This document shows, piece by piece, positions 1 through 64,000 of a stretch of 64,000 nucleotides of DNA. The notes beneath the pieces were generated by a model, which was not told the origin of the DNA, made no database searches, and was given only the letters and a program-made list of their open reading frames with translations. Where the stretch lies: assembly GCA_963846425.1 (NCBI GenBank), contig CAWJVW010000002.1, positions 265,667 through 329,666 on the forward strand. The letters run 5' to 3'. This DNA is from an uncultured Acidobacteriota bacterium. GTDB lineage: Bacteria > Acidobacteriota > Vicinamibacteria > Vicinamibacterales > UBA2999. A program made the position numbers and the translations under genes. How positions within the stretch are numbered: position 1 is the first letter of the stretch; each line of letters starts with the position of its first letter.

Positions 1-13
1 GAGCATCGACCAC

Positions 14-694
14 ATGCATCGCGACGCGCTACTCGGGCGCGTGATGAGCCTCAGTTTTCTCAATCGTCATACTGAGGCCGTCGCGACGGCCACACGCATG
101 ATCGAGCTGGGCACGTGGCATGTCGGCGATGCCTATTACTGGCGCGCATGGAACCGGTATCACATCTACGCGCTCGAATCCGCGTGGGCCGACGTCGAAG
201 AAGGGACCAAGTTGCTATTGAACACGAGCGTCTACACGCTGGCCGGATTCATCGCCTTTGCCCGGAAGGAGCTCGAGATTGCTATCGATCGCTTCGATCG
301 CGCCTTTGCGCTCGACAAAACCAATTGCGAGGCCGTGTGGACGGAGGGTCTTGTGCATGTCGAAAAGGAAGCGTGGGCGCCAGCTGCGCCGAAGTTTTCG
401 ACGGCGATGAGTTGTTTCACAGCGGCCGCCGCTCAAGCCCGAGCCGACATCGAGGCTGCCCAGATCGCCAATTATGGAGAAGGTGTGAAGGCACGTCGGA
501 TTGCGGCGGCCGAAAAGCGTCTCGAAACCTCGGAGCATCGCAAGGCACAGGCTGCGTTCAATGCCGCGCAATGCTTCGTGCGGCTTGGGCAGAAGTCATC
601 GGCCCTCAACCACGTGGACGTTGCCGCCGAACACGTGCAGTTGAGGGAAAAAGCGACCACCTTGCGAATCACAATCGACCGGATGCCGCGGTAA
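14..694 (+). CDS. hypothetical protein with TPR-like helical repeats (frame is open to the window edge, so the N-terminus may lie upstream)
   Basis: 226-aa ORF. Helical-repeat-like sequence (GDAYYWRAWNRY, AIDRFDRAFALDKTN). No in-frame stop between base 2 and the ATG at 14. Confidence 0.45.
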   Translation: MHRDALLGRVMSLSFLNRHTEAVATATRMIELGTWHVGDAYYWRAWNRYHIYALESAWADVEEGTKLLLNTSVYTLAGFIAFARKELEIAIDRFDRAFALDKTNCEAVWTEGLVHVEKEAWAPAAPKFSTAMSCFTAAAAQARADIEAAQIANYGEGVKARRIAAAEKRLETSEHRKAQAAFNAAQCFVRLGQKSSALNHVDVAAEHVQLREKATTLRITIDRMPR

Positions 695-816
695 AGTAAA
701 CTCTTCCCGCTGGCAACCCGATAACGCTTGATTGCTGGCCTCCCCCCACTCGGCTCCCCGAGACGACTCGTTTTCGGCACGCTTCATTAACAACACCCGT
801 GTCTCTGGAGGTAAGG

Positions 817-1248
817 ATGAGAATGAACCGACTCGCTCTGATAGCGGCTTTCGTGGGCGTGGTTGTACTACCCACCACTATCGCCGCTGGCCCTGTCACG
901 ATGCTTGGCAGCGTGAAGATCGAAGCCGCCGACGCGAGCGACCTCACTGGCAAACTGGTGGGCGTTGCCGTTATCGGAAACCCCGGGCTGGAGAAGACGA
1001 TCTCGCAGCAGATTCCAAGCTTTACGCTGCCAGTGTTCGTGGATGGCGACAAGGCTGATGGGCCGAGACCGAGGCCATTTCTGAACCGCAGGCTCGACAC
1101 GACGATGCTGCTTACCAACACGCACACCAGCGCGCTGAACATCGTCGTCAAGCTGCGCGATGCCAGCGGCGCGCTTGTGAGCAGCACGCCATACTCAATT
1201 GATCCGGACGCGACGATCATTGTCAACGTCTCGGGGATCGTCCCGTAG
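817..1248 (+). CDS. small exported hypothetical protein
   Basis: In-frame ATG at 817 is preceded by GGAGG at 5-nt spacing (the track ORF starts at GTG 799). The N-terminus MRMNRLALIAAFVGVVVLPTTIAAG looks like a signal peptide. No recognisable family. Confidence 0.5.
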   Translation: MRMNRLALIAAFVGVVVLPTTIAAGPVTMLGSVKIEAADASDLTGKLVGVAVIGNPGLEKTISQQIPSFTLPVFVDGDKADGPRPRPFLNRRLDTTMLLTNTHTSALNIVVKLRDASGALVSSTPYSIDPDATIIVNVSGIVP

Positions 1249-1323
1249 TTGTGCTCGGAGGAGGGTGCGACAAGTGTGCCTCCCCCGGGACGGGAGCTAG
1301 CAGCCGGGGGGTTTCTCGGACGT

Positions 1324-1351
1324 AAAAAAAGCCCCGCCCTGAGGGCGGGGC
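1324..1351 (-). terminator. rho-independent terminator downstream of tRNA-Pro
   Basis: Perfect 9-bp GC stem GCCCCGCCC-tga-GGGCGGGGC (1331-1351). On the minus strand it is followed by a 7-nt U run (A run 1324-1330 on plus). Confidence 0.7.
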
Positions 1352-1427
1352 TTCCTTCAAACAATGCTCAGAGTTCGGTCAGCAGCTGAAGGTGCCGATA
1401 CGGGCCTAAGAAAACCCGAAGGAAAGG

Positions 1428-1504
1428 TGGTCGGGGCGATAGGATTTGAACCTACGACTTCTCGGTCCCGAACCGAGCGCTCTACCAAGCTGAGCCACGC
1501 CCCG
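1428..1504 (-). tRNA. tRNA-Pro (anticodon CGG), CCA encoded
   Basis: I folded the reverse complement by hand: CGGGGCG-TG-GCTC-AGCTTGGTA-GAGC-G-CTCGG-TTCGGGA-CCGAG-AAGTC-GTAGG-TTCAAAT-CCTAT-CGCCCCG-A-CCA. All four stems pair, a T-loop TTCAAAT is present, and the anticodon loop has CGG at 34-36. Confidence 0.93.
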
Positions 1505-1624
1505 ACGGAAATCCAAGTGTAACCCGAAACGACGGGCTGGCCTAACCAGCAATGAAATGGCACGGTCAGGAGCCAGGTTGGTCGTGATGATCTCGCGCGC
1601 CTCCGCGGTGTCCATATTCAGCCG

Positions 1625-2389
1625 TCAGCGCGCTTCACTCTCAGCGGGGAGCGGGAACTGTTCCAGTTCGTCGATCGCAGAATGGGCCGTAAGATCCGGG
1701 TGCAGCAAGGAGACGGAAACGTAGCCTTCCTTGACGGCGTGATAGTCGCTGCGGTCATGCGACGCCCATTCGTCAATGCCCTCTTCGATCCAGTAGTAGG
1801 GTTTGCCTCGTGGATCGAGTCGCTGCGTTATCTTGGTGATGTGATTCCGCTTCCCCTGGACAGTCCGCCGGAACCCTTTCGGCGTCCCTTTGGGAACATT
1901 GACATTCAGGAACGTTCGCTCGGGGAGCGGATTCTTCAGCACCAGATCGGTCAGCAGGGCCGCAGCCTCGGCCGACGGACCAAAGTCAAATCGATAGTCG
2001 CGGGTGCGCCGCAACGACACGGCAATCGCGGGAATTCCGAGCAACGCCGCTTCGAGAGCCCCTGCCACGGTCCCCGAGTACGTCACGTCATCACCCAAAT
2101 TCCAGCCCGTATTGATGCCAGAAACGACGATGTCCGGCAGTCCCCCTTTGAGGATGATGGCGACGCCAAGGTTCACGCAATCGGTGGGTGTACCGTCGAC
2201 CGCGTAAAAGCCCTCGCTCACTGTCTCAATCCGCAGCGGTCTCCGAAGAGTGAGTGCATGGCCAATCGCGCTGGATTCTTGAAAAGGGGCGACGACCGTG
2301 ACGTCGCCAAGCTGCTTGAGCACGGCGGCCAGCGCCCGAATCCCGTCGGAATGGACGCCATCATCATTAGTTACAAGGATTTGGGGCAT
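1625..2389 (-). CDS. surE: 5'/3'-nucleotidase SurE
   Basis: N-terminal MPQILVTNDDGVHSDGI is the SurE signature. The length fits. The track ORF starts 3 codons earlier at TTG 2398. Confidence 0.9.
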   Translation of the reverse strand: MPQILVTNDDGVHSDGIRALAAVLKQLGDVTVVAPFQESSAIGHALTLRRPLRIETVSEGFYAVDGTPTDCVNLGVAIILKGGLPDIVVSGINTGWNLGDDVTYSGTVAGALEAALLGIPAIAVSLRRTRDYRFDFGPSAEAAALLTDLVLKNPLPERTFLNVNVPKGTPKGFRRTVQGKRNHITKITQRLDPRGKPYYWIEEGIDEWASHDRSDYHAVKEGYVSVSLLHPDLTAHSAIDELEQFPLPAESEAR

Positions 2390-2469
2390 TGGAACCAATC
2401 ATCATAACAAACTGCCCTACCGACCCGACCCACGCCCCTGCTCACCCGCCCAATTCGCGACCAACGCGG

Positions 2470-2499
2470 CCCACCCGCCCCACCCGCCCCACCTGTCCC
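2470..2499 (-). other. G-quadruplex-forming motif (C-rich on plus strand), built partly from a CCCCACCCG nonamer repeated 3 times
   Basis: The plus strand reads CCCACCCGCCCCACCCGCCCCACCTGTCCC. The minus strand therefore has six G3-4 tracts separated by 1-4 nt. Confidence 0.5.
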
Positions 2500-2512
2500 A
2501 AACCAGCAGGAC

Positions 2513-2518
2513 TATAAT
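2513..2518 (+). promoter_or_regulatory. consensus -10 hexamer TATAAT 8 nt upstream of the nfeD ATG (possible leaderless or very short-leader transcript)
   Basis: Perfect TATAAT at 2513-2518 and ATG at 2527. No Shine-Dalgarno lies between them. No good -35. Confidence 0.3.
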
Positions 2519-2526
2519 TCGCGCGC

Positions 2527-2952
2527 ATGGAATGGTGGATGTGGCTCGCAGGAGGACTCGTCCTGCTGGTCATCGAATTGGCGACCCCCAGCGGCTTTTT
2601 CGTAATGTTCTTCGGGCTGGGGGCACTGACCGTTGGCGTCCTTGCACGGTTGGGTCTCGCAGAGGCGGCCTGGGCTCAGTGGTTGATTTTCACGGTCACC
2701 TCCGTCGCCTACTTGCTGTTCTTCCGAGGCCGCTTGCAGAAGAGCATGGACCACCCGCCGGCCAACGTGGATACGTTGATCGGCGAAACCGCCACGCCAC
2801 GCGAGCGGATCGAACCAGGGGCAATCGGACGCGCCGACCTGCGGGGTGCGCTGTGGAACGCCCGCAACGAGTCCGCAACGGTGATTGACGCCGGACAACG
2901 CTGTCGCGTGACGCGTGTCGACGGTCTTCTCGTTTACGTTCAGCCAGAGTGA
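2527..2952 (+). CDS. NfeD-family membrane protein
   Basis: N-terminal TM helices plus a C-terminal soluble domain. It ends 6 nt before an SPFH/stomatin gene, which is the canonical NfeD-SPFH pair. Confidence 0.8.
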   Translation: MEWWMWLAGGLVLLVIELATPSGFFVMFFGLGALTVGVLARLGLAEAAWAQWLIFTVTSVAYLLFFRGRLQKSMDHPPANVDTLIGETATPRERIEPGAIGRADLRGALWNARNESATVIDAGQRCRVTRVDGLLVYVQPE

Positions 2953-2958
2953 GGGTGC

Positions 2959-3891
2959 ATGGAAGGTGGACTGTTCGTCCTCGTGTTGCTCGCGATCATC
3001 GTCTTGATCGTGATCTGGAAGACCGCGGTCGTGGTGCCGCAGCAGAGCGCATATGTCATTGAAAGGCTAGGCCGCTATTCCGGCACCCTGGGCGCGGGAT
3101 TCCACATCCTCATCCCGTTCTTCGATGTCATCCGCTACCGGCATTCGCTCAAAGAAACCGCGGTGGACATTCCAGCACAGGTCTGCATCACGCGCGACAA
3201 CGTGCAGGTGCAGGTGGACGGCGTCTTGTATCTCAAAGTGCTGAACCCCGAGCGCGCCTCGTACGGCATTTCGGATTACCTCTTTGCGATCTCCCAGTTG
3301 GCACAGACGACGCTGCGCAGTGAGGTGGGCAAGATCGATTTGGACCGCACGTTCGAGGAGCGCACGAACATCAACACCTCGGTCGTGGCCGAGCTCGACA
3401 AGGCGTCCGAGCCGTGGGGGGTGAAAGTGCTGCGGTACGAGATCAAGAACATCACGCCTCCGCACGACATCCTCGCGGCGATGGAAAAGCAGATGCGCGC
3501 CGAGCGTGAGAAGCGCGCGGTCATTCTCACATCGGAAGGTCAACGCGACGCGGCCATCAACACGGCGGAAGGCACGAAGCAGGAAACGATCAAAGCATCC
3601 GAAGCGCGCCGGCAGCAGCAGATCAACGAAGCCGAGGGTCAGGCAGCCGCGATCCTGGCCGTGGCGACGGCAACCGCGGAAGGTCTACGCCGGGTTGCGG
3701 AGGCCACCACCGTGCCCGGGGGAACCGAGGCCGTCCAGTTGCGCGTCGCCGAGCAGTACATCGGCGAATTTGGTCGGGTGATCAACAACGCCGATACGAT
3801 CATCCTGCCCGCGAACGTCGCCGATGTGGCCTCGATGATCACGACTGCAATGCAGGTGATCGGTCAGAAGCCAGCAAGCCCGCGGCCGTAA
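2959..3891 (+). CDS. SPFH/band-7 (stomatin/paraslipin-like) protein
   Basis: N-terminal TM anchor, SPFH core (RDNVQVQVDGVLYLKV) and a coiled-coil tail (EKQMRAEREKRA). Confidence 0.88.
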   Translation: MEGGLFVLVLLAIIVLIVIWKTAVVVPQQSAYVIERLGRYSGTLGAGFHILIPFFDVIRYRHSLKETAVDIPAQVCITRDNVQVQVDGVLYLKVLNPERASYGISDYLFAISQLAQTTLRSEVGKIDLDRTFEERTNINTSVVAELDKASEPWGVKVLRYEIKNITPPHDILAAMEKQMRAEREKRAVILTSEGQRDAAINTAEGTKQETIKASEARRQQQINEAEGQAAAILAVATATAEGLRRVAEATTVPGGTEAVQLRVAEQYIGEFGRVINNADTIILPANVADVASMITTAMQVIGQKPASPRP

Positions 3892-5011
3892 TCGCAAGGC
3901 CGGCGCCGGTGAGAAACGCCGCAGCCGGTCCAAACGCGTCCCAGAGCGCGCCAAACACCAGGCTCGCGGCGAGTGCGCCAAAGCCCAGCACCGCGTTGTA
4001 CCAACCAAACGCGGTGCCCTGTGCGGCTGCGGGCGTCAGGTCTGCCACCAGAGCCTTCTCGCTGCCCTCGACGAGCGCAAAGTAGATCCCGTACGCGAAG
4101 AACCAGGCAAGCAGCGGCGCCAATGTCTCGCTCAAGGCAAAGCCTGCATAGACGACCGAGTAGACAACCCAGCCGCTGACAATCAGCCGTCGTCTACCAA
4201 ACCGATCAGACAAGGTTCCGCCGGCTGTCGAGAGCGCCGCTTTGACCACATGCAGGCCCGCCCACACGAGCGGCAAATAGATTGTTGTGAGACCGGCGTC
4301 TGAAAGGCGCAGCAGGAGAAACACATCCGTCGAGTTACCCAGCGTGAAGACGGTGAGGATGCCGAGGAAGCGCTTGAGGGGCTGGGGCAGGTGGCGCTGG
4401 TAGGGCTGGTGGGCCGGGTAGGGCGGGTGAGTCGACGCCCCAACTTCCGGCACCAACAACACCATCCCGACGGCAAGCGCACCTGGAATGAACGTCAGAG
4501 CGAAGAGCGTTCGGTACTGCTCTGGGAAGAACCACAGAAACAGTGCTGCCGCCAAGGGGCCGATAACTGCACCGGTGTGATCCATCGCGCGGTGAAAGCC
4601 AAACACACGGCCGCGCGCGTTTGCGGGCGCGAGGGCGCCAAGCATCGCATCCCGCGGCGCGCCTCGCAGGCCCTTTCCCACTCGATCGGCCAACCGGACG
4701 ACAAAAACGTGTTGCCAGTTCGCTGCTAACGCCACGAGCGGACGCACGAGCCACGCGATGGTGTAACCGGCAAGGACGAACGGTTTTCGTCGTCCGGTTC
4801 GATCGGAGGCCGCTCCGGCGGCGATCTTCAGGACGCTGCTGACGGCCTCGGCTGCCCCTTCGATGATGCCGAGCGACACGGCCGTGCCACCCAGAACCCG
4901 CGTGACGAAGATGGGAATGAGTGGATAGATCGCCTCGGTGGCTGCATCGGTGAAGAGGCTTGTCCAACCGAGGAGCTTGACCGGCCGTGGCAGAGGGGCC
5001 GGCGCGGTCAC
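3839..5011 (-). CDS. MFS transporter
   Basis: Polytopic membrane protein with MFS motif A in both halves (SDRTGRRKP, SDRFGRRRL). The GTG start overlaps the S46 peptidase stop (GTGA). Confidence 0.85.
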   Translation of the reverse strand: MTAPAPLPRPVKLLGWTSLFTDAATEAIYPLIPIFVTRVLGGTAVSLGIIEGAAEAVSSVLKIAAGAASDRTGRRKPFVLAGYTIAWLVRPLVALAANWQHVFVVRLADRVGKGLRGAPRDAMLGALAPANARGRVFGFHRAMDHTGAVIGPLAAALFLWFFPEQYRTLFALTFIPGALAVGMVLLVPEVGASTHPPYPAHQPYQRHLPQPLKRFLGILTVFTLGNSTDVFLLLRLSDAGLTTIYLPLVWAGLHVVKAALSTAGGTLSDRFGRRRLIVSGWVVYSVVYAGFALSETLAPLLAWFFAYGIYFALVEGSEKALVADLTPAAAQGTAFGWYNAVLGFGALAASLVFGALWDAFGPAAAFLTGAGLAITAAGLLASDRSPALQS

Positions 5012-7122
5012 CTACTCGCCGTTGGCGCTGTTACAGCAGAGAGAAGCTCGCTCACCAGCGCCTCCGCGCCGTAGACCTTGCGCAGCGCTTCGACCATCCC
5101 ACGCACGTCCACGGACACCGCGCGATTGACAGTCGCGTCGTAGACGAAATACGCCGGTAGCGATTGGATATTGCCGTCGAAGATCAACCCGACCAGTTCC
5201 CCGCGCGCGTTGATCACCGGCGAACCGCTGTTGCCGCCAACGATGTCGTTGGTGCTCACGAAGTTGTATGGTGTGTTCAGTGCGAGCGTGCTGCGCGCTT
5301 TGGCCCAGCTCGCCGGATATTTGTAGGGTGGCTTGTTCGCATGCTGATCGGCACGAACATACAACCCACGGAACTCTGTGGAGGACGGAATCGTCCTGCC
5401 GTCCTCCTGATACCCTTTCACCGCGCCATACGAGAGCCGCAGCGTGAATGTCCCATCTGGATACGCGGACTCGCCTTTCGTCGCAAACACCGCTTGCGCG
5501 ATCTTCGCGTACGCCTCGCGCTCGACAGCGATCAGCTCGTTGTCGTACTTGGCGCGCAGTTCCCGCGCGCGCGGCTCGATCGCCCGAGCGATCTCGATGA
5601 ATGGATCGGTTGACGTCTGTATCGCCCGCGCGCCACCCGCGAAGAGCTGCTTCCGAACCGCCTGATCGCCCAGCTTGGTTTTCTCCACGAGCTCGCTGGC
5701 ACGCACAGCCGCGGTCTTCCCCGCAAGAATCAGCTTCACGATGGCATGGTCCACGCCCAATTTGTCGCGCATGAGAGCCAACGACTCGGTCAGCTTTGCG
5801 TGTTCGAGACCGGGAGGAATGGACGCCACCGAACCAATCTGCCGTTCGATCGCGGGCTTGCGCGCGTCGGTGTATTCGGGCAGGCGCTCGCCGTTGGGTC
5901 GCTGGCTCTCGGCCGCCCAGCGGACGAGCGTGCGCGCCATCGTGAAGTAGTCGGAATAGAGAGCAAGCCCGCCCTCGATCATCACCCGCTCCAGGTTGTA
6001 GGACGGGAGTTGTCGCCGCGCGTTGGCGACGGCATCCCATGCGTCGGCGAAGCGGGCCTTGAGGTCGGGATTCGCCATGACCGCCGCGCGCAGCGCAGTC
6101 TCCGTCGCGACCTTCTTGTTCATGATGGCGGGGTCTTTCAAACCTTGCAGTTGGCCTTTCCACGACTTCAAGGAATTCTCGAGGCCAAAAAACAGATCCT
6201 GGGCTTCGCGTGCCTGCTCCGCGCCCCGCTTGCTGTACGCCTCGAGGGCGTTGCGAATACGCATATACATTTCGATATTGAGCGGCAGCGAGTGACCGCG
6301 AAGCTGCTCCAGATGCGCGACGGTGTTGAGCCGCTGCGTAACGGCTGGGTGACCTGAGGTGAACACGACTTCGCCGTCTTTGGTTCCGGCGGTCGACCAC
6401 GGAAGGAAATGCTTCACCGCAAGTGGCTTGCCGTTTTCATACACCCGGAACAGCGCCATGTCGAGTGCGTAGCGGGGGAACGTGAAATTGTCAGGGTCGC
6501 CACCGTAGAACGCGATATCGAACTCGGGCACGAACACCAGCCTGACGTCGGTGAATTTCTTGTATTGATAGAGGTGATACTGCGCACCTTGATACAGCGT
6601 TACCACGTCGCTTTGCAGGCCGGTCTTCGCCTCTGACCCCTCTTCGATTGCCGCAATTGATGCACGACGAGCCGCGAGCGCATCGGCCGATGACATCGCC
6701 GGCCGAACTGCCGCGTTCACCTGCGACGTCACATCCGCAATTGTTTGCAGCACGACGAGCTCGAGGTCCGGCGCCTTCAGCTCCTGTGCGCGATCTCTGG
6801 CGACGAATCCAGTCGTCACATAGTCGCGACCGGCTGTGCTCAACTTCTGGACGATATCCTGCACAACATGGTGGTTGGTGAGTACGAGCCCGTCAGCGGA
6901 GACAAACGAGCCCGACCCGCCCGGAAAGCGCACCGATGCCTGCTGCACGCGCTGCAACCACGCATCCGTCAGCTCGACACCATAGGCCTGCTTGATCGCC
7001 GCCTTCGGAATGCGATTGAACAGCCAGAACCCCTCGTCCGCCTGGACCGCGATCGGGATTGAAGCAACAAGTGCAAGGAGAACAATCGAGGCCCGGCTCC
7101 CGCACCGAACGACGTGCTTCAT
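5008..7122 (-). CDS. S46-family dipeptidyl-peptidase (DPP7/DPP11-like), exported
   Basis: Signal peptide followed by DEGFWLF. Catalytic motifs LVLTNHHV and GGNSGSPV. Start moved to ATG 7122 (MKHVVRCGS) ahead of the signal sequence. Confidence 0.88.
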   Translation of the reverse strand: MKHVVRCGSRASIVLLALVASIPIAVQADEGFWLFNRIPKAAIKQAYGVELTDAWLQRVQQASVRFPGGSGSFVSADGLVLTNHHVVQDIVQKLSTAGRDYVTTGFVARDRAQELKAPDLELVVLQTIADVTSQVNAAVRPAMSSADALAARRASIAAIEEGSEAKTGLQSDVVTLYQGAQYHLYQYKKFTDVRLVFVPEFDIAFYGGDPDNFTFPRYALDMALFRVYENGKPLAVKHFLPWSTAGTKDGEVVFTSGHPAVTQRLNTVAHLEQLRGHSLPLNIEMYMRIRNALEAYSKRGAEQAREAQDLFFGLENSLKSWKGQLQGLKDPAIMNKKVATETALRAAVMANPDLKARFADAWDAVANARRQLPSYNLERVMIEGGLALYSDYFTMARTLVRWAAESQRPNGERLPEYTDARKPAIERQIGSVASIPPGLEHAKLTESLALMRDKLGVDHAIVKLILAGKTAAVRASELVEKTKLGDQAVRKQLFAGGARAIQTSTDPFIEIARAIEPRARELRAKYDNELIAVEREAYAKIAQAVFATKGESAYPDGTFTLRLSYGAVKGYQEDGRTIPSSTEFRGLYVRADQHANKPPYKYPASWAKARSTLALNTPYNFVSTNDIVGGNSGSPVINARGELVGLIFDGNIQSLPAYFVYDATVNRAVSVDVRGMVEALRKVYGAEALVSELLSAVTAPTASR

Positions 7123-7170
7123 GATTCGATTGTAGCCGGAGCGTACTGAGACCGTCATGCGGCCGCGTTA

Positions 7171-7557
7171 TCACGGCACGTATGCAATACAGTCAATCTC
7201 GATTTTGAGGCCTTCTCCCGGCAGCCCAGCCGCCTGAATCGTCGTCCGCGCCGGACGGTGTTCGCCAAACATGCGCGAGTACACAGCGTTCATTTCCTGA
7301 AACTCACGCAAGTCGAGGAGGAACACGCCGCACCGCAGCACGTGCTGCAGACTCGATCCCGCGGCTTCGAGAATTGCCTCGACGTTCCGCAGGCATTGCT
7401 CGGTCTGCGCCGCGACGCTTGCTCCAGCCAGCTGACCGGTGGCGGGATCGGTTGCCCCCTGCCCGGAAACGAAGACGAGCCGATCGAATGCGACGCCCGG
7501 GGAGTATGGTCCGACGGGCTTGGGAAGGTTGGCAGCGTGAACAGGTCGATGAGTCAT
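7171..7557 (-). CDS. ridA: RidA/YjgF-family enamine/imine deaminase
   Basis: 128 aa with typical RidA length and sequence (PVGPYSPGV, VFVSGQ, IEIDCIA). Confidence 0.85.
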   Translation of the reverse strand: MTHRPVHAANLPKPVGPYSPGVAFDRLVFVSGQGATDPATGQLAGASVAAQTEQCLRNVEAILEAAGSSLQHVLRCGVFLLDLREFQEMNAVYSRMFGEHRPARTTIQAAGLPGEGLKIEIDCIAYVP

Positions 7558-7569
7558 GGTGAGATTGTA

Positions 7570-7706
7570 GAACTAAGAACGAAAAACGAAGAACGCGAAC
7601 CGGGAACGAGGAACAGGGAACGGAACTGCCGCAAACGCGTTGGTTGGTTCGGCGATGTCCGTTCCGTTCATTCGTTCTTCGTTCTTAGTTCTTCGTTCTT
7701 AGTTCG
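7570..7706. repeat. inverted pair of heptamer arrays: (GAACGAN)x8 at 7570-7626 and its reverse complement (NTCGTTC)x7 at 7657-7706
   Basis: I counted period 7 directly: gaactaa gaacgaa aaacgaa gaacgcg aaccggg aacgagg aacaggg aacggaa. The right arm reads ttcattcgttcttcgttcttagttcttcgttcttagttcg. It fills the 151-nt ridA/truA divergent spacer. Confidence 0.9.
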
Positions 7707-7708
7707 TT

Positions 7709-8527
7709 ATGATGCCCCCCGTGGCGCGGTTCAAGATCACGCTCGAGTATGCCGGTGGCCGTTACAGCGGCTGGCAGAAGCAGACCAATGCGCGGACGGT
7801 TCAGGGTGAAGTCGAGCGCGCGATTGCCGCAACCGTCGGCCATGGCGATTTCGAGTGTCAGGGCTCGGGCCGAACCGACGCAGGGGTCCATGCACTGATG
7901 CAGGTGGCCCACCTCGAGGTGCACTTGACCATGCCGCTGGAAAAGCTGCGTCGGCAGATCAACGACGAGCTGCCCTCGGACATCCATGTCCTCGCCATCA
8001 CGAAAGCGGTACACCGATTTCACGCCCGGCACGCCGCCGTCGGGCGGAGCTATCTCTATCAGGTTTCACGACGCCGGACGGCGTTCGCAAAGCCCTTCGT
8101 CTGGTGGGTCAAAGAGCCGCTCGACCTCGCGCTGATGACGGAGGCCGCCGCCCGGTTCTCCGGCATGCACGACTTCCGATCGTTCAGCGACGACGATCCG
8201 GACGACAAATCGACGGCAGTCCTTGTCGAGCAGGTGGCTCTCGCCGAAGAGGGCGATCTGATTCTGATTCGCGTCACCGGGTCGCACTTTCTGTGGAAGA
8301 TGGTCCGACGCATGGTCGGCGTGATCGTCGAGATCGGACGCGGGGGTCTGCCCGTTTCCGCGGTCGAGGATTTTCTCCGCAAGCCATCCGCGACTCCTGC
8401 GCGGCTGACGGCTCCCGCCTCGGGGCTGTTTCTCGAGCGAGTGTTTTACGAAGGCGACGACCGCGACTGGCCCCTGGTCTCCGCAATGCCGGTAGGCGTC
8501 GCGCCAGTGAAACGGCCAAGCAAGTAA
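7709..8527 (+). CDS. truA: tRNA pseudouridine(38-40) synthase TruA
   Basis: Catalytic motif GSGRTDAGVHA with typical TruA length and order. Confidence 0.9.
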   Translation: MMPPVARFKITLEYAGGRYSGWQKQTNARTVQGEVERAIAATVGHGDFECQGSGRTDAGVHALMQVAHLEVHLTMPLEKLRRQINDELPSDIHVLAITKAVHRFHARHAAVGRSYLYQVSRRRTAFAKPFVWWVKEPLDLALMTEAAARFSGMHDFRSFSDDDPDDKSTAVLVEQVALAEEGDLILIRVTGSHFLWKMVRRMVGVIVEIGRGGLPVSAVEDFLRKPSATPARLTAPASGLFLERVFYEGDDRDWPLVSAMPVGVAPVKRPSK

Positions 8528-8545
8528 GCTAGAGTTCGTCACGGG

Positions 8546-8584
8546 GGTTTCTTACGACGGTTCCTAACGAGGGTTCCACGATTC
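8546..8584. repeat. three degenerate ~13-nt tandem units with a GGTTCC core (ggtttcttacgac ggttcctaacgag ggttccacgattc)
   Basis: Read directly. The core resembles the GGTTCCACG units inside the 26243-26388 array. Confidence 0.5.
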
Positions 8585-8643
8585 CCGACACGGCCCCGGA
8601 GGGTCAGGGTGATCGTTCTGACTCGCTCTCCGACGATCGAGCT

Positions 8644-9213
8644 TTGCTGGCGCGCCTGCGCGCGGGCGACGAGGCCGCGTTCGAGACGCTGGTTCGCACC
8701 TATACGTCGCGTCTGCTCATCGTCGCGCGCCGCATCGTGGGCAACGAAGAGGATGCCCGCGACGTCATCCAGGACGCGTTTCTCTCGGCCTTCCGCAGCA
8801 TCGGCCGCTTTGCCGGCGACGCCCGGCTGTCGACCTGGCTGCATCGCATCGTCGTGAACACCGCGCTCATGAAGCTGCGCACACGGCGGCGAAAGCCAGA
8901 GGAATCGATTGAGCCGCTCCTGCCGGCCTTCCTGGCAGATGGCCATCATGCGGAACGGTTCACTGCGTGGACCGAGCGGGCCGATCAGGCGCTGGCGCGC
9001 AAGGAGACGCGAACTGCCGTCCGCCAGCACATCCAGGAGCTGCCGGAAGCCTTTCGTACCGTTTTGGTTCTCCGTGACATCGAAGGATTGAGCACCGAGG
9101 AAACTGCCCGCTTGCTTGAAACGACACCGAATGCGGTAAAGATTCGCCTACATCGCGCACGGCAGGCGCTGAGGACCCTTTTGGCGCCTCATTTTGCCAA
9201 GGGTGAACTGTGA
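8644..9213 (+). CDS. ECF-type RNA polymerase sigma factor
   Basis: Sigma-70 regions 2 and 4 (DARDVIQDAFLSAF; LSTEETARLLETTPNAVKIRLHRARQAL). TTG start. 4-nt overlap with the downstream anti-sigma gene. Confidence 0.88.
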   Translation: MLARLRAGDEAAFETLVRTYTSRLLIVARRIVGNEEDARDVIQDAFLSAFRSIGRFAGDARLSTWLHRIVVNTALMKLRTRRRKPEESIEPLLPAFLADGHHAERFTAWTERADQALARKETRTAVRQHIQELPEAFRTVLVLRDIEGLSTEETARLLETTPNAVKIRLHRARQALRTLLAPHFAKGEL

Positions 9214-9452
9214 ACTGTCGCGAGTGCGCCGAGTTTTTGGTCGACTACTGCTCCAGCGAGCTGGCCCCGGAGGTCCGTGCCACTTTCGAGCGGCATCTGA
9301 CGCTCTGCCCGAACTGCGTGACCTACGTAGAGCAGTATCGAGCGACCATCGAAGCGGGGAAAGCCGCGTTCGACGACGATGCAATTGAGGACTTTCCGGA
9401 GGAGTTGGTCCGCGCGATTCTTGCGGCGCGCCGCCACGAATCGCGGGACTAA
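9210..9452 (+). CDS. zinc-binding anti-sigma factor (ZAS-type, no TM segment)
   Basis: H-x3-C-x2-C motif (HLTLCPNC) plus an N-terminal Cys. Translationally coupled to the ECF sigma gene. Confidence 0.75.
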   Translation: MNCRECAEFLVDYCSSELAPEVRATFERHLTLCPNCVTYVEQYRATIEAGKAAFDDDAIEDFPEELVRAILAARRHESRD

Positions 9453-9465
9453 AGTCCCGCGATTC
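9438..9465. repeat. perfect 13-bp-stem palindrome GAATCGCGGGACT-aa-AGTCCCGCGATTC (REP-like, bidirectional terminator candidate)
   Basis: It contains the anti-sigma stop codon (TAA 9450-9452) and lies between convergent genes. A second imperfect copy is at 45337-45356. Confidence 0.6.
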
Positions 9466-9483
9466 AGTTTCGATTCATCCGGT

Positions 9484-10836
9484 CTACTGAATCGCTACGA
9501 GGTGCCCGCGGGTACGGAAAAACATCACGCCTTCCGAGATCGCTGGCGTCGCCATCGCCACTTCACCAAGCGGATTCACCGCCAGCTGCTCGAATGCGGT
9601 GCCCGCCTTCACGACGTAGACATCGCCTTCTTCGCTCGTGAAATAAATACGGCCGTTCGACGCAACGGGTGAAGCGCTGAAGCCGGTCCGCCCATCCGCC
9701 AGCCGGCTCTGATAGTGCCGCTGTCCCGTCTTCGCGTCGTAAACACTGAGGATGCCGTTGTCACGGCACACGTACAGCTCATCGCCATACACGAGTGGCG
9801 TTTGCATGTAGCCGCCATCTCGCGCATAGCTCCAGGCAATGTGCGCGTTGGAGGTTTCTCCTTCCTTCAAGGTGATGTCGCCTGTGGCCGTCGGTCGCAC
9901 GGCGTAGATCGGCGACATCTTGCCGTGCGCATTGGTGATGTAGATCAACCCATGCGCGGCGATTGGCGTCGGGACTGGAATGTCACCACCACCCGTCATC
10001 CGCCAGAGTTCCTTCCCGGTGGCGAGATCGTAGCCGCCGATGTGCTTCCACCCGTTGACGACGACCTGAGCCCGTCCGTCTGCGACATGAACCGCCGGTG
10101 TGCTCCACGTGGGGACATCGTTACGCGGAGTCCGCCACACTTCGCGGCCCGTGGCCACGTCGAACGCGGCCACGAACGATCCTTTTTGGACATCGACCTG
10201 AATGATGGCGCGATCCCCGTGAATCACGGGTGAACTGGCAAATCCCCACTGCGCGTCAGGCACCATGAAAAAGCCCGAGTCCAGAAGGCCGAGGTCTTTC
10301 TTCCACACTTCCTTACCGTTCATGTCATAGGCGTAGAGGCCTTCGGATCCAAAAAACGCGAGGATATAGCGACCGTCAGTCGCGAGTGTCGAGCTCGCAT
10401 GTGTTGACTTGGCGTGGCGTTTCACTTTTGGAACGCCAGTGTGTGCGGTCCGCTCCCACAGCTGCTTGCCGGTGTTCTTGTCGTAACACATCACGAGCCA
10501 GCGATGCGCCGTGCCGTCGATCACCGATGCAATGTCGCCGTAGAGGCCGACTTTCAACTGGGGATCGGGTTGTTCGCTGACCGAACTGGCCGTACACACG
10601 CGGTTTCCCCAGACGATAGGGCTCGAATGCGCAAGTCCGGGCACTGGCACACGCCACTTCAGATTCTTGTTGCTCGGGACGTTCCACGTCGTCGCCGTGG
10701 GAGGCCCCTCTGCCACGCCGCGTGCGGAGGGTCCGCGAAACGATGGCCAATCGATGCCAGGACGCGGGGTATCGCCAAACAACGCGACGCCCGACATCAG
10801 CCCAAGGGCGCAGAGCGACAGGGATAGCTTGACCAT
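9484..10836 (-). CDS. exported PQQ-like/BamB-like beta-propeller repeat protein
   Basis: Repeated propeller-blade pattern. Start moved to ATG 10836 (MVKLSLSLCALGLMSGVALFG signal peptide, GGTGAGG upstream). The longer track N-terminus has no homology-like features. Confidence 0.7.
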   Translation of the reverse strand: MVKLSLSLCALGLMSGVALFGDTPRPGIDWPSFRGPSARGVAEGPPTATTWNVPSNKNLKWRVPVPGLAHSSPIVWGNRVCTASSVSEQPDPQLKVGLYGDIASVIDGTAHRWLVMCYDKNTGKQLWERTAHTGVPKVKRHAKSTHASSTLATDGRYILAFFGSEGLYAYDMNGKEVWKKDLGLLDSGFFMVPDAQWGFASSPVIHGDRAIIQVDVQKGSFVAAFDVATGREVWRTPRNDVPTWSTPAVHVADGRAQVVVNGWKHIGGYDLATGKELWRMTGGGDIPVPTPIAAHGLIYITNAHGKMSPIYAVRPTATGDITLKEGETSNAHIAWSYARDGGYMQTPLVYGDELYVCRDNGILSVYDAKTGQRHYQSRLADGRTGFSASPVASNGRIYFTSEEGDVYVVKAGTAFEQLAVNPLGEVAMATPAISEGVMFFRTRGHLVAIQ

Positions 10837-10956
10837 TGCTACGACCTCACCATTAAGATTACGTGGAAACCGATTCTCCGCCGATTTCGCGGATGATGTC
10901 GATTTTATCTTGGGTCGAAACGAGTTTTTCAGGTGAGCCGAAGGGTGGAAGCGGGG

Positions 10957-11610
10957 ATGATTCCAGCGCGAGAGGCACTCGAACGATTGCGAGAAGGGAA
11001 TCGTCGCTTCGTGTCTGGCGTTCGGAGGAGCGAGATGTTCGCGAGCCACGCCAGACGCAGCGAGTTAACGGGCGGCCAGGAGCCTTTCGCCATCGTTCTC
11101 GGGTGTTCCGACTCACGGGTGCCCGCGGAGATTGTCTTCGACCAGGGACTGGGCGATCTGTTTGTCATTCGCGTTGCCGGCAACATCGTCGCGTCCTCCC
11201 AAATCGGCAGCGTTGAGTTTGCGGCAGAGCGGTTCGGCACGCCGCTGGTTGTGGTGCTGGGTCACTCTCGATGTGGGGCTGTTCTGGCCACACTGGAAGA
11301 GCTCATGCGCCCGCGGGAGGGTCAGTCGAGGAATCTCCGGTCGATCGTGGACCGCATTCGACCGTCAGTCGAGGCCTTGCTCTCGACCGAACTCAGGCAC
11401 GACTCGGAGGCTCTCGTGCGGCATGCCGTTCGCAGCAACGTGCGCGTTTCGGCAAACCATCTGCGACACGGGTCGGGAGTCCTCGAGCACTTGATCCACA
11501 GCGACGGACTCCTCGTGGTGGGCGCCGAGTATTCCCTCGAGACTGGGGTCGTTGACTTTTTCGACGGCGTTCCTGAGGTCGGATCCGCGGATACTCCCCT
11601 GTCCGCTTGA
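10957..11610 (+). CDS. beta-class carbonic anhydrase
   Basis: Zinc-ligand motifs LGCSDSRVP and VLGHSRCGAV. Alternative GTG start at 10933. Confidence 0.88.
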   Translation: MIPAREALERLREGNRRFVSGVRRSEMFASHARRSELTGGQEPFAIVLGCSDSRVPAEIVFDQGLGDLFVIRVAGNIVASSQIGSVEFAAERFGTPLVVVLGHSRCGAVLATLEELMRPREGQSRNLRSIVDRIRPSVEALLSTELRHDSEALVRHAVRSNVRVSANHLRHGSGVLEHLIHSDGLLVVGAEYSLETGVVDFFDGVPEVGSADTPLSA

Positions 11611-11629
11611 CCGTCCGGGACGCGGCCGC

Positions 11630-13135
11630 TCAGTTCGGAATCTGCAAATCCGGCATTGGCGGCGCGGCAAACAGCCGACGCGTTGGCGGTGCGAGCAGGC
11701 GAGCCCATTTCTCCGCGCGCGAGACGCGCGCACTGTCGGTCGCGATGCCCGTGTTGGCGTACATCTGACGATAGAGCTTGGAAATGAACACGAACGCCAA
11801 TCGAGACTTCAGCGACGGCGTACAGCTGGATCTCTTCCAGATATTCGGCAGGCTGTAGAACTGGTCCCACACAGCCTGTGTCCGATTACGGATCTCGTCA
11901 GGCGTCATGACGGGATGGGGTGAGTACACCTTGGGGCGTTGAGCCTGAGGGATGAGCCAGTGTCGCGTTATCGGGATGCCCGCAATGTATTTTTCCTCTT
12001 TCGACATGTGCTCTTCCCATCGATCGAAGTCGACGGTCCCAGGGAAGGGGGTGAGCATGACGAACTGCGCGAAAGTCACATCGGCGCGCTGCGCCAAAGC
12101 AGCCGTTGCCTCAAACGTTTCCGGACGGTCCGATGGCAATCCGAAAATGAAAGAACCGAGCACGTGGACACCGTGCTTTCGGAACTCCTGAAGCCGCTCG
12201 ACGAGTTCCTCGCCGGCGAAGTTGAAGTCCTTGTAGACATCCTTCAGGCCTTCCGGCGTCACGGATTCCACGCCGACAAGGGCGCCTTTGATGTTGGCCT
12301 TCTTCATCGCCTCGAGAAACTGCGGGTCTTCGGCCGCTTCCATGGTGATCTGCGTGAAGAACACCATGTCTCTCGGCAGTCTGGCGAGCCGTTCCATGAG
12401 CTCGAAGCGTTCGTCGCGAATCTGCTTCAGGTTGTTGAGCGTCGTCTTGTCCTCACGGCGATCCGCCATGCGCAGATCGTTGAGGGCGACGGGATAAAAA
12501 TTGTCGTCCGCGAGCGCGATGAATCGGAAGCCCTTGCGACGCAGTTCGACGATCTCCTCGATGACCGCGTCACTCGACCGGACGCGCGGCTTCTGGCCAT
12601 CGGTACGCCACACCGAGCAGAACGAGCAATGCTTGGGACAGCCCCGGACCGTTTGGACCGATGCCCACATGTAACGCTCGGGTGGCAGCAGATCCCAGCG
12701 GGCCTTCAGCAAGGATCCACCCTCGACGCGGCCGCCTTCGTAGATGCGCTCCGGGTTGCCATCGAGACACGCCTTGATCGTAAGTGGCCAGATGCGATCG
12801 CCGTCGCCTTTGACGACGGTATGGGCTTCACCGAGCTCCAGCGCCTCCTCCGGGTACAACGTTGCGTGGATGCCGCCGAAGATCACCTTGGCGCCCCGCT
12901 CCCGCGCGACGCGGCCAACCTCGTATCCCCTCAGAGCATTTCCGCTGTGAATGCCGATGCCGACGACATCGCCCGGGGAGATGGATTCGGGATCCAGTTG
13001 GACGAGCGTCTCGTCGACGATGGTCGGATCGCCGTACTCGGGGGGGGTGGCCGCCGCGAGCACATACAACCACCGTGGAGTAATGACCGCAACGCCAAAC
13101 GCGAGATGACTCGGATTGATGAGGTGAACACGCAC
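11630..13135 (-). CDS. B12-binding-domain radical SAM protein
   Basis: CxxxCxxC cluster motif CPKHCSFC preceded by a Rossmann-like B12-binding-type N-domain. GTG 13135 chosen because the upstream part of the 766-aa track ORF overlaps the TerC gene in another frame. Confidence 0.75.
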   Translation of the reverse strand: MRVHLINPSHLAFGVAVITPRWLYVLAAATPPEYGDPTIVDETLVQLDPESISPGDVVGIGIHSGNALRGYEVGRVARERGAKVIFGGIHATLYPEEALELGEAHTVVKGDGDRIWPLTIKACLDGNPERIYEGGRVEGGSLLKARWDLLPPERYMWASVQTVRGCPKHCSFCSVWRTDGQKPRVRSSDAVIEEIVELRRKGFRFIALADDNFYPVALNDLRMADRREDKTTLNNLKQIRDERFELMERLARLPRDMVFFTQITMEAAEDPQFLEAMKKANIKGALVGVESVTPEGLKDVYKDFNFAGEELVERLQEFRKHGVHVLGSFIFGLPSDRPETFEATAALAQRADVTFAQFVMLTPFPGTVDFDRWEEHMSKEEKYIAGIPITRHWLIPQAQRPKVYSPHPVMTPDEIRNRTQAVWDQFYSLPNIWKRSSCTPSLKSRLAFVFISKLYRQMYANTGIATDSARVSRAEKWARLLAPPTRRLFAAPPMPDLQIPN

Positions 13136-13161
13136 GCCGTAAGTGTAGTCGCTTTTGTGGT

Positions 13162-13917
13162 TTAGCGGGGAGGCTGGTCTTTCAGGAGTTCCGTTGCCGC
13201 ATCGTCGGTCTCTTGTGGGGGCCTCGGGCCAAGGCGTCGCGCATACCAGTACGCAATGCCAAATATCACCGCGATCAGACCCAGGGACAGCCACTTCGGG
13301 ATCTCGAAGGGCACCAGACCGATCGTGTGGAGATACTCGATCAGGAGCTTCACGCCTACCCACGCAATGATGACGAATGCTCCGTCCACCAGCGACGGAT
13401 AGCGCATGACCAGAGCGAGCAGCTGGCCAATTACCAGCCGCATCGCAATGATCCCGAGCACACCTCCGGTGATGATCACCCACAACTTGTTCGACATGGC
13501 GACCGCTACGAGGATCGAATCCACCGCAAAAACGATATCCGTGAGTTCGACTTTCGCCACGGTGCCCCAGAACGCGGAGAGGCCCAGCCAGGGCCGCGCT
13601 GGTTTGAAACTGCGTCGCTGTTCTACGTCCTCGTGACCCCAGAAATGCTGATACGACAAGTACAGCAAGTAGAGCGCACCAACGAGCTTCACCCAGGCAA
13701 CCTGGATCATGTACGCCGCAAACACCGTCGCTGTGATCCGGAACGCGAACGCGCCAAGGATGCCGTAGCGCAGTGCCTTTTGCTGCTGATGACGTGGGAG
13801 GCCGAGGACGAGGACTGCCAGCACCATCGCGTTGTCCGCACTCAGCAGGCCCTCGAGGGCGACGAGCAAGGCGATGGTGAGAAAATCTGTCGCGTGAACG
13901 TCGAGCACGTCGTTCAA
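13162..13917 (-). CDS. TerC-family integral membrane protein
   Basis: Polytopic protein of 251 aa with TerC-like sequence (LEGLLSADNAMVLAV). Confidence 0.8.
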   Translation of the reverse strand: MNDVLDVHATDFLTIALLVALEGLLSADNAMVLAVLVLGLPRHQQQKALRYGILGAFAFRITATVFAAYMIQVAWVKLVGALYLLYLSYQHFWGHEDVEQRRSFKPARPWLGLSAFWGTVAKVELTDIVFAVDSILVAVAMSNKLWVIITGGVLGIIAMRLVIGQLLALVMRYPSLVDGAFVIIAWVGVKLLIEYLHTIGLVPFEIPKWLSLGLIAVIFGIAYWYARRLGPRPPQETDDAATELLKDQPPR

Positions 13918-13932
13918 GTATATCCTTCACCC

Positions 13933-14613
13933 ATGAGCCCCGATGCGGTGCTCACCTGGCTGGCCCGCCGCGGCTCTCGCCGAAATCGCGACGGGATGGC
14001 GCGCTTCGGCATCCGCTCACCGAAAGCATTCGGCGTGTCGATGGCGACAATGCGTCCGCTCGTGCGCCGACTCGGGCGCGATCACGACCTCGCGCTGGCA
14101 CTGTGGAAGACCGGGTGGCTCGAGGCACGTGTCCTGGCTGCGTTGGTGGACGAGCCCGAGAAAGTCACGTCAGCACAAATGGACGCGTGGGCCGCGGCGT
14201 TCGACAACTGGGCCGTCTGCGACAGTATGTGCTTTCACCTGTTCGATCGTACGCCGCATGCGTGGAAGAAAGTCCGGGCATGGAGCCAGCGCAAGCCGGA
14301 ATTCACGCGCCGCGCGGCGTTTGCGACTCTTGCCGGCCTCGCTGTTCACCATCGCACGGCGACAGACGACGAGTTCAGGGCGATGCTGCCGCTCATCGAA
14401 CGGAGCGCAACTGACGATCGCAACTTCGTGAAGAAGGCGGTGAACTGGGCGCTGCGCCAGATTGGCAAGCGCAATCGACGGCTGCATCGTGCTGCTGTGC
14501 CCGTCGCGCGCCGCCTGGCGGCCTCGCCTGCCGCCGCGGCGCGATGGGTTGGCCGAGACGCCCTTCGCGAGCTGACCTCGGACGCTGTCCTCACGCGCGT
14601 TCGACGCCGGTGA
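13933..14613 (+). CDS. DNA alkylation repair protein (AlkD-like HEAT-repeat family)
   Basis: From in-frame ATG 13933 the sequence matches the family pattern (MRPLVRRLGRDHDLALALW, NWAVCD, RNFVKKAVNWALRQIGK). The upstream part of the track ORF is antisense to terC. Confidence 0.75.
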   Translation: MSPDAVLTWLARRGSRRNRDGMARFGIRSPKAFGVSMATMRPLVRRLGRDHDLALALWKTGWLEARVLAALVDEPEKVTSAQMDAWAAAFDNWAVCDSMCFHLFDRTPHAWKKVRAWSQRKPEFTRRAAFATLAGLAVHHRTATDDEFRAMLPLIERSATDDRNFVKKAVNWALRQIGKRNRRLHRAAVPVARRLAASPAAAARWVGRDALRELTSDAVLTRVRRR

Positions 14614-16513
14614 GCGCTTGCCGGATGCGCATCAGCTCGCCAAGCGACCACGCTTGAAACGGACACCCGCGCGGCGCATGGGGCGGGTCCCCATCCACGA
14701 TTTCAGAAACATGCCCCAGTCCTGCGTCCTCGAGATGGGCGATGAGCGGTCCGAGAAACCGCGTCCGCGCCTCCTCGATGAGGCCCGGCTCATCGCCATG
14801 CGTTCGGATCCAGGCGTCAACGAATGCGCCCATCAGCCATGGCCAGGCCGTCCCCTGATGGTAGGCGGCATCTCGACTCGAGGGATTGCCTTCATAGCGG
14901 CCGATGTACGCCGACGATTGCGGCGAAAGCGTCCGAAGCCCGAGCGGCGTCAACAGGTGCGACTCGACGGCGTCAACGACACGGCGCGCGCGGATGCCGT
15001 CGAGTACGGGAATCGGCAATCCCCCAACCGCGAAGATTTGATTTGGCCTGATGCTGTCATCAGTGGCGCCTGCGAGGTGATCCACGTCGATCACGTCCAA
15101 CAAACATCCGGTTGCTTCATTCCAGAAGCGCTCGTTGAACGATTGCCTGGCATGTTCCAGGATCGGCGGCCAACGCGACGACAACCGGGCGCCAACGGCG
15201 AGCGCGTTGATCCACAATGCCTGGATTTCCACGGGTTTCCCGATCCGCGGCGTGATGACGCGATCGCCGACACGCGCGTCCATCCACGTGAGTTGGACCC
15301 CGGCTACGCCACACGCCAGCAGTCCATCCGTGTCACACCGAATGCCATAGCGCGTGCCGCGGGCAAGGCCTTCGAGCACGCTGAGCATGACGGATTCGAG
15401 CCGCTGGCGGTCGTGTGCCGAGAGGATGTCGCCCGACGCGGTCAACGCGAGCAGTTCGCTCGACGCAATGATGTACCAGAGCGACGCATCGACCGCGTTG
15501 TACTCAGGAGGATCGGCACCGTCGGGAAACCGATTCGGCAACATCCCTTCCGAAACGGTGCTGGCCCACTCGAGCAAGATGTCACCCGCCTCCCTCCATC
15601 GGCGTGTGGTCAAGCAGAGACCGCGTAACGCGATGAACGTGTCGCGGCCCCAGTCCGTGAACCATGGATAGCCAGCCACGATTGTTTTGCCGACGCCACG
15701 CTGGACGAGATACGCATCGGCCCCGCGCGCCAGCGGATCAGCGAACTTACCGCGTCGACTGCGCTCGCCGCGAACGATGGTCTCAGCCTCCCCAAGAAGG
15801 TCGGTTGAAGCAGCGAGTGAAGAGACCGCAGGCTCGGTCCCCACTATCCAAACCGCTTGATCGCTGCTGAGGTCCCACCGCATCTTTCCTGGGCTCACAA
15901 GATCTTCGCGATCGTCGAGCCCGCGCGCCCGCTCGAGCGTGTAATGGAAATTGCGATACCAGCGCGGGTCGTCCACCCATTCGGCGTTGGTCGCATTACA
16001 GATCACGGGTAAATCTGGGTACGGATGCCACTGGAGCCCGCCATTTCTACGCCAAGTCGAGAGGTTGCAGGCGGCGTTCTCGTGTTGAAGCGAGTGGTAG
16101 TCGCGGCCCGAGATGAGAGGACGCACGTGCAGCGTGATACCGGCCTGACGTCGGGCAAGGGTCCACCGGAGGATAGTTCGCTGCGCCGGTGGCGTTGCCA
16201 GGACTTCGAGCGTCAGCGCATTGCCATCAGGCAAGGCGTATGTCCACGTCGGCCATGGCTCCCTGACGAACGCCGAGATTACGCGATGTCCCTCGGGGTA
16301 AATGACATTCCCGTCATAGCGCTGTGCAGTGAGGTCGATTCGGCCGTCAGGCGTTTCAAGCCAGCCGTCATGGCCATTCACGAGCATCACGCGGCCCGTC
16401 GGTGGCGTCGTCGCCACGAGCAACAAACCGTGATAGCGACGCGTCCGGATGGTGTTCACCGTTCCCGACGCGAACCCTCCCGTCCCATCGGCTTCGAGCC
16501 ATTCTGCTGTCAT
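14591..16513 (-). CDS. glycogen debranching enzyme family protein (amylo-alpha-1,6-glucosidase type)
   Basis: N-terminal EWLEADGTGGFASGTVNTIRTRRYHGLL plus a C-terminal (alpha/alpha)6 GDE_C-like region. ATG 16513 preferred over 16591. Confidence 0.8.
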   Translation of the reverse strand: MTAEWLEADGTGGFASGTVNTIRTRRYHGLLLVATTPPTGRVMLVNGHDGWLETPDGRIDLTAQRYDGNVIYPEGHRVISAFVREPWPTWTYALPDGNALTLEVLATPPAQRTILRWTLARRQAGITLHVRPLISGRDYHSLQHENAACNLSTWRRNGGLQWHPYPDLPVICNATNAEWVDDPRWYRNFHYTLERARGLDDREDLVSPGKMRWDLSSDQAVWIVGTEPAVSSLAASTDLLGEAETIVRGERSRRGKFADPLARGADAYLVQRGVGKTIVAGYPWFTDWGRDTFIALRGLCLTTRRWREAGDILLEWASTVSEGMLPNRFPDGADPPEYNAVDASLWYIIASSELLALTASGDILSAHDRQRLESVMLSVLEGLARGTRYGIRCDTDGLLACGVAGVQLTWMDARVGDRVITPRIGKPVEIQALWINALAVGARLSSRWPPILEHARQSFNERFWNEATGCLLDVIDVDHLAGATDDSIRPNQIFAVGGLPIPVLDGIRARRVVDAVESHLLTPLGLRTLSPQSSAYIGRYEGNPSSRDAAYHQGTAWPWLMGAFVDAWIRTHGDEPGLIEEARTRFLGPLIAHLEDAGLGHVSEIVDGDPPHAPRGCPFQAWSLGELMRIRQALTGVERA

Positions 16514-16726
16514 GTCAGAGAACACGAGTGAACCTTTCGTTGGGCCGGATTGATCCCTTAGCCGGGCCGCGTCAGCCCACGGCCAGGACAAATCACGACT
16601 AGCAATCCCTTGTCCAGCGACGCATCATCCCTCCGTTCCCCGCCTTTCGATGGCGGCGCTGAACGCCCGTTCCGCGAAACCGTTTCGGCGGGCTCGTGCA
16701 TCAGAGGCCACAACCGGAGGAGACAC

Positions 16727-19399
16727 TTGGACGCGACGGCAGAGGGGCGACGACTCGATGAGGACCGGGACCGCCAGCGACACTGGAAACGCTGGGGGCC
16801 GTATCTCAGCGAACGTGCGTGGGGCACTGTCCGCGAGGATTACAGCCCGTATGGTACGGCGTGGGACTACTTCCCCCATGACCATGCCCGGTCTCGAGCC
16901 TATCGATGGAACGAGGATGGCTTGGCCGGCATCTGCGACCGGCATCAGCGCATTTGCTTTGCCCTGGCGATGTGGAACGAACGAGATGCGATCATCAAGG
17001 AGCGGCTGTTTGGTCTGACGGGCAGCGAGGGCAACCACGGGGAAGACGTCAAGGAATACTACTTTTATCTGGATTCAACGCCGACGCACTCGTACATGCG
17101 GTGGCTCTATAAGTATCCACACGCTCCTTTCCCGTATGCCGATCTGGTGAACGAGAACCGTCGTCGAGGACGGCAGTCGCCGGAGTATGAGCTGTTCGAC
17201 ACAGGCGTCTTTGCCGAGAACCGCTACTTCGATGTCTTCGCTGAATACGCGAAAGCCGACCCGGACGACATCACAATCAAGGTTACCGTCATCAATCGCG
17301 GGCCCGATGCAGCGCGCCTACAGTTGTTACCAACCGTCTGGTTCCGCAATAGGTGGTCCTGGAATGACACTGTCGAGCGCCCGTCACTGGAACGGCACGA
17401 ACCGGTTGCGGGCGCGTCTGTTGTTGCGCTCGACGAACCGAAGTACGGCCGCATGTGGCTCTACTGTGATGGCCTGCCCGAATTGTTGTTCACCGAGAAC
17501 GACACCAACACCCGACGGCTTTTCGGCGCCGAGACGCGTGGCTTCTTCAAGGACGGTATCAACGATGCCGTTGTGAACGGGCACTCGAGCGCCGTATCGA
17601 CTGATGGGCGCGGCACCAAAGTCGCCGCAAGGTATCTCGCTGAAATCGACTCGGGCGAGACTGTCACTTTCCGTCTGAGACTCACCCACCGGTCGCCGTC
17701 ATCATTTCTCGACGGACCGTTCGACGCCGTGTTTGACGCGGTGTTCGTCGACCGCCGTGCCGAAGCCGACGAGTTCTATCAAACGGTGATTCCCGGCACG
17801 CTGGGACCCGATGCGCAGCTGGTGATGCGGCAGGCGTTCGCAGGCGTCCTCTGGTCCAAGCAGTACTACCACTACATCGTTCGAGACTGGCTGTCGGGCG
17901 ACCCGGCCCAGCCGGTGCCGCCACCCGAACGCAGAAATGGACGAAACCACGAGTGGGGTCACCTCTACAACGCGGATGTCATCTCGATGCCAGACAAGTG
18001 GGAGTACCCCTGGTATGCGGCATGGGACCTGGCATTCCACTGCGTGCCCCTGGCCCTCGTCGATGCGGAGTTTGCCAAGCACCAGCTCGTGCTGATGCTG
18101 CGCGAGTGGTACATGCATCCGAACGGGCAGTTGCCTGCGTACGAATGGGCGTTTGGCGATGTGAACCCTCCAGTGCACGCCTGGGCAGCCTGGCGCGTCT
18201 ACAAGATTGACAAGAAGCGGACCGGCGTTGGCGATCGCGTGTTCCTGGAACGGGTGTTTCAGAAACTTCTGCTGAATTTCACGTGGTGGATCAACCGCAA
18301 GGATGCCGAGGGCAACAACGTCTTCCAGGGCGGCTTCCTCGGGCTCGACAACATCGGCGTCTTCGATCGCTCGGCGGAACTGCCGACTGGCGGACGCCTC
18401 GAGCAGTCAGACGGCACCAGCTGGATGGCCATGTATTGCCTCAACATGCTCGCCATCGCGATGGAGCTGGCCCGCGAGAACACCGCGTATGAGGATCTCG
18501 CCAGCAAATTCTGGGAGCATTTCCTCTACATCGCACATGCAATGAACACGGGTGGCGACGATGGCAGCAGCCTGTGGGACGAGGGAGACGGGTTTTACTA
18601 CGACCTGCTTCATTTGCCTGACGGCTCGCGCCACCCGCTCAAAGTGCGGTCGATGGTCGGGCTCATTCCCCTGTTTGCCGTGGAAACACTGGAACCCGAT
18701 CTGCTCGATCAACTGCCGGATTTCAAGCGCCGGCTCGAGTGGTTTATCGTCAACCGCCCGGACCTGACGCAGCACGTCGCGTGCATGCGCACACCGGGCA
18801 GCGGCGAGCGGCGGCTGCTCGCTGTGGTCTGGCCCGATCGTCTCCGACAGGTCCTTCGCACGATGCTGGATGAAACAGAATTCCTCTCGCCGTATGGCAT
18901 TCGTGCGCTGTCGAAGCGCCACGAGCATGAGCCCTATGTCCTGTCGGTCAATGGCCACGATCATCGGGTGACCTATGAACCGGCCGAATCGTCGAGCGGC
19001 CTCTTCGGCGGCAACTCGAACTGGCGCGGTCCGATCTGGTTTCCGGTCAACTTCCTGCTGATCGAATCCTTACAGAAGTTTCATCACTACCTGGGCGACG
19101 ACTTTCGCGTCGAGTGCCCGACAGGGTCTGGCCACACGGCCTCGCTGGCCGAGGTCGCGACCCTGCTGTCGCTGCGGCTCTCCAACATCTTTCTGCGCGA
19201 CGGCGATGGACGCCGGCCTGTGCAGGGCGGGAACCGAGTGTTTCAGACGGACGACCACTGGCGTGATCTGGTGGCCTTCCATGAATACTTCCACGGGGAC
19301 ACGGGGACGGGCGTCGGCGCGAGTCACCAAACCGGATGGACTGCGCTGGTGGCCAAGCTCCTTCAACAGTCTGGCACGCGCAACCATTTCCAAACTTAA
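16727..19399 (+). CDS. GH63-like glucosidase (MGH1-like glycoside hydrolase)
   Basis: Conserved N-terminus [21 protein letters not shown] and a ~890-aa length. In-frame TTG 16727 has GGAGG 6 nt upstream. The track start at 16610 is also TTG but has no RBS. Confidence 0.8.
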
Positions 19400-19417
19400 C
19401 CTGAGCCGTATCCGCAT

Positions 19418-19460
19418 ATTGACATGAATCGTATCAAGCCCAATACTTGATCCGTATCAA
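19418..19460 (+). promoter_or_regulatory. sigma-70-type promoter (TTGACA 19419-19424, N17, AATACT 19442-19447) overlapped by HAIR-like inverted repeats
   Basis: aTTGAca-N7-taTCAAg at 19418-19438 and ATCAAG-N7-CTTGAT at 19433-19451. There are four alternating TTGA/TCAA half-sites immediately upstream of hspR. Confidence 0.55.
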
Positions 19461-19813
19461 TGCTGGGCCCAGGTATGCCGGAAGAGCTGATTTTTATTTC
19501 GACGGCGGCCAGGATGCTGGGCATGCACCCGCAGACGCTCAGAAAATACGAGCGCCTCGGGCTGGTGCAGCCGTCGCGCACGATCGGCAGCATGCGCCTC
19601 TACTCGCGCGACGAGATCGAGCGGTTGAGGTTCATCAAGCGGCTCGTGGACGACATGGGGATCAATCTCGCGGGTGTGCAGCAGCTGCTGGATATCGCCG
19701 AGGTCATGCGCCGGATCCAGCCGCTTCTCCGAGACGATCAGTTGAGGCGCAACGAAACGCGTCGACGGCTCGCACGCGAAATCGGGAAGTTGAATCAACT
19801 ATTGGGCATCTAG
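19460..19813 (+). CDS. hspR: MerR-family heat-shock repressor HspR
   Basis: MerR HTH ISTAARMLGMHPQTLRKYERLGLVQPSRT. It sits directly upstream of a J-protein gene and clpB. Alternative ATG at 19475. Confidence 0.8.
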   Translation: MLGPGMPEELIFISTAARMLGMHPQTLRKYERLGLVQPSRTIGSMRLYSRDEIERLRFIKRLVDDMGINLAGVQQLLDIAEVMRRIQPLLRDDQLRRNETRRRLAREIGKLNQLLGI

Positions 19814-19873
19814 GTGCTGCCATTGTTCGGGCGGCCTGGTAGGGCCGGCGGGCAGGCCAACGCACAACGCAGA

Positions 19874-20854
19874 ATGGACTTCAAGGATTATTACGCCACG
19901 CTTGGCGTCGCGAAGACGGCCTCCGACAAGGAAATCAAGCAGGCGTATCGCAAACTTGCGCGCAAGTATCACCCGGATGTGAATCCGGGAGACAAATCCG
20001 CTGAGGCTCGCTTCAAGGACATCAACGAAGCCAACGAGGTGCTCGGAGATCCCGAGAAGCGCAAGAAATACGACGAGCTCGGCGCGAACTGGCGCATGTA
20101 CGAACAAGCGCAAGCGCAAGGCGGCCGCCCAGGCAGTCCCTTCGGCGGTCAATGGACGTACGCGCCTGGCGGGGGCGGGTTCCGGCCGATGACCGAGGAC
20201 GACATGTCCGAGATGTTTGGCGGGGGCGACAGTCCGTTCTCGGATTTCTTCCGCACGTTTTTTGGCGGTGATGCAGAACCTTCGCGCGGGCGTCGGACAC
20301 GCACGCGCCCCCCACGCAATCGCAAGGGCCGTGACATCGAACACGAAATCGAGCTGGACCTCGCGAACGCTCTTCACGGATCGGTGCAGCGGCTGGGCAT
20401 CCAACATGACGGCGATGTGCGCAATGTCGAAGTGCGTATTCCAGCCGGTGTGATCGACGGTTCTCGCGTCCGGGTCGCTGGCGAAGGCGAACGCGGCACC
20501 GGTGCGCCAAGCGGCGACCTGTACCTGCGGATCAAGCTCCGACCTCATCCCCGCTTCGAGCGCAAAGGCCGGGATCTGTACACCAAAGTTCGCGTGCCAG
20601 TGACGACTGCCGTTCTTGGCGGTGAGGTCGAGGTACAAACCCTCTCCGGCAAATCACTGCGTCTCAAGGTTCCGCCGTTGACACAAAACGGCCAGGTCTT
20701 CCGACTACGCGGTCATGGGCTGCCGACGACCGGGAAGGACGGCACGGCCGGAGATTTGTATGCCACTGTAGACATTGCACTCCCACAGTCGTTGTCGGAT
20801 GAAGAGCGGATGCACTTCGAGGCGCTCGCGACGCTACAAAAGAGCGGGGAGTAA
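19874..20854 (+). CDS. cbpA: J-domain co-chaperone, CbpA/DnaJ class II type (no Zn-finger region)
   Basis: J domain with KYHPD (DYYATLGV...[11 protein letters not shown]), a G/F-rich linker and C-terminal DnaJ_C repeats. The Cys-rich domain is absent. ATG 19874 chosen. Confidence 0.85.
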
Positions 20855-20904
20855 GGCAAAAGGCCAAAGGCACAAGGCACAAGGCACAAGGCAAAAGGCG
20901 AAAG
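20853..20904. repeat. heptamer array (AAGGCAN)x7.5 filling the cbpA-clpB spacer
   Basis: aaggcaa aaggcca aaggcac aaggcac aaggcac aaggcaa aaggcga aag. It starts inside the cbpA stop codon and ends 3 nt before the clpB ATG. Confidence 0.92.
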
Positions 20905-20907
20905 TTC

Positions 20908-23517
20908 ATGAATCTCAACAAATTCACCGAAAAGGCCCAGGAAGCAGTTCTCGCCTCCCCGCAGCTCGCCACGGAGCTGAATCACGCGCAGGTCGAACCC
21001 GAACACCTGCTCGTGACGCTGCTCGAGCAGCCGGAGGGTGTGGTGCCGACGGTGCTGCAGAAACTCAACGCCGACCCAGCCGCTGTCGCGCGAAGCCTGC
21101 GCGATGGGCTCGGCCGGCAGCCAAAAGCTTACGGTGGCGCGGAGCCACACCTTTCACCGCGTTTGCGCGTCGTCCTCGACGCGGCACAGGCCGAAGCCCG
21201 CACCATGCAGGACGAGTACGTCAGCACCGAACACTTGCTGCTGGGAGTGCTGTCCGAGCCTGGTCGTGCGGCCTCGGTCGAGGCTCTGACGCAGCGCGGC
21301 GTCACTCGCGACAAAGTGCTGGAGGCGCTGACGTCCATCCGCGGCAATCAGCGCGTCACCGATCAGAATCCGGAAAACAAATATCAGGCCCTCGAGCGGT
21401 ACGGTCGTGACCTCACCGAGCTGGCGAGGCGCGGCAAGCTCGACCCGGTCATTGGACGCGACGAAGAAGTGCGGCGCGTCATTCAGGTGCTGTCCCGGCG
21501 GACGAAGAACAACCCCGTACTCATCGGCGAGCCAGGGGTTGGTAAGACCGCGATTGTCGAGGGGCTCGCGCAACGGATCGTGCGCGGAGACGTCCCCGAA
21601 GGGCTGAAGAACAAAAAAATCGTCGGCCTCGATATGGGTGCCCTGGTGGCCGGAGCCAAGTATCGCGGTGAATTCGAAGAACGCCTCAAGGCCGTCCTCA
21701 AAGAAATTGTCGAAGCTCAAGGCCAGGTCGTTCTCTTCATCGACGAGCTCCACACAGTGGTGGGCGCGGGCGCAGCCGAAGGGTCGCTCGACGCGTCGAA
21801 CATGTTGAAGCCCATGCTCGCGCGTGGCGAGCTGCACACGATTGGCGCCACCACACTCGACGAGTATCGCAAGCACATCGAGAAGGACGCGGCTCTCGAA
21901 CGGCGCTTCCAGCCCGTCATGGTTGGTGAACCCACGGTCGAGGACACGATCAGCATCCTGCGCGGCCTGCGCGAACGCTACGAGATCCACCACGGCGTGA
22001 AACTGAAGGACGCGGCCCTTGTGGCAGCGGCGGTGCTCTCCGACCGCTATATCGCCGACCGGTTCTTGCCCGACAAGGCCATCGATTTGGTCGACGAGGC
22101 GGCCTCGCGCCTGCGCATGGAAATCGATTCGATGCCGGCGGAGCTCGACGAAGTCCAGCGTCGGATCATGCAGCTCGAGATCGAGCGCGAGGCGTTGAGG
22201 AAGGAAAAGGACAAGCCGTCCAAGGAGCGTCTCGCAAAGCTCGAAAAAGAGCTGGCGGATCTCAAGGAGCAGCAGTCTCAATTGCGCGCACACTGGGAGC
22301 AGGAAAAGGAAGCGATCCAGAAGGGGCGCACGCTCAAAGAGGAGCTCGAGCAGGTCAAGCTCGAAGTCGAGCGCGCACAGCGGGCCGGCGACTATGCCAA
22401 GGCATCCGAACTGCAGTACGGTCGCGTGCCAGCACTTGAAGCGGAGATCAAGAAGCAGGAAGAGCGCCTTGCCGAACTGCAGAAGACGCAGCGAATGCTG
22501 AAGGAGGAAGTGGACGAAGAAGACATTGCCGAGGTCGTCGGCCGCTGGACCGGCATCCCTGTCAGCCGGCTGATGGAGGGCGAAATCCAGAAACTGCTCC
22601 GCATGGAGGCGCGGCTACACGAACGGGTGATAGGACAAGACGAGGCCATCGCCGCCGTGGCCAATGCCATCCGGCGCGCTCGCGCAGGGCTCCAGGATCC
22701 AAATCGACCGATGGGGTCGTTCATCTTCCTGGGACCGACAGGCGTCGGCAAAACGGAGCTCGCACGCGCGCTGGCCGAGTTCCTGTTCGACGACGATCAC
22801 GCGATGGTGCGAATCGATATGTCGGAATACCAGGACAAGCACACGGTGTCGCGGATGATCGGCGCGCCTCCCGGCTATGTCGGGTACGAGGAAGCCGGCC
22901 AGTTGACGGAGGCAGTCCGGCGCCGGCCCTACTCTGTCGTGCTCTTCGACGAGATCGAGAAGGCGCACCCTGAAGTGCTCAACGTGATGCTGCAGTTGCT
23001 GGACGACGGGCGCCTGACCGATGGAAAGGGCCGTACGGTGGACTTCAAGAACACCGTGGTCATCATGACGTCCAATATTGGCAGTCAGTTCATCGCGGAA
23101 GCCGCGATGACGTCGAACGAGGAGATCGCGGAGGGCGTCCGCCGGCAGGTCACTGAGGCGCTCCGACAGCATTTCAGGCCGGAGTTTCTCAATCGGGTTG
23201 ACGAGGTCATTTTCTTCCATGCGCTCACCCGTGAGCACATCAAGCAGATCATCGACATTCAGCTGCGCGGGCTCATGAAGCGTCTCGCGGATCGCAAGAT
23301 CAAGGTTGAGCTGACGGAGCGAGCCAAGGAATTCCTCGTGCAGGAAGGGTATGATCCGACCTATGGGGCCCGTCCGCTGAAGCGGGCGATTCAGCGGCGT
23401 GTGCTCGATCCGCTCGCCATGCGCGTGTTGGAGGGTGAATTCGCCGAAGGCGATCGCGTCGTCGTCGACGTGGGTCCTCAGGGGCTGACGTTTGCGAAGG
23501 ACGTCGTCGCTGTGTAG
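20908..23517 (+). CDS. clpB: ATP-dependent chaperone ClpB
   Basis: Clp N-domain, two AAA+ modules ([16 protein letters not shown]), a long middle coiled coil, 869 aa. Confidence 0.97.
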
Positions 23518-23537
23518 CGTAAATTTGAACGCAGGAC

Positions 23538-25448
23538 GTGGTCCCGCGTGACTGCCTTAACGAGGTTCTGTTGCCTAATCCGCTGTCCCCTTCTGGGCCG
23601 AACAAACGAACCGTGCCGGGACGCCCCACCGCCATCTGGTGGGTCCTCGGCGCTCTGGTCATTCTGGCTGTTGGACAGGCGTACCTGCTTTCCCCGACAG
23701 GCCGACCCGTTTCTTACAGCGAATTCAAAGGACTGGTGCGCTCGGGGCAGGTCGCAGAAGTTGTCGTTGGCGACACGACCATTCGCGGTGAGCTGAAAAA
23801 AGCAGACGGCCCGACTGCGTTTACGACAACCCGGATCGATGATGCCAAACTGGTAGAGGAGCTGGATCAGCACGGCGTGAAATACTCCGGCGAGGTCGTG
23901 AGCCGGTGGCTGCCGGAGGTTCTCAGTTGGCTGGTGCCCGTCCTACTGCTCGTCGCGCTGTGGTCATTTTTCTTCCGTCGCATCGGCGGCGCCGAGGGCG
24001 GCGTCATGTCGTTCGCCCGCAGCAAAGCCAAAATCTATGCGGAAGACGACGTCAAGGTGAGCTTCGCTGATGTCGCCGGGGTCGACGAAGCGGCGCAGGA
24101 GCTGCGCGAGATCGTCGAGTTCCTGAAAACACCCAAGAAGTACACGAGCCTCGGGGGCAGGATTCCCAAAGGCGTCCTGCTCGTCGGGCCTCCCGGAACC
24201 GGCAAGACGCTGCTCGCGCGAGCTGTCGCGGGCGAGGCCAAGGTTCCTTTCTTCAGCCTGAGCGGTTCGGAGTTCGTGGAGATGTTCGTCGGCGTCGGCG
24301 CGGCGCGCGTACGCGATCTATTTGCGCAGGCCGAAGCCAAGGCGCCGTGCATCGTGTTCATCGACGAGTTGGATGCGCTTGGCAAAGTGCGGGTCCAGAG
24401 CCCGATGGGGAGCCACGAAGAACGCGAACAGACGCTGAACCAGTTGCTGGCCGAGATGGACGGTTTCGACGCCCGCAAAGCCATCATCATCATGGGTGCC
24501 ACGAATCGGCCCGAAGTGCTGGACCCTGCGCTGCTCCGTCCGGGGCGCTTCGATCGCCAGGTACTCGTGGACAAGCCCGACATCAAAGGGCGCGAAGCGG
24601 TCCTGCGAATTCATGTCCGCAACGTCAAGCTGTCGCCCGATGTCGATCTGAAAAAAGTGGCCGCTCGCACGGCTGGCTTCGCCGGCGCAGATCTGGCGAA
24701 CCTGGTGAACGAAGCGGCGCTCCTGGCCGCGCGGCGGGACAAGACGCTTGTGGACATGCTCGATTTCGACGAGGCGATCGATCGGCTGATCGCAGGCCTC
24801 GAGAAGAAGCGTGTGATGAGTCAAAAGGAACGCGAGATCATCGCGTATCACGAGTCCGGCCACGCCATCGTGGCCACGACGCTGCCCGGCACCGATCCGG
24901 TCCACAAGATTTCAATCGTCGCGCGCGGCTTCGGGGCGCTCGGCTACACGATGCAGCTTCCGCTCGAAGATCGGTATTTGATGCAGCGGCGGGATCTGAT
25001 GAACCAGCTGACCGTACTGCTGGGGGGCCGCTCGGCCGAGGAGATCGCGCTTGGCGAAATCTCAACAGGGGCACAGAACGACCTGCAGCGGACGACTGAC
25101 ATCGCGCGCGCGATGGTCACCGAGTGGGGCATGAGCGAGCGGCTCGGCGCCGTGAATCATGATGCGGGACGCCGCAATCGCTTCCTCGATGCTTCGCAGG
25201 GGCCAGAACGGGGTGCGTATAGCGAAGAAACGGCCAGGGCGATCGACGAGGAAGTGAAGATGCTCATCAGCGAGGCGCACAACGACGCGCGCCGAATTCT
25301 TCTCGACAAGCGGGACCTGCTCGAAGAGGTGACGCGACGGCTGCTCGAGAAGGAAGTGATGGAGGGCGACGAGCTCCGGGCGATTCTCGCGGCGGACCAC
25401 AAAGGGGCTGAAGAGGGCTTGCAGCCGACCGGCACTACCCCGCAATAA
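23538..25448 (+). CDS. ftsH: ATP-dependent zinc metalloprotease FtsH
   Basis: N-terminal TM helices, Walker A GPPGTGKT, and protease motif HESGHAIV. Confidence 0.95.
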
Positions 25449-26214
25449 CCCACGCCACCACCGCGACCGCAGCGCCGGTCACGCAATCGACCACGTAGTG
25501 GTAGCGGCACACTGCAGCGGCAATCGCAATCAGCACGGCCATTATCAGAAGAACCGCCCCGGCGGTCGCGTTCACCGGCCAGACCGCCAGCGCGGCCGCA
25601 ACTGCACCGGCAACGTGGCCGCTCGGGAGCGTGTTGGCTTGAACACTGGCGCGATCGAGGATCGCGACATTCAGTCGCCGCAGTTGCGGCGCGCGGTCCG
25701 CGATGACGCCCGCGGCTTCGAGTGCGCGAGGCGGTCGCGAGCGAAGCCAGGGCAGCGCCGCGTAACAGGCAAGCTCCGCGGCCAGCACCAGCCCCCAGTA
25801 GTGCGTTACGGGCTCCAGACCCGCGAACCCGGCAATGATGGCGCCTGCGCCGACGACGACGTAATCGGCGGCGTAGCTCGCCTCCAGCACTTCGAGGACC
25901 CACATCGGCGCACGCCGGAGCGCAGGATTGATCCCAAGCGCATCGATCACCCGCGCATCGGAGTCGATCAGAAACCGTTCGAGCCATGGCTGTGGGGTGC
26001 GAAAGAAGAAGCCGGAGAGCCAGTAGCCACAGAGCAGAAGTGCACCTGGCACCAGGAGTTGAATCCAGAACCAGGAAGTCAGCGTGCCGGCGCCGAAGGC
26101 GATGAGCGAGTAGGCCGCGCACGCGGCCGCTGCGACGTGCCGCCTTGGAATCGAAAGGCTGATCGCAGCTCCCGCCAGTACCAGCCCATACACGCCCGCC
26201 ACGATGCCCCACAT
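25435..26214 (-). CDS. PAP2-superfamily membrane phosphatase
   Basis: Polytopic protein with PAP2 motifs LPSGH and RYHYVVD. ATG 26214 or GTG 26220. Confidence 0.65.
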   Translation of the reverse strand: MWGIVAGVYGLVLAGAAISLSIPRRHVAAAACAAYSLIAFGAGTLTSWFWIQLLVPGALLLCGYWLSGFFFRTPQPWLERFLIDSDARVIDALGINPALRRAPMWVLEVLEASYAADYVVVGAGAIIAGFAGLEPVTHYWGLVLAAELACYAALPWLRSRPPRALEAAGVIADRAPQLRRLNVAILDRASVQANTLPSGHVAGAVAAALAVWPVNATAGAVLLIMAVLIAIAAAVCRYHYVVDCVTGAAVAVVAWVIAG

Positions 26215-26242
26215 GGCCACGACAGATAATGTGCAGGAAACG

Positions 26243-26388
26243 GGTTCAGAGGTTCAGAGGTTCAGAGGTGCAGAGGTTCAGAGGTGCAGAGGTTCAGAGG
26301 TGCAGAGGTTCAGAGGTGCAGAGGTTCAGAGGTGCAGAGGTTCAGGGGTTCAGGGGTTCAGGGGTTCCACGGGTTCCACGGGTTCAGA
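26243..26388. repeat. octamer array, 18 units (GGTTCAGA, GGTGCAGA, GGTTCAGG, GGTTCCACG) with an alternating 16-nt super-repeat
   Basis: I counted unit by unit against the translated track ORF. The order is 3x ggttcaga, 4.5x (ggtgcaga ggttcaga), 3x ggttcagg, 2x ggttccacg, 1x ggttcaga. It lies in the PAP2/small-ORF divergent spacer. Confidence 0.95.
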
Positions 26389-26423
26389 CCAGCAGTCAAG
26401 GCTGTGCGTCTTACGTGAAGACC

Positions 26424-26831
26424 ATGAGACGACTCGCGGCTAGCCTTGTCGTCGTGTCAGCGCTCTCGTTCCAGCTATCGGCACAAGAGCGCAATCGCTC
26501 CCTGGAACGGATCGGCCTCGCGCTTCAGCAGCCGCCTCCAGTACCAAGTGGTGCCGACCGTCAAGAGGTACTCCGAGCCTCGACGCTACAGGCGCTCGGC
26601 GTGTCGATCTTCGAGCCGCTACCAGGCGCTGCGAAGCTCGGGCCGTTCACGCTGGGAGCTCCCCAGCTTAGGGGAGAGATAATCCGCCTCTCTCTGCCCG
26701 TCGGTGAGTATGTGTCACGCGTTGCTCGCGGGCTCGCCGCTGCGAATCGACGACGCCAGGAGGCGGCCGCGCGTCGAATGGTCGAAGCAGACCTCAAGGC
26801 GTTTGAGGAACGGCAGCCACCGCAGCAATAG
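26424..26831 (+). CDS. small exported hypothetical protein
   Basis: In-frame ATG 26424 gives MRRLAASLVVVSALSFQLSAQ (signal peptide). The upstream 65 codons of the track ORF are just the translated octamer array. Confidence 0.5.
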   Translation: MRRLAASLVVVSALSFQLSAQERNRSLERIGLALQQPPPVPSGADRQEVLRASTLQALGVSIFEPLPGAAKLGPFTLGAPQLRGEIIRLSLPVGEYVSRVARGLAAANRRRQEAAARRMVEADLKAFEERQPPQQ

Positions 26832-26878
26832 AGCGCCCCCAATCTCCGAAGGGCCACGATTTCTTCGATCGACCTGTT

Positions 26879-27907
26879 TCAGTCGGGCAGCGTGGCCATG
26901 ATCCGTTTCGGATCCAGTCGCCAGACGTTGGCCTGGCGTAAGTTCGACAGCCAGACCGATCCATGTCCGACACGAATCGCGTCGCCGCCCTCACCGTGGA
27001 ACTGCTGGGCCACCTTGTTGGTTGCTGGATCGATGCGTGTGATCGGGTATTCGAAGGACGTCACCCAGACCGAGCCCTCGCCAACTGAGATCTCTCCGCC
27101 CGGCCCCGGGATGCCGGCGGCGATTGTCGCGACAACCTTGTTGGTCTTCGCGTCCACCCGCGAGATCGTGCCGTCCCCCTGGTTGACAGTCCACACCGAC
27201 CCCTCGCCCACTGCGAGGAATCGCGGGCGCGGACCAACCGTAATCGTCTCTTCGATCACGTTGTTATGCGGATTGACGCGCGTGAGGATCCCGTTCTCGG
27301 TCCCGCTGACCCACACGGCGCCTTCACCGAACGCCACAGCAAACGATCCAGGCGCAACGTAGATCTCCGCCACGACTTTGTTGGTTGCCGGATCGATCCG
27401 CGCGAGCGTGCCCTTGGCATCGGTCATCATCCAGATGCTGCCGGCGCCAGTCGCCAGGCCGCCTTCGCTGTTGCCAATGGTGACGGGTAGGGTTTCGACG
27501 ACCTTGCCGGTCTTGAGGTCAACGCGAGACACGCTGGGATCGCCGCAGTTCGGGACCCACAAACTGCCAAAACCGGTGGTGAGTCCCGAGCACGGGTTCT
27601 TGCCGACGCCGATGGTCTCTACGATTTTGTTGGCCTTCGGATCGATGCGCGTCACGCTGTGCTTGGGGGAGTTCGACACCCAGACGTGATCGTCGATGGC
27701 AATCCAATCCGGCACACCGGGAATCTCGAAGACCTGATCAGGCTTGAGCCGGGTCATTGGAATTCGCAGGGCCGCTTCAGCGACACCTGGTCGCTTGGGC
27801 CGTGCCGGTGGCTCCTGATGGGCGAGCAACGGCGTGCAAATCGCGAGAAAAATGAGGAAACTCCGGCTTCGGTCCCTGATGGCTGGTCGCTGGCTCCTGT
27901 TACGCAC
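26879..27907 (-). CDS. exported beta-propeller repeat protein (Vgb/YVTN/NHL-like)
   Basis: About 40-aa repeats of the type GSVWVxNxxxxxVxRIDPxTNKVV. GTG 27907 precedes the hydrophobic FLIFLAICTPLLA segment. The longer track N-terminus runs through a heptamer array. Confidence 0.65.
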   Translation of the reverse strand: MRNRSQRPAIRDRSRSFLIFLAICTPLLAHQEPPARPKRPGVAEAALRIPMTRLKPDQVFEIPGVPDWIAIDDHVWVSNSPKHSVTRIDPKANKIVETIGVGKNPCSGLTTGFGSLWVPNCGDPSVSRVDLKTGKVVETLPVTIGNSEGGLATGAGSIWMMTDAKGTLARIDPATNKVVAEIYVAPGSFAVAFGEGAVWVSGTENGILTRVNPHNNVIEETITVGPRPRFLAVGEGSVWTVNQGDGTISRVDAKTNKVVATIAAGIPGPGGEISVGEGSVWVTSFEYPITRIDPATNKVAQQFHGEGGDAIRVGHGSVWLSNLRQANVWRLDPKRIMATLPD

Positions 27908-27922
27908 GGTGGCATAATACGT

Positions 27923-27958
27923 CGGTCGCCGGTCGGCCGGTCGCCGGTCGCCGGTAAC
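27923..27958. repeat. heptamer array (CGGTCGC)x5, reverse complement of the ACCGGNG family
   Basis: cggtcgc cggtcggc cggtcgc cggtcgc cggtaac, in the divergent spacer upstream of the PSCyt gene. Confidence 0.85.
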
Positions 27959-27975
27959 GAGGTTCTCTGGCAAAT

Positions 27976-30900
27976 ATGCGAGCAGCTATACACGCGCGAA
28001 CACTCCTTGCCGGCGCGGCTGCGCTCCTGATGACGACAACGATGTGGGCCGCGCGTGAGACGCAGGCCCCGGCCAGTTCTCCGCAGCCCATCGAGCCACC
28101 TTCGGCCAAGGCGATTGAATTCTTCGAAGCGAATGTGCGCCCCGTTTTCGTCGAGTCGTGTTTCATGTGTCACACGAAGTCGGAAGCGGGCGGGCTGCGC
28201 GTCGATTCGCGGGAGGCGCTGCTGAAAGGCGGCAACTCGGGTCCGGCTGTTGTCCCCGGCAATCCCGACGAGAGCTACCTGCTGCAGGCCATTCGGCATG
28301 CGCCCAATGCTCCGAAGATGCCCAAAAATGGGGCGAAGCTCTCGGACGCACAAATCGGGGCGTTGACACAGTGGATTCGCGATGGCGCGCCGTGGCCGGC
28401 TGCAGCGGGCGCCGCCGCGCCTGCGATGGCGACATCTCGCGAGAAGGTGATCACCGACGAGCAGCGCGCGTTCTGGTCGTTTCAGCCGCTGCGGAAAGTC
28501 GAGGCCCCCGCCGTCAGCCGGGCCGATTGGGCGACGTCCTCCATCGACCGATTCATCCTGGCCCGACTCGAAAAGGACGGACTCACGCCCGCGCGGGCGG
28601 CCGACAAGCTGACGCTCATTCGCCGCGCAACACTCGACCTCACCGGTCTGCCACCGACGCCAGACGAGATCGAGGCATTCGAGAAGGACACGTCTCCCGA
28701 CGCGTTTGAAAAGGTCGTCGATCGCCTGCTCGCGTCGCCGCAATACGGTGAAGCCTGGGGCCGCATGTGGCTCGACGTCGCTCGCTATGCGGAGGACGAT
28801 CCCCGCAGTCTCGACCCGATGGGCCGTGGCTATGCCCCGTATCCGAACGCGTATTTGTATCGCGACTGGATCGTCAAGGCATTCAACGACGACCTGCCGT
28901 ACGAGCAGTTCGTCAAGGCACAGATTGCGGGCGACCTGCTCGACGAGCAGACGCGTGCCCGGACCTTGCCCGCCCTCGGCCTGCTGGGTCTCGGCCCGTG
29001 GTACTACGACAACGGCGCCATCGAAATCACGAAAGCCGACGAGCGGCACGATCGCGTGGACGTCGTGTCACGCGGGTTCCTGGGGCTGACCGTCGCCTGC
29101 GCGCGTTGCCACGATCACAAGTACGACCCCATCCCGACCAAGGACTACTACTCGCTTGCCGGCGTGTTCCTCAACACGACCTATCACGAATACCCGCTTG
29201 CGCCGAAGTCGGAGGTGGACGAGTTCAAAGGCCTCGAGAAGAAGATCGAGCAGAAACAGAAACTGCTGAACGAATTTCTCGAAGTCGAAAGCCGGCAGCT
29301 CGGCGAGACGCTCGCCTTGCACACTGCGAAGTATTTGCAGGCTGCATGGCGAGTGACGGGTGAGCCGAAAGATCCGATGGGCCGCGTTGCAGACCAGGAG
29401 AAGCTGGACTACGAGCTGTTCGATCGCTGGGTCGCCTTTCTCGCCAAGCCTCCACGCTTCTACCCGTACCTCAAGGACTGGCAGGAGATGATCAAGCGCG
29501 GCGGCACTGCGGACGAAGCCAAGAAGCTGGCCGACGCTTTCCAGACGCTGCTCCTCGAGGTGATGTTTGCCAAGAAGGAGATTGACGAGGAAAACGAGAT
29601 CATCCGCGCGAAGGCCCTGCCCGGCACGAAGAAAAAGAAGCCGGCCAATCTGCCGAGCGAGTTCATCACCAACGACGACTTCTGTCCTGGCTGCGGGCTC
29701 GAGCTCAAGAGCCTGGAAACCGATCAGATGCAGTTGTGGACCGACGTGTTTCGCCGTGACCTGGCGGACGGCTTCGACCCGGCCTTTGCCTTCGACTACA
29801 TCAAACCCGGTGTCCTCAATTTCCGCGGTTGGGGTCTCGAGCGGCAGTTGAGCGGCGATCGTCGTGCGCACGTCGAGGCGCTTCGAAACGACATCAAGAA
29901 GCTGCAAAGCGACTTGCCGGCCAAGTATGCGTATGTGCACGGCGTACGGGATGCCGACAAGCCGGCGGTGATGCAAGTGAATGTCCGGGGCAACCCCACT
30001 CGTCTTGGGGAAGAAGTGCCCCGGCGGTTCCTCAGCGTGCTGAGCGCTGCGGCGCCATCGCCGTTCGAGAAAGGCAGCGGCCGCCTCGAGCTGGCTGAAA
30101 CGATCGCCCGCCATCCTTTGGCCGCGCGCGTCATCGTCAATCGCGTCTGGAAGGGACATTTCGGGACGGGCATCGTGGACACGCCCAGCAACTTTGGCTT
30201 CAATGGTGAGCGACCCACACATCCGGAATTGCTCGAATATCTGGCCAGCTCGTTTGTCGCGAATGGGATGTCCATCAAGAAACTGCATCGCGAGATCATG
30301 CTGAGCCAGGTCTATCAGCTGAGCGCGGAGAGCATCGCCACAAATGCCGCCAAGGACTCCGGGAACCGTCTGTATTGGCGTGCGAGCCGTCGACGCATGA
30401 CCGCCGAGCAGCTTCGCGATTCGATTCTGTCGGTCTCAGGAGCGCTCGAAGCCAAGATGGGTGGCCCGGCTGAGACCCTGACACCGTTCTACAATCGCCG
30501 GACGCTGTACGGCAAAGTCAGCCGGTATCGCATCGATCCTTTCCTGCAGCTGTTCGACTTCCCGGCGCCGACGATTTCGGCCGAGCAGCGATTTGCGACC
30601 AACGTGCCGTTGCAGCGCCTGTTCTTGATGAACAGTGATTTCATGCAGCAGCAAAGCGAGCTGATCGCGCGACGCGTGGAGTCGGAGCCGGACACACGCG
30701 CGCGCATTCGCAAGCTTTATTCAGTGATCTTTGGCCGCGCGCCGAACGACGCCGAGCTCAGCGCGGGACTCCAGTACGTCACGCAGGAACCTCTGCGTTC
30801 ATACGAGGAACGAAAGGCCGAAGCCGCGAAGAAGCAGCTCGAGGACGAAAAGAAGGCTCCGGGGATGAAACCCCAGGCCTCAGGCAGCCCTCAGACGTCA

Positions 30901-31071
30901 GACGGTCCTACACCGAAACCTGATCCCGCCATGATGGACGGCATGATGGCCGGTGTGCTCGGTCCAGGCGACAAGAAGGCTGGCGAGACCAAAAAGCTAT
31001 TGCCGGTGACCGCCTTCGGCCGATACGTCAAGGTGCTCTTGAGCTCGAACGAGTTCTTGTTCGTGAACTGA
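27976..31071 (+). CDS. PSCyt1/DUF1549(PSCyt2)/DUF1553(PSD1) domain protein, exported
   Basis: Signal peptide, heme-binding CFMCH in the N-terminal PSCyt1-like domain, 1031 aa, followed by a DUF1501 gene (the canonical pair). Confidence 0.85.
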   Translation: MRAAIHARTLLAGAAALLMTTTMWAARETQAPASSPQPIEPPSAKAIEFFEANVRPVFVESCFMCHTKSEAGGLRVDSREALLKGGNSGPAVVPGNPDESYLLQAIRHAPNAPKMPKNGAKLSDAQIGALTQWIRDGAPWPAAAGAAAPAMATSREKVITDEQRAFWSFQPLRKVEAPAVSRADWATSSIDRFILARLEKDGLTPARAADKLTLIRRATLDLTGLPPTPDEIEAFEKDTSPDAFEKVVDRLLASPQYGEAWGRMWLDVARYAEDDPRSLDPMGRGYAPYPNAYLYRDWIVKAFNDDLPYEQFVKAQIAGDLLDEQTRARTLPALGLLGLGPWYYDNGAIEITKADERHDRVDVVSRGFLGLTVACARCHDHKYDPIPTKDYYSLAGVFLNTTYHEYPLAPKSEVDEFKGLEKKIEQKQKLLNEFLEVESRQLGETLALHTAKYLQAAWRVTGEPKDPMGRVADQEKLDYELFDRWVAFLAKPPRFYPYLKDWQEMIKRGGTADEAKKLADAFQTLLLEVMFAKKEIDEENEIIRAKALPGTKKKKPANLPSEFITNDDFCPGCGLELKSLETDQMQLWTDVFRRDLADGFDPAFAFDYIKPGVLNFRGWGLERQLSGDRRAHVEALRNDIKKLQSDLPAKYAYVHGVRDADKPAVMQVNVRGNPTRLGEEVPRRFLSVLSAAAPSPFEKGSGRLELAETIARHPLAARVIVNRVWKGHFGTGIVDTPSNFGFNGERPTHPELLEYLASSFVANGMSIKKLHREIMLSQVYQLSAESIATNAAKDSGNRLYWRASRRRMTAEQLRDSILSVSGALEAKMGGPAETLTPFYNRRTLYGKVSRYRIDPFLQLFDFPAPTISAEQRFATNVPLQRLFLMNSDFMQQQSELIARRVESEPDTRARIRKLYSVIFGRAPNDAELSAGLQYVTQEPLRSYEERKAEAAKKQLEDEKKAPGMKPQASGSPQTSDGPTPKPDPAMMDGMMAGVLGPGDKKAGETKKLLPVTAFGRYVKVLLSSNEFLFVN

Positions 31072-31112
31072 CCGGCAACCGGAGACCGGGGACTGGAGAC
31101 TGGCGACCGATA
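31071..31112. repeat. heptamer array (ACCGGNG)x6 filling the PSCyt-DUF1501 spacer
   Basis: accggca accggag accgggg actggag actggcg accgata. It runs from the last base of the stop codon to the first base of the next ATG. Confidence 0.88.
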
Positions 31113-32576
31113 TGAGCCACAAATCACCACAGCCCGTCACGCGACGCGATGCGCTGTGCCGCATCGGCAACGGCTTTGGCATGCTCGCGTTTGCCGGCCT
31201 GGTTAGCGAGTCGCTGACGACGGCGAGCCTGTTTGCGGCTCAGGATCCGAAGGTGCGCGCAACCGGCGGGCTGCATCACCCGGCGCGGGCCAAGCACGTC
31301 ATCTTTCTGTTCATGAACGGCGGTCTTTCGCAGGTGGACAGTTTCGACCCCAAGCCCGCGCTCGAGAAGTACCACGGCCAGCCGCTGCCCGGCGGCAGCA
31401 TTGCCACCGAACGTAAAACGGGGTCGCTGATGCGCTCGCCGTTCTCGTTCAAGAAATACGGCAAGTCGGGGATGGACGTCAGCGATCTCTTCCCGCACAT
31501 TGGCGAGTGCGCGGATGACATCTGCTTCGTGCGCTCGGTCTATACCGACATCCCGAACCACGAGCCCTCCATACTGATGATGAATACGGGGCACAGCCAG
31601 GTGGGGCGTCCCTCGCTGGGTGCGTGGCTGACTTACGGGCTCGGCACCGATAACAAGAACCTCCCCGGCTACGTCGTCCTGTGTCCGGACCTGCCGACGA
31701 CGGTTGGACCTCCGCTGTGGAACAGCGCGTTTCTTCCAGGCGTCCACCAGGGCACATTTATTTCGGACAAGGTTGAAAAGCCCGATCAAATTGTCGGCAA
31801 GGACTTCGATCCGAAAAAGCTCGTGTCGTTCATCCACAACGAGAAGTTCACGCTGCCCGAGCAGCGGCGGGAGCTGGATTTGCTGGCGCAGTTGGACAAG
31901 CTGCGCGTCGAGCGTGAGCAGATCCAGGATCCGCAGCTGGACGCCGCCATTCAATCGATGGAAGTCGCGTATCGGATGCAGACCGAGGCGCCCGAGGTGT
32001 TCGATATTCGCAAGGAGAGCGAGGCGACGCTGAAGTTATACGGCCCTGGCAGCACGGCGCGCGGATGTTTGATGGCCTGTACGTCTCGTCCAGCGCGGCG
32101 TGCGGATGGTGCAGGTCTACTACGCCAAGGGCGATCCATGGGACGCTCACGCGGATATTCAGGCACACCGCAAGAACGCGAAGGATTCGGATCAGCCCTA
32201 CGCAGCTGTGATCAAGGATCTGAAGTCGCGCGGGCTCTTGAACGAAACCCTTGTCGTATGCGGCTCGGAGTTTGGCCGCACGCCGGTATGTGAAATTGGC
32301 GGCGGAGCCGGCACCGTGCAGAACGGCCGCGACCACAATCCTTTTGGCTTCACGATGTGGCTCGCCGGCGGCGGCATCAAGGGTGGCACCATTCACGGCG
32401 CGACCGACGACTTCGGCTTCAAAGCGGTCGACAAGCCGGTTCACGTGCACGATCTGCATGCAACGATCCTGCACCTCCTCGGGATCGATCACACGAAGCT
32501 CACCTACCGTTACAGCGGTCGCGATTTTCGCCTGACCGATGTCTCCGGGAACGTGATTCACGACATCCTGGCGTAA
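31112..32576 (+). pseudogene. DUF1501 (sulfatase-like) protein with Tat-type N-terminus, interrupted by a +1 frame change near 32078-32081
   Basis: Frame 1 (31112..) carries RRDALCRIGNGFGMLAF and the DUF1501 N-half. The C-half ([23 protein letters not shown]...) continues in the next frame from 32082. Removing one base of tgta (32078-32081) restores ...[13 protein letters not shown]... Confidence 0.8.
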
Positions 32577-32589
32577 CTCCACCGCGAGC

Positions 32590-32901
32590 GTGCTAAGCTC
32601 ATCCGACTTCAGCGCGATGACCGACGGTCGACGAGAGTTCACGCTTGCTGGACGCGTTGTGCGGGTGCGCCCTCGCGACGATGGCGGCTGGCGCGTCCGC
32701 CTCACCGACACCGGTGGTGCGCTAGCCGCCGCCGAAATTCGTCCCTCGAATCCACTGCGCCCGCCCCGTGTTGGTACACAGATTCTCCTGCGGGGCTTCG
32801 TCCGCTACGACGACGAGCACGGGTGGTACGTGATCGACCCGGTGCAGGCGTGGTCGGAGGAACACCCCACGGCCGCACCCGCACCAGGCCGTCGTCACTA
32901 G
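32590..32901 (+). CDS. hypothetical protein
   Basis: 103-aa ORF (GTG 32590, alternative ATG 32617) with GC and codon pattern like its neighbours. No recognisable motif. Confidence 0.4.
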   Translation: MLSSSDFSAMTDGRREFTLAGRVVRVRPRDDGGWRVRLTDTGGALAAAEIRPSNPLRPPRVGTQILLRGFVRYDDEHGWYVIDPVQAWSEEHPTAAPAPGRRH

Positions 32902-32918
32902 TCGAGAGCGCCCTTCGC

Positions 32919-33518
32919 TCAGGCGCCCTTTCGGACGGGTGCTGGCTCCGCTTCACGCTGCGCCGAGCGCGACCGTCGGCGCGCAGTCAGCGTGACGTTA
33001 TTCTGCACGTCATTGACCGTTGGGATGGCCCACGCGATCTCGCCGATGTCACGCTTCAGCCACTTCTGCGACACGCTGCCGGACAGAGTGATGCGACTGC
33101 CCTCGCACTTGACTTCGACATCGCCGGTACCCGAGAGCAGATCGAGCGCATCGTAGACGAAGTCTTCGCACTCCTGATCGTTGGTCGGGCCCATTGGTTG
33201 ACCGCGGCGTATCGCGACCGCTGCCAGCAGGGTCCGATGCGTCCATCCGGCCGTGGTTTCGGGCGTGACGAATCCGTGAAGCGCACCAGCGAAACCGACG
33301 GGGTTGGTGAAACCAAATGGCTCCGCCGTCCCAATGGGCTGAGGCGCCTGGGAGGCCGTGAGACCAGCCGCCGCAGGAGCAGCGAACTGAGGCCCATTGA
33401 AGGGTGTGCCGCTGGCACCGACCGTCCACTGAGGGATAGGGACAGCTGCCTGCGGCCAAACCGACATTGGCGGCCCAGGCCACGTGGGCGAAGCAGATCC
33501 ATAGAGAGGTTCGATCAT
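32919..33518 (-). CDS. low-complexity (P/G/A/F-rich) N-region plus C-terminal BON domain protein
   Basis: AAGGAG lies 7 nt upstream of ATG 33518. The C-terminus DVEVKCEGSRITLSGSVSQKWLKRDIGEIAWAIPTVNDVQNNVTL fits the BON pattern. No signal peptide. Confidence 0.7.
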   Translation of the reverse strand: MIEPLYGSASPTWPGPPMSVWPQAAVPIPQWTVGASGTPFNGPQFAAPAAAGLTASQAPQPIGTAEPFGFTNPVGFAGALHGFVTPETTAGWTHRTLLAAVAIRRGQPMGPTNDQECEDFVYDALDLLSGTGDVEVKCEGSRITLSGSVSQKWLKRDIGEIAWAIPTVNDVQNNVTLTARRRSRSAQREAEPAPVRKGA

Positions 33519-33618
33519 CTGAAACTCCTTCCAAAAAGTGCGTTCTTGCTCTACACGGCTCCGCAGATCGGCGGCAAACGGTCGATGATCGGCCGCAAGC
33601 CGCCGATCCGGACGAGGT

Positions 33619-34074
33619 TTACATCACGCTAGCCTGCTGGCCCGTGTATGGAGTACTGAGGGGTGTGTTGGTCAAGAAGGGTGCGCCGAACGGCTGTGAC
33701 ATGATCGCACCCGTCCCGGCGGGTGAGGCGCCCGCGAATGGCTGGTGGGTCTGCAATTGCTGCTGGATTTGCTGCAGCTGGTGCAGCTGTTGTGGGATGA
33801 CCTGAAGGATCTGCTGAAGCTGCTGGAGCTGGTACGGAACGAGTTGGAGCAACTGATGGACTTGCTGCTGCTGAACCGATCCAAGCTGTTGCAGCTGCTG
33901 CAGCTGGTATGGAACGAACTGCAGCGTCTGAATGATCTGCTGCAGCTGTTGCGGGGATGCGAGCGGCCCCTGCGGATAGGCCCCGATGCCGTGACTGCTA
34001 AAGGGCGAGATTCCCCACGGAGCGTTTGAGCCAGGATACTGGCCGAATGATCCGATGCCAAATGTCGTTCCCAT
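33619..34074 (-). CDS. glutamine/leucine-repeat protein (Q-rich predicted coiled-coil core flanked by G/P/F/S-rich ends)
   Basis: AGGAGG lies 5 nt upstream of ATG 34074. The core contains VPYQLQQLQQ twice and runs such as QQLQQIIQTLQ and QQLHQLQQIQQQLQ. About a quarter of the 152 residues are Q. Confidence 0.7.
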   Translation of the reverse strand: MGTTFGIGSFGQYPGSNAPWGISPFSSHGIGAYPQGPLASPQQLQQIIQTLQFVPYQLQQLQQLGSVQQQQVHQLLQLVPYQLQQLQQILQVIPQQLHQLQQIQQQLQTHQPFAGASPAGTGAIMSQPFGAPFLTNTPLSTPYTGQQASVM

Positions 34075-34343
34075 TAGACCTCCTTGTTGGATGTTGGGAA
34101 ACACGAAGTGGCAACGAGTCGCAACGCACGTACCAAACAACCGAGCCGCGAGTGTGGGAGTTAACGGCAGGGGCCCACGGGATTCAGCGAGCAAGCGTGA
34201 ACTTTGTACGTAGCATCTCGCATCACGAGCGTTAGCGACGCCGGTGCGACGTCGCTTGCGCGTCGCACGAGTGTCACGAGGCTGACACGCTGGCGAGCTC
34301 TGGCGTGACCGCGGAACCCCGATTGCATAGCTTCGAGTCGTGT

Positions 34344-34390
34344 TTGACAGTGCCTGCAATGTAGACATAGAATGACTGCATTGTAGACAT
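34344..34390 (+). promoter_or_regulatory. PadR promoter candidate (TTGACA 34344-34349, N18, TAGAAT 34368-34373) with two copies of TGCAWTGTAGACAT
   Basis: Direct repeat at 34356-34368 and 34377-34390, 21 nt apart. Each copy contains the palindrome (A/T)TGT-AG-ACAT. The first copy overlaps the spacer and -10. Confidence 0.5.
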
Positions 34391-34441
34391 TCGTCGCTCG
34401 AGCATGGAATTACTGAGGTTGAAGTGTTTGCCCCGGAATAT

Positions 34442-34768
34442 ATGAGAGTCGTATATCTCGGCGAGTTCGAGTACGGCGTCTTGCTGGCCATTCTCCAGCT
34501 GCAGGACGCCTATGCGGTTCCGATTCGCGCCCTGCTGGAGGAGCGGACCGGCCGGGCCGTGGCCCGTGGTGCCTTGTACACCGCGCTCGAGCGCCTGGAA
34601 ACTAAAGGCTGTCTGCGATCGCGCATGGGAGATCCAACCAACGAGCGCGGCGGCAAACCACGACGCTACTTCACCGTGACTGCCGCCGGGCTTCGCGCGC
34701 TGAAGGCAACCCACGGCGCGTTCGCGAACCTGACGCGCGGGCTCGAAACGATTCTCGACCAGCCATGA
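34442..34768 (+). CDS. PadR-family transcriptional regulator
   Basis: Winged-helix pattern EFEYGVLLAILQL...PIRALLEERTGRAVARGALYTALERLETKGCL. It precedes an ADOP permease. GTG 34424 is an alternative start. Confidence 0.85.
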   Translation: MRVVYLGEFEYGVLLAILQLQDAYAVPIRALLEERTGRAVARGALYTALERLETKGCLRSRMGDPTNERGGKPRRYFTVTAAGLRALKATHGAFANLTRGLETILDQP

Positions 34769-34817
34769 CCCATTCGACTCGCGTCTGTGCGGTCGCTCGC
34801 TCGGGGCAGGCCGCCAC

Positions 34818-37496
34818 ATGAGGCCGCCACGCATTGCGGAGCGTCTCCTTGCCGCCAGCGTGCGAGACGAGGCGTGGCGCGACAGCATTCTCGGCGATTT
34901 GCGAGAGGAGTACATCGTGACGCGGAGGCATCACGGCCCCAGCAAGGCTCGGCGCTGGTACTGGTCCCAGGCCTTTGCCATTGGGGCTCGCGGCGTGCTC
35001 GCCCGCGTCGGCGCGCGCCGGTCGCCTGGCGGACTGCTTCGGAGTGCCGAGCTTGAAACTGGCAGCGGCTGGCGCACAGGCTTCTCGCGCGACCTTCGAC
35101 ATGCCTGGCGCACGGTGGTTCGCCGGCCAGGCACCAGCGCCGTCATCATCGCAACGCTCGCGCTGGCCCTGGCAACCAACAGCACGAGCTACGCGATTCT
35201 CGACGCGCTCGTCCTGCGACCCTTCCGCTTCCCTCAGGTCGACCGCCTCGTCATGATCGTGTCGAGCGATCCTCGACAGGGCTTGCTCGATCGCGAGTCG
35301 GTGTCCGCCGGCGATTATCGTGACTGGCGGCGTGAGGCGCGGACCCTGACACACGTGTCTGCTGCCGAATGGTGGGATGCCAATCTCTCGGGAATCGAAA
35401 ACCCCGAGCAAGTGGCAGGGTTCAAGGTCACGGCCGACTTTTTCGATGCACTCGGCGCCAGGCCGGTGATCGGACGCCCATTTGTGATCGAGGAAGAGAC
35501 CCCAGGAAATCACCGCCGCGCGATTCTCGGGCATGCGCTGTGGTCGCGGCTCTACGGTGGCGACCCTTCCGTCGTGGGAAAGACGGTGCGGTTGGATGGG
35601 GAGCCATACGAGGTCGTGGGTGTCGCCCCTCCCGACTTTGCAATTCCCGACGGCGCCCAGGTCTGGTCGCCCCTCGCCTACTCCCCTGAGGGATGGACCG
35701 ATCGGCGCAATCACTATTTGCAGGTGATCGCACGGCTCGCCGACGGAGCCTCGATTGCGGATGCACGCGCGGAGCTGGGTGGGCTGGCCGAACGCCAGCG
35801 CCGTGACTACGCCGAAACCAACGCCGCGCTGCCGAATGGTGTTGTGCCATTCCTCACGGGCATGCGCGATCCGGGTGGGGAGCCCTTCGTGGGAACACTG
35901 CAGGCGGCCAGCATCCTGCTGCTCCTCATCGCGTGCGCCAACATCGCAAATCTCCTTCTGGCGCGGGGCGGCGAGCGCACCCAGGAATTTGCGATGCGAC
36001 TAGCCCTCGGGGCGAGTCGGGCCCGACTCGGCTTCCAGCTGATGCTCGAAGCAGCCCTCCTCTCAGGGATCGCAATCGTGCTGGCGATTCCTCTGACGTG
36101 GGTGGGGTTGGGGCTCACTCGCGCATCTATTCCTGCATCGGTAATCCGTTTCATTCCGGGGTGGCGGTACCTTGACATCTCGCCGGCCGTCTTCTGGTCG
36201 GCAGCCGTTCTTGGGGTCGTGGCGACGATTGTGTTTGCGCTCATTCCGGCGTGGCAGACCGTTCGCACAGACGTCACTGAATCACTCCGGCAAGGTTCAC
36301 GGTCGACGACGGCGCCGCGGCAACGTCACTGGTTGCGCAATTCGCTGGCTGCTGCGCAAGTGGCCATTACACTCGCGCTCCTGTTCGGGTCCGGGTTGAT
36401 GCTGACCGCGGCATCTGGCGCCGTCGACGGCGCCTTTGGCTTCGACAAGCGCAACGTGCTCGTTGCGCGACTGACGCTTCCGGAGCGTCCGTACACTGAT
36501 GACGAGCGTCGTCGCGCGTTCATCAATGGCGTGCTCGATCGCGTGCGCACGATTCCGGCCGTGGAGAGCGCGTCGATGGTCAGCAATCTGCCATATAGCG
36601 GGGGCAATGCGTCACGCGAGTTCTGGATCGATGGGATGACCCTGCAGCCCGGCGAGGTCCGCCGTGTGGACTACCGCCGGATCACACCCGAGTATTTCGG
36701 GACCATGCGGATTCCACTTCTCGCGGGACGCACGCTGAACGACGGCGACCGTCTGGATACGCAGGCGGTGGCCGTGGTGAGCAGGAGTGTCGTGACGCGC
36801 TACTGGAACAACGAGGATCCGATCGGCCGGCAGTTTCGGCTTACGCAGGACGGCGCCCCGATTACCGTGGTCGGTATGGTTGACGATGTTCTGCACGACT
36901 GGTTCCAGCAACGCCGCGCTCCCACCGTCTACCGTCCGCTGGCACAGGAGGCGCCGTTCGGGCATGCGTACGTGATACGAACAATCGGAGATCCCATGAG
37001 CGTTGCCGGCGATTTGCGTCGGGCGGTGGCCGCCGTGGATGCCGACCAGCCGATCCTGACGCTCGAGAGCATGGAAAGCTTGATCGTCGAACGGACAGCC
37101 GGTCTGACCTTCATCGCGAGATCCCTCAGCGTCATGGCTCTGATCGCGCTTCTGTTGGCAGTGATGGGCCTCTACAGCCTGATGGCCTTCATGGTGAGCC
37201 GCCGCACGCAGGAGTTTGGAGTCCGGCTGGCGCTGGGCGCGACGCGGTGGCAAATCATAGGTCTGACGACGCGTCAGGGCCTGCGGATCACCATCGCCGG
37301 GTTGATTGTGGGGGGCGCGGCGGCGGTTGGACTGGGCCGGTTGATGGAGTCGATCTTGTACGGGATCGTCGCGACGAGCGCCTGGCAGCTTGCAATGCTT
37401 GTCGTCCTGATCGCAGCCGTCTCCGTGCTGGCCACTTATATCCCTGCGCGTCGGACGGCGGGGCTGGATCCGACGATCGCGCTGCGCGCGGAATGA
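34818..37496 (+). CDS. ADOP-family duplicated FtsX/MacB-type ABC permease
   Basis: 892 aa with two FtsX-like 4-TM modules and large periplasmic loops. The N-terminus PRIAERLLAASVRDEAWRDSILGDLREEY is typical of the PadR-linked acidobacterial duplicated orphan permeases. Confidence 0.88.
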   Translation: MRPPRIAERLLAASVRDEAWRDSILGDLREEYIVTRRHHGPSKARRWYWSQAFAIGARGVLARVGARRSPGGLLRSAELETGSGWRTGFSRDLRHAWRTVVRRPGTSAVIIATLALALATNSTSYAILDALVLRPFRFPQVDRLVMIVSSDPRQGLLDRESVSAGDYRDWRREARTLTHVSAAEWWDANLSGIENPEQVAGFKVTADFFDALGARPVIGRPFVIEEETPGNHRRAILGHALWSRLYGGDPSVVGKTVRLDGEPYEVVGVAPPDFAIPDGAQVWSPLAYSPEGWTDRRNHYLQVIARLADGASIADARAELGGLAERQRRDYAETNAALPNGVVPFLTGMRDPGGEPFVGTLQAASILLLLIACANIANLLLARGGERTQEFAMRLALGASRARLGFQLMLEAALLSGIAIVLAIPLTWVGLGLTRASIPASVIRFIPGWRYLDISPAVFWSAAVLGVVATIVFALIPAWQTVRTDVTESLRQGSRSTTAPRQRHWLRNSLAAAQVAITLALLFGSGLMLTAASGAVDGAFGFDKRNVLVARLTLPERPYTDDERRRAFINGVLDRVRTIPAVESASMVSNLPYSGGNASREFWIDGMTLQPGEVRRVDYRRITPEYFGTMRIPLLAGRTLNDGDRLDTQAVAVVSRSVVTRYWNNEDPIGRQFRLTQDGAPITVVGMVDDVLHDWFQQRRAPTVYRPLAQEAPFGHAYVIRTIGDPMSVAGDLRRAVAAVDADQPILTLESMESLIVERTAGLTFIARSLSVMALIALLLAVMGLYSLMAFMVSRRTQEFGVRLALGATRWQIIGLTTRQGLRITIAGLIVGGAAAVGLGRLMESILYGIVATSAWQLAMLVVLIAAVSVLATYIPARRTAGLDPTIALRAE

Positions 37497-37553
37497 ACAC
37501 GCGCATCGCCCTGACATTGGGTTCCTTACATCAGTTCACCCCTCGTCAGGAAC

Positions 37554-37790
37554 CTATGTCTGATCAGCCGCGCGATCCTTTGCGTCCGGCCCGAGCGCTG
37601 CTTCAGCCGCCTGGAATCCAATCTTCGAATGCGTTCCGTCGCAAAAGGGCTTGGTCGTCGAGTGTCCGCAACGACAGAGTGCAAAAGGACGCTTGGGAAT
37701 CGCGTACTCGTTCCCGTTCCAGTCGATCAGTTTCACGTCGTCGCCATCGACGAGATACGAGCCGTTTTGTCGCACCTTGATTGTCGCCAC
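37554..37790 (-). CDS. CDGSH iron-sulfur domain protein
   Basis: CRCGHSTTKPFCDGTH matches the C-x-C-x2-S-x3-P-x-C-D-G-(S/T)-H signature. 78 aa. Confidence 0.85.
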   Translation of the reverse strand: MATIKVRQNGSYLVDGDDVKLIDWNGNEYAIPKRPFALCRCGHSTTKPFCDGTHSKIGFQAAEAALGPDAKDRAADQT

Positions 37791-37807
37791 GGTTGGTTCT
37801 CCACTGC

Positions 37808-39178
37808 TTAGGACATCTTCTGCATCGCCGACAGGAACTCTGCGTTGTTCTTCGTCTTGCCCATCTTGTCGAGCAGCAGCTCCATCGCCTCGACGGGCGA
37901 GAGCGGGTTGAGCACTTTGCGGAGTACCCAGATGCGATTGAGATCTTCGCGCGGAATCAGGAGCTCCTCTTTACGCGTGCCACTCTTCAGCATGTCGATC
38001 GACGGGAAGACGCGCTTGTCAGTCAGCTTCCGGTCGAGATGAATCTCCATATTGCCGGTGCCCTTGAACTCCTCGAAGATCACGTCGTCCATTCGCGAGC
38101 CGGTATCGACCAGCGCGGTTGCGATGATCGTCAGGGAGCCGCCTTCTTCGATGTTGCGGGCGGCGCCAAAGAATCGCTTTGGCTTCTGCAGCGCGTTGCT
38201 GTCGAGACCTCCCGAAAGGACTTTGCCGGACGGCGGAATGACGGTGTTATAGGCTCGCGCGAGACGCGTCACCGAATCGAGGAGGATGAGCACATCTTTT
38301 TTGTGCTCGACCAGACGCTTGGCTTTTTCGATGACCATCTCAGCAACCTGAACATGGCGCTGAGCCGGTTCGTCGAATGTGGACGAGATGACCTCACCGT
38401 CGACCGACCGCTGCATGTCGGTGACCTCTTCGGGCCGCTCGTCGATGAGCAACACGATCAAATAGACTTCGGGGTGGTTCCTCGCGACTGACTGCGCGAT
38501 GTTCTGCAGCAGCATCGTTTTGCCCGTGCGCGGCGGTGCGACGATGAGCCCCCGCTGGCCCTTGCCGATTGGCGTCATCAGGTCCATGACGCGCGCCGAA
38601 AGATTTTCCGTCTCGGTTTCGAGCTTGATTCGCTCTTGCGGATAGAGCGGCGTCAGGTTCTCAAAGAACAGCTTGTCGCGCGCTTGTTCGGGCGCCTCGA
38701 AGTTGACGGCCTCGACCTTGATCAGCGCGAAGTAACGCTCGCCTTCCTTCGGCGGTCGGATTTGTCCGGAGACGGTATCGCCAGTCTGCAGATCGAACTT
38801 GCGAATCTGTGACGGTGACACGTAGATGTCGTCCGGGCCGGGCAGGTAGTTGTAGTCGGGAGCGCGGAGAAAGCCGAAGCCGTCGGGCAGCACCTCGAGC
38901 ACACCCTCCGAGAAAATGAACCCGCTCTGCTCAGTCTGAGCCTTCAGGATCTGGAAAATGAGCTCTTGTTTGCGCATTCCGGTGGCGCCGGGCACGTTGA
39001 GCTCTTTGGCGACCTGGGTGAGCTTCTGAATGCTCATCTCCTTCAGTTCGCCGATATTGAGCCCTGCGCGGCGGCCTTCGGCAGTGGCGACGGCCGTTTC
39101 GGTTTCTTGTGCTACGTCGGCCTGGGGGGCCTGGTGACCGCCACGTCCGGAACCTTGACGCTTGTGGGAATTCGGCAT
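37808..39178 (-). CDS. rho: transcription termination factor Rho
   Basis: Rho N-terminal and OB RNA-binding region, Walker A APPRTGKT, full C-terminal ATPase. About a 40-aa basic/acidic N-terminal extension. Confidence 0.96.
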
Positions 39179-39309
39179 GGGTGCTGACCTATCGAAGATT
39201 GTGACTCTGGGGATTTAACGTTCGAACCGTGATGTTCGGACAATCGGGACCGGGATGATCGGTCCGCGCTGAATGACCAGGGAGGCTGATGTGTTTTTGG
39301 CAGTATAGC

Positions 39310-39678
39310 TCAAAATCTCGATGGGCTCATCCCAATTCCCACGATGCTGCATGCCTGAACAGGCCGCAGCCCGAGCGCCTCAGCCCGTTCGATGAGTGCC
39401 GGGGATGCCGCTCCCGGATTGAACCACACCTCGATGATGCCCTTGGCCGCCAGCCCCTCGAGCAGTTGTTCACCAATTTCGGGGGGGACATAGACAGTTG
39501 CCAAGTCGATCACTCCCGGGAAATCCAGCACAGTTGGGTACGCCCGCTGTCCTTCAACCTCGTCGTGCGTCGGCGTGATCGGAATCGTCTGATAGCCCGC
39601 TTCGGTGAACGCGCGCAGCGCCTTGTTCCCAAACTTTCGCCGATCGGTGGAGGCGCCAATGACTGCAACGGTCTTCAT
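39310..39678 (-). CDS. CoA-binding domain protein (YccU/YneT-like)
   Basis: MKTVAVIGASTDRRKFGNKA Rossmann start. 122 aa from ATG 39678. Confidence 0.8.
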   Translation of the reverse strand: MKTVAVIGASTDRRKFGNKALRAFTEAGYQTIPITPTHDEVEGQRAYPTVLDFPGVIDLATVYVPPEIGEQLLEGLAAKGIIEVWFNPGAASPALIERAEALGLRPVQACSIVGIGMSPSRF

Positions 39679-39707
39679 TGAGCTGAGTATATGGCGTGAT
39701 CGACCAG

Positions 39708-39779
39708 CCCACGGCCCACGGTCCACGATTCATCACGCAGATCCTGGCGTTGTATCCGTAGGCCGTAGACCGTGGACCG
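39708..39779. repeat. inverted pair of heptamer arrays: (CCCACGG)x3 at 39708-39728 and (CCGTRGR)x3 at 39756-39779
   Basis: cccacgg cccacgg tccacga ... ccgtagg ccgtaga ccgtgga ccg. The right arm overlaps the GTG 39772 track start of the GT39 gene. Confidence 0.8.
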
Positions 39780-41505
39780 AATCCCGTGCCGGCCAGCGAA
39801 GTTCTGCGGCACGGTACAATCGTCGTCTGTGCGTCGTTCGACCATCCCTGTAGTACTGCTCGCCGCGCTCTCCTTCCTGACCGGGCTCGGCCGTGGTGCT
39901 ATCGCCGACACCGACGAAGCGTTCTATGCGGAGTCGGCCCGTGAAATGGTCGAGTCTGGTGACTGGCTCACGCCTCAGTTCAATTACGAACCGAGGTTCC
40001 AAAAGCCGGCGCTCTACTACTGGCTGACCGCTGCGGTCTACGTCGTGACCGGACCGAGTGAGTTTGGTGCGCGTCTGTGGTCGGGTCTGGCCGGTGTGGG
40101 GCTTGTGATCATCACGGCGGCGGTTGGCCGACGATGGCTTGACGAATCAGCGGGTCTGGTCGCAGGCGCGATTACTGCCACAGGTTTTGGCTACTTCGCG
40201 CTTGCGCGCATGTCGCTGCCCGACCTGCCACTGGCGTTCTGCATCACGCTCGCGATTTGGGCCGCGTTTGTCGCGGCACTCGAACGTGAGCGCCATCCCC
40301 GGCGATGGCTGCTGCTGGCGGCGGCGGCCGCGGCGCTGGGCTTTCTGATGAAAGGCCCGCTCGCAATCGTCATCCCCGCACTGGTCGTCCTGCCGATCCT
40401 GTTGATCGAGCGGCGCTCCTTCAACATCAAACCTGTCGACGTTCTGGTGGCCGCGATTGTGTTTCTCTCGGTGGCGTCACCCTGGTACATCGCCATGTGG
40501 CTGCGGCACGGAAGCGATTATCTCCAGGGCTTCTTCGTCGGCGACAACTTCGAGCGGTTCGCGACGTCACGCTTCAACGATCCGCGCCCCTGGTGGTTCT
40601 ACCTGCCGGTGCTGGCTGGCGGACTGCTGCCATGGACGCCGGTTGCGCTCGTCTGGGTCAGACCCGTGTCGGATTTCCTAAAGCGGCGACGTGATGTGGG
40701 AACTGTCGAACTCAGGTTGCTGCTCTGGACGGTGCTTCCGCTCGTCTTCTTCACGTTGTCGGTTGGCAAACAGCCGCGCTACGTGCTGCCGGTGCTCCCG
40801 CCGATGGCGTTGCTGCTCGCGAGCGCCATCATTGCCCGGACCAGTGAGTGGCATAGCCGGGGCGGCATGCGCGTCAGGCCGCGCCCCAATCTCACCGTGG
40901 TAGCGGGCTGTGTGCTTGCAGGACTGTTCCTAATCGCACTGGCCGTAATGCTGTACCGCGCGAAGCCGCTCTTCTTGAACGTTCCTGAATTAGCCACCCT
41001 CATCGTCGTCATTCTCACTGCAGGGGCGGGCACTGCCGTAGTCGCGGTCAGCTTGACGAGTGCGTGGCGTGCGGCGCCCGCCGTGCTCGCGCTCGGAGCG
41101 GCGGTGACCTTTGCCGCGCTGCCGTACGGCACCTTACCAGCCGCACACGTTTCTGCCGTCTCCGAGATGGCGCGTCTGGTCCGCGATGCGCGAACCGGCG
41201 GCGAGGCGATTGGCACTTACAAAGTCTTTGTTCGCAATCTGGTGTTCTACACCCGCACCAAGCACACCGATCTGATTCACGACGAGCACATCCTGGATTG
41301 GCTGGGCAAGAATCCACGCGCGCTGATCGTGTTGCCGACCTCCGAGGCCGAACGCCTTGAACGCGACCACGGCCTCAAACTGGATCGCGTGGCAGAGCGG
41401 CTGTACTTTGACGACGGCGGAATTCGCCCGCGGATGCTGCTCTGGCCAGATCCGCAGCGCGATCTGCAACGGGTCGCATTGGTAAGAGCCTTACGGGTTC
41501 AGTAG
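39772..41505 (+). CDS. GT39/ArnT-like glycosyltransferase (dolichyl-phosphate-mannose-protein mannosyltransferase family)
   Basis: Polytopic protein with the DTDEAFYAESAREMVESGDWLTPQFNYEPRFQKPALYYWL loop motif. The true start may be GTG 39829, because 39772 lies inside a repeat array. Confidence 0.8.
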   Translation: MDRIPCRPAKFCGTVQSSSVRRSTIPVVLLAALSFLTGLGRGAIADTDEAFYAESAREMVESGDWLTPQFNYEPRFQKPALYYWLTAAVYVVTGPSEFGARLWSGLAGVGLVIITAAVGRRWLDESAGLVAGAITATGFGYFALARMSLPDLPLAFCITLAIWAAFVAALERERHPRRWLLLAAAAAALGFLMKGPLAIVIPALVVLPILLIERRSFNIKPVDVLVAAIVFLSVASPWYIAMWLRHGSDYLQGFFVGDNFERFATSRFNDPRPWWFYLPVLAGGLLPWTPVALVWVRPVSDFLKRRRDVGTVELRLLLWTVLPLVFFTLSVGKQPRYVLPVLPPMALLLASAIIARTSEWHSRGGMRVRPRPNLTVVAGCVLAGLFLIALAVMLYRAKPLFLNVPELATLIVVILTAGAGTAVVAVSLTSAWRAAPAVLALGAAVTFAALPYGTLPAAHVSAVSEMARLVRDARTGGEAIGTYKVFVRNLVFYTRTKHTDLIHDEHILDWLGKNPRALIVLPTSEAERLERDHGLKLDRVAERLYFDDGGIRPRMLLWPDPQRDLQRVALVRALRVQ

Positions 41506-41633
41506 TTCAGAGGTTCAGAGGTTCAGGGGTTCGGTTCGAATGCCAAAGTTCGAGGATCTCTGTCGAGCCTCCTGAACCTTCTGAACCTCCTGAACCTCTG
41601 AACCTCTGAACCCCTGAACCTCTGAACCTCAGG
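41495..41633. repeat. inverted pair of GGTTCAGR octamer arrays (4.5 units at 41495-41535, 7 reverse-complement units at 41568-41628), candidate bidirectional terminator
   Basis: gggttcag tagttcag aggttcag aggttcag gggttcgg ... cctgaacc ttctgaacc tcctgaacc tctgaacc tctgaacc cctgaacc tctgaacc. It spans exactly stop codon to stop codon of two convergent genes. Confidence 0.92.
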
Positions 41634-43050
41634 CCTGCCGGTAATCCCAGAGCTTGCCGGGATTCAGAATCTGGTTCGGATCGAAGGCAAGCTTGACGCG
41701 CTTCATCAACGCGATCACATCGGGCGAGAGCTCGAGCCCCAGGTACGGGGCTTTTGCGAAGCCAATCCCGTGTTCGCCGCTGATGGATCCCTCCAGCGCG
41801 ACGACCCCTGCGAAGAGCGCGTGCTCCGCGGCCTTCGCACGCCGCATTTCGTCGGCGTTTGCGGGATCGCACATCACGTTGACGTGAATGTTGCCGTCTC
41901 CAGCGTGGCCGAAGCACGGAATCAGCAGACGGTATTCGCGGCGGAGTCGATCGACCAGATCGAACAACTGCGGGACGCGCCCGCGCGGGACGACCACGTC
42001 GTGGTTGATTTTGCGCGGAGCCAGCGCACGCAGCGCGAAGGAGAGCTCGCGGCGCGCCTCCCAGATGGCGTCACGCTCGGCTCCCGTGTTTGCCCGCTGA
42101 ACGGTGAGAGCGCCGGCGTGCCGACAAGCGCTGAGCACATGCGCCGACTCGTCCTCGACGCCACCGGCGTTGCCATCGACCTCGACGATGAGCAAAGCGC
42201 CGGTCTCCCTGGGAGCGAGGATTCGGCCGATGTGCTTCTCGACCGCGGACAGCGATTCGCGGTCAACGAGCTCGATGGTGGCGGGCAGCACACGTGCTGC
42301 CAACAACAGTGAAACGGCCGCGACGGCTCCACCCACATCGGCAAATGTCGCCTGCATGGTCGACTGAACCAGGGGCTTGGGCACCAGCCGCAGGGTAATT
42401 TCCGTGATGATTGCCAGCGTTCCTTCCGAACCGACGAGCAGCTGCGTGAGGTCATAGCCGACGACGTTCTTCACCGCCTTCGATCCCGTCCGGACGATCT
42501 CTCCCGTCGGAAGTACCGCTTCGAGCGCCAGGACGTACCGCTTGGTCGTGCCGTACTTCACCGCGCGTGGTCCGCCGGCGCATTCCGCGACGTTGCCGCC
42601 GATCGATGACTGGCGCAGGCTTGCGGGGTCTGGCGGATAGAACAGGCCCCGGCGCTCGACAGCGTCTTGCAAGTCTCCGGTGATGACATTCGGCTGTGTA
42701 ACGACGAGCAGGTTCTCGTCATCGATTTCGATGATGCGGTCGAGCCGTTCCATGGAGAGCACGACTCCGCCTCGAACGGGGACCGCTCCGCCCGTGTAGC
42801 CGGTACCTGCGCCGCGAACGACGAGTGGCACGCGATGCTCGTTGCACGTACGGGCGATGTCCGCAATTTCGGTCGTGCGTGCGGGACGCAGCACGAGGTC
42901 GGCCGCATGACCGATCTGAAGCGCGTCGCGCCCGTAGTCGGTGAGCGCCTCGGCGTCAGTCAGGACGTGTGCGGGCCCAACAATGGAGATAAACGCGCGA
43001 ACAAGGTCTGGCGTCACAAACGTCTGGTCGGCAGGGTGGGCGGTCCGCAA
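41629..43050 (-). CDS. FAD-linked oxidase (GlcD/D-lactate dehydrogenase family)
   Basis: FAD_binding_4 N-domain (PLVVRGAGTGYTGGAVP) and C-terminal GEHGIG motif. 473 aa. Confidence 0.85.
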   Translation of the reverse strand: MRTAHPADQTFVTPDLVRAFISIVGPAHVLTDAEALTDYGRDALQIGHAADLVLRPARTTEIADIARTCNEHRVPLVVRGAGTGYTGGAVPVRGGVVLSMERLDRIIEIDDENLLVVTQPNVITGDLQDAVERRGLFYPPDPASLRQSSIGGNVAECAGGPRAVKYGTTKRYVLALEAVLPTGEIVRTGSKAVKNVVGYDLTQLLVGSEGTLAIITEITLRLVPKPLVQSTMQATFADVGGAVAAVSLLLAARVLPATIELVDRESLSAVEKHIGRILAPRETGALLIVEVDGNAGGVEDESAHVLSACRHAGALTVQRANTGAERDAIWEARRELSFALRALAPRKINHDVVVPRGRVPQLFDLVDRLRREYRLLIPCFGHAGDGNIHVNVMCDPANADEMRRAKAAEHALFAGVVALEGSISGEHGIGFAKAPYLGLELSPDVIALMKRVKLAFDPNQILNPGKLWDYRQA

Positions 43051-43059
43051 ACCGACGGT

Positions 43060-44259
43060 TCAGACGGCGACGCCGCCCCGCTCTCGTCGATGCACGAATT
43101 CGTGAATACGACTGACCCCCTCCCGCAATTGGTCGAGTGAAGTCGCGTAGGAGATCCGAAAGAATCCAGGGGCGTCGAACCCTTCGCCTGCCGTCACGGC
43201 GACGTGAGCGTTCTCGAGGAGCGCTTCGGCAAACTCCGCCGTCGTCCGAACGCCGGCGGGCTCGAGGGCATCGACCGCGTACGGGAACAGGTAGAAGGCT
43301 CCTCGAGGCTTGACGCAGGTGAACCGATCGTCCTCGGTCAGCCATTCCCAGACGCGATCCCGGCGCGTGCGGTACTCGTCGAGCATGGTTTGGACGCTTT
43401 CCTGAGGACCTGTGAGCGCTGCAACCGCAGCCTTTTGCGTGATCGACGTGACGTTCGAGGTCGTGTGCCCCTGGATCGCGTTGAATGCGGCGGTTGCTTT
43501 CGCAGGCGCGATCGCCCAGCCACACCGCCACCCGGTCATGGCGTACGCCTTGGACGCCGCGCTGCAAATGACCGTACGATCGCGCAATCGTTCCGCCAGC
43601 ACCCGGACGAGATTGTGCGCAACCGGATCGTAGAGCAGTTTCTCGTAAGTGACATCGGCCACGATCCAGAGACCGCGCGTGGCAGCCGCATCGGCGATTG
43701 CCGCAAGCGCTTCTTCCGAAATCAGGGCACCGGTTGGATTGCAGGGCGAGTTGATGACAATGCCTTTCGTCCGCGCGGTGATGGCATTCACGATGGGCTC
43801 CGCGTGAATCGCAAAGCCGTCCTCGGCATGTGTCTGCACGATCACGGGCGTAGCGCCGGCAAGTTTGATTTGCTCAGGGATCGTCGGCCAGTAAGGTGCG
43901 TGCGTGATTACCTCGTCGCCGTCGTCGAACAGCACCATCGCGGCGTTGTACAGAGCCTGCTTGGCGCCGGCCGTGATGATGACTTCGTCAGGTCGATACT
44001 CGACGCCGTAATCCTGCCGGTAGCGACTGCACACCGCCTCGCGGAGCTCCATGATGCCTGCCGAAGGCGTGTACTTTGTGAAATTGGCGTCGATGGCCGC
44101 GCGCGCAGCTGCCTTGATGTGCTCCGGCGTTGGAAAGTCGGGCTCTCCGGCGCCAAGATCGACGACATCGACGCCCTGCCGGCGAAGTCGATCTGCTTCT
44201 GCCGTGACGCGGAGAGTTGGCGAGGGCGCGACGCGAGACATCCGAGTACTGAACATCAT
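43060..44259 (-). CDS. class I PLP-dependent aminotransferase (aspartate aminotransferase-like)
   Basis: SPCNPTG and the PLP-lysine region SASKAYAMTGWRCGW. 399 aa. Confidence 0.88.
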   Translation of the reverse strand: MMFSTRMSRVAPSPTLRVTAEADRLRRQGVDVVDLGAGEPDFPTPEHIKAAARAAIDANFTKYTPSAGIMELREAVCSRYRQDYGVEYRPDEVIITAGAKQALYNAAMVLFDDGDEVITHAPYWPTIPEQIKLAGATPVIVQTHAEDGFAIHAEPIVNAITARTKGIVINSPCNPTGALISEEALAAIADAAATRGLWIVADVTYEKLLYDPVAHNLVRVLAERLRDRTVICSAASKAYAMTGWRCGWAIAPAKATAAFNAIQGHTTSNVTSITQKAAVAALTGPQESVQTMLDEYRTRRDRVWEWLTEDDRFTCVKPRGAFYLFPYAVDALEPAGVRTTAEFAEALLENAHVAVTAGEGFDAPGFFRISYATSLDQLREGVSRIHEFVHRRERGGVAV

Positions 44260-44792
44260 GCTTTCCGATCGCGGGGCGGCCGGCCCTGCAAACTGGCCTG
44301 TTTCTGACGCAACCGTTGCTCGACGACAGGGGGGACGAGGCCGCCGACTTCGCCACCCAGCCGGAACACTTCCTTGATCAACCGAGAGCTCGTATAGGTG
44401 TACTGCTCCGCCGGCATCAGAAAGACCGTCTCCAGCTCATGATTCAGCCGGCGGTTCATGAGAGCCATCTGGAACTCATACTCGAAATCCGAGATCGCCC
44501 GCAGCCCTCGAATGATGGCATGCGCACGCTTACGACGGGCGTACTCGACCAGCAGACCGTGGAAGGTATCGATCTCCACGTTGGGCCGGTCGCGGAAGAC
44601 GTCGCGAAGCATCGAGACGCGCTCGTCAACGGTGAAGAGGGGTGTCTTGTCGGCGTTGACGAGGACAGCTATCACCACGTGATCAAAAATCGCGCAGCCA
44701 CGCTCGATGATGTCGACGTGTCCGTTGGTCAGCGGATCGAACGATCCCGGGCACACAGCAACGTGGGACGCGTTGGTAATCGGGCTGCTCAT
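44256..44792 (-). CDS. coaD: pantetheine-phosphate adenylyltransferase
   Basis: AVCPGSFDPLTNGHVDII signature. 4-nt overlaps with both neighbours. Confidence 0.93.
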   Translation of the reverse strand: MSSPITNASHVAVCPGSFDPLTNGHVDIIERGCAIFDHVVIAVLVNADKTPLFTVDERVSMLRDVFRDRPNVEIDTFHGLLVEYARRKRAHAIIRGLRAISDFEYEFQMALMNRRLNHELETVFLMPAEQYTYTSSRLIKEVFRLGGEVGGLVPPVVEQRLRQKQASLQGRPPRDRKA

Positions 44793-45328
44793 CGTGCCTC
44801 GAACATCGTGAGGGCGCTGTCGCCCGAGCGGACGGTTCGGATCGCATGCGTGCGATTCACGCTCGGCGGAGTCCGGCGCGACGCATGCTCCAGAATCAAG
44901 AGGCCTCCAGCCGCGAGATGCGCGGCTGCAGCGTCAAGGATGTCCGCGAGTGCAGCGAGCTCGTACGGCGGATCGAGCATGACCAAGTGAAATGGGTCGC
45001 CGTCGATTTCTTTCTGAAGCGCATGGCCCGCGGCGTCGCGGATGATAGCACAGCGGTCGCGCACGCCGCAGGCGACGGCGTTCTCCTCGATCAGCGCGAC
45101 CGCGCGGCGATCCTGCTCGATGAAGACGGCGCGGGCCGCGCCGCGGCTGAGTGCCTCGAGACCCAGTGCGCCCGAGCCAGCGAACACGTCAAGGACACGC
45201 GCGTCCGCCACGCGTGTGGCGATGATATTGAAGAGCGTCTCACGCAGCTTATCCGACGTCGGCCGCAGTCCATCCCATGTGGGCGCCTTCAATCGTCGTC
45301 CTTTGTTCGAACCGGCGATAATTCGCAT
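44789..45328 (-). CDS. rsmD: 16S rRNA (guanine966-N2)-methyltransferase RsmD
   Basis: MRIIAGSNKGRRL start, SAM motif LDVFAGSGALGLEA, DPPY motif, conserved rsmD-coaD order. Confidence 0.9.
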   Translation of the reverse strand: MRIIAGSNKGRRLKAPTWDGLRPTSDKLRETLFNIIATRVADARVLDVFAGSGALGLEALSRGAARAVFIEQDRRAVALIEENAVACGVRDRCAIIRDAAGHALQKEIDGDPFHLVMLDPPYELAALADILDAAAAHLAAGGLLILEHASRRTPPSVNRTHAIRTVRSGDSALTMFEAR

Positions 45329-45336
45329 CGAGTGTT

Positions 45337-45356
45337 CGCGGGACTAAAGTCCGGCG
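45337..45356. repeat. second (imperfect) copy of the CGCGGGACT-aa-AGTCCSGCG palindrome
   Basis: cgcgggactaaagtccggcg, flanked by direct GTTCGCG repeats, in the recG-rsmD spacer. Confidence 0.55.
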
Positions 45357-45383
45357 TTCGCGAGACGTTTGCTGAGCCGTAAA

Positions 45384-45423
45384 TCGGAGACGGAGTCCGA
45401 CCGGAGACCGGAGACCGGAGACC
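45384..45423. repeat. heptamer array of the ACCGGAG family (3 perfect CCGGAGA units at 45401-45421 plus degenerate units)
   Basis: tcggaga cggagt ccga ccggaga ccggaga ccggaga cc, abutting the recG stop codon (45424-45426). Confidence 0.85.
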
Positions 45424-47526
45424 TCATCCAACGGTAATCAGGCCAAATTGCCGCTGCCACACATTCTGGACGTAACGCTGCTCGGCATCGGTGAGCGTGC
45501 GCGCATCCACGCGTTTGCGCGCCTCGTTGAAAGCCAACTCGAGCAGCTCCACATCGCGGGTCAGGTCGCCCGCACGCAGCTGCGGTAGTCCATGCTGGCG
45601 GGTGCCAAAAAAATCCCCGGGACCTCGAAGTTGCAGGTCGCGTTCCGCAATCACAAATCCGTCGTTGGTGTCAGCCATGGCCTTGAGCCGCTCGCGCGCC
45701 TCTTCGGACCAGGGCGCCTGATACAGCAGCACACAGACCGATTCGCTGCTGCCTCGCCCGACCCGCCCGCGCAGCTGATGAAGCTGCGACAGGCCAAATC
45801 GCTCGGCATGTTCGACAACCATGATCGTGGCGTTTGGTACGTCAACACCGACCTCAACCACGGTCGTGGCGACCAGGATGTCCAGCCTGCCTGCCGAAAA
45901 CTCGCGCATCACCGAGGTCTTGTCGTCGGCCTTCATGCGACCGTGTACGAGTGCCACTGTCAGCTCCGGAAAGACGTCGCGCGCGAGGTGTTCAGCCATC
46001 GCAGTTGCGGCCTTGAGGTCGACTTTTTCGGACTCTTCGACGAGCGGATAGACCACATACGCCTGCCGACCCGACCGAATCTCCTGTCGCACCAGATCGT
46101 AAACATCCTCTCGACGCGAGTCGGGCTTGACGAGCGTGCGTACGGGCCTTCGCCCCGGAGGCAGCCCGCGAATGACTGAGATTTCCATGTCACCGCATTC
46201 CGTTAACGCCAGCGTCCGCGGAATCGGGGTCGCTGTCATGACCAGGACGTCAGGGTTGAGGCCCTTCCCCGCAAGAGTCGCGCGTTGCAGAACCCCGAAA
46301 CGATGCTGCTCGTCGACAACCGCCAGGGCGAGCGCGCGGAATTTGACGTGCTCCTGCACGAGTGCGTGGGTGCCGACGACGAGATGAACGTCGCCGCGTT
46401 CAATAGCCGGCAACAGCGTCCGCCGTTCTGCTGGCGTGATTCTGCCGGTCAGCAGCGCGACACGGTAACGTGTGGCGGCCAGCCAGGTTGAAAGCGTTGC
46501 CAGATGTTGTTCGGCGAGAATTTCCGTCGGCGCCATGAACGCCACCTGAAATCCGTTCTCCATGGCGACAATCGCCGCCAGCAAGGCAACGATGGTCTTA
46601 CCGGCACCGACGTCGCCTTGCAGGAGTCGCTGCATCGGCCACGGCTTCTGCATGTCGGCGACGATTTCGGCGAGCGCCTGTCGTTGTCCTTCCGTCAGCT
46701 TGAACGGAAGCACTGCCCGCGCCGCCTGCCGCACCCGGTCGTCAACCGAGCACACCAGCGCCTTGCGCACCTCGGCGTTCTGCTGACGACGGAGGGCCAG
46801 CCCCGTTTGAAAAACGAAGAAGTCCTCGAAAATCAACCGCCGCTGGGCGAGAGTGCGGAAAGCATTGAGTGCCTCCACCGAGGTGCTGGCATCAGGAAAA
46901 TGCGCTTGCACGAGCGCCTCGCGACGTGCCGGCCATCGCTCTCGCTCCCGCACATCAGCGGGGACGGGATCGAAGAGGACCTCCGGAAGTTGTTCGAGCG
47001 CTTGCCACACGAAGCGCCGCTGCATGTTCGTCGTGACACTGCCCGTCCGCTCGTAGACGGGTACGATGCGTCCCGTGTGCAGGGTCGAAGGCTCATCGTT
47101 TTCGGTGTCTCGGATGATCTCGAATTCCGGGTCCGTCAGCTGCAAGCCTCGTGATCCCCAGTGTTCAGCCTTGCCGTACAACACGACGTGCTGGTGTGGG
47201 CGAATCACATCTTTCAAAAAGGCCTGATTGGGCCACACCGCTTGGATCTGGCCGCTTGGGTCCTGCAGCAGCGCTGTGAAGAGGCGAAACCCCGCGCGCC
47301 GGGTCGTCTGCAGGCTTGCATGCAGCACTTCCCCACTGACGGCGACGGTTTGGCCCGGCCGGATCGAAACGATCGGCTGCAGCCGGCTGCGGTCTTCATA
47401 GCGAAGTGGAAATCGAAAGAGCAGATCTTCGACCGTTACAAGGCCCGCCTTCTTCAAATCCATGGCCTTGCGCGGGCCGACGCCCTTTAAAAACTGCAGC
47501 GGGAGTTGCAGGACGTCATCGTCCAC
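45424..47526 (-). CDS. recG: ATP-dependent DNA helicase RecG
   Basis: Wedge/OB N-domain, helicase motifs GDVGAGKT and VDEQHRFG, 700 aa, GTG start. Confidence 0.95.
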   Translation of the reverse strand: MDDDVLQLPLQFLKGVGPRKAMDLKKAGLVTVEDLLFRFPLRYEDRSRLQPIVSIRPGQTVAVSGEVLHASLQTTRRAGFRLFTALLQDPSGQIQAVWPNQAFLKDVIRPHQHVVLYGKAEHWGSRGLQLTDPEFEIIRDTENDEPSTLHTGRIVPVYERTGSVTTNMQRRFVWQALEQLPEVLFDPVPADVRERERWPARREALVQAHFPDASTSVEALNAFRTLAQRRLIFEDFFVFQTGLALRRQQNAEVRKALVCSVDDRVRQAARAVLPFKLTEGQRQALAEIVADMQKPWPMQRLLQGDVGAGKTIVALLAAIVAMENGFQVAFMAPTEILAEQHLATLSTWLAATRYRVALLTGRITPAERRTLLPAIERGDVHLVVGTHALVQEHVKFRALALAVVDEQHRFGVLQRATLAGKGLNPDVLVMTATPIPRTLALTECGDMEISVIRGLPPGRRPVRTLVKPDSRREDVYDLVRQEIRSGRQAYVVYPLVEESEKVDLKAATAMAEHLARDVFPELTVALVHGRMKADDKTSVMREFSAGRLDILVATTVVEVGVDVPNATIMVVEHAERFGLSQLHQLRGRVGRGSSESVCVLLYQAPWSEEARERLKAMADTNDGFVIAERDLQLRGPGDFFGTRQHGLPQLRAGDLTRDVELLELAFNEARKRVDARTLTDAEQRYVQNVWQRQFGLITVG

Positions 47527-47551
47527 ACAGCGATGTTACTGCACCAAAATA

Positions 47552-47604
47552 GGTTCAGAGGTTCAGCAGTTCAGAGGTTCAGTAGTTCAGGGGTTCCGTC
47601 AGGG
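47552..47604. repeat. octamer array (GGTTCAGN)x6
   Basis: ggttcaga ggttcagc agttcaga ggttcagt agttcagg ggttccgt caggg, 25 nt upstream of the recG start on the opposite strand. Confidence 0.9.
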
Positions 47605-47659
47605 TGCCGCCGGGAAAAGAGCGGCTTACAAAGTGAGTTCGGCCTGCCAAAGGCTCCCT

Positions 47660-47911
47660 ATGACCACGCGAGTTGTCTACAACGGCGCCGAGATGGTCGA
47701 GGGTTGGCCGGAGCGGATCCAGGAGGCCCAAAAGGTTCTCGAGTACTCCATCGCGATAGGATGCGACTGTGAGGTTAGGGGGCGCTTTGGTTGCGACACC
47801 CTACTGCTGGCTTACGGTCTTAGCGCCGCTCCGCTCTTCACCGTGGCGTTCTACGTGCTTTCAGGTATTGCCCGGCTGATTATTCATCTCGCCAGACGAT
47901 TCTCACCTTAA
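47660..47911 (+). CDS. small hypothetical protein with C-terminal hydrophobic helix (weakly supported)
   Basis: 83 codons from ATG 47660. GC is visibly lower than in the flanking genes. No RBS and no family features. Confidence 0.3.
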   Translation: MTTRVVYNGAEMVEGWPERIQEAQKVLEYSIAIGCDCEVRGRFGCDTLLLAYGLSAAPLFTVAFYVLSGIARLIIHLARRFSP

Positions 47912-47963
47912 CTAGAGTGATCGCTTGTGCCAAGACCAGCCGCAACAGCTTCAACTGAGCCGC

Positions 47964-48548
47964 TTACTGAACAACGATCGCTCGTCCCTTGTCGACGGCA
48001 ATGCTCCGGATCTCAGCGGGGAGTGCGAAGGGGTCGTCGATATTGATCCCACGCGGATTGTCATCCGTGCGCGTGTAGAACGAGACGATCTCCTGCAAGA
48101 AGGTCTTGGGAATGGGAATGCCGCTGACTTCAGCAGTTTCGAGGACGAAACGGCCCTGGCCGTCCTTGGTGTGCAAGACGCCGCTCGCCGTCACCGGCAG
48201 ACGGCCTGTGAGATAGCTCGTGGGATCGAACCAGCCGCCGCTGCTCTTTTTCTCGCGGATGACATCGAGATCGACAACCGCGCGTCCATTGAGCCGGCCC
48301 TGTCCCTGGATCCCGATGGAAGGGTCAGTGACGCCTACCGGTAGCTGCGAGCCTGCTCTGAAGCGAAGATAGGAATTCACCTCGCCCTCGGTGAGAATGG
48401 TCTGCCGCTCGCGATCGCTTGTCGATTCGGCGTGCCGGACGATCTGGGTGAGTTTTTGCTGGAAGGCGTCGGCCTGCTGCTGGGAAACGTTCGTGGGAGC
48501 GGCGCCCATGACCACGACTCCCGACAGATACAGTGCGAGGGCTTTCAT
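47964..48548 (-). CDS. exported hypothetical protein (last gene of the ECF envelope-stress operon)
   Basis: Signal-like N-terminus MKALALYLSGVVVMGAAP. It follows the LTXXQ protein gene after 21 nt. Confidence 0.55.
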   Translation of the reverse strand: MKALALYLSGVVVMGAAPTNVSQQQADAFQQKLTQIVRHAESTSDRERQTILTEGEVNSYLRFRAGSQLPVGVTDPSIGIQGQGRLNGRAVVDLDVIREKKSSGGWFDPTSYLTGRLPVTASGVLHTKDGQGRFVLETAEVSGIPIPKTFLQEIVSFYTRTDDNPRGINIDDPFALPAEIRSIAVDKGRAIVVQ

Positions 48549-48569
48549 CCTTCTATCTTAAGACGAGGA

Positions 48570-49121
48570 TCAGCCCCCTGGCGGTTTGCGAGGTGAGTTT
48601 TGGCGATTCGGGTTGGCCTGCCGTGCCCGCCCGATGAGCTCGAGCTTGCGGCGCTCGATCTGCTCCTCGAACACACGAAAGCGCGCCTGCTGACGCACGT
48701 CGAGGACTTCGTCGATTCCCTCGTAGGCCCGCCGCAGTTCGGCGGCTGACCGAGCTTCGAGTTCCTGCAACGCGACGAGACGCTCCTTGAGGTCGCTGTC
48801 CGGCACATTTGGGCGAACGACTCGGGGATTGGTCAGCCGCTGGAGCTCGGCGATCAGTCGATTCCGCTCTTGGAGATTACGTCGCCGCGTGTCCTGAAGC
48901 ACGCGTAGCCGAGTCAGGAATCGCGCATATTGCTGCTCAGTGAGCGACAGGGCTTCCTGCGCTTGCATCACCAGCATCGCGTCGAATAGTTGCTGAACCT
49001 GGCCGGGCCTCATGTCCACGGGCTGGTCCGGCAGACCTTGGGCGGAGGGCTGGGCAACCGCGCCGGAGTGCACGGAGACCAGCACGGCCACGAGCAGAAG
49101 ACGCGACGTCATCGAGGCCAT
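48570..49121 (-). CDS. periplasmic LTXXQ-motif (Spy/CpxP-like) protein
   Basis: Signal peptide MASMTSRLLLVAVLVSVHSGAVAQ, LSLTEQQ motif, helical and R/Q/E-rich. The start is 1 nt after the anti-sigma stop. Confidence 0.65.
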   Translation of the reverse strand: MASMTSRLLLVAVLVSVHSGAVAQPSAQGLPDQPVDMRPGQVQQLFDAMLVMQAQEALSLTEQQYARFLTRLRVLQDTRRRNLQERNRLIAELQRLTNPRVVRPNVPDSDLKERLVALQELEARSAAELRRAYEGIDEVLDVRQQARFRVFEEQIERRKLELIGRARQANPNRQNSPRKPPGG

Positions 49122-49122
49122 T

Positions 49123-49680
49123 CTATCCGCCTGGTTGCTGCAGCTCTTGACGCAACAGGCGCACAAGCTCCTCCCGCTCGGAGGCAGTCATCAGCAGTAC
49201 CGCTTCTTCGGCAGCCCCGGGAGAGGCGGCGATGCCGGCCTGCTGCGCTGTCTCGACATCAAGTGGTCCGACGAGATCAGAAAGAAATGCCCATGCAGAA
49301 TCCGGCGCCCCTTCCAATGCAATCTGAGTGACGGCGGCCTCGTCACCGGAGTCCTGTGGCAGGACTGCGGACACCAGTGCGAGCACGAGGACGGCAAGAC
49401 CGGTAAACGGCACGAGCACGGGCCATCGCCACCCTCGAATCCCGCGCCACGACTCTCTCTGGTCGGCAGCGACCGCTTCCCGGACACGATCCGAGAGCCG
49501 GTCCCAGAATAGCGGGGACGGCTCGGGCACCTCGGCCTGCCGCGCGATGCTCAACGCAGCCGTGAGCTGCGCGGCCGTGGCGCGACACTCCGCGCACGAT
49601 CCCAGGTGCGCACGTTCGGTCTCCGTGAGCGATGTTTGCTCGACGACGTTGAGGATCTGATCAGGCGTGAGATGCCTCAC
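49123..49680 (-). CDS. membrane-anchored zinc-finger anti-sigma factor
   Basis: N-terminal HLGSCAECRATAAQL (H-x3-C-x2-C) and a central TM segment WRWPVLVPFTGLAVLVLALVSAV. 4-nt overlap with the sigma gene. Confidence 0.75.
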   Translation of the reverse strand: MRHLTPDQILNVVEQTSLTETERAHLGSCAECRATAAQLTAALSIARQAEVPEPSPLFWDRLSDRVREAVAADQRESWRGIRGWRWPVLVPFTGLAVLVLALVSAVLPQDSGDEAAVTQIALEGAPDSAWAFLSDLVGPLDVETAQQAGIAASPGAAEEAVLLMTASEREELVRLLRQELQQPGG

Positions 49681-50360
49681 GGCTCGCTCCCAAGGGTCTT
49701 CTTCAAATTCTTCAATGCGTGAAAAAAGTTGGCCTTCACGGCGCCAACCGAACTACCGAGGATCTCCGCGATCTGCTTATGCGACAACTCCTGATACACG
49801 CGCAAAATCAGTGTTGCCCGCTGCCTCTCGGGAAGTTCCGCAATCGCGCGACGCACCGCCAGCGCGCGCTCGCCCCGAATCAAGTCCGCGCCCGGCGCTT
49901 CGGCATATTGATCGACCAAGCGATCTGCCTCGAGCGGCTCCATCTCTGGCCTTTTCACGTTCGCACGGTTGAGGCACGCGTTGACCGTGATCCGGTACAG
50001 CCACGTGGCCAGGGCCGACTCCCCTTTAAAGGTTTTCAGACCTCGCCACGCCCTGACAAACGCCTCTTGCGACAAGTCGCTGGCGTCTTCGTGGTTGCCG
50101 GCAAAGCGATAACAGACCTGATAAACCGTGCGTCGATGACGCGCCACGATCACATCAAACGCCGCCCTCTCGCCCTCCAGACACGCGGCGACGAGCGAGG
50201 CGTCGTCAAGATCGTCGAACGACCCGCCCTGGCCAAGGCTCCGGCGGTCAGGCGCGGAAGATGCGGCGGCCCGCGCGTCAGGCTCGACCACTCTTACCGT
50301 CCACCTTCGAGGTCCTGCGATCGCCAGAGACCAGGTGCCAACTGCGGATCCATCTGCCAT
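49677..50360 (-). CDS. ECF-type RNA polymerase sigma factor
   Basis: Regions 2 and 4 (DASDLSQEAFVRAW; LSHKQIAEILGSSVGAVKANFFHALKNLK). The N-terminal ~45 aa are uncertain and the start may be further downstream. Confidence 0.85.
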   Translation of the reverse strand: MADGSAVGTWSLAIAGPRRWTVRVVEPDARAAASSAPDRRSLGQGGSFDDLDDASLVAACLEGERAAFDVIVARHRRTVYQVCYRFAGNHEDASDLSQEAFVRAWRGLKTFKGESALATWLYRITVNACLNRANVKRPEMEPLEADRLVDQYAEAPGADLIRGERALAVRRAIAELPERQRATLILRVYQELSHKQIAEILGSSVGAVKANFFHALKNLKKTLGSEP

Positions 50361-50428
50361 GTCGCGGCGACTCTTCGTTGAATTAGACCTCTCTCCGCGA
50401 GCAAGGTTGTATTAGTAGCAGAGAATTG

Positions 50429-50457
50429 TTGACTTTCGCCTTTTGTTTGTTTACTCT
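50429..50457 (+). promoter_or_regulatory. candidate lexA promoter (TTGACT, N17, TACTCT) in an AT-richer patch
   Basis: Hexamers read directly, about 75 nt upstream of the lexA GTG. Confidence 0.3.
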
Positions 50458-50531
50458 CCGGCTGACCTGTGGCTTTGAGGTTTCTTCGCCCAGGAAGCTC
50501 GACGTTAAAACGGTCTTTCGAAGGAGGAGCC

Positions 50532-51140
50532 GTGCAGCCGCTCACCAAACGTCAACGCGAGATTCTCGACTACCTCAACGAGTTCATCCAGCAGCACGGC
50601 TACGCACCCAGTCTGGAAGAGATTGGCCGCAAGTTCACGCTGTCGTCTCTTGCCACGGTTCACAAGCACCTCACCAACCTGCAAGAGAAGGGTTTCATTC
50701 GCCGGGCTTGGAATCGGAGCCGCTCGGTGGAACTGCTGCCTAGCCGTGCCGCCGGACGTGCGGTCGAAGTCCCACTGCTTGGCTACGTCGCAGCCGGCAT
50801 GCCGATCGAAGCCGTCGCAGGTACGGAGAGCATCGCGATTCCTGAATCGCTTCTGAGCGGCAAGCGCGATACCTATGTGCTCCGCGTTCGGGGCGATTCG
50901 ATGATTGACGAGCAAATCCGGGATGGTGACTGGGTCGTGGTGGAAGACCGGAAGTCGGCCGACAACGGCGAGATGGTGATTGCGCTGGTTGGCGGGCAGG
51001 ACGCCACGCTCAAAAAGTTTTACAAGGAGAATGGCCGCATTCGATTGCAACCCGCCAATCCGGCGATGCAGCCAATCTTCGCGGACCTGGACAACGTGCA
51101 GATACAAGGAGTCGTCGTCGGAGTGATGCGCAAGTACTGA
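50532..51140 (+). CDS. lexA: LexA repressor
   Basis: N-terminal winged helix LTKRQREILDYLNEFIQQHGYAPSLEEIG and S24 peptidase motifs GDSM and TLKKF. In-frame GTG 50532 has AGGAGG 5 nt upstream and gives a typical ~200-aa LexA. Confidence 0.93.
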   Translation: MQPLTKRQREILDYLNEFIQQHGYAPSLEEIGRKFTLSSLATVHKHLTNLQEKGFIRRAWNRSRSVELLPSRAAGRAVEVPLLGYVAAGMPIEAVAGTESIAIPESLLSGKRDTYVLRVRGDSMIDEQIRDGDWVVVEDRKSADNGEMVIALVGGQDATLKKFYKENGRIRLQPANPAMQPIFADLDNVQIQGVVVGVMRKY

Positions 51141-51154
51141 CGTACACTTGCGTC

Positions 51155-51481
51155 ATGTCAGAGCGCAAGCAAATCAACTTCACTATCGTGCCCGATGACA
51201 ATGGGTCGGGCCCGGAACGGGTGTACGCCAACTTCTGCGGTGTCGCCCACACGCCGTTCGACTTTACGCTGACCTTCTGCGAGGTCATGCCGCTCTCCGA
51301 AAAGGAGATTCGCGAGGCCGAAGCAGACCACACGGTCCGCGCGCCCGTGAAAGCACGCATCGTGATGCCCGTCCAGTTCGTGCCCACCCTCGTGGCGGCG
51401 TTGCAGGAAAACCTGCGGATTTTTTCGGAATCCCACGCACCGCAGCAAGCGCCGGCCCCCGGCAAAGGCCCCGTTCACTAG
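51155..51481 (+). CDS. DUF3467-family protein
   Basis: 108 aa with YANFCGVAHTPFDFTLTF, characteristic of DUF3467. 14 nt downstream of lexA. Confidence 0.7.
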   Translation: MSERKQINFTIVPDDNGSGPERVYANFCGVAHTPFDFTLTFCEVMPLSEKEIREAEADHTVRAPVKARIVMPVQFVPTLVAALQENLRIFSESHAPQQAPAPGKGPVH

Positions 51482-51559
51482 CGAAGCTCCGCCCCGAACC
51501 GCCGACCCAAGGCTCCGCTTCGCTCATCCAGTGTTGTTTTGCCCCGCTCCGCGGGGCGA

Positions 51560-51623
51560 GACATCTTCTAAGGCCCGGCGAAAACTTGCTTTAATTGTCA
51601 CTACTATGACCTTAGAAGATGTC
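51560..51623 (+). promoter_or_regulatory. 14-bp perfect inverted repeat GACATCTTCTAAGG (51560-51573) / CCTTAGAAGATGTC (51610-51623) enclosing the nth start codon
   Basis: The right arm contains ATG 51619-51621. The 36-nt spacer is AT-richer than its surroundings. Confidence 0.6.
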
Positions 51624-52380
51624 TAAGGGAATCGTGAAGTCGCGTCAGGTCGCGCGCCGCGTTTTCGCCGCGCTCGAGCGGCATTATCCAGACGCCGACA
51701 CCGAGCTGAATTACCGCACGCCGTTCGAGTTGCTGGTAGCCACGATCTTGTCGGCCCAGTCCACGGATCAGCGCGTGAATCTCGTGACACCTGATTTGTT
51801 CGCGCGTTACCCCGATGCCGATCGAATGGCGTGTGCCAATCCCGAAGATCTGGAGCCGATCATCATGTCCACCGGCTTCTTTCGTCAGAAGTCGCGCTCC
51901 CTCGTGGGGATGGCAGCGGCTCTCGTCGAGCATCACGCGGGACAGGTGCCCGCGGACATGGACGCGCTCGTCAAGCTGCCTGGAGTTGGACGAAAAACAG
52001 CCAACGTCGTCCTGGGTCATGCGCTCGGTGTTCCCGGCTTTCCGGTCGATCGGCACGTCTTGCGCGTGACCAATCGTCTCGGGCTGGTCCACAGTGAAGA
52101 CCCCGAGAAAGTCGAATCGGCGCTATGCGCGTACTTGTCGCCAGAGCGTTGGACGAAAGCCTCCGACACGCTGATCCTTCACGGACGCCGCATTTGTCGT
52201 CCGACCCCGCTTTGCGAGCGATGTAACGCGCGGAAGGATTGTGACTTCTATCTGCGCGGAGGAATGGTGGTCCGGGCAGGAACTGGAAAGGCACAAGGTA
52301 CAAGGCAGAAGGCAGGCACAAGGCAGAAGGCACAAACCACGAGGCAGAAGGCACCAGGCAAGAGGCCCAGCAAGCGATGA
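51619..52380 (+). CDS. nth: endonuclease III (Nth) with a repeat-encoded basic C-terminal tail
   Basis: HhH motif LPGVGRKTANVVL and [4Fe-4S] motif CRPTPLCERCNARKDC. The last ~35 codons ([33 protein letters not shown]) are the translated AAGGCAN array. Confidence 0.9.
   Translation: MSKGIVKSRQVARRVFAALERHYPDADTELNYRTPFELLVATILSAQSTDQRVNLVTPDLFARYPDADRMACANPEDLEPIIMSTGFFRQKSRSLVGMAAALVEHHAGQVPADMDALVKLPGVGRKTANVVLGHALGVPGFPVDRHVLRVTNRLGLVHSEDPEKVESALCAYLSPERWTKASDTLILHGRRICRPTPLCERCNARKDCDFYLRGGMVVRAGTGKAQGTRQKAGTRQKAQTTRQKAPGKRPSKR
52288..52368. repeat. heptamer array (AAGGCAN)x11, lying inside the 3' end of the nth ORF
   Basis: aaggcac aaggtac aaggcag aaggcag gcac aaggcag aaggcac aaaccac gaggcag aaggcac caggcaa gaggccc. 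Confidence 0.9.
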
Positions 52381-52788
52381 CGCGAGAGCGGTTCAGGGAG
52401 TTGGTCCAGCAAGCCATCGACACCATTCCGCGACGCTTTGCCCGCGAGATTCGCAATGTCGCAATCGTGATCGAAGATCGGCCGTCGCCTGAACTCCTCG
52501 CCGACATGGAGATGGGACCCGACGAAATCCTGCTCGGGCTTTATCAAGGTGTGCCTCTGACAGAGAGGCCTTGGGGGCACGGCAACGCAGCTGCCCGACC
52601 GCATCACTTTGTTTCAGCGCGAGATTGAAGAGGATTGCGAGGACGACGACGAGGAAATTGTCGCGGCCGTCGGGGAAACGTTGATCCACGAGCTGGGCCA
52701 CTACTTTGGCTTGAGCGAAGAAGAGATCATGGACATCGAAGAGCGATACTGGCGCGGCGACGCATTCGAAGGCGAGCCGTCCTCGTGA
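52377..52788 (+). pseudogene. zincin-like (DUF1025-type) metallopeptidase, reading frame broken by +1 shift between 52561 and 52626
   Basis: The N-part (MTRERFRELVQQAIDTIPRRFAREIRNVAIVIEDRPS...GLYQGVPLTER) is in frame 0. The C-part (QLPDRITLFQREIE...TLIHELGHYFGLSEEEIMDIEERYW) is in frame +1 ending at TGA 52786-52788. A G5 run at 52573-52577 is the likely indel site. Confidence 0.8.
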
Positions 52789-53588
52789 AGCCGCGGAAGC
52801 GCTTCGGCCAGCACTTTCTCGAACCCATGTGGGTCGCCAAGCTTGTCGCCGCAATCGCCCCTTCGCCCACTGACCGCTTTCTCGAGATTGGCCCAGGCCA
52901 TGGAGCAATTACCGGTCCTCTGGCTGAGAGGGTCGCCAAACTGCTCGCGGTGGAAGTCGATCGCGATCTGGCAACGGCCCTCCAACGACGCGCCCTTCCC
53001 AATGTGACAGTCATTGAGGCCGATGTGCTCGACGCGGACCTCGGCGAACTCGTGAGACGCGAATTGGACGCGACATCTGAGAGTACAGTCCGTGTCGCGG
53101 GCAATCTCCCCTACAACATCTCATCGCCGATTCTCTTCCGCCTGCTCGATGCCGCTACCACCGGCCTCCTGCGGGATGCGACGCTCATGCTGCAGAAAGA
53201 GGTTGCGGACCGACTCCTGGCGCGGCCCTCGACGCGCGAGTACGGCGTGCTGACGCTGATGACGGCGTTGGGCGCAGACGTGAAACGACTGCTCGAATTA
53301 CCGCCCGGCGCGTTCCGCCCGCCGCCCAAGGTTCGCTCCGCTGTCGTTGGGCTCTCGTTCCGGCCAGCGCCCGCGGATGTTCACCACCCCCAACTCGTCA
53401 TTGAGATCGTGAGGAGCATCTTTACCCAGCGGCGGAAGATGTTGTCGAATGCGTTGGCGCCGCTTGCGACTCGTCGGGGGACTACGGCTCAGGAGGCGCT
53501 GGACCGGGCTGGGCTGGATTCCCGCCGACGCCCGGAAACGCTCGAGCTATCCGAGGTCGCGCGTCTGGCTGATGTGTTTGCACGCTAA
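52785..53588 (+). CDS. rsmA: 16S rRNA (adenine1518/1519-N6)-dimethyltransferase RsmA/KsgA
   Basis: VKPRKRFGQHFL start motif, SAM motif EIGPGHGAIT. GTG 52785 overlaps the upstream stop (GTGA). The longer track N-terminus is an out-of-frame read of the peptidase gene. Confidence 0.9.
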   Translation: MKPRKRFGQHFLEPMWVAKLVAAIAPSPTDRFLEIGPGHGAITGPLAERVAKLLAVEVDRDLATALQRRALPNVTVIEADVLDADLGELVRRELDATSESTVRVAGNLPYNISSPILFRLLDAATTGLLRDATLMLQKEVADRLLARPSTREYGVLTLMTALGADVKRLLELPPGAFRPPPKVRSAVVGLSFRPAPADVHHPQLVIEIVRSIFTQRRKMLSNALAPLATRRGTTAQEALDRAGLDSRRRPETLELSEVARLADVFAR

Positions 53589-53746
53589 ACGCTTGGCCAT
53601 GCTATAGTTTCGGGCCAACCCGCCCCGTTTTTTCCAGGCTTTCCCAGCAGCCTGAAGCAGCCAGTTTCATTTGACGCTCGAGGTCTGTCCGCAGGGCGCT
53701 GACGCTGGTTTTTCGGTCCAGGCATGTCGCCTGGCTGGGACTTGCG

Positions 53747-55447
53747 ATGAGTGTGTCGATGGACGCCGCGGCTTCGCCCGGCGCTTCCGCCGTGGATGTG
53801 GTGCCGCTGGGCGGTTTAGGCGAGTTCGGCCTCAATTCGATGGCCATCTCGTGTGGAGATACCACTGTCGTCATCGACGCCGGCTCGATGTTTCCCGAGC
53901 CGGACCTGCCTGGCGTGGATCTCATCGTTCCCGACCTGACGTACCTCGAAGCGCGTCGCGGCCAGGTCAAAGCGCTCATCCTGACGCACGGGCACGAGGA
54001 CCACATTGGCGGCGTGCCTTATCTGCTGCCGATCGTCGATGGCCCGCTCTACGGCACTCCGCTGGCGCTGGCGCTCGTCGAACCGAAGCTGGAAGAGCAT
54101 GGCGTTCGGACGCCGCATGGCATCAAGGCCGTCAAGCCAGGCGATGTGCTCGACATCGGGCCCTTTCAAATCGAATTCATTCGCGTCACCCACAGCATGC
54201 CCGACTGCGTCGCTGTCGTCGTACGCACCCCGCACGGGGTGCTGCTCCACACGGGCGATTTCAAAATCGATCAGACGCCGCTCGCCGGGGAGCCATTCGA
54301 CCTCCACCGCTTTGCGCAGCTGGGAGCGGAAGGCGTAGCCGTGATGTTCGGGGACAGCACGAACATCGATCGCCGCGGATATACGGGCTCAGAGCTCGAC
54401 GTCGAACCGGCCTTCGAAGAGATCTTTACGAGCACTGAGGGAAAGCTGGTGGTCGCGACGTTTGCGTCGAGCCTCTATCGGCTGCAGATCCTGACGAATC
54501 TGGCGGTTCAATTCGATCGGAAGGTCGCGTTCGTTGGGCGCGGCATGAACGAGAACTCCCAGATCGCACAGAAGCTCGGGCACCTACGAGTGCCGGCGGG
54601 TACGCTGATTCGTGACAGCGACGTGCCGAGCCATCCGTCTCAAGACGTGCTGTGCCTCGTCACCGGTTCGCAGGGCGAGGCCAATGCCGCGCTCTCGCGA
54701 ATTGCGATTGACGATCATCGGTTCGTCAAGCTTGCGCCCCTGGATCGCGTGGTCATCTCCGCGCGCGCGATCCCCGGCAATGAGAAGGCGATCGGCCGCG
54801 TGATGAATCACGTCGCCCGCCGCGGCGTGGACGTCGTGACCGAGGCGACCAAGCACGTCCATGTGTCGGGGCACGGCGCCGAAGAAGAGCTGAAGCTCCT
54901 GCTCGCGCTCGTGCGACCGAAATACTTTGTACCGATTCACGGCGAGTATCGGCAGCTGGCGCGGCATGCCCGTGTAGCCGAGCTGGTGCTCGGAGGATTG
55001 CCAACCTCAGTGGACGTCATTACGGCTGAGAACGGCGATGTGATTCGCGTCGATCACGACGGTGCCCGCATCGCCGACAAGGCGCCGACGGGCCGAGTGC
55101 TCATCGATGGAACCCGCGTAGGGGAAGTGGGCGACGAAGTGCTTCGAGATCGGCGTCATTTGGCCGCGGACGGCGTCATGGTACCGGTGGTCGCGATCAA
55201 CCGGCAGACGGGCGCGATCGATACGGTCCCGGAGATCATCGCGCGCGGATTCGTCACCGACGACGACTCGGACGCCCTGCTGGCAGAAGGTGCGCGTCAC
55301 ATTTCTCAGGTCATCGCCGAGGCCTCTGTCGAAGAGCGCACGGACCCCGGCCTCATCCACGAAAAGATTCGAACCGAATTGCGGCGGTTCATCCGCAAAC
55401 GGACTGGCCGGCGGCCGATGGTCTTGCCGGTTGTGATGGAGATCTGA
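53747..55447 (+). CDS. rnj: ribonuclease J
   Basis: Metallo-beta-lactamase motif LTHGHEDHIGG, beta-CASP and C-terminal domain, 566 aa. Confidence 0.9.
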   Translation: MSVSMDAAASPGASAVDVVPLGGLGEFGLNSMAISCGDTTVVIDAGSMFPEPDLPGVDLIVPDLTYLEARRGQVKALILTHGHEDHIGGVPYLLPIVDGPLYGTPLALALVEPKLEEHGVRTPHGIKAVKPGDVLDIGPFQIEFIRVTHSMPDCVAVVVRTPHGVLLHTGDFKIDQTPLAGEPFDLHRFAQLGAEGVAVMFGDSTNIDRRGYTGSELDVEPAFEEIFTSTEGKLVVATFASSLYRLQILTNLAVQFDRKVAFVGRGMNENSQIAQKLGHLRVPAGTLIRDSDVPSHPSQDVLCLVTGSQGEANAALSRIAIDDHRFVKLAPLDRVVISARAIPGNEKAIGRVMNHVARRGVDVVTEATKHVHVSGHGAEEELKLLLALVRPKYFVPIHGEYRQLARHARVAELVLGGLPTSVDVITAENGDVIRVDHDGARIADKAPTGRVLIDGTRVGEVGDEVLRDRRHLAADGVMVPVVAINRQTGAIDTVPEIIARGFVTDDDSDALLAEGARHISQVIAEASVEERTDPGLIHEKIRTELRRFIRKRTGRRPMVLPVVMEI

Positions 55448-55450
55448 CAC

Positions 55451-57805
55451 ATGGGTGCAGCGGGATCAGCCCTGTCGCGACGACTGAGCGAAGTGGTCGG
55501 CGTTGCGCTCTTTGCAGCCGCTTTGATCTGGCTCATCGCCCTGGCGAGTTACGAGCCGAGGGACCCGGTATGGTTTTTCAGCACCGAGGCAGGTGCGCCG
55601 GCCAACTTCGTCGGTCGCGTAGGCGCGTTTCTCGCCGAGCTGTCGTTTCAGGTGCTCGGGTACGGCTCCTACCTCCTGCCAGGCGTGATTGCTGTGGCGG
55701 GCTGGCAATATTTCTGGTGCCGCCGGATGGAGGCGGTTTACACCAAGATCACGGGTGCTGTGCTCGTCCTGGCGTGCACGAGCGCGTTTCTGAGCCTGGC
55801 GCTTGGCAGTGTCGACCTTGGCGATCGACAGCTTCGCGCCGGGGGCTATGCAGGTGAGTTCATTGCCGGTTTCACGGCCGACTATTTGAGCCGCACGGGA
55901 TCGCTGATCGTCATCCTCACGCTCCTGTTCGTCGCCGTCATTCTCGCGACGCAGTTCTCATTCGGACGGTTTTTCAGCTCGGTCTTCCGCCTCGTGGCCG
56001 GCGCCGTGCAGTCCGCGTGGGTCGACTTTCGTCAGCGCGCCGAAGAGCGCCGCAAGACGCAGCAGCGGCTCGACGTGATCGCCAAGCATGTGAGGAAGGG
56101 GACCGCGCCGCCGGAACTGTTGAAGGCGGCTGTGGAACGCGCCGCGCGTCCGGAGCCGCCTGTGCGTGCAAAGGTATCGCCGCGAGTGGCTGAGGGTGAC
56201 GAGGACGAGGCTGCTCCGCGCGCCGGTACTGCCGCTGCGCGAATAACGCCGCCGGTCGTTCAGAAGCGAGCCAAAGCACCGGTCGCTTCGCCGTTGCCCC
56301 TCACCGATCCCGAGCCTATCAGCCGAGGACCCGCCGAACGACGACTGAGCGGCTACACGTTGCCACCTGCGGCACTGCTCGATCCGCCGAGAGCGGAGCG
56401 CAAGGTCGACGAGCGCGAGCTCATGGAGGCGGCGCGGTTGCTCGAAGAAAAATGCCGCGAGTTTGCCGTCGAGGGAGCGGTCGTTCAGATTCATCCTGGA
56501 CCCGTTGTCACGACCTTCGAGTTCAAACCCGATGCCGGGGTGAAGTACAGCAAGGTCACCAGCCTCGCCGACGATTTGTGCCTGGCGATGCAAGCCGAGT
56601 CGGTGCTGATCGAGCGCATCCCTGGCAAGTCCACAGTGGGCATCCAGATCCCGAATCCCAATCGCGAAGCCATTTCGCTCCGCGAGCTGCTCGAATCGGA
56701 CATTTATCAGCGGACGCCATCCAAGCTCACCGTCGCGCTGGGCAAGACAATCCACGGCGAGCCCTTCATGGCAGACCTGGCGACGATGCCCCACCTGTTG
56801 ATCGCGGGCTCGACCGGCACGGGCAAGTCCGTCGGCCTGAATGCCATGCTGACGAGCATTCTGTTTCGCGCAACGCCCGACGATGTGCGGCTGATCCTGA
56901 TCGATCCGAAGCGCCTGGAGCTCGGGATGTACGACGACATTCCACACTTGATGACGCCGGTCGTTGTCGATCCGAAAAAGGCCTCGAACGCGCTTCGCTG
57001 GGCCGTTCGCGAGATGGAGGAGCGGTACAAGACGCTCGCGGCGTTTGGCGTCCGCAATATCGAGCAGTACAACCGCAACATCCGGCAGATCATCGAGAGC
57101 AAAGAGGTGCCCGAGGGCGCGGAGCCCCCTCGTCCCCTGGCGTTCATCGTAGTTGTGGTCGACGAGCTTGCCGACTTGATGATGGTGGCCGGCAACGAGG
57201 TCGAGGAATCGATTGCGCGGCTGGCGCAAATGGCCCGCGCCGTTGGCATTCACCTCATTCTCGCCACACAGCGGCCGTCGGTGGATGTGATCACGGGATT
57301 GATCAAAGCCAATTTCCCGGCGCGCATCTCGTTCCGCGTGTCGTCGAAGATCGACTCGCGCACCATCCTCGACGGCAACGGCGCCGAGCAGCTGCTAGGC
57401 AAGGGCGACATGCTCTTTCTCCCGCCGGCCTCCTCACAGAAGCTGCGTCTCCATGGTCCGTACATCTCTGAACAGGAATCGGCGCGTCTTGCGAGCTTCT
57501 TGCGCAAACAAGGAAGGCCGGTTTACGACGAGACAATCACCGCCGAGGATAAGGCGAGCGGACCTGAAGGCATCGAGCTCGAGAAGGACGATCTCTACGA
57601 TGAGGCGGCTCGTATCGTGGTCGAGAGTGGGCAGGTCTCGATCTCGTACTTACAGCGAAAGATGCGGATTGGTTTCAGTCGGGCCGCGCGGCTCGTCGAC
57701 ATGATGGAAGCCGAGGGCCTGGTGTCCCCGGCCGTGGGCGGCAAGCCGCGCGAGGTGCTGGTTGGCCGCGAGTATTTCGAAGAAGTGGACGCGCAGCTGC
57801 GATAG
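55451..57805 (+). CDS. ftsK: DNA translocase FtsK
   Basis: Four N-terminal TM helices, a P/A-rich linker, motor domain with GSTGTGKS, and a gamma winged helix ISYLQRKMRIGFSRAARLVDMME. Confidence 0.95.
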   Translation: MGAAGSALSRRLSEVVGVALFAAALIWLIALASYEPRDPVWFFSTEAGAPANFVGRVGAFLAELSFQVLGYGSYLLPGVIAVAGWQYFWCRRMEAVYTKITGAVLVLACTSAFLSLALGSVDLGDRQLRAGGYAGEFIAGFTADYLSRTGSLIVILTLLFVAVILATQFSFGRFFSSVFRLVAGAVQSAWVDFRQRAEERRKTQQRLDVIAKHVRKGTAPPELLKAAVERAARPEPPVRAKVSPRVAEGDEDEAAPRAGTAAARITPPVVQKRAKAPVASPLPLTDPEPISRGPAERRLSGYTLPPAALLDPPRAERKVDERELMEAARLLEEKCREFAVEGAVVQIHPGPVVTTFEFKPDAGVKYSKVTSLADDLCLAMQAESVLIERIPGKSTVGIQIPNPNREAISLRELLESDIYQRTPSKLTVALGKTIHGEPFMADLATMPHLLIAGSTGTGKSVGLNAMLTSILFRATPDDVRLILIDPKRLELGMYDDIPHLMTPVVVDPKKASNALRWAVREMEERYKTLAAFGVRNIEQYNRNIRQIIESKEVPEGAEPPRPLAFIVVVVDELADLMMVAGNEVEESIARLAQMARAVGIHLILATQRPSVDVITGLIKANFPARISFRVSSKIDSRTILDGNGAEQLLGKGDMLFLPPASSQKLRLHGPYISEQESARLASFLRKQGRPVYDETITAEDKASGPEGIELEKDDLYDEAARIVVESGQVSISYLQRKMRIGFSRAARLVDMMEAEGLVSPAVGGKPREVLVGREYFEEVDAQLR

Positions 57806-57815
57806 CGGAGCACGA

Positions 57816-59573
57816 ATGATGACCGCGAGATTGACTCGGCTTGCCGGCGTGACAGCGCTCGGTGCGGTGCTCGGAGCGCTGATCCCCGCCGCGGCGCACG
57901 CGCAGACCGCGCGTACGCGCTATGAATCGGCGCAGGAACGCGACCAGAAGGCGCGCGCATTGCTTGACGGCGCCTCTGCGGACGCGGAAACGCGGGCGCA
58001 AATTCGAAAGGACGTTCGTGGGGTGATTGCCGCCTACGACGCGCTCGTGCGCCGCTACCCAATCAGCGGGTATTCGGACAACGCGCTGGCCAATGCGGCG
58101 GACCTTGCCGCGTTGTTGCACGAACGGTTTGGCGAGCCCGACGATCGCGAGACGGCGATCAGGTTCTATGAGAGGCTCGCCGCCGAGTATCCCGCGAGCT
58201 CGGTGCTCACGCGGACCGCGCCGGTGCTTGCGCGACTACGCGCGGCGGAGCCGTCGAATCCTCCCGCGCCACCGGCCTCATCCTCACGGGCGCGGCTGAC
58301 GGCGATCGAGCGCACAGTTCTGCCCGACGCCGTACGGATCACGCTGGCACTCGATCGCGAAGTGGCTTACCGCGAGGAAACGTTGTCGGGCCCCGCGCGT
58401 GTGTTCTTCGATTTGAAGGGTGTCGAGGCCGCGCCGGATCTGGTCGATGCCGTCCTTCGCTACCCGTCGGATGCCGTGCGCCAGATTCGGGTGGGACGCC
58501 ATCCGAACAGCACGGTGCGCGTGGTGCTCGATCTCGAGGGTGTGACGCGCCATAGCGCGTACGCCCTCTACAACCCTTTCCGCGTCGTCATTGACTGCGA
58601 ACCGGCGGTCGCTTCTGTCGCGAGAGCAGTCGCGCCACAACCCACGGTCGCTCCCGTCGAGAAAGCGATCGCACCACTGCCGGTTGCTCCGCTTGTCGAG
58701 CGGGCCGTTCGGCGTGAGCCCGAGCGCGAAGCCCCGCGACCAGCTCCGCGAGACAATCCGCCGCCCGCCTCGCCGGTCGAGGCACGACCGACGACACCTG
58801 TCGGTGCCGCGTCACCTCCGCCCGAGGGCGCAAACGCCAACAGCGCGGGAGGATTTTCGCTTGCTCGTCAACTTGGCCTCGGCGTTTCACGCATCGTCAT
58901 CGATCCGGGGCATGGCGGACATGATCCCGGTGCCCAAGTGAAGGGGCTCGATGAAGCGGATCTGACTCTGGACGTCGCACTTCGACTCGAAACACTGCTG
59001 CAGAACGAGCCGGGGGTTGAGGTGGTGTTGACACGTCGGACCAACGTCTACATTCCGCTCGAAGAACGGACCGCCATCGCCAATCGCGAAGGGGCCGATT
59101 TGTTCTTGTCGATTCATGCCAACGCCAGCCGCAACGCGTCGGCCCGTGGGGTTGAGACTTACTTCCTGAGCTTTGCTGCGACGCCCGAAGCCGAGGCTGT
59201 CGCAGCACGCGAGAACTCTGCACACGCAGGTGAAATGCACAAGCTGCCAGACATTATCAAGGCCATCGCACTCAATACGAAACTCGATGAGTCGAGGGAC
59301 CTTGCCGGGATGGTCCAGGAAGCGCTCGTGACCCGGCTTCGGCGATCGAATAAGAACGTGAGGAGCCTGGGCGTCAAGAAAGCGCCTTTCGTGGTGCTCA
59401 TCGGCGCCGGCATGCCCAGTGTCCTGGCCGAAGTGTCGTTCCTGACGAACAAGCAGGAGTTGCAGCTGCTCAAGAGCACGAGCTACAAGCAACGCATTGC
59501 CGAAGCGCTACATGCCGCGGTGATGCGCTACCGGCGGTCGCTGAAGGGACAAGGCACGATAGCGGCCCATTGA
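57816..59573 (+). CDS. N-acetylmuramoyl-L-alanine amidase (Amidase_3, AmiC-like), exported
   Basis: Signal peptide MMTARLTRLAGVTALGAVLGALIPAAAHA, AMIN-like middle region, catalytic domain VIDPGHGGHDPGA...SIHANA. Confidence 0.88.
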   Translation: MMTARLTRLAGVTALGAVLGALIPAAAHAQTARTRYESAQERDQKARALLDGASADAETRAQIRKDVRGVIAAYDALVRRYPISGYSDNALANAADLAALLHERFGEPDDRETAIRFYERLAAEYPASSVLTRTAPVLARLRAAEPSNPPAPPASSSRARLTAIERTVLPDAVRITLALDREVAYREETLSGPARVFFDLKGVEAAPDLVDAVLRYPSDAVRQIRVGRHPNSTVRVVLDLEGVTRHSAYALYNPFRVVIDCEPAVASVARAVAPQPTVAPVEKAIAPLPVAPLVERAVRREPEREAPRPAPRDNPPPASPVEARPTTPVGAASPPPEGANANSAGGFSLARQLGLGVSRIVIDPGHGGHDPGAQVKGLDEADLTLDVALRLETLLQNEPGVEVVLTRRTNVYIPLEERTAIANREGADLFLSIHANASRNASARGVETYFLSFAATPEAEAVAARENSAHAGEMHKLPDIIKAIALNTKLDESRDLAGMVQEALVTRLRRSNKNVRSLGVKKAPFVVLIGAGMPSVLAEVSFLTNKQELQLLKSTSYKQRIAEALHAAVMRYRRSLKGQGTIAAH

Positions 59574-59582
59574 CGGCGTCAG

Positions 59583-59822
59583 CTACTTGGCTCTGAAGAG
59601 ATTGTGTTCGCCGCCACGGGCTTCGATCGTCGTGGCGGGACGCCGGCGGCGGTACCAGATGAAGATCGCGCCGGCGGCAAAGCCGGCGATGATGGCCGCG
59701 GCCATGATGACGCCCGTCAGGCCGAACGCGGCGACGGCCACCTGAATCATATCGATACTGGACGCCGGTTCCTTGACCACCTCGATGATGGTGATCGGCT
59801 GCGCGGGGGTGGCATTCTGCAT
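59583..59822 (-). CDS. small single-pass membrane protein, hypothetical
   Basis: 79 aa with one TM helix followed by YRRRR. Its ATG overlaps the pepA stop (TAATG). Confidence 0.5.
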   Translation of the reverse strand: MQNATPAQPITIIEVVKEPASSIDMIQVAVAAFGLTGVIMAAAIIAGFAAGAIFIWYRRRRPATTIEARGGEHNLFRAK

Positions 59823-61315
59823 TACGGCCAGTTCTTACCCGCAGTCCTCGCAACTTCGACAAGCGTTCGAATCATCACCCCCGTGGCGCCCTTGGGTGTC
59901 CACGGCCGTGCCTCGTCGGCCCACGCGGTCCCGGCAATGTCCAGATGCGCCCACGGCGTCGTCCCCACGAACTCCTTGAGGAACATCGCTGCCGTAATCG
60001 CGCCCGCAGGGCGGCCAGGACTGTTCAGCATGTCCGCGATCTCGCTTTTCAACGATTCCTTGTAATCGTCGAACAGGGGCATGGGCCAGACGCGCTCACC
60101 AGCGCGATCCGCGGCCGCGCGAACGATCTCGACCCATGCATCGCTCCCAAACAGACCTGTTGCGACCTTGCCGAGGGCCACCACACAGGCTCCGGTGAGT
60201 GTGGCGACGTCAACCATATGCGTCGCACCAAGATGTTGTGCGTACCAGAGAGCGTCGCCGAGAATCAGCCGTCCCTCGGCGTCGGTGTTATTGACTTCAA
60301 CGGTTAGTCCGGAGGCGCCGCGAAGGACATCCCCCGGCTTGATCGCACGACCGCCCGGCATGTTCTCGGTCGACGGCACGATCGCCATGGCGCGAATCGG
60401 AAGACGTTCGAGGGCGATGGCGCGCAATGCGGCCATCACCGTGGCACCGCCGGCCATGTCGTCCTTCATTCGCTCCATGCCATCGGCCGGCTTGAGCGAA
60501 ATGCCTCCGGTGTCGAACGTGATGCCTTTCCCGATGAGGCCGAGCACAGGAGCGACGGGGGCGCCCACAGGCTCGTAGCGGGCGACGAGCAGCCTCGGCG
60601 GCTCGTCGCTCCCACGCGCGACGCCCAGGAGCAGCCCCATTCCGAGCTCCTCCATCCGGTGTTCGTCGAGGACTTCTGTCGTGACACCTGGTACTGCGAG
60701 CAGAGACTGGCCGCGATCGGCAAACTCGCGTGGCGTGAGCCGATTGCCCGGCTCGTTGATGAGGACGCGGGCGGCATTGATTGCTTCGCCCACTCGCCCA
60801 CCTCGGTGGACCGTCGTGCCCGCGTCCGCAGCAGGAGTCGAGACTTCCACGGCGCTCACGAAGAACCGGGGATCGTCGCGGGTCTTGTAATGCCCGTTGT
60901 CGTAATTCGCGAGCGTGACGCCCTCGACCAGCGCTTCAATCCACGGGCCGGACCACGACTTGTCCAACGCAAACGCGATCCGCGCGTGGCGATGCTGGCG
61001 CGCCGCGAGGCCGACGCAGGCGCCCGCGCGCCGGATCCGCTCGATTGTGACTTCGGCGCGAGGTCCCATGCCCACGGCGAGAAACCGGCGACGTCCGTTC
61101 CCGCCAACGACGGAGGCGATCCAGATCTCGCATACCTTGCCGTTGAACTCCCCGCGTTGAAAGGCAGAATTGAGCTCCCCGCCCGTCGCATCGTTGAGCC
61201 AGCCGAACTCGCCGTTATGGTCCTGTGGAACTGCGATCGCAACCAGATCGGCATCGATCTGTGTCGCCGCGACGCGGCTCGTGGTGAATTGAGGAATCTC
61301 GTACGCCGGATGCAT
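59822..61315 (-). CDS. pepA: leucyl aminopeptidase (M17)
   Basis: NTDAEGRLILGDAL signature and metal ligands. ATG 61315 preferred. The track ORF extends to TTG 61372. Confidence 0.92.
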   Translation of the reverse strand: MHPAYEIPQFTTSRVAATQIDADLVAIAVPQDHNGEFGWLNDATGGELNSAFQRGEFNGKVCEIWIASVVGGNGRRRFLAVGMGPRAEVTIERIRRAGACVGLAARQHRHARIAFALDKSWSGPWIEALVEGVTLANYDNGHYKTRDDPRFFVSAVEVSTPAADAGTTVHRGGRVGEAINAARVLINEPGNRLTPREFADRGQSLLAVPGVTTEVLDEHRMEELGMGLLLGVARGSDEPPRLLVARYEPVGAPVAPVLGLIGKGITFDTGGISLKPADGMERMKDDMAGGATVMAALRAIALERLPIRAMAIVPSTENMPGGRAIKPGDVLRGASGLTVEVNNTDAEGRLILGDALWYAQHLGATHMVDVATLTGACVVALGKVATGLFGSDAWVEIVRAAADRAGERVWPMPLFDDYKESLKSEIADMLNSPGRPAGAITAAMFLKEFVGTTPWAHLDIAGTAWADEARPWTPKGATGVMIRTLVEVARTAGKNWP

Positions 61316-61411
61316 CTCTCCCCGCTGGAGCAAAGGTAGCAACGGCCGCTCGCGCGAGCGCGCGACGGCCAAACGATTAAGTGTAGCAGGGGAAAGACGG
61401 TGTCCTGAAGC

Positions 61412-62467
61412 CTAACCGGCCACTTGGACAATTCCCGTCTGAGGGACGGGGGGGACCGGCGGGGGCGACGTGGACCAACGCCCGAAGCCTGTCATCAACG
61501 TCGCGCCCAGACCGATCGTCCACACGATGAATTCGATCAGGGCGCCCGTAAGCAGCACCGCCCACGCGCCAAATCGCAATGGATCCGGCGCGAGACCAAT
61601 CAAGCGTGACGCAAAGGTCGGCCCAATGACGAGCATCAGACCAATGGCGGTGGCAAGAAATGCGCTGTGGCCGCGCCATCCAAGGCGGTCCTCAACCCAT
61701 TCGCCGAGACGGCACGCGATGCCCGTGAATCCCAGGATCAGCGCCGCAAAGATGGTCAGAAACGCCACCGGCACGAGAAGCGCGACCAGCGGAATGCCGA
61801 TGATGGTCACGATGAGACCAATGCTGGCGATGATGAGGGCCGGAAGAAAGAGGATTTCGGTGGCCAGTCCCAGAAGAAAGGCGCGCCCTGGTTCGGCAGC
61901 CGCGGCCCTCCCCACACGCGCGACCGGAGCGCGGGCGACGATGAGGACCAATGCCATCAGAATGGCCAGCAGCGAAATACGGAACAACGCGCCGAACAGG
62001 CTGATCCATCGGCTGAAGTCACCGAAGTCCACCACTGGGAGGTAGAAGCCACCCCAGGACCACGACCCCCAATCTCCGAAACTGACATCGCTGACGCTCC
62101 CGCGCAATTGCGCTCCGTCAGCGCGCGAAAGGCGGCCGCCGACCAGGACCACGTCGCCGCGCACGTCGGATTCAGGGCCAAGCTCCACGTTGCCGCCCAC
62201 CACGACCACGCCATCACGCACGCGTCCATCAACGCGCAGCGAACCGCCAATGACAACAACGGCGTCAGTTACCTCTTCGTCGCGCGAGATCTGAATGCTG
62301 CGCCCAATCGCCACCCGCGACCCGGTGGTGCGATAGACCCGAGGCTGCTCCGGGGGCTGGCTCGTAGGGCTCGTCGTGCTTTGCGCCTGAGCGTTGGGGA
62401 TTGCGGCAGCGACTAGAAGCGCAAGCGCACTGACGTATAGGCCCGACCTGCTCGATACAGTGCGCAC
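61412..62467 (-). CDS. membrane protein with exported bactofilin-like beta-helix repeat domain and C-terminal polytopic region
   Basis: GTG 62467 has GGGAGG 4 nt upstream and is followed by a signal peptide (LYVSALALLVAAAIPNAQAQ). It has repeats of the GDVVLVGG / GVVVVGGNV type, then about 6 TM helices. Confidence 0.65.
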   Translation of the reverse strand: MRTVSSRSGLYVSALALLVAAAIPNAQAQSTTSPTSQPPEQPRVYRTTGSRVAIGRSIQISRDEEVTDAVVVIGGSLRVDGRVRDGVVVVGGNVELGPESDVRGDVVLVGGRLSRADGAQLRGSVSDVSFGDWGSWSWGGFYLPVVDFGDFSRWISLFGALFRISLLAILMALVLIVARAPVARVGRAAAAEPGRAFLLGLATEILFLPALIIASIGLIVTIIGIPLVALLVPVAFLTIFAALILGFTGIACRLGEWVEDRLGWRGHSAFLATAIGLMLVIGPTFASRLIGLAPDPLRFGAWAVLLTGALIEFIVWTIGLGATLMTGFGRWSTSPPPVPPVPQTGIVQVAG

Positions 62468-62483
62468 AATCCCTCCCAAACCT

Positions 62484-62587
62484 GAAGGCAAAGGCAGAAG
62501 ACGAAAGGCAAAATTCAACGCTCGCGACAGGGCCGACGCTTTAGGTTTTGCCTTCTGCCTTCTGCCTTCTGCCTTGTACCCTATGCC
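62484..62587. repeat. inverted pair of AAGGCAN heptamer arrays (62484-62513 and reverse complement 62546-62587)
   Basis: gaaggca aaggcag aagacga aaggcaa aa ... ttttgcc ttctgcc ttctgcc ttctgcc ttgtacc ctatgcc, between the JAMM stop and the next gene's RBS. Confidence 0.9.
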
Positions 62588-62601
62588 CGGCTTGCTTGCC
62601 C

Positions 62602-62997
62602 TTATGTGACACGGACGAGAGGCAGCGCGGCGAAGTTCCCGTCCGCCCATGTCCAAGCAGAGATCTCTGGAGGCTCGGTTGCGAGCCCGACGATGAGAAA
62701 GATGAAGTGGGTGAAGCCTTCGGCCGCGTCCGTCGCGGAGGGTGTGGCCGACGAGTGCGGATGCGAGTGGTAGACACCGATGACCTGGAGCGACCTCCGT
62801 CGCGCACGTCGGATGATGTCGAAGTATGCGTTCGGGTCTACGAGATAGCGCCGCTGAGGGCTTTCGGCGGCATTCGGCGTCGGGACGGCTTCGAGAATCT
62901 CCAGCTCATTGCCTAGCAGCAGGCCGCAGCATTCTGCCGGGTGGTCCTGCCGGGCGTGCGCGATGATGGCCGCCTCGACGTCTGTTGGCAACCTCAC
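62602..62997 (-). CDS. JAMM/MPN+ (Mov34) metalloprotease
   Basis: E...[14 protein letters not shown] matches the JAMM motif (E, HxHx7Sx2D). 4-nt overlap with the upstream thiolase gene. Confidence 0.85.
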
Positions 62998-64000
62998 ACT
63001 TCAATCACCATTGCGATGCCCATACCGCCGCCGATGCACAAACTGGCGACGCCGCGGCCGCCGCCACGCTTCTTCAACGCGTAGATCAAAGTTGTCAACA
63101 CGCGGGCCCCACTCGCCCCAATTGGGTGGCCGAGCGCAATCGCGCCGCCGTGCACGTTGACTTTCCGTGGGTCAAGACCCAGCTCGCGCACGACGGCGAG
63201 CGACTGCGCGGCGAAAGCTTCGTTGAGCTCGAACAGGTCGACGGCAGCCGAGTCGAGACCGGCGCGCTCGAGGGCCTTTCGAACTGCTGACACCGGGCCA
63301 ATGCCCATCACCATTGGCTCAACCGCCGTGATTGCATACGAGAGAATGCGCGCAAGTCCGGCTCCACCAAGCGAGTCTGATCTCGCGAGTGACGTTACGA
63401 TCAATGCAGCAGCGCCGTCGTTGATGCCCGACGCATTGCCTGCCGTCACGCCGCCTTCCTTCTTGAACGCGGCCCGGAGAGCCGCGAGCTTGTCGGCGGT
63501 CGTACCCGCCCGCGGATACTCGTCGGTGTCGAACGAAAGCGGATCGCCTTTCTTCTGTGGCACCGGTACGGCAACGATCTCATCTCTGAAGGCTCCGGAC
63601 GCGATGGCCTCTGCGGCGCGGCGTTGACTCTCCGCCGCAAATCGGTCCTGCTCCTCGCGAGAAATTTGATACCGAGCCGCGACCTCCTCAGCGGTGAGGC
63701 CCATGTGACACAGGTGCATCGCGTCGGTCAGACCATCCAGAATCATCGTGTCAACAGTCTCCGAGTGACCCATGCGATAACCCCAGCGCGCACCCTTCAG
63801 CGCATACGGGGCGTTGGACATCGACTCGGTTCCCCCTGCCACGATGCAGTCGACAAATCCCATGCGGACGCCTTCAACGGCGTGCACGACCGCTTGCAGG
63901 CCCGATCCGCAAACACGGTTGACGGTCTCGGCCGGAACACTGACCGGGACACCGGCCTTGATGGACGCCTGACGCGCCACGTTCATTCCGGCGGCCCCCT
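62994..64000 (-). CDS. acetyl-CoA C-acetyltransferase (thiolase II), N-terminus beyond window edge
   Basis: Thiolase C-terminal signatures [17 protein letters not shown] and [10 protein letters not shown]. The ORF is open to base 64000. Confidence 0.9.

Follow-up and report, generated by a model that had tools for sequence, protein, structure and literature searches.

Tandem arrays of 7-9-nt units are present in many spacers of the 64,000-nucleotide stretch of DNA from a Vicinamibacterales-like soil acidobacterium analysed here (referred to as the window). These arrays have arisen in place, are specific for particular lineages, change in copy number by whole units, are restricted largely to intergenic DNA, and occur independently of gene context. 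On balance, they are probably long simple-sequence repeats (SSRs) of 7-8-nt units, which have grown in place by replication slippage from seeds; spacers and the ends of ORFs tolerate them.

Unit families and positions of the arrays

Counting only arrays of period 7-9 that reach 3 copies, the window contains 14, as compared to a mean of 0.62 and a maximum of 3 in 100 dinucleotide-preserving shuffles, and they are located in 13 spacers. The calls of Tandem Repeats Finder match essentially every coordinate claimed for the arrays (Table 1). The original prediction that the arrays are real and belong to a few unit families is thus borne out, the families being GTTCAG-core octamers, AAGGCAN, GACCGGN, GAACGAN and CCCACGG, with one unit recurring at 3-5 loci within 64 kb. 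The units combine a core with a variable linker (GTTCAG is present in 27 of about 36 units and AAGGCA in 18 of about 27), and judging from their sequences this looks like a constraint on the core. Outside the arrays, single-copy family motifs occur at background level and are not enriched in spacers, and hence independent random seeding cannot explain the families. The units are contiguous, without spacers, so the arrays are, as predicted, not CRISPR, and the proposed Rfam search gave no match for them even at E <= 1.

Table 1. Tandem arrays in the window, with the ranges called by Tandem Repeats Finder where these differ
Unit and copies	Positions	Strand	Location
CCCACCCGC nonamer, 2.7 copies	2470-2495 (period 9 called 2470-2493)	+	divergent surE(-)/nfeD(+) spacer
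GAACGAN heptamers, ~8 degenerate copies	7570-7626	+	left arm of inverted pair; readable though degenerate
CGTTCTT (+ strand reading), ~6 copies, 14-nt superperiod	7657-7706 (called 7665-7705, period 7, 5.7 copies)	-	right arm opposite 7570-7626
AAGGCAN heptamers, 7.4 copies, period 7	20853-20904	+	whole spacer from dnaJ stop to clpB start
GGTTCAGR octamers, ~18 copies, period 8	26243-26388 (called 26243-26385)	+	PAP2 start (- strand, 26220) to small signal-peptide ORF (26424-26831, +)
CGGTCGC heptamers (reverse complement of GACCGGN), ~5 copies	27923-27958 (called 27923-27955, period 7, 4.6 copies)	-	4 nt downstream of conserved CATAAT box
GACCGGN heptamers, 5.7 copies, period 7	31071-31112 (called 31070-31109)	+	whole spacer from PSCyt stop to DUF1501 start
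CCCACGG heptamers, 3 copies, period 7	39708-39728 (called 39707-39727)	+	left arm of weak inverted pair
CCGTRGR heptamers, 3.4 copies, period 7	39756-39779	-	right arm of CCCACGG pair
GGTTCAGR octamers, ~5 copies	41495-41535 (called 41496-41532, period 8, 4.6 copies)	+	left arm of inverted pair between convergent PMT and FAD-oxidase genes
CTGAACC(Y)(Y) units of 8-9 nt, ~7 copies	41568-41630 (called 41572-41630, period 8, 7.1 copies)	-	right arm opposite 41495-41535
GACCGGN heptamers, 3.6 perfect copies and degenerate lead-in	45384-45423 (called 45399-45423, period 7)	+	adjoins recG stop codon (- strand)
GGTTCAGN octamers, ~6 copies	47552-47604 (called 47551-47596, period 8, 5.8 copies)	+	starts 13 nt upstream of -10-like TAACAT of leaderless recG (- strand)
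AAGGCAN heptamers, ~11 copies, 21-nt superperiod	52288-52368 (called 52288-52360, period 7, 10.9 copies)	+	within 3' end of nth ORF
AAGGCAN heptamers, ~4 copies, period 7	62484-62513 (called 62485-62512)	+	one arm of inverted pair between two co-directional (-) genes
TGCCTTC heptamers, ~5 copies, period 7	62546-62587 (called 62549-62575)	-	other arm; 14 nt after stop of JAB-domain gene (62602)

The genes flanking the arrays, as identified by Pfam, are real and the arrays are located between them. They are unrelated housekeeping genes, viz. SurE, NfeD, RidA, TruA, DnaJ, ClpB, PAP2, PSCyt/DUF1553, DUF1501, PMT, FAD oxidase, RecG, Nth and a JAB protein. A -10-like TATAAT (2513-2518) follows the end of array 2470-2495 after 17 nt and precedes the nfeD ATG by 8 nt. 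The arms 7570-7626 and 7657-7706 adjoin, respectively, the -10-like TACAAT of the leaderless ridA gene (- strand) and the -10-like TATGAT (7708-7713) of truA, the true start of which is probably GTG 7721. The CCCACGG pair sits between two divergent leaderless promoters, those of the CoA-binding and PMT genes, and the array 27923-27958, which folds on itself (z = -2.95), is probably located in the 5' leader of the PSCyt/DUF1553 gene. The first unit of array 20853-20904 overlaps the TAA stop of dnaJ and its last unit is an SD-like AAGGCGA; similarly, the PSCyt TGA overlaps the first unit of array 31071-31112 and the DUF1501 ATG is at 31112. The array 41568-41630 adjoins the FAD-oxidase stop codon (41629-41631). 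The downstream gene of the 62484-62513 spacer has its SD (GGAGGG) and probable GTG start (62467) 16 nt beyond that array. The array 26243-26388 includes a run of an alternating GGTTCAGA/GGTGCAGA 16-nt dimer. The orientation of the GACCGGN family relative to transcription is inconsistent, as the array at 31071 is sense, that at 45384, being at the stop of the - strand recG, is antisense, and that at 27923 is also reversed relative to 31071.

Most of the arrays are intergenic, as predicted. However, the array 52288-52368 is translated as a 30-residue K/R/Q-rich tail of the nth product, with the ATGA overlap with the next gene retained, and the PMT stop codon (TAG, 41503-41505) is inside the array 41495-41535. 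The 21-nt superperiod and the 81 nt length of the nth array are expected if only frame-preserving steps survive. The segment 8546-8584 (+), which had been taken as a degenerate relative of GGTTCAGR, was rejected as a member of any family. It carries a 13-nt-period motif (GGTTCCTAACGAC, ACGA(C/A)GGTTCC x2.5-3) upstream of an ECF sigma gene (8644-9213), which is conserved in three relatives (L117, L118 and L121), unlike the true arrays, which turn over, and it is a different kind of element.

Arrays in related DNA and in orthologous spacers

In about 617 kb of Vicinamibacterales-like DNA, 72 arrays of period 7, 21 of period 8 and 9 of period 9 were found, and the same repeat class is present in 80 further metagenome loci. 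Although non-coding DNA makes up about 10% of the ~617 kb, 65 of the 72 period-7 arrays are intergenic, and equal frequency in coding sequence, which would have spoken against the prediction, was not seen; repeats of periods 3, 6 and 12 are in coding sequence. Divergent, convergent and co-directional contexts are all used, again as predicted, and spacer occupancy in them is equal, viz. 7/53 (13.2%), 7/60 (11.7%) and 43/326 (13.2%), respectively. Arrays adjoin upstream stop codons in 22 cases versus 13.7 for random placement (P ~0.0007). Downstream of the stop of a glcD-like gene, arrays are present at 12 of 72 loci, with units including GTCGGGA, TCGCGGGT, GGTTCGC, GGCACCA, CTCGTGA and GTAGGTG, and plain GC hairpins are present at other loci.

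In relatives which are about 80% identical, the orthologous dnaJ/clpB, PSCyt/DUF1501 and CoA-binding/PMT spacers lack the array, and elsewhere a single seed copy or a small hairpin is seen; at the array-free spacers the genes overlap or nearly adjoin. Where AAGGCAN takes up 52 nt between dnaJ and clpB in the window, L118 carries a lone AAAGGCGAAAC and its stop and start codons overlap, and neither L121 nor L204 has an array. The -10 boxes of the CoA-binding and PMT genes are separated by 14 nt in L204; in the window the array intervenes and the distance is 123 nt. L204 also has a 32-nt non-repetitive PSCyt/DUF1501 spacer containing CCGG and GACCG, and unique sequence at the position of array 27923-27958; over its 20.8 kb, syntenic with 19.4-40.5 kb of the window, it contains no period-7/8 array. 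At the site of array 26243-26388, L202 (92% identical) has 6.6 units versus 18 in the window, L203 has a single-copy hairpin (GGTTCAGAGG-N12-CCGAACC) and L204 has none. The surE/nfeD spacer holds a related C-rich CCACCTG x2.9 in L118 and no array in L121, and the arm 7570-7626 has one additional unit in L117, with only a GAAGAAC..GTTCTTC mini-hairpin in L118. The window, L117 and L118 share without any difference the 33 nt of the truA array that adjoin the -10 box, despite an identity of only about 80% in the flanks; at this site L121 has about 2 units and L088 a different unit, CCCTGAT x7.4.

Copy number thus changes in steps of whole units, the indels between L117 (95% identical) and the window being +8, +15 and +16 nt. 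It varies between contigs that are 92-95% identical, but no change was seen between contigs that are 99.2-99.9% identical, and hence the arrays are not hypermutable. Units turn over between lineages, even at one site. This turnover, the array-free orthologous spacers and the context-independent occupancy are not in accordance with the predicted "system" in the sense of a coordinated function.

Origin of the arrays and alternative explanations

If the arrays have grown by slippage, short seeds already in the spacers would have been extended during replication, and the products would accumulate only where selection permits, viz. in intergenic spacers and in the dispensable last codons of ORFs. 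The arrays are lineage-specific, dispensable and moderately unstable, with units gained or lost over about 5-8% sequence divergence. The same class is known from the literature, in which heptamer SSRs are over-represented between genes and slippage tied to the footprint of the polymerase has been suggested (PMC4692102, citing Mrazek 2007). However, several observations count against slippage, viz. the recurrence of units without enrichment of seeds, the conserved core, the 33 nt at truA, the stop-codon adjacency, the lack of hypermutability and the matched inverted pairs, which slippage alone does not predict. For the pairs, we infer that both arms of a small pre-existing hairpin have most likely expanded, and that their match may be kept via selection for pairing or intramolecular template switching.

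Alternatively, the arrays could be multimeric sites to which a lineage-specific protein binds in a sequence-specific manner, whether on DNA (a nucleoid or transcription factor) or on RNA (a post-transcriptional regulator), with selection on the motif keeping the families; we consider this rather doubtful. Consistent with it are the conserved core with a variable linker, the presence of one family at several loci without seed enrichment, the conservation beside the truA promoter, the adjacency to -10 boxes of leaderless genes, and the AAGGCAN arrays that run in the sense direction immediately before the starts of clpB and Zincin_1 and resemble repeated SD-like motifs. For the TAACTGA repeats of Beggiatoaceae, an RNA-binding post-transcriptional regulator has been proposed (PMC4679880). 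GTTCAG-core arrays are also found in other Acidobacteriota and in Desulfobacterota MAGs. However, permuted control octamers gave 0, 6 and 4 matches in viral contigs versus 5 for GGTTCAGR, and hence this recurrence across taxa may be background. Further, a shared binding site is difficult to reconcile with the array-free spacers of the ~80% identical relatives, occupancy that is independent of gene context, both orientations relative to transcription (31071 vs 45384 and 27923), unit turnover at the same site, and neighbours that are unrelated housekeeping genes.

It is less probable still that the arrays act mainly via nucleic-acid structure, either as long hairpins (in termination, 3'-end protection or cruciforms) or, when G-rich, as G-quadruplexes. 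The inverted pairs predicted for the window do exist: four fold as long hairpins. With z-scores of -9.3, -8.5, -6.5 and -5.1, hairpins are far more stable than shuffles; the CCCACGG pair folds only weakly (z = -1.9). In the pair 41495/41568, the stem comprises about 45 bp, and folding yields -80.9 kcal/mol (z -9.3) for the + strand and -83.9 (z -8.5) for the - strand; the pair 62484/62546 reaches -50.5 kcal/mol (z -5.1). Both pairs are located directly after stop codons, adjacency to which exceeds expectation, and plain GC hairpins occupy the equivalent position after the glcD-like gene in relatives. However, no U-/T-tract terminator was matched at 41300-41800, and about two thirds of the arrays are direct; matched pairs make up at least 36% of the arrays and occur in every gene context. 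Divergent spacers carry pairs just as often as other spacers do (3 divergent, 3 convergent and 7 co-directional in a tally of the listed pairs), and close relatives lack the arrays. Quadruplexes are formed by Xanthomonas GGGAATC arrays (PMC4692102), and four GGGG tracts are present in the distal part of 26243-26388, but in most units of the window no G-run exceeds GG, and their quadruplex potential is therefore weak.

Spread or synthesis by a dedicated mechanism, viz. a non-autonomous mobile element or an enzyme (reverse transcriptase or primase-polymerase) that adds templated repeats where DNA is broken or forks have stalled, is very unlikely. The few families per genome, their variable presence among ~80% identical relatives and the GTTCAG-core unit in distant phyla would agree with it, as would the absence of target duplications or terminal repeats at the arrays, which is expected for units that are added and not inserted. 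However, arrays of one family in the window share no common flanks, seeds or remnants are present at orthologous sites, the window contains no transposase, RAYT, RT or integrase, and the octamer controls noted above weaken the evidence from distant phyla. The exclusion of IS and MITE elements in the original prediction is upheld by these results and by growth in place at orthologous sites. Lastly, an assembly artefact is extremely improbable: short-read assemblers can mis-size tandem repeats, and exact copy numbers (e.g. 18 vs 6.6) could be partly wrong, but same-family arrays are found at the same loci in independent assemblies (L117 from JGI, L202 from Logan, L118-L120 from ENA), the arrays contain internal variant units, and the repeat class recurs in the 80 metagenome loci.

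Relationship to known repeats and biological significance

The STRR of heterocystous cyanobacteria are a few heptamer families present in tandem in non-coding DNA throughout the genome, whereas the REP unit of enterobacteria is an imperfect palindrome of 20-40 nt mobilised by RAYT transposases. Both had been named as the nearest analogues. The STRR are a fair one, differing in unit sequences and phylum, as the cyanobacterial units that define them are absent from the window. REP/BIME elements, although likewise intergenic, often just after stop codons and hairpin-capable, are a poor one: the unit here is a 7-9-nt non-palindrome, hairpins result only from two opposed arrays, and RAYT is absent.

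Closer analogues had been missed. The Xanthomonas GGGAATC and Nostoc GGGGA(C/T)T arrays (Rehm et al. 2015, PMC4692102) are heptamer families over many spacers, with some inverted pairs, mostly the same gene neighbours in sister species, widely variable length and sequence, and no link to gene function. However, they consist of G3-4 tracts folding into G-quadruplexes in one dominant family (~185 arrays per genome), whereas the window has several coexisting families, mostly GG runs and prominent octamers. The TAACTGA repeats of Beggiatoaceae, Cyanobacteria and Bacteroidetes (MacGregor 2015, PMC4679880) are an intergenic heptamer family across distant phyla, without an evident transfer mechanism and within a few nt of start codons, but their sets are short, at 2-6 copies, and nearly always direct and in front of starts; in the lineage studied here arrays reach 18 copies, over one third belong to inverted pairs and no gene context is favoured. 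The (GATAGRA)n of Chloroflexus aurantiacus and the 6-8-nt families of Burkholderia (Subirana & Messeguer 2019, PMC6749651) are species-specific short-unit arrays scattered through the genome, but that survey gives counts only and Acidobacteriota are absent from its satellite-rich species table. Long SSRs in general (5-11-nt units, heptamers over-represented), in the available part of their description (Mrazek, Guo & Shah 2007 as cited in PMC4692102; Huang & Mrazek 2014, PMC4060949), share the head-to-tail 7-8-nt units, the strongly intergenic location, the dominance of heptamers, the occurrence in free-living bacteria with large genomes and the length variation between relatives; Vicinamibacterales-like Acidobacteriota and the units of the window were not found in it. 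As predicted, no description of such arrays for Acidobacteriota was found in the searchable literature.

The window arrays can be read as long SSRs of the kind represented by STRR, GGGAATC and TAACTGA, and they belong to a known, poorly understood class of bacterial repeats and not to a new kind of system. Their function, if any, would be local and of a secondary nature: a long hairpin at a 3' end can act as a terminator or RNA-stabilising structure, units beside -10 boxes would now be part of the promoter-proximal DNA, and arrays in ORF ends would add disordered tails to proteins.

Census of the arrays and of their surroundings

Tandem Repeats Finder recovered essentially every array located by the original prediction, and the array sequences were also read directly. 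The window contains 14 arrays with a period of 7-9 nt and at least 3 copies, whereas 100 dinucleotide-preserving shuffles of it averaged 0.62 and never exceeded 3. The units are contiguous and arranged head-to-tail with no spacers between them, as in long SSRs (5-11-nt unit), and three of the unit families occur at 3-5 loci each within the 64 kb. Within the families a core is combined with a variable linker, GTTCAG being present in 27 of about 36 units of one family and AAGGCA in 18 of about 27 units of another. For some of the arrays a different description is required. The array at 52288-52368 is real, but it falls within coding sequence, at the 3' end of nth, and not in a spacer; that at 41495-41535 is similarly real, but the PMT ORF ends at a TAG inside it; and the CCCACGG inverted pair, while present, is weak (3 copies per arm, fold z = -1.9). 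The repeat at 8546-8584, which had been grouped with the octamer arrays, has a period of 13 nt and is conserved in relatives, and hence it is a different element. It is a direct repeat, ACGA(C/A)GGTTCC x2.5-3, upstream of the ECF sigma gene 8644-9213, and it is found again in the related loci L117, L118 (where it is expanded to 3-4 copies) and L121; from this conservation it is probably a regulatory site and no variable array.

The window itself is ordinary core chromosome, with a G+C content of 60-65% along its length. The arrays lie between genes for, among others, SurE, NfeD, RidA, TruA, two ECF sigma factors, DnaJ, ClpB, FtsH and Rho, with RecG, LexA, Nth, KsgA, RNase J and FtsK further recognized by Pfam. 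Gene calls were made with a codon model trained on the window and nearly all of them were checked against Pfam (about 58 proteins), among which no transposase, RAYT, reverse transcriptase, integrase or cas protein was found. A match to a described RNA family was also looked for, and in Rfam no array gave one even at E <= 1, the sole match in the window being tRNA-Pro. Homologues of TruA and PAP2, together with a 76%-identical stretch in an Acidobacteriota MAG, place it in or near Vicinamibacterales; an exact look-up of ClpB gave no matching record.

The syntenic relatives compared with the window are L117 (95% nucleotide identity), L202 (92%), L203 (84-90%), L118-L120 (about 78%), L121 (about 80%) and L204 (about 80%), the last from a 5.35-Mb contig (ERZ25039476 contig_2910). 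A census of about 617 kb of related DNA, of which about 90% is coding, gave 72 arrays of period 7 with at least 3 copies (65 intergenic), 21 of period 8 (14 intergenic) and 9 of period 9 (4 intergenic), while repeats with periods of 3, 6 and 12 were in coding sequence. The arrays are thus intergenic, as had been claimed, and not equally frequent in coding DNA, and the intergenic excess of period 7 in this DNA indicates a heptamer-dominated intergenic trait of the group. In 80 further loci from metagenomes, each with a homologue of the FAD-oxidase gene 41629-43050, arrays of period 6-10 have a density of about 2 per 10 kb and their units are highly diverse across lineages (viz. AACTCCC, ATCCCGG, AATCCCT, AGAGCCC and many more). 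For loci at least 9 kb long, the density of intergenic arrays with a period of 7-9 nt was between 0 and 2.8 per 10 kb, an over-dispersion that is suggestive at most (chi-square p = 0.087). The arrays are a real, non-random and lineage-specific feature. Intergenic repeats of another kind are also present in related genomes, viz. REP-like perfect palindromes GGCGGACCTGAAGGTCCGCC, found in 2-3 copies about 35 nt apart downstream of the stop codon of a glcD-like gene in the loci L166 and L182.

Birth and turnover at orthologous spacers

Comparison of orthologous spacers (see the table) shows that the arrays grew in place. No period-7/8 array is present in L204 where it is syntenic with window positions 19.4-40.5 kb, a region in which the window has arrays in five spacers (20853, 26243, 27923, 31071 and the pair 39708/39756). 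Differences in length by whole units are seen between relatives of 92-95% identity, whereas no change in array length was found between contig pairs that are 99.2-99.9% identical. From these comparisons it follows that arrays are gained, lost and resized by whole units over a few percent of divergence. Relatives do without them at the orthologous sites, and some of the arrays have persisted for long. The truA array is present in L118 despite the insertion of a DinB gene upstream, with the other arm reduced to GAAGAAC..GTTCTTC. The promoter-proximal 33 nt at this site are identical in the window, L117 and L118, although the flanks are about 80% identical, and a more distant locus (L088, 61% protein identity) has a different heptamer, CCCTGAT x7.4, at the truA site.

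Features of the window and their state in related loci
Feature	Window position	State in window	State in relatives
Hairpin of inverted pair	41490-41635	+ strand -80.9 kcal/mol, z -9.3; - strand -83.9 kcal/mol, z -8.5	
Hairpin of inverted pair	7565-7710	-65.6 kcal/mol, z -6.5	
Hairpin of inverted pair	62480-62590	- strand -50.5 kcal/mol, z -5.1	
-10-like boxes	2513-2529, 7557-7569, 7708-7723, 39678-39691, 39815-39831, 47526-47538, others		
dnaJ/clpB spacer		52 nt AAGGCAN, ending AAAGGCGAAAG before ATG	L118: one AAAGGCGAAAC, stop and start overlap; L121, L204: short non-repetitive spacers
PSCyt/DUF1501 spacer		41 nt GACCGGN	L204: 32-nt unique spacer with CCGG, GACCG
CoA-binding/PMT spacer		-10 boxes 123 nt apart, array pair between	L204: boxes 14 nt apart
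Upstream of PAP2		18 GGTTCAGR units	L202 (92% identical): 6.6 units; L203: single-copy hairpin GGTTCAGAGG-N12-CCGAACC
Upstream of truA		about 6 CGTTCTT units	L117: 6.6; L118: 5; L121: about 2

Gene content also differs near some of these spacers. Between the beta-propeller gene and the PAP2 gene, a segment of about 600 nt (26256-26872) varies among relatives; it contains a small signal-peptide ORF (26424-26831) that has no Pfam match. L202 has the segment, L203 has a 10-nt junction in its place, and L204 has a 450-residue gene there instead. The genes ridA and truA are adjacent and divergent in the window, but insertions at 7809-8420 of L118 and 6605-9650 of L121 have placed between one and four others (DinB_2, glyoxalase, a beta-lactamase-fold gene, acetyltransferase) in the gap.

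In one case the array has become part of a protein. The nth ORF (endonuclease III, 51619-52380) reads through its AAGGCAN array, whose translation gives a K/R/Q-rich tail of 30 residues C-terminal to the Fe-S cluster motif. At 81 nt in length and with a superperiod of 21 nt, this array leaves the reading frame intact, and the ATGA at which nth overlaps the following gene is retained. The Zincin_1 metallopeptidase gene that follows (52377-52788) is split into the overlapping ORFs 52377-52628 and 52609-52788, the first matching the N-terminal half of the Pfam model and the second the C-terminal half, due to a frameshift, a pseudogene or a sequencing error.

Gene arrangement, promoters and hairpins

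Arrays were found in 43 of 326 co-directional spacers (13.2%), 7 of 60 convergent spacers (11.7%) and 7 of 53 divergent spacers (13.2%), and the occupancy of spacers is independent of gene arrangement. A role limited to terminators or to promoters is rejected by this equal occupancy, and consensus scans detected no sigma-70 -35/-10 promoter and no T-tract terminator at the arrays scanned. A fixed position downstream of the glcD-like gene is similarly rejected, as arrays are present there in 12 of 72 loci (17%) against a general spacer occupancy of about 13%. In the co-directional spacers, an upstream stop codon is no more than 10 nt from the array in 22 of the 43 cases, where random placement of arrays within the same spacers gives an expectation of 13.7 (P about 0.0007); start codons of these spacers show no comparable excess of abutting arrays. 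The excess at stop codons may result in part from growth into dispensable C-terminal codons, the first in-array stop then ending the ORF, and growth of this kind into ORF ends is visible at PSCyt, PMT and nth, and at dnaJ, whose TAA stop shares bases with the first unit.

Of the 39 genes with an upstream gap, 9 carry an in-frame start preceded at 6-8 nt by a TANNNT box. These -10-like boxes (TATAAT, TACAAT, TATGAT, TATACT) are kept in relatives, and lying so close to starts they point to widespread use of leaderless mRNAs in the lineage. Six arrays lie directly upstream of such a box (nfeD, ridA, truA, the CoA-binding gene, PMT and recG), and the array at 27923 is just downstream of a conserved CATAAT. 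Arrays also mislead the calling of start codons: the start of truA is probably the GTG at 7721, and the 'ATG' called at 7709 belongs to the -10 box. For the gene called at 61412-62314 the start is probably the GTG at 62467, preceded by the SD sequence GGAGGG and followed by a signal peptide (..ALALLVAAAIPNAQA); with this start, the inverted AAGGCAN pair fills the spacer from the stop codon of the JAB gene to the SD sequence.

The claim that the arrays often occur as inverted pairs is borne out, at least 36% of them being in matched pairs and in all three gene contexts. When folded and compared with shuffles, 3-4 of the inverted pairs give long hairpins. These hairpins do not qualify as canonical intrinsic terminators, as no T-tract was matched at the arrays scanned and inverted pairs are found in divergent spacers as well. 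At 1459-1702 of L118, between tRNA-Pro and surE, arrays of 9 and 8 nt (ACGGGTGCG x12 and CGCACCTGT x10) form a very large inverted pair, where the window and L121 are without one.

Origin of the arrays and comparison with known repeats

The original prediction held the arrays to be neither CRISPR nor IS/MITE elements, and both exclusions are upheld: the units are contiguous, with no 23-50-nt repeats separated by unique spacers and no cas genes in the window (Pfam), and arrays of the same family share no flanks, their orthologous sites being seeds or remnants and not empty. The proposed analogy with REP/BIME is not sustained, as the REP unit is an imperfect palindrome of 20-40 nt, whereas the units here are of 7-9 nt and not palindromic. 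G-quadruplexes of the Xanthomonas type (at least four G3+ tracts) are also rejected, with four GGGG tracts in the distal part of 26243-26388 alone and GG or no G runs in the other units. A phase-variable contingency locus is excluded by the constant length between contigs that are 99.2-99.9% identical, and the arrays are outside a -35/-10 spacer or in other contexts.

The class of array is already known, viz. long SSR or heptamer-type intergenic repeats. Knowledge of intergenic arrays of heptamers and octamers goes back to the STRRs of heterocystous cyanobacteria (CCCCAGT, TTGGTCA, CAACAGT), which are also carried by Nostoc, and surveys have shown such arrays to be over-represented. The present arrays differ from STRRs both in their units (GGTTCAGR, AAGGCAN, GACCGGN, GAACGAN, CCCACGG) and in their Vicinamibacterales-like lineage. 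Over-representation of heptamer SSRs in the intergenic DNA of many bacteria, with a proposed link to the polymerase footprint, is attributed to Mrazek 2007 in the account of PMC4692102. The same paper describes GGGGAYT arrays in Nostoc and, in Xanthomonas, about 185 GGGAATC arrays per genome, some as inverted pairs, mostly between the same genes in sister species but widely variable in length. TAACTGA arrays are common to Beggiatoaceae, Cyanobacteria and Bacteroidetes (PMC4679880), and (GATAGRA)n arrays of Chloroflexus and 6-8-nt families of Burkholderia are also described (PMC6749651). In comparison with these heptamer arrays, the present ones are set apart by their lineage and units, by several families existing side by side, by the prominent octamers and by the large proportion that form inverted pairs; no description of arrays from Acidobacteriota was found in the literature outside subscription by searches that included the exact repeat strings and Vicinamibacter tandem repeats. 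To our knowledge none of the arrays of Xanthomonas, Nostoc, Chloroflexus or Burkholderia, or of the TAACTGA type, has a demonstrated function, and we know of no lineage in which the reason for amplifying a few units, or any role of the arrays, has been established.

The reading that we favour, by a modest degree, is that the arrays are long SSRs generated by slippage, which would expand from local seeds and which selection would confine to spacers and the ends of ORFs. An inverted pair would result when the two arms of a small hairpin both expand, and the match between them would be maintained either by pairing selection or by intramolecular template switching at quasi-palindromes, a process established in E. 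coli whose part in the present arrays we infer. Functions of the arrays are probably local and secondary, and could include those of the 3' hairpins 41495/41568 and 62484/62546, the promoter-proximal truA units and the new basic tail of Nth. The main difficulty for the slippage account is the recurrence of one unit at 3-5 loci of a genome; it likewise does not account for how the units combine core and linker or for how often matched pairs occur, and it is for this reason that other explanations are kept alive. Binding of the arrays by a sequence-specific protein, to which the recurrence of units and their conserved core with linker would point, is possible but rather unlikely; a structure-based role we consider unlikely. 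Dispersed single-copy seeds (a REP-like hairpin family) are rejected as the source of the families, as single-copy motifs outside the arrays of the window are at background (GGTTCAG 9, AAGGCA 23, with 1 intergenic in each case) and spacers are not enriched in them. A dedicated mechanism of spreading or of repeat addition is very improbable.

The distribution of the GTTCAG-core family is relevant to a further proposal. In a species-representative genome collection, more than 116 stretches contain GGTTCAGR in three tandem copies, and among the matches listed, grouped by record title, 46 loci are from Desulfobacterota MAGs and 14 from Acidobacteriota (including a Vicinamibacterales MAG), with several loci in some genomes. 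Inverted pairs make up 27 of 71 of the GTTCAG-core arrays listed from Desulfobacterota and 16 of 29 of those from Acidobacteriota, and the two groups share unit variants with the window, e.g. GGTTCAGTAGTTCAGAGG. In a viral collection, GGTTCAGR x3 gave 5 matches against 0, 6 and 4 for permuted octamers (two of these controls being mutual rotations), and any octamer array may thus occur a few times by chance. In viral contigs the unit is no commoner than its permuted controls and it may not be exceptional as a cross-phylum unit; its apparent concentration in two phyla, with viral contigs as the control, is at most suggestive. The viral matches are five IMG/VR contigs (L205-L209) with GGTTCAGR x3 or more. 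A MAG labelled Bifidobacteriaceae (CAYJPQ01) has six GGTTCAGR loci (L073, L040, L042, L064, L095, L105); L073 has 66% G+C and a thiolase 46% identical to that of the window, and the label or the binning may be wrong. The further proposal, which we regard as decidedly unlikely, is that the arrays are the footprint of a lineage-specific trans-acting system, either a binding protein or an enzyme adding templated units, and genomes about 80% identical may differ by its gain or loss. If true, such a system would explain the few units per genome, the conserved cores, the common matched inverted pairs and the GTTCAG-core octamer arrays in Acidobacteriota and many Desulfobacterota, four observations for which slippage by itself does not account.

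In practical terms, genes that in relatives overlap or almost touch are separated by the arrays, which also adjoin leaderless promoters and can extend proteins such as Nth with a basic tail. Association across complete genomes could serve to look for the genetic determinant of array proliferation. As array-rich and array-free genomes are here syntenic at about 20% divergence, single array births, from seed to array or from small hairpin to inverted array pair, are readable base by base, and the questions of why heptamers and why so few units are more tractable here than in most systems.

What the first reader, a model, noticed from the sequence alone, without database searches (positions are those of the whole stretch)
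7558..7708. A 151-nt divergent promoter region made almost entirely of an inverted heptamer-array pair
The spacer between ridA (start 7557, minus) and truA (ATG 7709) consists of (GAACGAN)x8, a 30-nt centre, then the reverse-complement array, which ends 2 nt before the truA ATG. No recognisable -35/-10 pair or Shine-Dalgarno is left outside the repeats. Transcription and translation signals for both genes must therefore be provided by repeat sequence, or the genes must be transcribed from further away. The architecture is symmetric: each gene sees the pyrimidine-rich arm proximally and the purine-rich arm distally.
Basis: seen in the sequence. Interest (0 to 1): 0.6.

Follow-up and report, generated by a model that had tools for sequence, protein, structure and literature searches.

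The report
Heptamer-repeat palindrome between two promoters
The gap between two back-to-back genes of a soil acidobacterium is filled by a fast-changing mirror-image run of 7-base repeats. The repeats sit exactly between the two genes' promoter "-10" boxes, so they most likely lie upstream of both messages rather than inside them.

Summary
GAAC recurs every 7 nt at 7570-7626. After a 34-nt centre, GTTC recurs every 7 nt at 7661-7706. The two arrays fold as a roughly 55-bp hairpin (z = -6).

The interpretation needs correcting. Relatives show that truA starts at the conserved GTG 7721, not ATG 7709. A TANNNT hexamer flanks the element on each side: TACAAT, then 6 nt, then the ridA ATG; and TATGAT, then 7 nt, then the truA GTG. 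This is the leaderless-promoter signature, and it is conserved across Vicinamibacterales. In compact relatives the two -10 boxes overlap. Here 138 bp of repeat DNA separates them.

The element belongs to a dispersed TTCGTTC/TTAGTTC heptamer family found at more than 120 metagenome loci. That family is rare between divergent genes.

A strain with 99% identical TruA has 99.7% and 97.5% identical flanks. Its element is 177 nt instead of 138 nt, with 13 substitutions and 39 gap positions. In contrast, the 20 nt next to the truA -10 box are 95% identical across six lineages whose third codon positions are saturated (48%).

Best reading: a hypervariable palindromic minisatellite that grew from a conserved promoter-proximal repeat, is untranscribed here, and is tolerated because both promoters rely on their -10 boxes. 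No start sites could be mapped.

The parts
7171..7557 (-). ridA (RidA/L-PSP family), 128 aa, start ATG at 7557-7555
   Evidence: Pfam PF01042, E = 5e-36. The N-terminus MTHRP/MSHRP is conserved in relatives.
7564..7569 (-). -10-like hexamer TACAAT of ridA, 6 nt upstream of the ATG (leaderless-type arrangement)
   Evidence: Read from the sequence. TA[CG]AAT or GATAAT lies 5-8 nt before the ATG in L001, L002, L026, L004, L006, L010, L012, L014-L018 and L020. ATTGTA is also present in L202, L203, L208, L211 and L212, whatever lies upstream of it.
7570..7626 (.). Left arm: 8-9 GAACNNN units. The outer units are AT-rich (GAACTAA, GAACGAA). The inner units are GC-richer (GGGAACN).
   Evidence: This arm is not conserved beyond the species. 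L202 has one extra unit plus substitutions. L212, L203 and L001 have unrelated sequence at this position.
7627..7660 (.). Centre (loop) of the palindrome, 34 nt, with a small internal hairpin
   Evidence: This is the most divergent part between the window and strain L202, with a 14-15-nt indel and many substitutions.
7661..7706 (.). Right arm: 7 NNNGTTC units, with an outer 14-nt super-unit CGTTCTTAGTTCTT repeated 2.9 times
7673..7707 (+). Conserved promoter-proximal block of the right arm (core 7688-7707, GTTCTTCGTTCTTAGTTCGT). It occupies the spacer, -35 and upstream positions of the truA promoter.
   Evidence: The 35 nt are 91-100% identical between the window, L202, L203, L206 and L194. 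The 20 nt next to the -10 box show 95% mean pairwise identity over 6 lineages, against 48% at truA third codon positions. The block is kept even in L213, where only about 2 units remain.
7708..7713 (+). -10-like hexamer TATGAT of truA, 7 nt upstream of GTG 7721
   Evidence: TAT(C/G)AT or another TANNNT lies 6-9 nt before the start codon in 37 of 81 relatives, with a sharp positional peak.
7709..7711 (+). It is probably part of the -10 box, not a start codon.
7721..8527 (+). truA (tRNA pseudouridine 38-40 synthase), read from the conserved GTG (MARFKITLEYAGG...)
   Evidence: Pfam PF01416, E = 2e-34. The start codon aligns in 81 relatives.

Best explanation
The element is a palindromic heptamer minisatellite of the form (GAACNNN)n, centre, (NNNGTTC)n. 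It belongs to a dispersed TTCGTTC/TTAGTTC repeat family of soil Vicinamibacterales (Acidobacteriota).

It sits exactly between the -10 boxes of two back-to-back promoters of the leaderless type:
- ridA: TACAAT, 6 nt, ATG.
- truA: TATGAT, 7 nt, GTG at 7721.

It therefore most likely lies upstream of both transcription start sites and is in neither mRNA. Its hairpin potential would then be a trace of how it arose, not an RNA device at this locus.

Shown here:
1. The two hexamers and their spacing to the start codons are conserved in relatives.
2. In compact relatives the two hexamers overlap, and the whole spacer is 10-27 nt.
3. The 20-35 nt next to the truA -10 box are conserved across lineages whose synonymous sites are saturated.
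4. The rest of the element (left arm, centre, unit number) differs strongly between two strains with near-identical flanks.

Inferred:
1. Both promoters depend essentially on the -10 box alone, since every candidate -35 hexamer matches TTGACA at 2 of 6 positions or fewer. Because the DNA upstream is periodic, gain or loss of units does not change what lies next to the -10 box. That would explain why a slippage-prone array is tolerated here, although the family is otherwise rare between divergent genes.
2. The array expanded by slippage from the conserved promoter-proximal units. The left arm is a young fold-back (template-switch) copy of it.
3. The net effect is to move two formerly overlapping promoters 138 bp apart, so that two polymerases can bind at once, and to give both the same T-rich upstream DNA.
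For: Anatomy.

truA start at GTG 7721:
- In-frame stops lie upstream of it in 13 of 23 syntenic relatives.
- Strain L202 has lost ATG 7709.
- The ATG is out of frame in L203 and L212.

-10 signature:
- TANNNT lies 6-9 nt before the truA start in 37 of 81 relatives, against about 0.5 per other offset. A Shine-Dalgarno core is present in only 9 of 81.
- ridA hexamers.
- The same signature appears in 199 unrelated genes: 14 at a gap of 6 nt, against a background of about 1.2.
- The published rule that TANNNT about 12 bp before the start marks leaderless genes in high-GC bacteria is in PMC3160421.

Compact relatives have overlapping hexamers, as in CATGCGGCATTATCATGAAGGCGCGTG.

Lineage L001/L211 lacks repeats and has TTGGCA/TTGGAA, 17 nt, TACCGT, 6 nt, GTG. 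That is a canonical -35 paired with a weaker -10.

Candidate -35 hexamers in the window score 2 of 6 or less.

Hypervariability, window against L202: the left flank is 291/292 identical and the right flank 97.5% identical, but the element is 138 nt against 177 nt, with 13 mismatches and 39 gap columns.

Conserved proximal block. Tree of the lineages.

Fold-back seed in L203: ACGAAGAAC-TTCT-GTTCTTCGT at the distal end of the array.

Family:
- More than 120 metagenome loci carry the same 21-mer.
- One third of loci away from contig ends carry an inverted partner.
- Only 4 of 55 lie between divergent genes (p = 0.005).
- Eleven of 203 array flanks abut a TANNNT, start codon and ORF arrangement, against 7 of 920 random positions.
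Against: - No transcription start site was measured. Soil metagenome and metatranscriptome contigs cover the locus at depth 2-5 and break at the repeat.
- One contig of unknown library type (X27) runs from ridA to 7580, 23 nt beyond the ATG. If it is RNA, it would argue against a leaderless ridA message.
- ATG 7712 remains in frame in the window and in L202, so a leadered truA start is not strictly excluded in this species.
- The conserved proximal block is no more similar among the truA loci than it is to arrays at unrelated loci (L153 98% over 47 nt, L186 100% over 33 nt). Its conservation may therefore reflect a family-wide constraint rather than truA promoter function.
- L194 was found through the repeat itself, which is an ascertainment bias.
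- The gene calls used for context statistics are my own crude codon-usage calls.
Confidence: 0.6

Rival explanations
1. The whole element is neutral junk with no functional part. Under this reading it is a slippage-prone minisatellite that happens to sit here. The cross-lineage identity of the truA-proximal units comes from family-wide homogenisation, through gene conversion among many dispersed copies or a sequence-specific generating process. Selection on the truA promoter plays no role.
For: - Arrays at unrelated metagenome loci match the window's right arm as well as the orthologous loci do.
- Array contexts are of every kind.
- There are 70 different units among 83 arrays across genomes.
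- Relatives function with no array at all.
- The element is highly variable between strains.
Against: - The junction ...TTAGTTCG(C/T)-TANNAT is the same in seven or more lineages, including L213, where the array has shrunk to about 2 units.
- Neutral DNA should be randomised at this divergence, given 48% identity at third codon positions.
- No homogenising mechanism has been demonstrated.
Confidence: 0.22
2. The element is transcribed as a long structured 5' leader. Under this reading, the promoters lie further away inside the neighbouring coding regions. The roughly 55-bp hairpin then controls the stability or translation of ridA and truA mRNA.
For: - The predicted hairpin is very stable in either transcript direction.
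- In the family's usual contexts, after stop codons and between convergent genes, such hairpins would be transcribed.
- Metatranscriptome contigs contain arrays of the family.
- Contig X27 reaches 7580.
Against: - Conserved TANNNT hexamers lie at leaderless distance on both sides.
- There is no Shine-Dalgarno between the element and either start codon: CTCACC before the ATG and GCCCCCC before the GTG.
- Compact relatives leave 10-27 nt in total, so no leader is possible there.
- The left arm and centre are not conserved even within the species.
Confidence: 0.08
3. The heptamer arrays are binding sites for a lineage-specific DNA-binding protein, such as a transcription factor or nucleoid protein. 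That protein would co-regulate ridA and truA from the symmetric array. This is analogous to the TTTTGAT heptads upstream of the Vibrio cholerae ctxAB promoter.
For: - The unit sequence is conserved across loci and lineages.
- The arrays sit at the -35 and upstream positions of at least 10 promoters that lack a -35.
- Both genes see the same T-rich sequence.
Against: - Most family members are not near promoters and lie in either orientation.
- Other genomes use quite different units at the same site.
- A 7-bp period puts successive sites on different faces of the helix.
Confidence: 0.08
4. The palindrome extrudes as a DNA cruciform under the negative supercoiling produced between divergently transcribing polymerases. 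It would then act as a supercoil-sensitive coupler or insulator of the two promoters.
For: - The inverted repeat lies precisely between divergent promoters.
- The predicted single-strand DNA hairpin is stable, at -41 kcal/mol with z = -6.9.
Against: - The arms are imperfect, at 72% over 53 nt.
- The centre is 34-48 nt, which by general knowledge strongly disfavours extrusion.
- The left arm is absent in sister lineages.
- Pairs of this family are otherwise not found between divergent genes: 0 of 16 GAAC-then-GTTC pairs with both neighbours called.
Confidence: 0.02

Closest known systems
Intergenic GGGAATC heptamer repeats of Xanthomonas campestris and X. axonopodis, including their inverted pairs (Rehm et al. 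2015, PMC4692102)
   Same: - Tandem 7-nt units are dispersed over the genome and enriched in non-coding DNA.
- Copy number is variable.
- There are 70-75 cases per genome of two arrays on opposite strands close together that could form stem-loops.
- Only 7-8% lie between divergent ORFs. Here the figure is 4 of 55.
   Different: - The Xanthomonas units are G-rich and form G-quadruplexes, with a preference for four units. GAACGAA/TTCGTTC has no G-tracts.
- The Vicinamibacterales genomes use many different unit families.
- A position between two -10 boxes of leaderless promoters has not been described for Xanthomonas.
- The Xanthomonas repeats are mostly transcribed, whereas this one is inferred not to be.
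Cyanobacterial STRR heptamers and TAACTGA heptamer repeats of Beggiatoaceae, Cyanobacteria and Bacteroidetes (MacGregor 2015, PMC4679880)
   Same: - Lineage-typical heptamer direct repeats lie in intergenic DNA, often within a few nucleotides of a start codon.
[quoted passage not shown]
   Different: - The TAACTGA sets are almost all direct: 169 direct against 1 indirect.
[quoted passage not shown]
- Here the array is paired, of different sequence, and inferred to be upstream of the start sites.
TTTTGAT heptad repeats upstream of the Vibrio cholerae ctxAB promoter (bioRxiv 10.1101/2021.05.14.444153, abstract seen)
   Same: A heptamer array of variable copy number lies immediately upstream of a promoter core, in the -35 and upstream region.
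   Different: - The ctx heptads are a single-locus binding array for known regulators.
- Here the family is dispersed over many contexts, and no binding protein is known.
REP/BIME elements and promoter-carrying MITEs such as the Neisseria Correia element (from general knowledge)
   Same: - These are dispersed, hairpin-forming intergenic elements.
- Their family consensus is conserved, while presence at a given locus varies between strains.
- Correia elements can contribute promoter sequence to neighbouring genes.
   Different: - This element has no fixed length: 138 nt against 177 nt in two strains.
- Its arms are internally periodic.
- No target-site duplication is visible at 7564-7713.
Leaderless genes with a -10 box about 12 bp upstream of the start codon in high-GC bacteria (Zheng et al. 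2011, PMC3160421), and back-to-back overlapping divergent promoters
   Same: - TANNNT has its first T 12-13 nt before the start codon on both sides.
- No Shine-Dalgarno is present.
- GTG or ATG serves as the start codon.
- The arrangement is conserved across relatives.
   Different: - A repeat palindrome inserted between the two -10 boxes is not part of that description.
- Leaderless initiation in Vicinamibacterales has not been shown experimentally, as far as the searched library reveals.

Membership tests
Long simple-sequence-repeat (heptamer) arrays with inverted pairs, Xanthomonas type (Rehm 2015) | Head-to-tail units of 6-9 nt, three or more copies | tested here: met
Long simple-sequence-repeat (heptamer) arrays with inverted pairs, Xanthomonas type (Rehm 2015) | Dispersed over many loci and enriched in non-coding DNA | tested here: met
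   More than 120 metagenome loci carry the same 21-mer. In the window plus 80 related loci there are 1.6 arrays per kb of non-coding DNA, against 0.08 per kb of coding DNA.
Long simple-sequence-repeat (heptamer) arrays with inverted pairs, Xanthomonas type (Rehm 2015) | Copy number differs between strains or relatives | tested here: met
   The window has 138 nt and L202 has 177 nt, with near-identical flanks. Across lineages the array ranges from 2 to 13 or more units.
Long simple-sequence-repeat (heptamer) arrays with inverted pairs, Xanthomonas type (Rehm 2015) | A subset occurs as two arrays on opposite strands close together | tested here: met
   34 of 103 loci away from contig ends have an inverted partner: 25 as GAAC then GTTC, and 9 in the reverse order.
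Long simple-sequence-repeat (heptamer) arrays with inverted pairs, Xanthomonas type (Rehm 2015) | G-rich unit able to form a G-quadruplex | tested here: not met
   The units GAACGAA, GAACTAA and TTCGTTC contain no G-tracts.
Sigma-70-type promoter of a leaderless gene | TANNNT hexamer 5-9 nt upstream of the start codon, with no Shine-Dalgarno | tested here: met
   TACAAT-6-ATG and TATGAT-7-GTG. The intervening CTCACC and GCCCCCC are not Shine-Dalgarno-like.
Sigma-70-type promoter of a leaderless gene | The hexamer and its spacing are conserved in orthologues | tested here: met
   37 of 81 truA relatives show it, with a sharp positional peak. Most ridA relatives show it too.
Sigma-70-type promoter of a leaderless gene | -35 hexamer 16-18 nt upstream | tested here: not met
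   The best candidates match TTGACA at 2 of 6 positions on either side. The repeat-free lineage L001/L211 does have TTGGCA/TTGGAA at 17 nt.
Sigma-70-type promoter of a leaderless gene | Transcription start at, or within a few nt of, the start codon | not testable with these tools
   The runs found are soil metagenomes and metatranscriptomes held as low-depth contigs that break at the repeat.
MITE (e.g. Correia element) | Fixed-length element with terminal inverted repeats and a target-site duplication | tested here: not met
   The length differs between strains. The family ranges from 3 to 20 units. The flanks ATTGTA|...|GTTATG are not a direct repeat.
REP/BIME | Dispersed imperfect palindromes with a cognate RAYT transposase in the genome | not tested
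The periodic internal structure is unlike REP.
Intrinsic (bidirectional) terminator | GC-rich short hairpin followed by a U-tract, placed downstream of a gene | tested here: not met
   No terminator-like site was found in 7100-8100. The element lies at the 5' ends of both genes.
Phase-variable promoter repeat (contingency locus) | Unit gain or loss changes the -35 to -10 spacing or the reading frame, and so switches expression | tested here: inconclusive
   Unit number does vary. However, the units next to both -10 boxes are unchanged between the strains and no -35 is recognisable, so no switch is predicted. Expression was not measured.
Known structured RNA families (Rfam 15) | A match reaching the family's gathering score | tested here: not met
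   The only match is a plant miRNA-precursor model at 23 bits, against a gathering score of 135. This is a generic hairpin match.

The most novel reading that the evidence does not exclude
TTCGTTC/TTAGTTC arrays may be recognised sequence-specifically, either by RNA polymerase itself or by a lineage-specific factor, and act as portable upstream modules for promoters that lack a -35. The fold-back copy at this locus would then create a symmetric bidirectional promoter cassette driving two leaderless genes. Constraint on the unit sequence would explain why the same 14-mer is kept at many loci and across lineages whose synonymous sites are saturated.
Probability: 0.12. Interest if true: 0.75.

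Novelty: new variant of a known kind. Interest (0 to 1): 0.45.

Why it matters
- Comparison alone corrects a gene start and locates two promoters in an uncultured soil lineage.
- It suggests that leaderless, -10-only promoters are common in Vicinamibacterales.
- It gives a concrete case in which a hypervariable repeat and a strongly conserved 20-nt repeat-derived block sit side by side.
- If the conserved block is a working promoter part, repeat families of this kind would be a source of promoter DNA and not only filler.
- If it is not, some unknown process keeps a 14-nt unit constant across species, which is itself unexplained.
- The edges of such arrays may serve as practical markers of where functional signals begin in these compact genomes.

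Tried and rejected
I used 80 related loci and 120 metagenome loci instead.
2. Start-site mapping and copy-number polymorphism from public runs. The DNA and RNA runs are soil samples kept as contigs at depth 2-5, and these break at the repeat. The repeat itself attracts hundreds of foreign contigs. Nothing usable came of this except proof that the unit is abundant in soil.
3. Known RNA family: none found.
4. Consensus promoter and terminator scan: nothing in the spacer.
5. Homology of the spacer to the spacers of the closest relatives: none above shuffled controls, apart from a marginal match to another GAAC-type array in L007.
6. LexA box. From memory, alphaproteobacterial and Acidobacterium LexA sites are GTTC-N7-GTTC. 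No pair of GAAC or GTTC cores here lies 11 nt apart (positions). Rejected.
7. Orthology of L194 to the window's array, judged by similarity alone. Rejected as evidence, because unrelated loci match equally well. The argument was rebuilt on lineages found through TruA similarity.
8. MITE or target-site-duplication reading: rejected.
9. Exact-protein look-up of RidA: returned only the source contig.

Full report
**Observation**

The region 7558-7708 lies between ridA (7171-7557, minus strand; Pfam Ribonuc_L-PSP) and truA (PseudoU_synth_1).
- GAAC cores recur at 7-nt steps from 7570 to 7623, and GTTC cores from 7661 to 7702.
- Tandem Repeats Finder reports the right arm as period 7, or as period 14 at 92%.
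- The outer 26 nt of the two arms are 92% complementary.
- The pattern GAACN3GAACN3GAAC occurs 7 times in the window, all at this locus, against 0.38 expected.
- The region folds at -65.6 kcal/mol as RNA (z = -6.2) and at -41.1 kcal/mol as DNA (z = -6.9). The stem runs from 7570 to 7705.

The description is therefore correct and far from chance.

**The gene starts and the promoters**

I fetched 80 truA relatives. All are Vicinamibacterales or Acidobacteriota MAGs, and the best shares 84% identity. Twenty-three keep the divergent ridA/truA arrangement.

The truA start is GTG 7721, not ATG 7709:
- Aligning the 5' ends shows that every relative starts at a GTG or ATG that aligns with window 7721 (MARFKITLEYAGG...).
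- In 13 of the 23 syntenic relatives, an in-frame stop lies upstream of that codon.
- A strain with 99% identical TruA has lost ATG 7709.
- In L203 and L212 the ATG embedded in TATGAT is out of frame.

A TANNNT hexamer lies 6-9 nt before the truA start in 37 of 81 relatives, with a sharp peak at 8 nt. The background is about 0.5 per other offset, and only 9 of 81 have a Shine-Dalgarno core. In the window the hexamer is TATGAT (7708-7713), 7 nt before the GTG.

For ridA, the reverse complement of 7564-7569 is TACAAT, 6 nt before the ATG. The same hexamer, or TAGAAT or GATAAT, stands 5-8 nt before the ATG in most relatives.

This is the published signature of leaderless genes in high-GC bacteria (PMC3160421). 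It also appears in 199 unrelated genes of these loci: 14 at a gap of 6 nt, against a background of about 1.2.

The two hexamers lie immediately outside the hairpin on either side. No -35 is recognisable, as candidates match at 2 of 6 positions or fewer.

The repeat-free sister lineage L001/L211 instead has TTGGCA or TTGGAA, 17 nt, TACCGT, 6 nt, GTG. That is a good -35 paired with a weaker -10, which supports the promoter assignment.

**What relatives have in this spacer**
- In at least ten relatives the whole spacer is 10-27 nt (CATGCGGCATTATCATGAAGGCGCGTG), and the two -10 hexamers overlap (ATTATC and TATCAT).
- Other relatives have 54-204 nt filled with different repeats: CCAGTTN/AACTGGN pairs in L003; CCACAGAG pairs in L011; CACGGAG pairs in L013; GTTAAGA in L021; and AACTTGT in L002, L026 and L210.
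- L208 carries an ACTTGTC/GACAAGT pair.
- The window's spacer shows no homology to those of its closest relatives.

**Dynamics**

L202 is a JGI soil contig whose TruA is 99% identical to the window's.

| Region (window against L202) | Result |
|---|---|
| ridA side | 291/292 identical |
| truA side, 1338 nt | 97.5% identical |
| Element | 138 nt against 177 nt; 13 mismatches; 39 gap columns in at least five indels |

L202 has one extra unit in the left arm, 16 extra nt in the right arm and 14-15 extra nt in the centre. Both -10 hexamers are kept: TACAAT is unchanged, and TATGAT becomes TATCAT.

In contrast, the part of the right arm next to the truA -10 box is strikingly stable:
- Lineages found only through TruA similarity carry ...TTCGTTCTTAGTTCG-C-TATGAT-N6-GTG. 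These are L203-205 and L209 at 88%, L206-207 at 86-89%, and L212 and L213 at 83%. L194, at 73%, was found through the repeat and carries it too.
- This holds whether the upstream neighbour is ridA or an inserted DinB_2 gene, and whether the array has about 2 units (L213) or 13 or more (L206).
- Over six lineages, the 20 nt upstream of the -10 box are 95% identical on average, while truA third codon positions are 48% identical.
- In a TruA tree these lineages fall in one supported clade (96/93), together with the repeat-free L001 and the AACTTGT-type lineages. The TTCGTTC array at this promoter is therefore probably ancestral to the clade, later replaced or lost in some branches.
- The left arm is present only in the window and L202.
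- L203 shows a 9-bp fold-back (ACGAAGAAC-TTCT-GTTCTTCGT) at the distal end of its array. This looks like the first step towards a second arm.

**The family**

- Of the 103 arrays away from contig ends, 25 have a GAAC array upstream as in the window, 9 have one downstream, and 69 are single.
- Contexts with both neighbours called are: 35 co-directional, 16 convergent and only 4 divergent. That is 7%, against 21% of spacers (p = 0.005).
- This resembles the 7-8% reported for Xanthomonas heptamers (PMC4692102).
- Arrays often run right up to a stop codon, or to a TANNNT hexamer followed by a start codon. The latter occurs at 11 of 203 flanks, against 7 of 920 random positions.
- In the window plus 80 related loci, arrays of period 6-10 are about 19 times denser in non-coding DNA. 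The 83 non-coding arrays use 70 different units.
- Arrays at unrelated loci match the window's right arm as well as the orthologous ones do. The cross-lineage conservation at truA therefore cannot be assigned with certainty to promoter function.

**Reading**

The most economical account has four parts.
1. In this clade the truA promoter carries two or more TTCGTTC/TTAGTTC units directly upstream of a strong -10 box and has no -35.
2. Slippage expands and contracts the array distally.
3. In the window's species, a fold-back copy created the left arm and so a palindrome.
4. The element is tolerated between divergent genes, where the family is otherwise rare. Both promoters depend on their -10 boxes, both messages are leaderless, and periodic DNA looks the same next to the -10 box whatever the unit number.

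The element would then be untranscribed. Its main physical effect would be to separate two promoters that overlap in compact relatives by 138 bp. Start codon to start codon is 164 bp, against about 25 bp in compact relatives.

All functional steps are inferred, and no start site was measured.

**Known comparators and novelty**

The closest described systems are:
- the Xanthomonas GGGAATC heptamers with their inverted pairs;
- cyanobacterial STRR and TAACTGA heptamers;
- the ctxAB TTTTGAT heptads;
- REP- and Correia-type elements.

None of these matches in unit type, variety of units, or placement between two leaderless -10 boxes. I found no paper on such repeats in Vicinamibacterales.

Earlier notes of this scan had already recognised the repeat class in this genome. 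New here are the corrected truA start, the flanking -10 boxes, the strain-level hypervariability, and the deep conservation of the promoter-proximal block.

**Limits**
- The context statistics rest on my own crude gene calls.
- L194 was ascertained through the repeat.

Noticed in passing
Comparison puts the start at GTG 7721, giving 268 aa. The ATGATG is part of, or overlaps, the -10 hexamer TATGAT.
   Followed up: yes
window 2527, 51155, 47964-48548 (minus strand), 59822-61372 (minus strand); 199 genes in L001-L080: A leaderless-type signature is common in these Vicinamibacterales loci. TANNNT ends 6 nt before the predicted start in 14 of 199 genes, against a background of about 1.2. One example is TATAAT 8 nt before ATG 2527.
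   Followed up: partly
L203 844-1455, L205, L206 691-1296, L213: In several sister lineages a DinB_2-family gene sits between ridA and truA. The TTCGTTC array stays attached to truA, while ridA keeps its ATTGTA hexamer.
   Followed up: partly
metagenome loci L089, L107, L108, L111, L114, L151, L164, L168, L181, L189: Many arrays of the family run directly into the reverse complement of a stop codon (TTA, TCA or CTA) of a convergent gene. The unit GAACTAA itself contains TAA, so the repeat may sometimes supply the stop codon.
   Followed up: no
window 7660-7707 in runs X1-X4 and X25-X28: The TTCGTTC array attracts contigs at summed depth up to about 1600 in soil metagenomes, and 8-69 in metatranscriptome assemblies, while the flanks have depth 2-5. 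The unit is therefore very abundant in soil communities and is present in RNA libraries, though DNA carry-over is not excluded.
   Followed up: no
window 8546-8577: A degenerate 13-nt repeat (GGTTCCTAACGAC, 2.5 copies) lies in the spacer between the truA stop and the ECF sigma-factor gene at 8644-9213.
   Followed up: no
L012, L022, L046 (labelled Bifidobacteriaceae), L013 (Acidimicrobiia), L047 (archaeon), L067 (Bacteroidota), L077 (Ignavibacteria): These MAG records carry taxonomic labels that disagree with their TruA sequence and synteny. By both, they group inside Vicinamibacterales. This points to probable mislabelling or mis-binning.
   Followed up: no
window 20853, 26243, 27923, 31070, 39707/39756, 41496/41572, 45399, 47551, 52288, 62485/62549: At least ten further intergenic arrays of 7-8-nt units occur in the window: AAGGCAN, GGTTCAGA, GACCGGA/CGGTCGC and CCACGG. 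Three of them are inverted pairs. Units recur within this genome but differ between genomes.
   Followed up: partly

Follow-up and report, generated by a model that had tools for sequence, protein, structure and literature searches.

We analyzed a 64-kb stretch of DNA from an uncultured member of the Acidobacteriota (the window), in which two divergently oriented genes are separated by a long tandem array. The window belongs to a 3.3-Mb contig of an ENA metagenome assembly; an ADOP-family duplicated permease with a PadR partner, together with the source names of homologs, points to the Acidobacteriota and Vicinamibacterales. On the minus strand, a gene with a GTG start codon encodes a PAP2-family phosphatase of 261 amino acids (25435 to 26220), a length shared by most of its homologs. 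On the plus strand, the gene at 26424 to 26831 encodes a small secreted protein of 135 amino acids with the signal peptide MRRLAASLVVVSALSFQLSAQ, which belongs to a family with 99 homologs. The spacer between them measures 203 bases, and 146 of these belong to a compound array with a GGTTCA core, located at 26243 to 26388 with its G-rich strand on the plus strand. By reading the sequence directly, we counted 18 tandem units of 8 to 9 bases each, ordered as (GGTTCAGA)3 (GGTGCAGA GGTTCAGA)4 GGTGCAGA (GGTTCAGG)3 (GGTTCCACG)2 GGTTCAGA; an earlier note on this DNA had given the same units in the same order. That note had also called the array the largest; its TRF score of 194 (period 8, 15.6 copies) is the window maximum. 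Furthermore, a two-unit pattern with up to 2 mismatches allowed matched the window at 26 places; dinucleotide-preserving shuffles gave an expectation of 0.05.

The variant units are arranged in blocks along the plus strand. The first block, (GGTTCAGA)3 at 26243 to 26266, adjoins the conserved sequence upstream of PAP2. At 26259 to 26338, an exact 16-nt super-repeat of GGTTCAGA GGTGCAGA occurs as five perfect copies of GGTTCAGAGGTGCAGA. The (GGTTCAGG)3 block at 26339 to 26362 gives GGGG tracts, and the (GGTTCCACG)2 block at 26363 to 26380 matches a lone TCCACG found 5' of GGTTCAGA in L117 and L121, two relatives that lack the array. The last unit, GGTTCAGA at 26381 to 26388, is at the same time the 5' edge of the small-ORF leader (TTCAGACCAGCA...), which is conserved in relatives without the array. 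The perfect fivefold 16-mer and the block-wise arrangement of variant units indicate recent amplification of units.

Two short-read contigs from ERR11571147, both encoding PAP2 and beta-propeller proteins identical to those of the window, enter the array from either side and end near 26272 and near 26340, so that both break off within the perfect 16-mer block. In addition, a separate assembly, L131, carries a shorter array at the equivalent site. Because short-read contigs reach in from both sides and L131 has an array at the same site, the array is not an assembly artefact; its copy number is that of the long-read assembly and may be slightly off. The G-rich strand is free of stop codons in all frames, and a 200-amino-acid ORF therefore spans the array. 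We rejected a translated repeat on the evidence of the 99 homologs of the small ORF, which begin with MRRLAA and are nearly all 102 to 138 amino acids long. The 171-amino-acid call for the small ORF in the source assembly, which begins at a GTG within the array, is thus an artefact. When we scanned the whole window with Rfam covariance models, the array was unmatched, and the sole match at gathering score was a tRNA at 1431 to 1504. A scan of 26100 to 26950 for sigma-70 consensus promoters and intrinsic terminators returned none, and none of the papers searched contained the repeat sequence. We also considered whether the unit resembles the T-loop of tRNA (GGTTCRA) or the telomere of Plasmodium (GGGTTCA) and dropped both ideas as unsupported.

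Conserved sequence lies immediately outside the array on both sides. On the PAP2 side, 22 nt (26221 to 26242, minus strand) separate the array from the GTG and contain TTTCCTGCACATTAT followed by 5 nt, and comparison with relatives showed a conserved, -10-like block, cgTTTCCTGCACATTATctgtc, that ends 5 nt before the GTG. In the form TTyCyGCACAyTMT-N5-GTG, the block is common to seven relatives, array bearing or array-less. We infer that it may be the -10 region of a start that is leaderless or nearly so; a search for a conserved -35 among the relatives found none. On the other side, the 35 nt at 26389 to 26423 (plus strand) include a GTCTTACGTGAAGAC inverted repeat just 5' of the ATG. Together with the final array unit, they form a 43-nt leader that is conserved in array-less relatives, and conservation of the leader exceeds that of the wobble positions in the small-ORF coding sequence.

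It had been claimed that both flanking promoters must lie inside the array or overlap it. That "must" is too strong, as the -10-like block and the 43-nt leader sit outside. Only positions at -35 or further upstream would be able to consist of repeat sequence, with the recognizable conserved elements falling outside the array, and array resizing leaves the spacing within either conserved block unchanged. That the conserved control sequences of the two genes are located just beyond its ends probably explains why the array is tolerated.

Next, we compared the locus with its counterparts in related genomes. L131, a short-read contig, is about 94.4% identical in nucleotide sequence to window positions 25130 to 27691 (2.4 kb compared) and has the same gene order, namely, the propeller gene, then the small ORF on the other strand, the array, and PAP2. 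Its array consists of 8 heterogeneous units in 65 nt (GGTTCAGG GGGTCAGA GGTTCAGG GGTTTAGA GGTTCAGG GGTTCAGA GGTTCCTCG GGGTCAGA), versus 18 units in 146 nt in the window. The flanks of the two arrays differ at 2 of 22 positions on the PAP2 side and at 1 of 35 on the small-ORF side. None of the L131 units is GGTGCAGA, so the 16-mer super-repeat, missing there, arose after the window and L131 had split (about 6% of sequence). This absence and the exact fivefold 16-mer bear out the earlier reading of the strict T/G alternation as the recent expansion of a 16-nt dimer.

We also examined long-read contigs that share the order DnaJ-ClpB-FtsH-PAP2-propeller-PSCyt/PSD-DUF1501. In these syntenic contigs, the small ORF is missing and the propeller-PAP2 spacer is short. 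The spacer holds 1 to 2 GGTTCA-type units in L128 (87% PAP2 identity) and 5 in L129 (77%), all running in the PAP2 sense, the reverse of the window orientation; it holds none in L130 (75%) or L115 (64%). A length polymorphism had been predicted, and we found 18, 8, 5, 1 to 2, and 0 units across progressively distant relatives. Relatives of the small ORF (79 to 91% identity) reside in other gene neighborhoods and have no array; they keep the 43-nt leader, whose 5' edge (...TCCACGGTTCAGACCAGCA...) equals the last units of the window array. Homology among the small-ORF modules begins exactly at these last array units and stops at the stop codon. The 3' junction of the small-ORF insertion, at 26832 to 26878, contains one TCGACC unit and meets the propeller stop at acaGGT. 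Moreover, in the near-identical contigs L117-L120, a 9-mer array beside the small-ORF homolog has 4.2 versus 6.2 copies. These results indicate that the array turns over rapidly at this locus: unit number varies between related genomes, and the flanks are conserved.

The array had been treated as a stand-alone feature. In fact, tandem arrays of 7- to 8-nt units number at least 14 in the window, this one included; nearly all of them are intergenic, at least 10 of the 14 unambiguously so, though only about 10% of the window is noncoding (the coding share of about 90% is an estimate from a rough GC3-based gene map). The array at 26.2 kb is a head-to-tail run of units within the 5- to 11-nt range at a length far above chance. 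The GGTTCAGA-type unit is dispersed, with a noncoding bias, over four sites (26.2 kb, 41.5 kb twice, and 47.5 kb). The two arrays at 41.5 kb form an inverted pair between convergent genes. Its left arm (41496 to 41532, plus strand) lies over the stop codon of an ArnT-like gene, its right arm (41572 to 41630, minus strand) directly follows the GlcD stop, and folding of the pair gives a hairpin of -44.7 kcal/mol (z = -9.2). The array at 47551 to 47596 (plus strand) lies on the noncoding strand of RecG, 25 nt ahead of its start. In all four GGTTCA arrays of the window, the 5' end of the G-rich strand is beside an ORF, and the two that are paired are convergent.

Other units form arrays of the same kind. 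We located AAGGCA(A/C) arrays at 20853, 52288, and 62485, with an inverted copy at 62549; GACCGGA arrays at 31070 and 45399; and single arrays of CGTTCTT (7665), CGGTCGC (27923), GCCCACG (39707), and CCGTAGA (39756). Many window arrays have a stop codon at their beginning or a start codon at their end, several span the distance from a stop codon to 2 to 4 nt short of the next start codon, and the neighbors include the housekeeping genes for DnaJ, ClpB, FtsH, RecG, and GlcD as well as PSD1/DUF1501. A Shine-Dalgarno or standby-site role for the start-proximal arrays was rejected, as units occur in both orientations relative to the genes and CGTTCTT is pyrimidine rich.

Two of these arrays could be followed into relatives. 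An AAGGCAA array lies between dnaJ and clpB in the window, and a GACCGGA array lies between PSD1 and DUF1501. In L130, both are absent: the dnaJ-clpB spacer is about 5 nt long, and PSD1 and DUF1501 overlap. In L129, the dnaJ-clpB spacer is about 30 nt long and array-free, and the PSD1-DUF1501 region is too fragmented for comparison. Across 20.8 kb, arrays with a period of 7 to 8 and at least 3 copies number zero in L130 and one in L129. Thus, to an unusual degree, the window lineage permits arrays of several unrelated units that are alike in length. The contrast between at least 14 arrays of several unrelated units here and none or one in these relatives points to a process specific to lineage and unit length, and permissiveness for several unrelated units fits a mutational cause better than it fits a function of one sequence.

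To see how widely the unit occurs, we searched for exact (GGTTCAGA)3 in one genome per species, so that the loci are selected for three perfect units. The search returned at least 113 stretches in genomes of 34 to 75% GC. Hosts among the matches listed include Desulfobacterales, Flavobacterium, Fibrobacter, Acidobacteriota, Verrucomicrobiota, Bacteroidales, Actinomycetota, and others. The arrays among these matches are mostly intergenic and are compound, with blocks of variant units in which 7-, 8-, and 9-nt units are intermixed. In the 113 arrays listed, the numbers of distinct variant units, counted per array, for positions 1 to 8 are 30, 11, 17, 7, 27, 19, 60, and 63, respectively; positions 7 and 8 vary 2 to 9 times more than core positions 2 to 6, and the GTTCA core is the least variable part. 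Among the matches listed, 24 loci have an ORF within 45 nt only 5' of the GGTTCA strand and 6 loci show the reverse arrangement, by a rough ORF assignment. In addition, inverted pairs within 300 nt, including that of the window, have the GGTTCA arm first and the TGAACC arm second in 20 of 20 cases among the matches listed (binomial P value of about 2e-6, for pairs that may not all be independent).

Four control octamers had 2, 5, 1, and 0 matches in viral contigs, against 0 for GGTTCAGA. Arrays of arbitrary octamers therefore exist, and this comparison gives no support for an enrichment of GGTTCAGA. The Fibrobacter arrays drift to GCGTTCA, GGTTTAGA, and GAGGTTAA. A MITE or other mobile element as carrier of the arrays was rejected after an all-against-all BLAST of 191 array flanks, in which the window arrays shared none and the Fibrobacter flank matches were merely additional arrays.

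Several described repeat classes resemble the arrays of the window. Rehm et al. (2015) reported G-rich heptamer SSRs, GGGAATC in Xanthomonas and GGGGA(C/T)T in Nostoc, that are biased toward intergenic sites, underrepresented in genes, and neighbored by housekeeping genes, with no demonstrable regulatory role; each genome has 70 to 75 convergent paired sites, and array length differs between related species while the neighbors are conserved (PMC4692102). The window arrays have in common with them units of 7 to 8 nt, a G-rich strand, dispersed intergenic sites, a 5' end abutting ORFs, convergent pairs, length variation beside constant neighbors, and mostly housekeeping genes as those neighbors. 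They differ in their unit (GGTTCA plus RR), in that most units are without the G3 tracts that a G-quadruplex requires, in showing no preference for 4 units, and in their host phylum, the Acidobacteriota; moreover, the array studied here lies between divergent genes, a position underrepresented in Xanthomonas.

Long simple sequence repeats (LSSR) with units of 5 to 11 nt were described by Mrazek, Guo, and Shah (2007), for which polymerase slippage with a preferred unit length was proposed, as summarized in PMC4679880 and PMC4692102. The features that those summaries describe, tandem 7- to 8-nt units far beyond chance in a GC-rich, free-living bacterium, are found here as well, and heptamers dominate the window; the Acidobacteriota are unnamed among the LSSR-rich genomes in these two summaries. 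MacGregor (2015) reported intergenic direct repeats of TAACTGA in Beggiatoaceae, Cyanobacteria, and Bacteroidetes (PMC4679880). Like the GGTTCA arrays, they consist of one short unit in intergenic arrays of scattered lineages with no evident transfer mechanism, and they are often located immediately upstream of start codons, as are some arrays here (PMC4679880). In contrast, TAACTGA arrays mostly have 2 to 6 copies and are oriented forward across the ribosome-binding region, whereas arrays of GGTTCA are seen in either orientation and behind stop codons too.

Taken with the observed turnover and class membership, we consider that the array is probably a slippage-generated, quickly resizing spacer of this known repeat class, with little or no sequence-specific function. 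It would be a hypermutable long simple sequence repeat with a unit of 8 nt and a super-unit of 16 nt, which strand slippage or unequal recombination would lengthen and shorten while DNA is synthesized. In the simplest history, GGTTCAGA-type units would have preexisted both in the spacer between propeller and PAP2 and at the edge of the leader that precedes the small ORF. In an ancestor shared by the window and L131, the small-ORF module would then have entered the space between PAP2 and the propeller gene, both of its junctions falling within short-repeat units. Thereafter, the junctional GGTTCA units would have expanded in place, and the window lineage would have expanded them further. Resizing would alter only the content at -35 and upstream and how far apart the two divergent starts lie, so that the effect on expression would most likely be none or a graded, quantitative one.

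One alternative is a contingency or phase-variable promoter element, in which unit number tunes or switches PAP2, the small secreted protein, or both. The array does sit between two divergent genes for envelope or secreted proteins, its length differs between close relatives, and the -35 for the conserved -10-like block would fall in the first array units. There is also a precedent, as arrays of 7- to 9-nt units 70 to 210 bp upstream of hmw genes modulate expression (PMC2651432, PMC12721329). The heptamer arrays of Haemophilus influenzae hmw1A and hmw2A, like the array here, have 13 to 38 short units about 70 to 200 bp upstream of a surface-protein gene, in strain-variable copy numbers; they are transcribed as part of a long 5'-UTR hairpin with a G-rich region that is cleaved by RNase III (PMC12721329, PMC2651432). 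At our locus, however, a search of 25800 to 27100 gave no complementary (inverted) partner with which the repeat could form such a 5'-UTR hairpin, and neither strand of the array folded better than shuffles (z of about 0). The hmw mechanism therefore does not transfer. Nor did we see specificity for surface or host-interaction genes: same-class arrays flank housekeeping genes, follow stops, and sit between convergent genes, the flanked genes being DnaJ/ClpB, RecG, GlcD, and PSD1/DUF1501, a distribution unlike that of contingency genes. With the core elements conserved outside the array, relatives that have no conserved -35, and a host that is a free-living soil bacterium, we judge regulation by unit number to be unlikely.

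The slippage reading accounts less readily for the reuse of particular units. Slippage from random seeds does not predict a GGTTCAGA-type unit at 4 loci and AAGGCA at 4 within 64 kb, which counts against slippage alone. The variability of positions 7 and 8, the G-arm-first order in 20 of 20 pairs, and the 5' ORF abutment (24 versus 6) suggest that some strand- or sequence-specific constraint acts on top of slippage.

One form of such a constraint would be a sequence-specific platform, in which GGTTCA with a 1- to 2-nt spacer is recognized by a factor that binds single-stranded nucleic acid or is made by templated synthesis; the arrays would then be functional elements across phyla, and the inverted pairs would be 3'-UTR hairpins. 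The spread of exact (GGTTCAGA)3 over at least 113 stretches in many phyla with GC contents of 34% to 75% is in its favor, as are the conserved core with variable spacer, the mixing of 7-, 8-, and 9-nt units (a mixture that double-stranded DNA bound in phase would not allow), the G-first polarity of the listed pairs, and the ORF asymmetry toward the 5' side. However, control octamers form arrays too, the loci were ascertained by three perfect units and amplification makes the counts nonindependent, and the Fibrobacter arrays drift from the unit. Moreover, the unrelated GGGAATC shows the same polarity and asymmetry (PMC4692102), which makes these properties of the class and not of GGTTCA. We regard the platform as quite improbable.

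A broader version, to which we likewise assign a low probability, holds that GGTTCA-core arrays of 7- to 9-nt units are cross-phylum elements of fixed polarity that are generated or kept up by a process specific to both strand and sequence and serve as portable homology by which small gene modules enter intergenic spacers. That process might be, for example, fold-back synthesis on the G-rich nascent strand or the work of a conserved factor with affinity for single-stranded DNA or RNA; as an instance of portable homology, this reading cites the secreted-protein gene, both insertion junctions of which lie in repeat units. Unit reuse, core conservation, and G-first polarity are puzzles of the whole class that are visible in the literature, and the locus is not exceptional in showing them. 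Since the class rules on ORF abutment and pair polarity hold for an entirely different unit, they probably reflect a general mechanism and not G-quadruplex biology.

The array does include a canonical G-quadruplex (G4) motif with five G-tracts at 26345 to 26382 (plus strand). The run GGGG-TTCA-GGGG-TTCA-GGGG-TTCCAC-GGG occupies 26345 to 26373, and the fifth tract is at 26380 to 26382, so that four tracts of at least 3 G's with loops of 1 to 7 nt are present both at 26345 to 26373 and at 26353 to 26382. Only four sites in the 64 kb have a canonical G4 motif, this being one of them. The G4Hunter score for 25-nt windows peaks at 1.88 over 26337 to 26369 and is 0.75 for the entire array. An array whose 3' third folds on the plus strand, as DNA or RNA, might exert local control of transcription or replication, and in support of this the L131 array keeps four tracts of 4 to 5 G's, and G4 formation in vitro is reported for the related heptamers of Xanthomonas and Nostoc (PMC4692102). 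Nevertheless, the qualifying part amounts to 38 of 146 nt, the L131 tracts are 11 nt apart, beyond the canonical loop limit, the remaining GGTTCA arrays of the window have one or two GGGG tracts at most, and the dominant units of the family, GGTTCAGA and GGTTCAAA, have GG tracts only. Rehm et al. found no regulatory role for their repeats (PMC4692102). ViennaRNA with G-quadruplex energies predicted no G4 in the array RNA, with an implausible structure that we discounted.

The spacers point in the same direction. After the core in 106 GGTTCA arrays elsewhere, among the matches listed, the spacer is GA in 67%, AA in 10%, G in 7%, and GG in 7%. Among the same matches, GG accounts for 1% of spacers where genomic GC is below 45% and for 20% where it exceeds 65%, whereas AA spacers fall from 16% to about zero. 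The motif looks incidental because it depends on the GGTTCAGG variant, which accounts for about 7% of spacers elsewhere and is commoner at high GC. It is real as sequence and probably a by-product of base composition, which could have come about by A-to-G drift of some units in a GC-rich genome. The presence of the motif, as given in the earlier note, stands, and a functional G4 is not supported; we consider a control element of this kind very unlikely.

As a slippage-generated spacer, the array is an ordinary, if large, bacterial microsatellite, and its value is that of a clean and datable example. A single locus can be seen at 0, 1 to 2, 5, 8, and 18 units across graded relatives, with a 16-nt super-unit that was born after a split of about 6% of sequence. 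In addition, the locus extends a dispersed class of G-rich, 7- to 8-nt intergenic repeats, still unexplained, from Xanthomonas and cyanobacteria to the Acidobacteria. Arrays of this type also break short-read assemblies and mislead gene callers, as with the 171-amino-acid call here.

Three further observations concern the proteins encoded in the window. Exact-match protein look-ups returned none for the GTG-start PAP2 or for the 135-amino-acid ORF. A metagenome scan with PAP2 gave two loci only, both of them distant. Elsewhere in the window, an ADOP-family duplicated permease scores above the curated cutoff and is accompanied by a PadR partner.

Two of the short-repeat arrays in the window occupy almost the whole space between consecutive genes. 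The AAGGCAA array (20853-20904, 7.4 copies) begins at the stop codon of dnaJ, whose TAA forms part of its first unit, and ends 3 nt short of the clpB ATG. Likewise, the GACCGGA array (31070-31109, 5.7 copies) begins at the stop of the PSD1 gene, with the TGA contained in its first unit, and ends 2 nt short of the DUF1501 ATG. On comparison of syntenic sequences, both arrays are lineage-specific fillings of operon-internal junctions, because one syntenic relative (L130) has a dnaJ-clpB spacer of only about 5 nt and overlapping PSD1 and DUF1501 genes, and because the dnaJ-clpB junction of a second relative (L129) has no array.

Other arrays of 7- to 8-nt units were also located at gene boundaries. 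The recG gene has one on each side: GGTCTCC (45399-45423, 3.6 copies, read on the recG coding strand) directly follows its stop, and a GGTTCA array (47551-47596) lies 25 nt upstream of its start. The CGTTCTT array (7665-7705) ends 3 nt before an ATG, and the AAGGCAC array (52288-52374, 11 copies), situated in a gene tail or spacer, ends 2 nt before another. The remaining members are a CGGTCGC array (27923-27955) and GCCCACG and CCGTAGA arrays (39707-39779). The arrays starting at 62485 and 62549 likewise lie in a gene tail or spacer.

Between the convergent ArnT-like glycosyltransferase gene and glcD, two GGTTCA arrays form an inverted pair (41496-41532 and 41572-41630), each arm starting at its own gene's stop codon or overlapping it. 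The pair is predicted to fold into a hairpin of -44.7 kcal/mol (41496-41630, z = -9.2) that lacks a T-tract; by analogy with REP elements, it may serve as a bidirectional 3'-end hairpin. We also compared arm order across the window and the GGTTCA-family array loci of other genomes (L002-L114), which span several phyla. The G-rich arm came first and the C-rich arm second in all 20 inverted pairs, the opposite order being found in none of the 20, and the AAGGCA/TGCCTT pair at 62485-62575 has the same G-rich-first order. Rehm et al. (PMC4692102) described the repeat pairs of Xanthomonas as being in "convergent orientation."

Next to the largest GGTTCA array (26243-26388), the 135-aa secreted-protein gene (26389-26831) and its 43-nt leader behave as a module. 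Across the window and five related contigs (L117, L121, L122, L125 and L131), the leader is more conserved than the gene's own wobble positions, and it contains an inverted repeat, GTCTTACGTGAAGAC, just 5' of the ATG. The module has differing gene neighborhoods among relatives of 79 to 91% identity, and its placement between the propeller gene and PAP2 points to an insertion confined to the lineage of the window and L131. Both of its junctions fall in short-repeat units ("acaGGT|CGA," with a TCGACC unit at ~26866-26871). In the near-identical contigs L117 to L120, the homolog (91% identity) lies within an inverted pair of 9-mer arrays, of which (TAGGTCGAG)4 is the upstream and (TCGACCYAC)n the downstream member. 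The latter has 6.2 copies in L118 versus 4.2 in the three others, a copy-number polymorphism between samples; upstream sequence, where shown, is identical.

On the other side of the array, a conserved TTyCyGCACAyTMT block precedes the PAP2 GTG by exactly 5 nt in all seven relatives (compared at 26221-26242 of the window and at the corresponding sites of L115, L116 and L128 to L131), and no Shine-Dalgarno sequence is evident. This arrangement suggests a -10 element and a leaderless PAP2 mRNA. In L131, the relative with 94% identity, a TAA appears to interrupt the PAP2 gene, which was annotated as a 156-aa product beginning at an internal start (1705-2175); the gene is a pseudogene, or the assembly is in error here.

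Every frame on the G-rich strand of the 26243-26388 array is free of stop codons, and such arrays therefore inflate ORFs: the source gene call P0001 (171 aa, 26316-26831) is the small ORF begun at a GTG within the array. Its homolog P0011, called at 237 aa, is likewise extended, via nonrepeat upstream sequence.

Three Fibrobacter metagenome-assembled genomes (L061, L020 and L063) carry compound microsatellite regions that are very long, extending over several hundred bases. The units that make up their blocks are GGTTCAGA, GGTTTAGA, GCGTTCA and GAGGTTAA, and inverted copies occur close by. These regions are a far more extreme form of the GGTTCA-array phenomenon.
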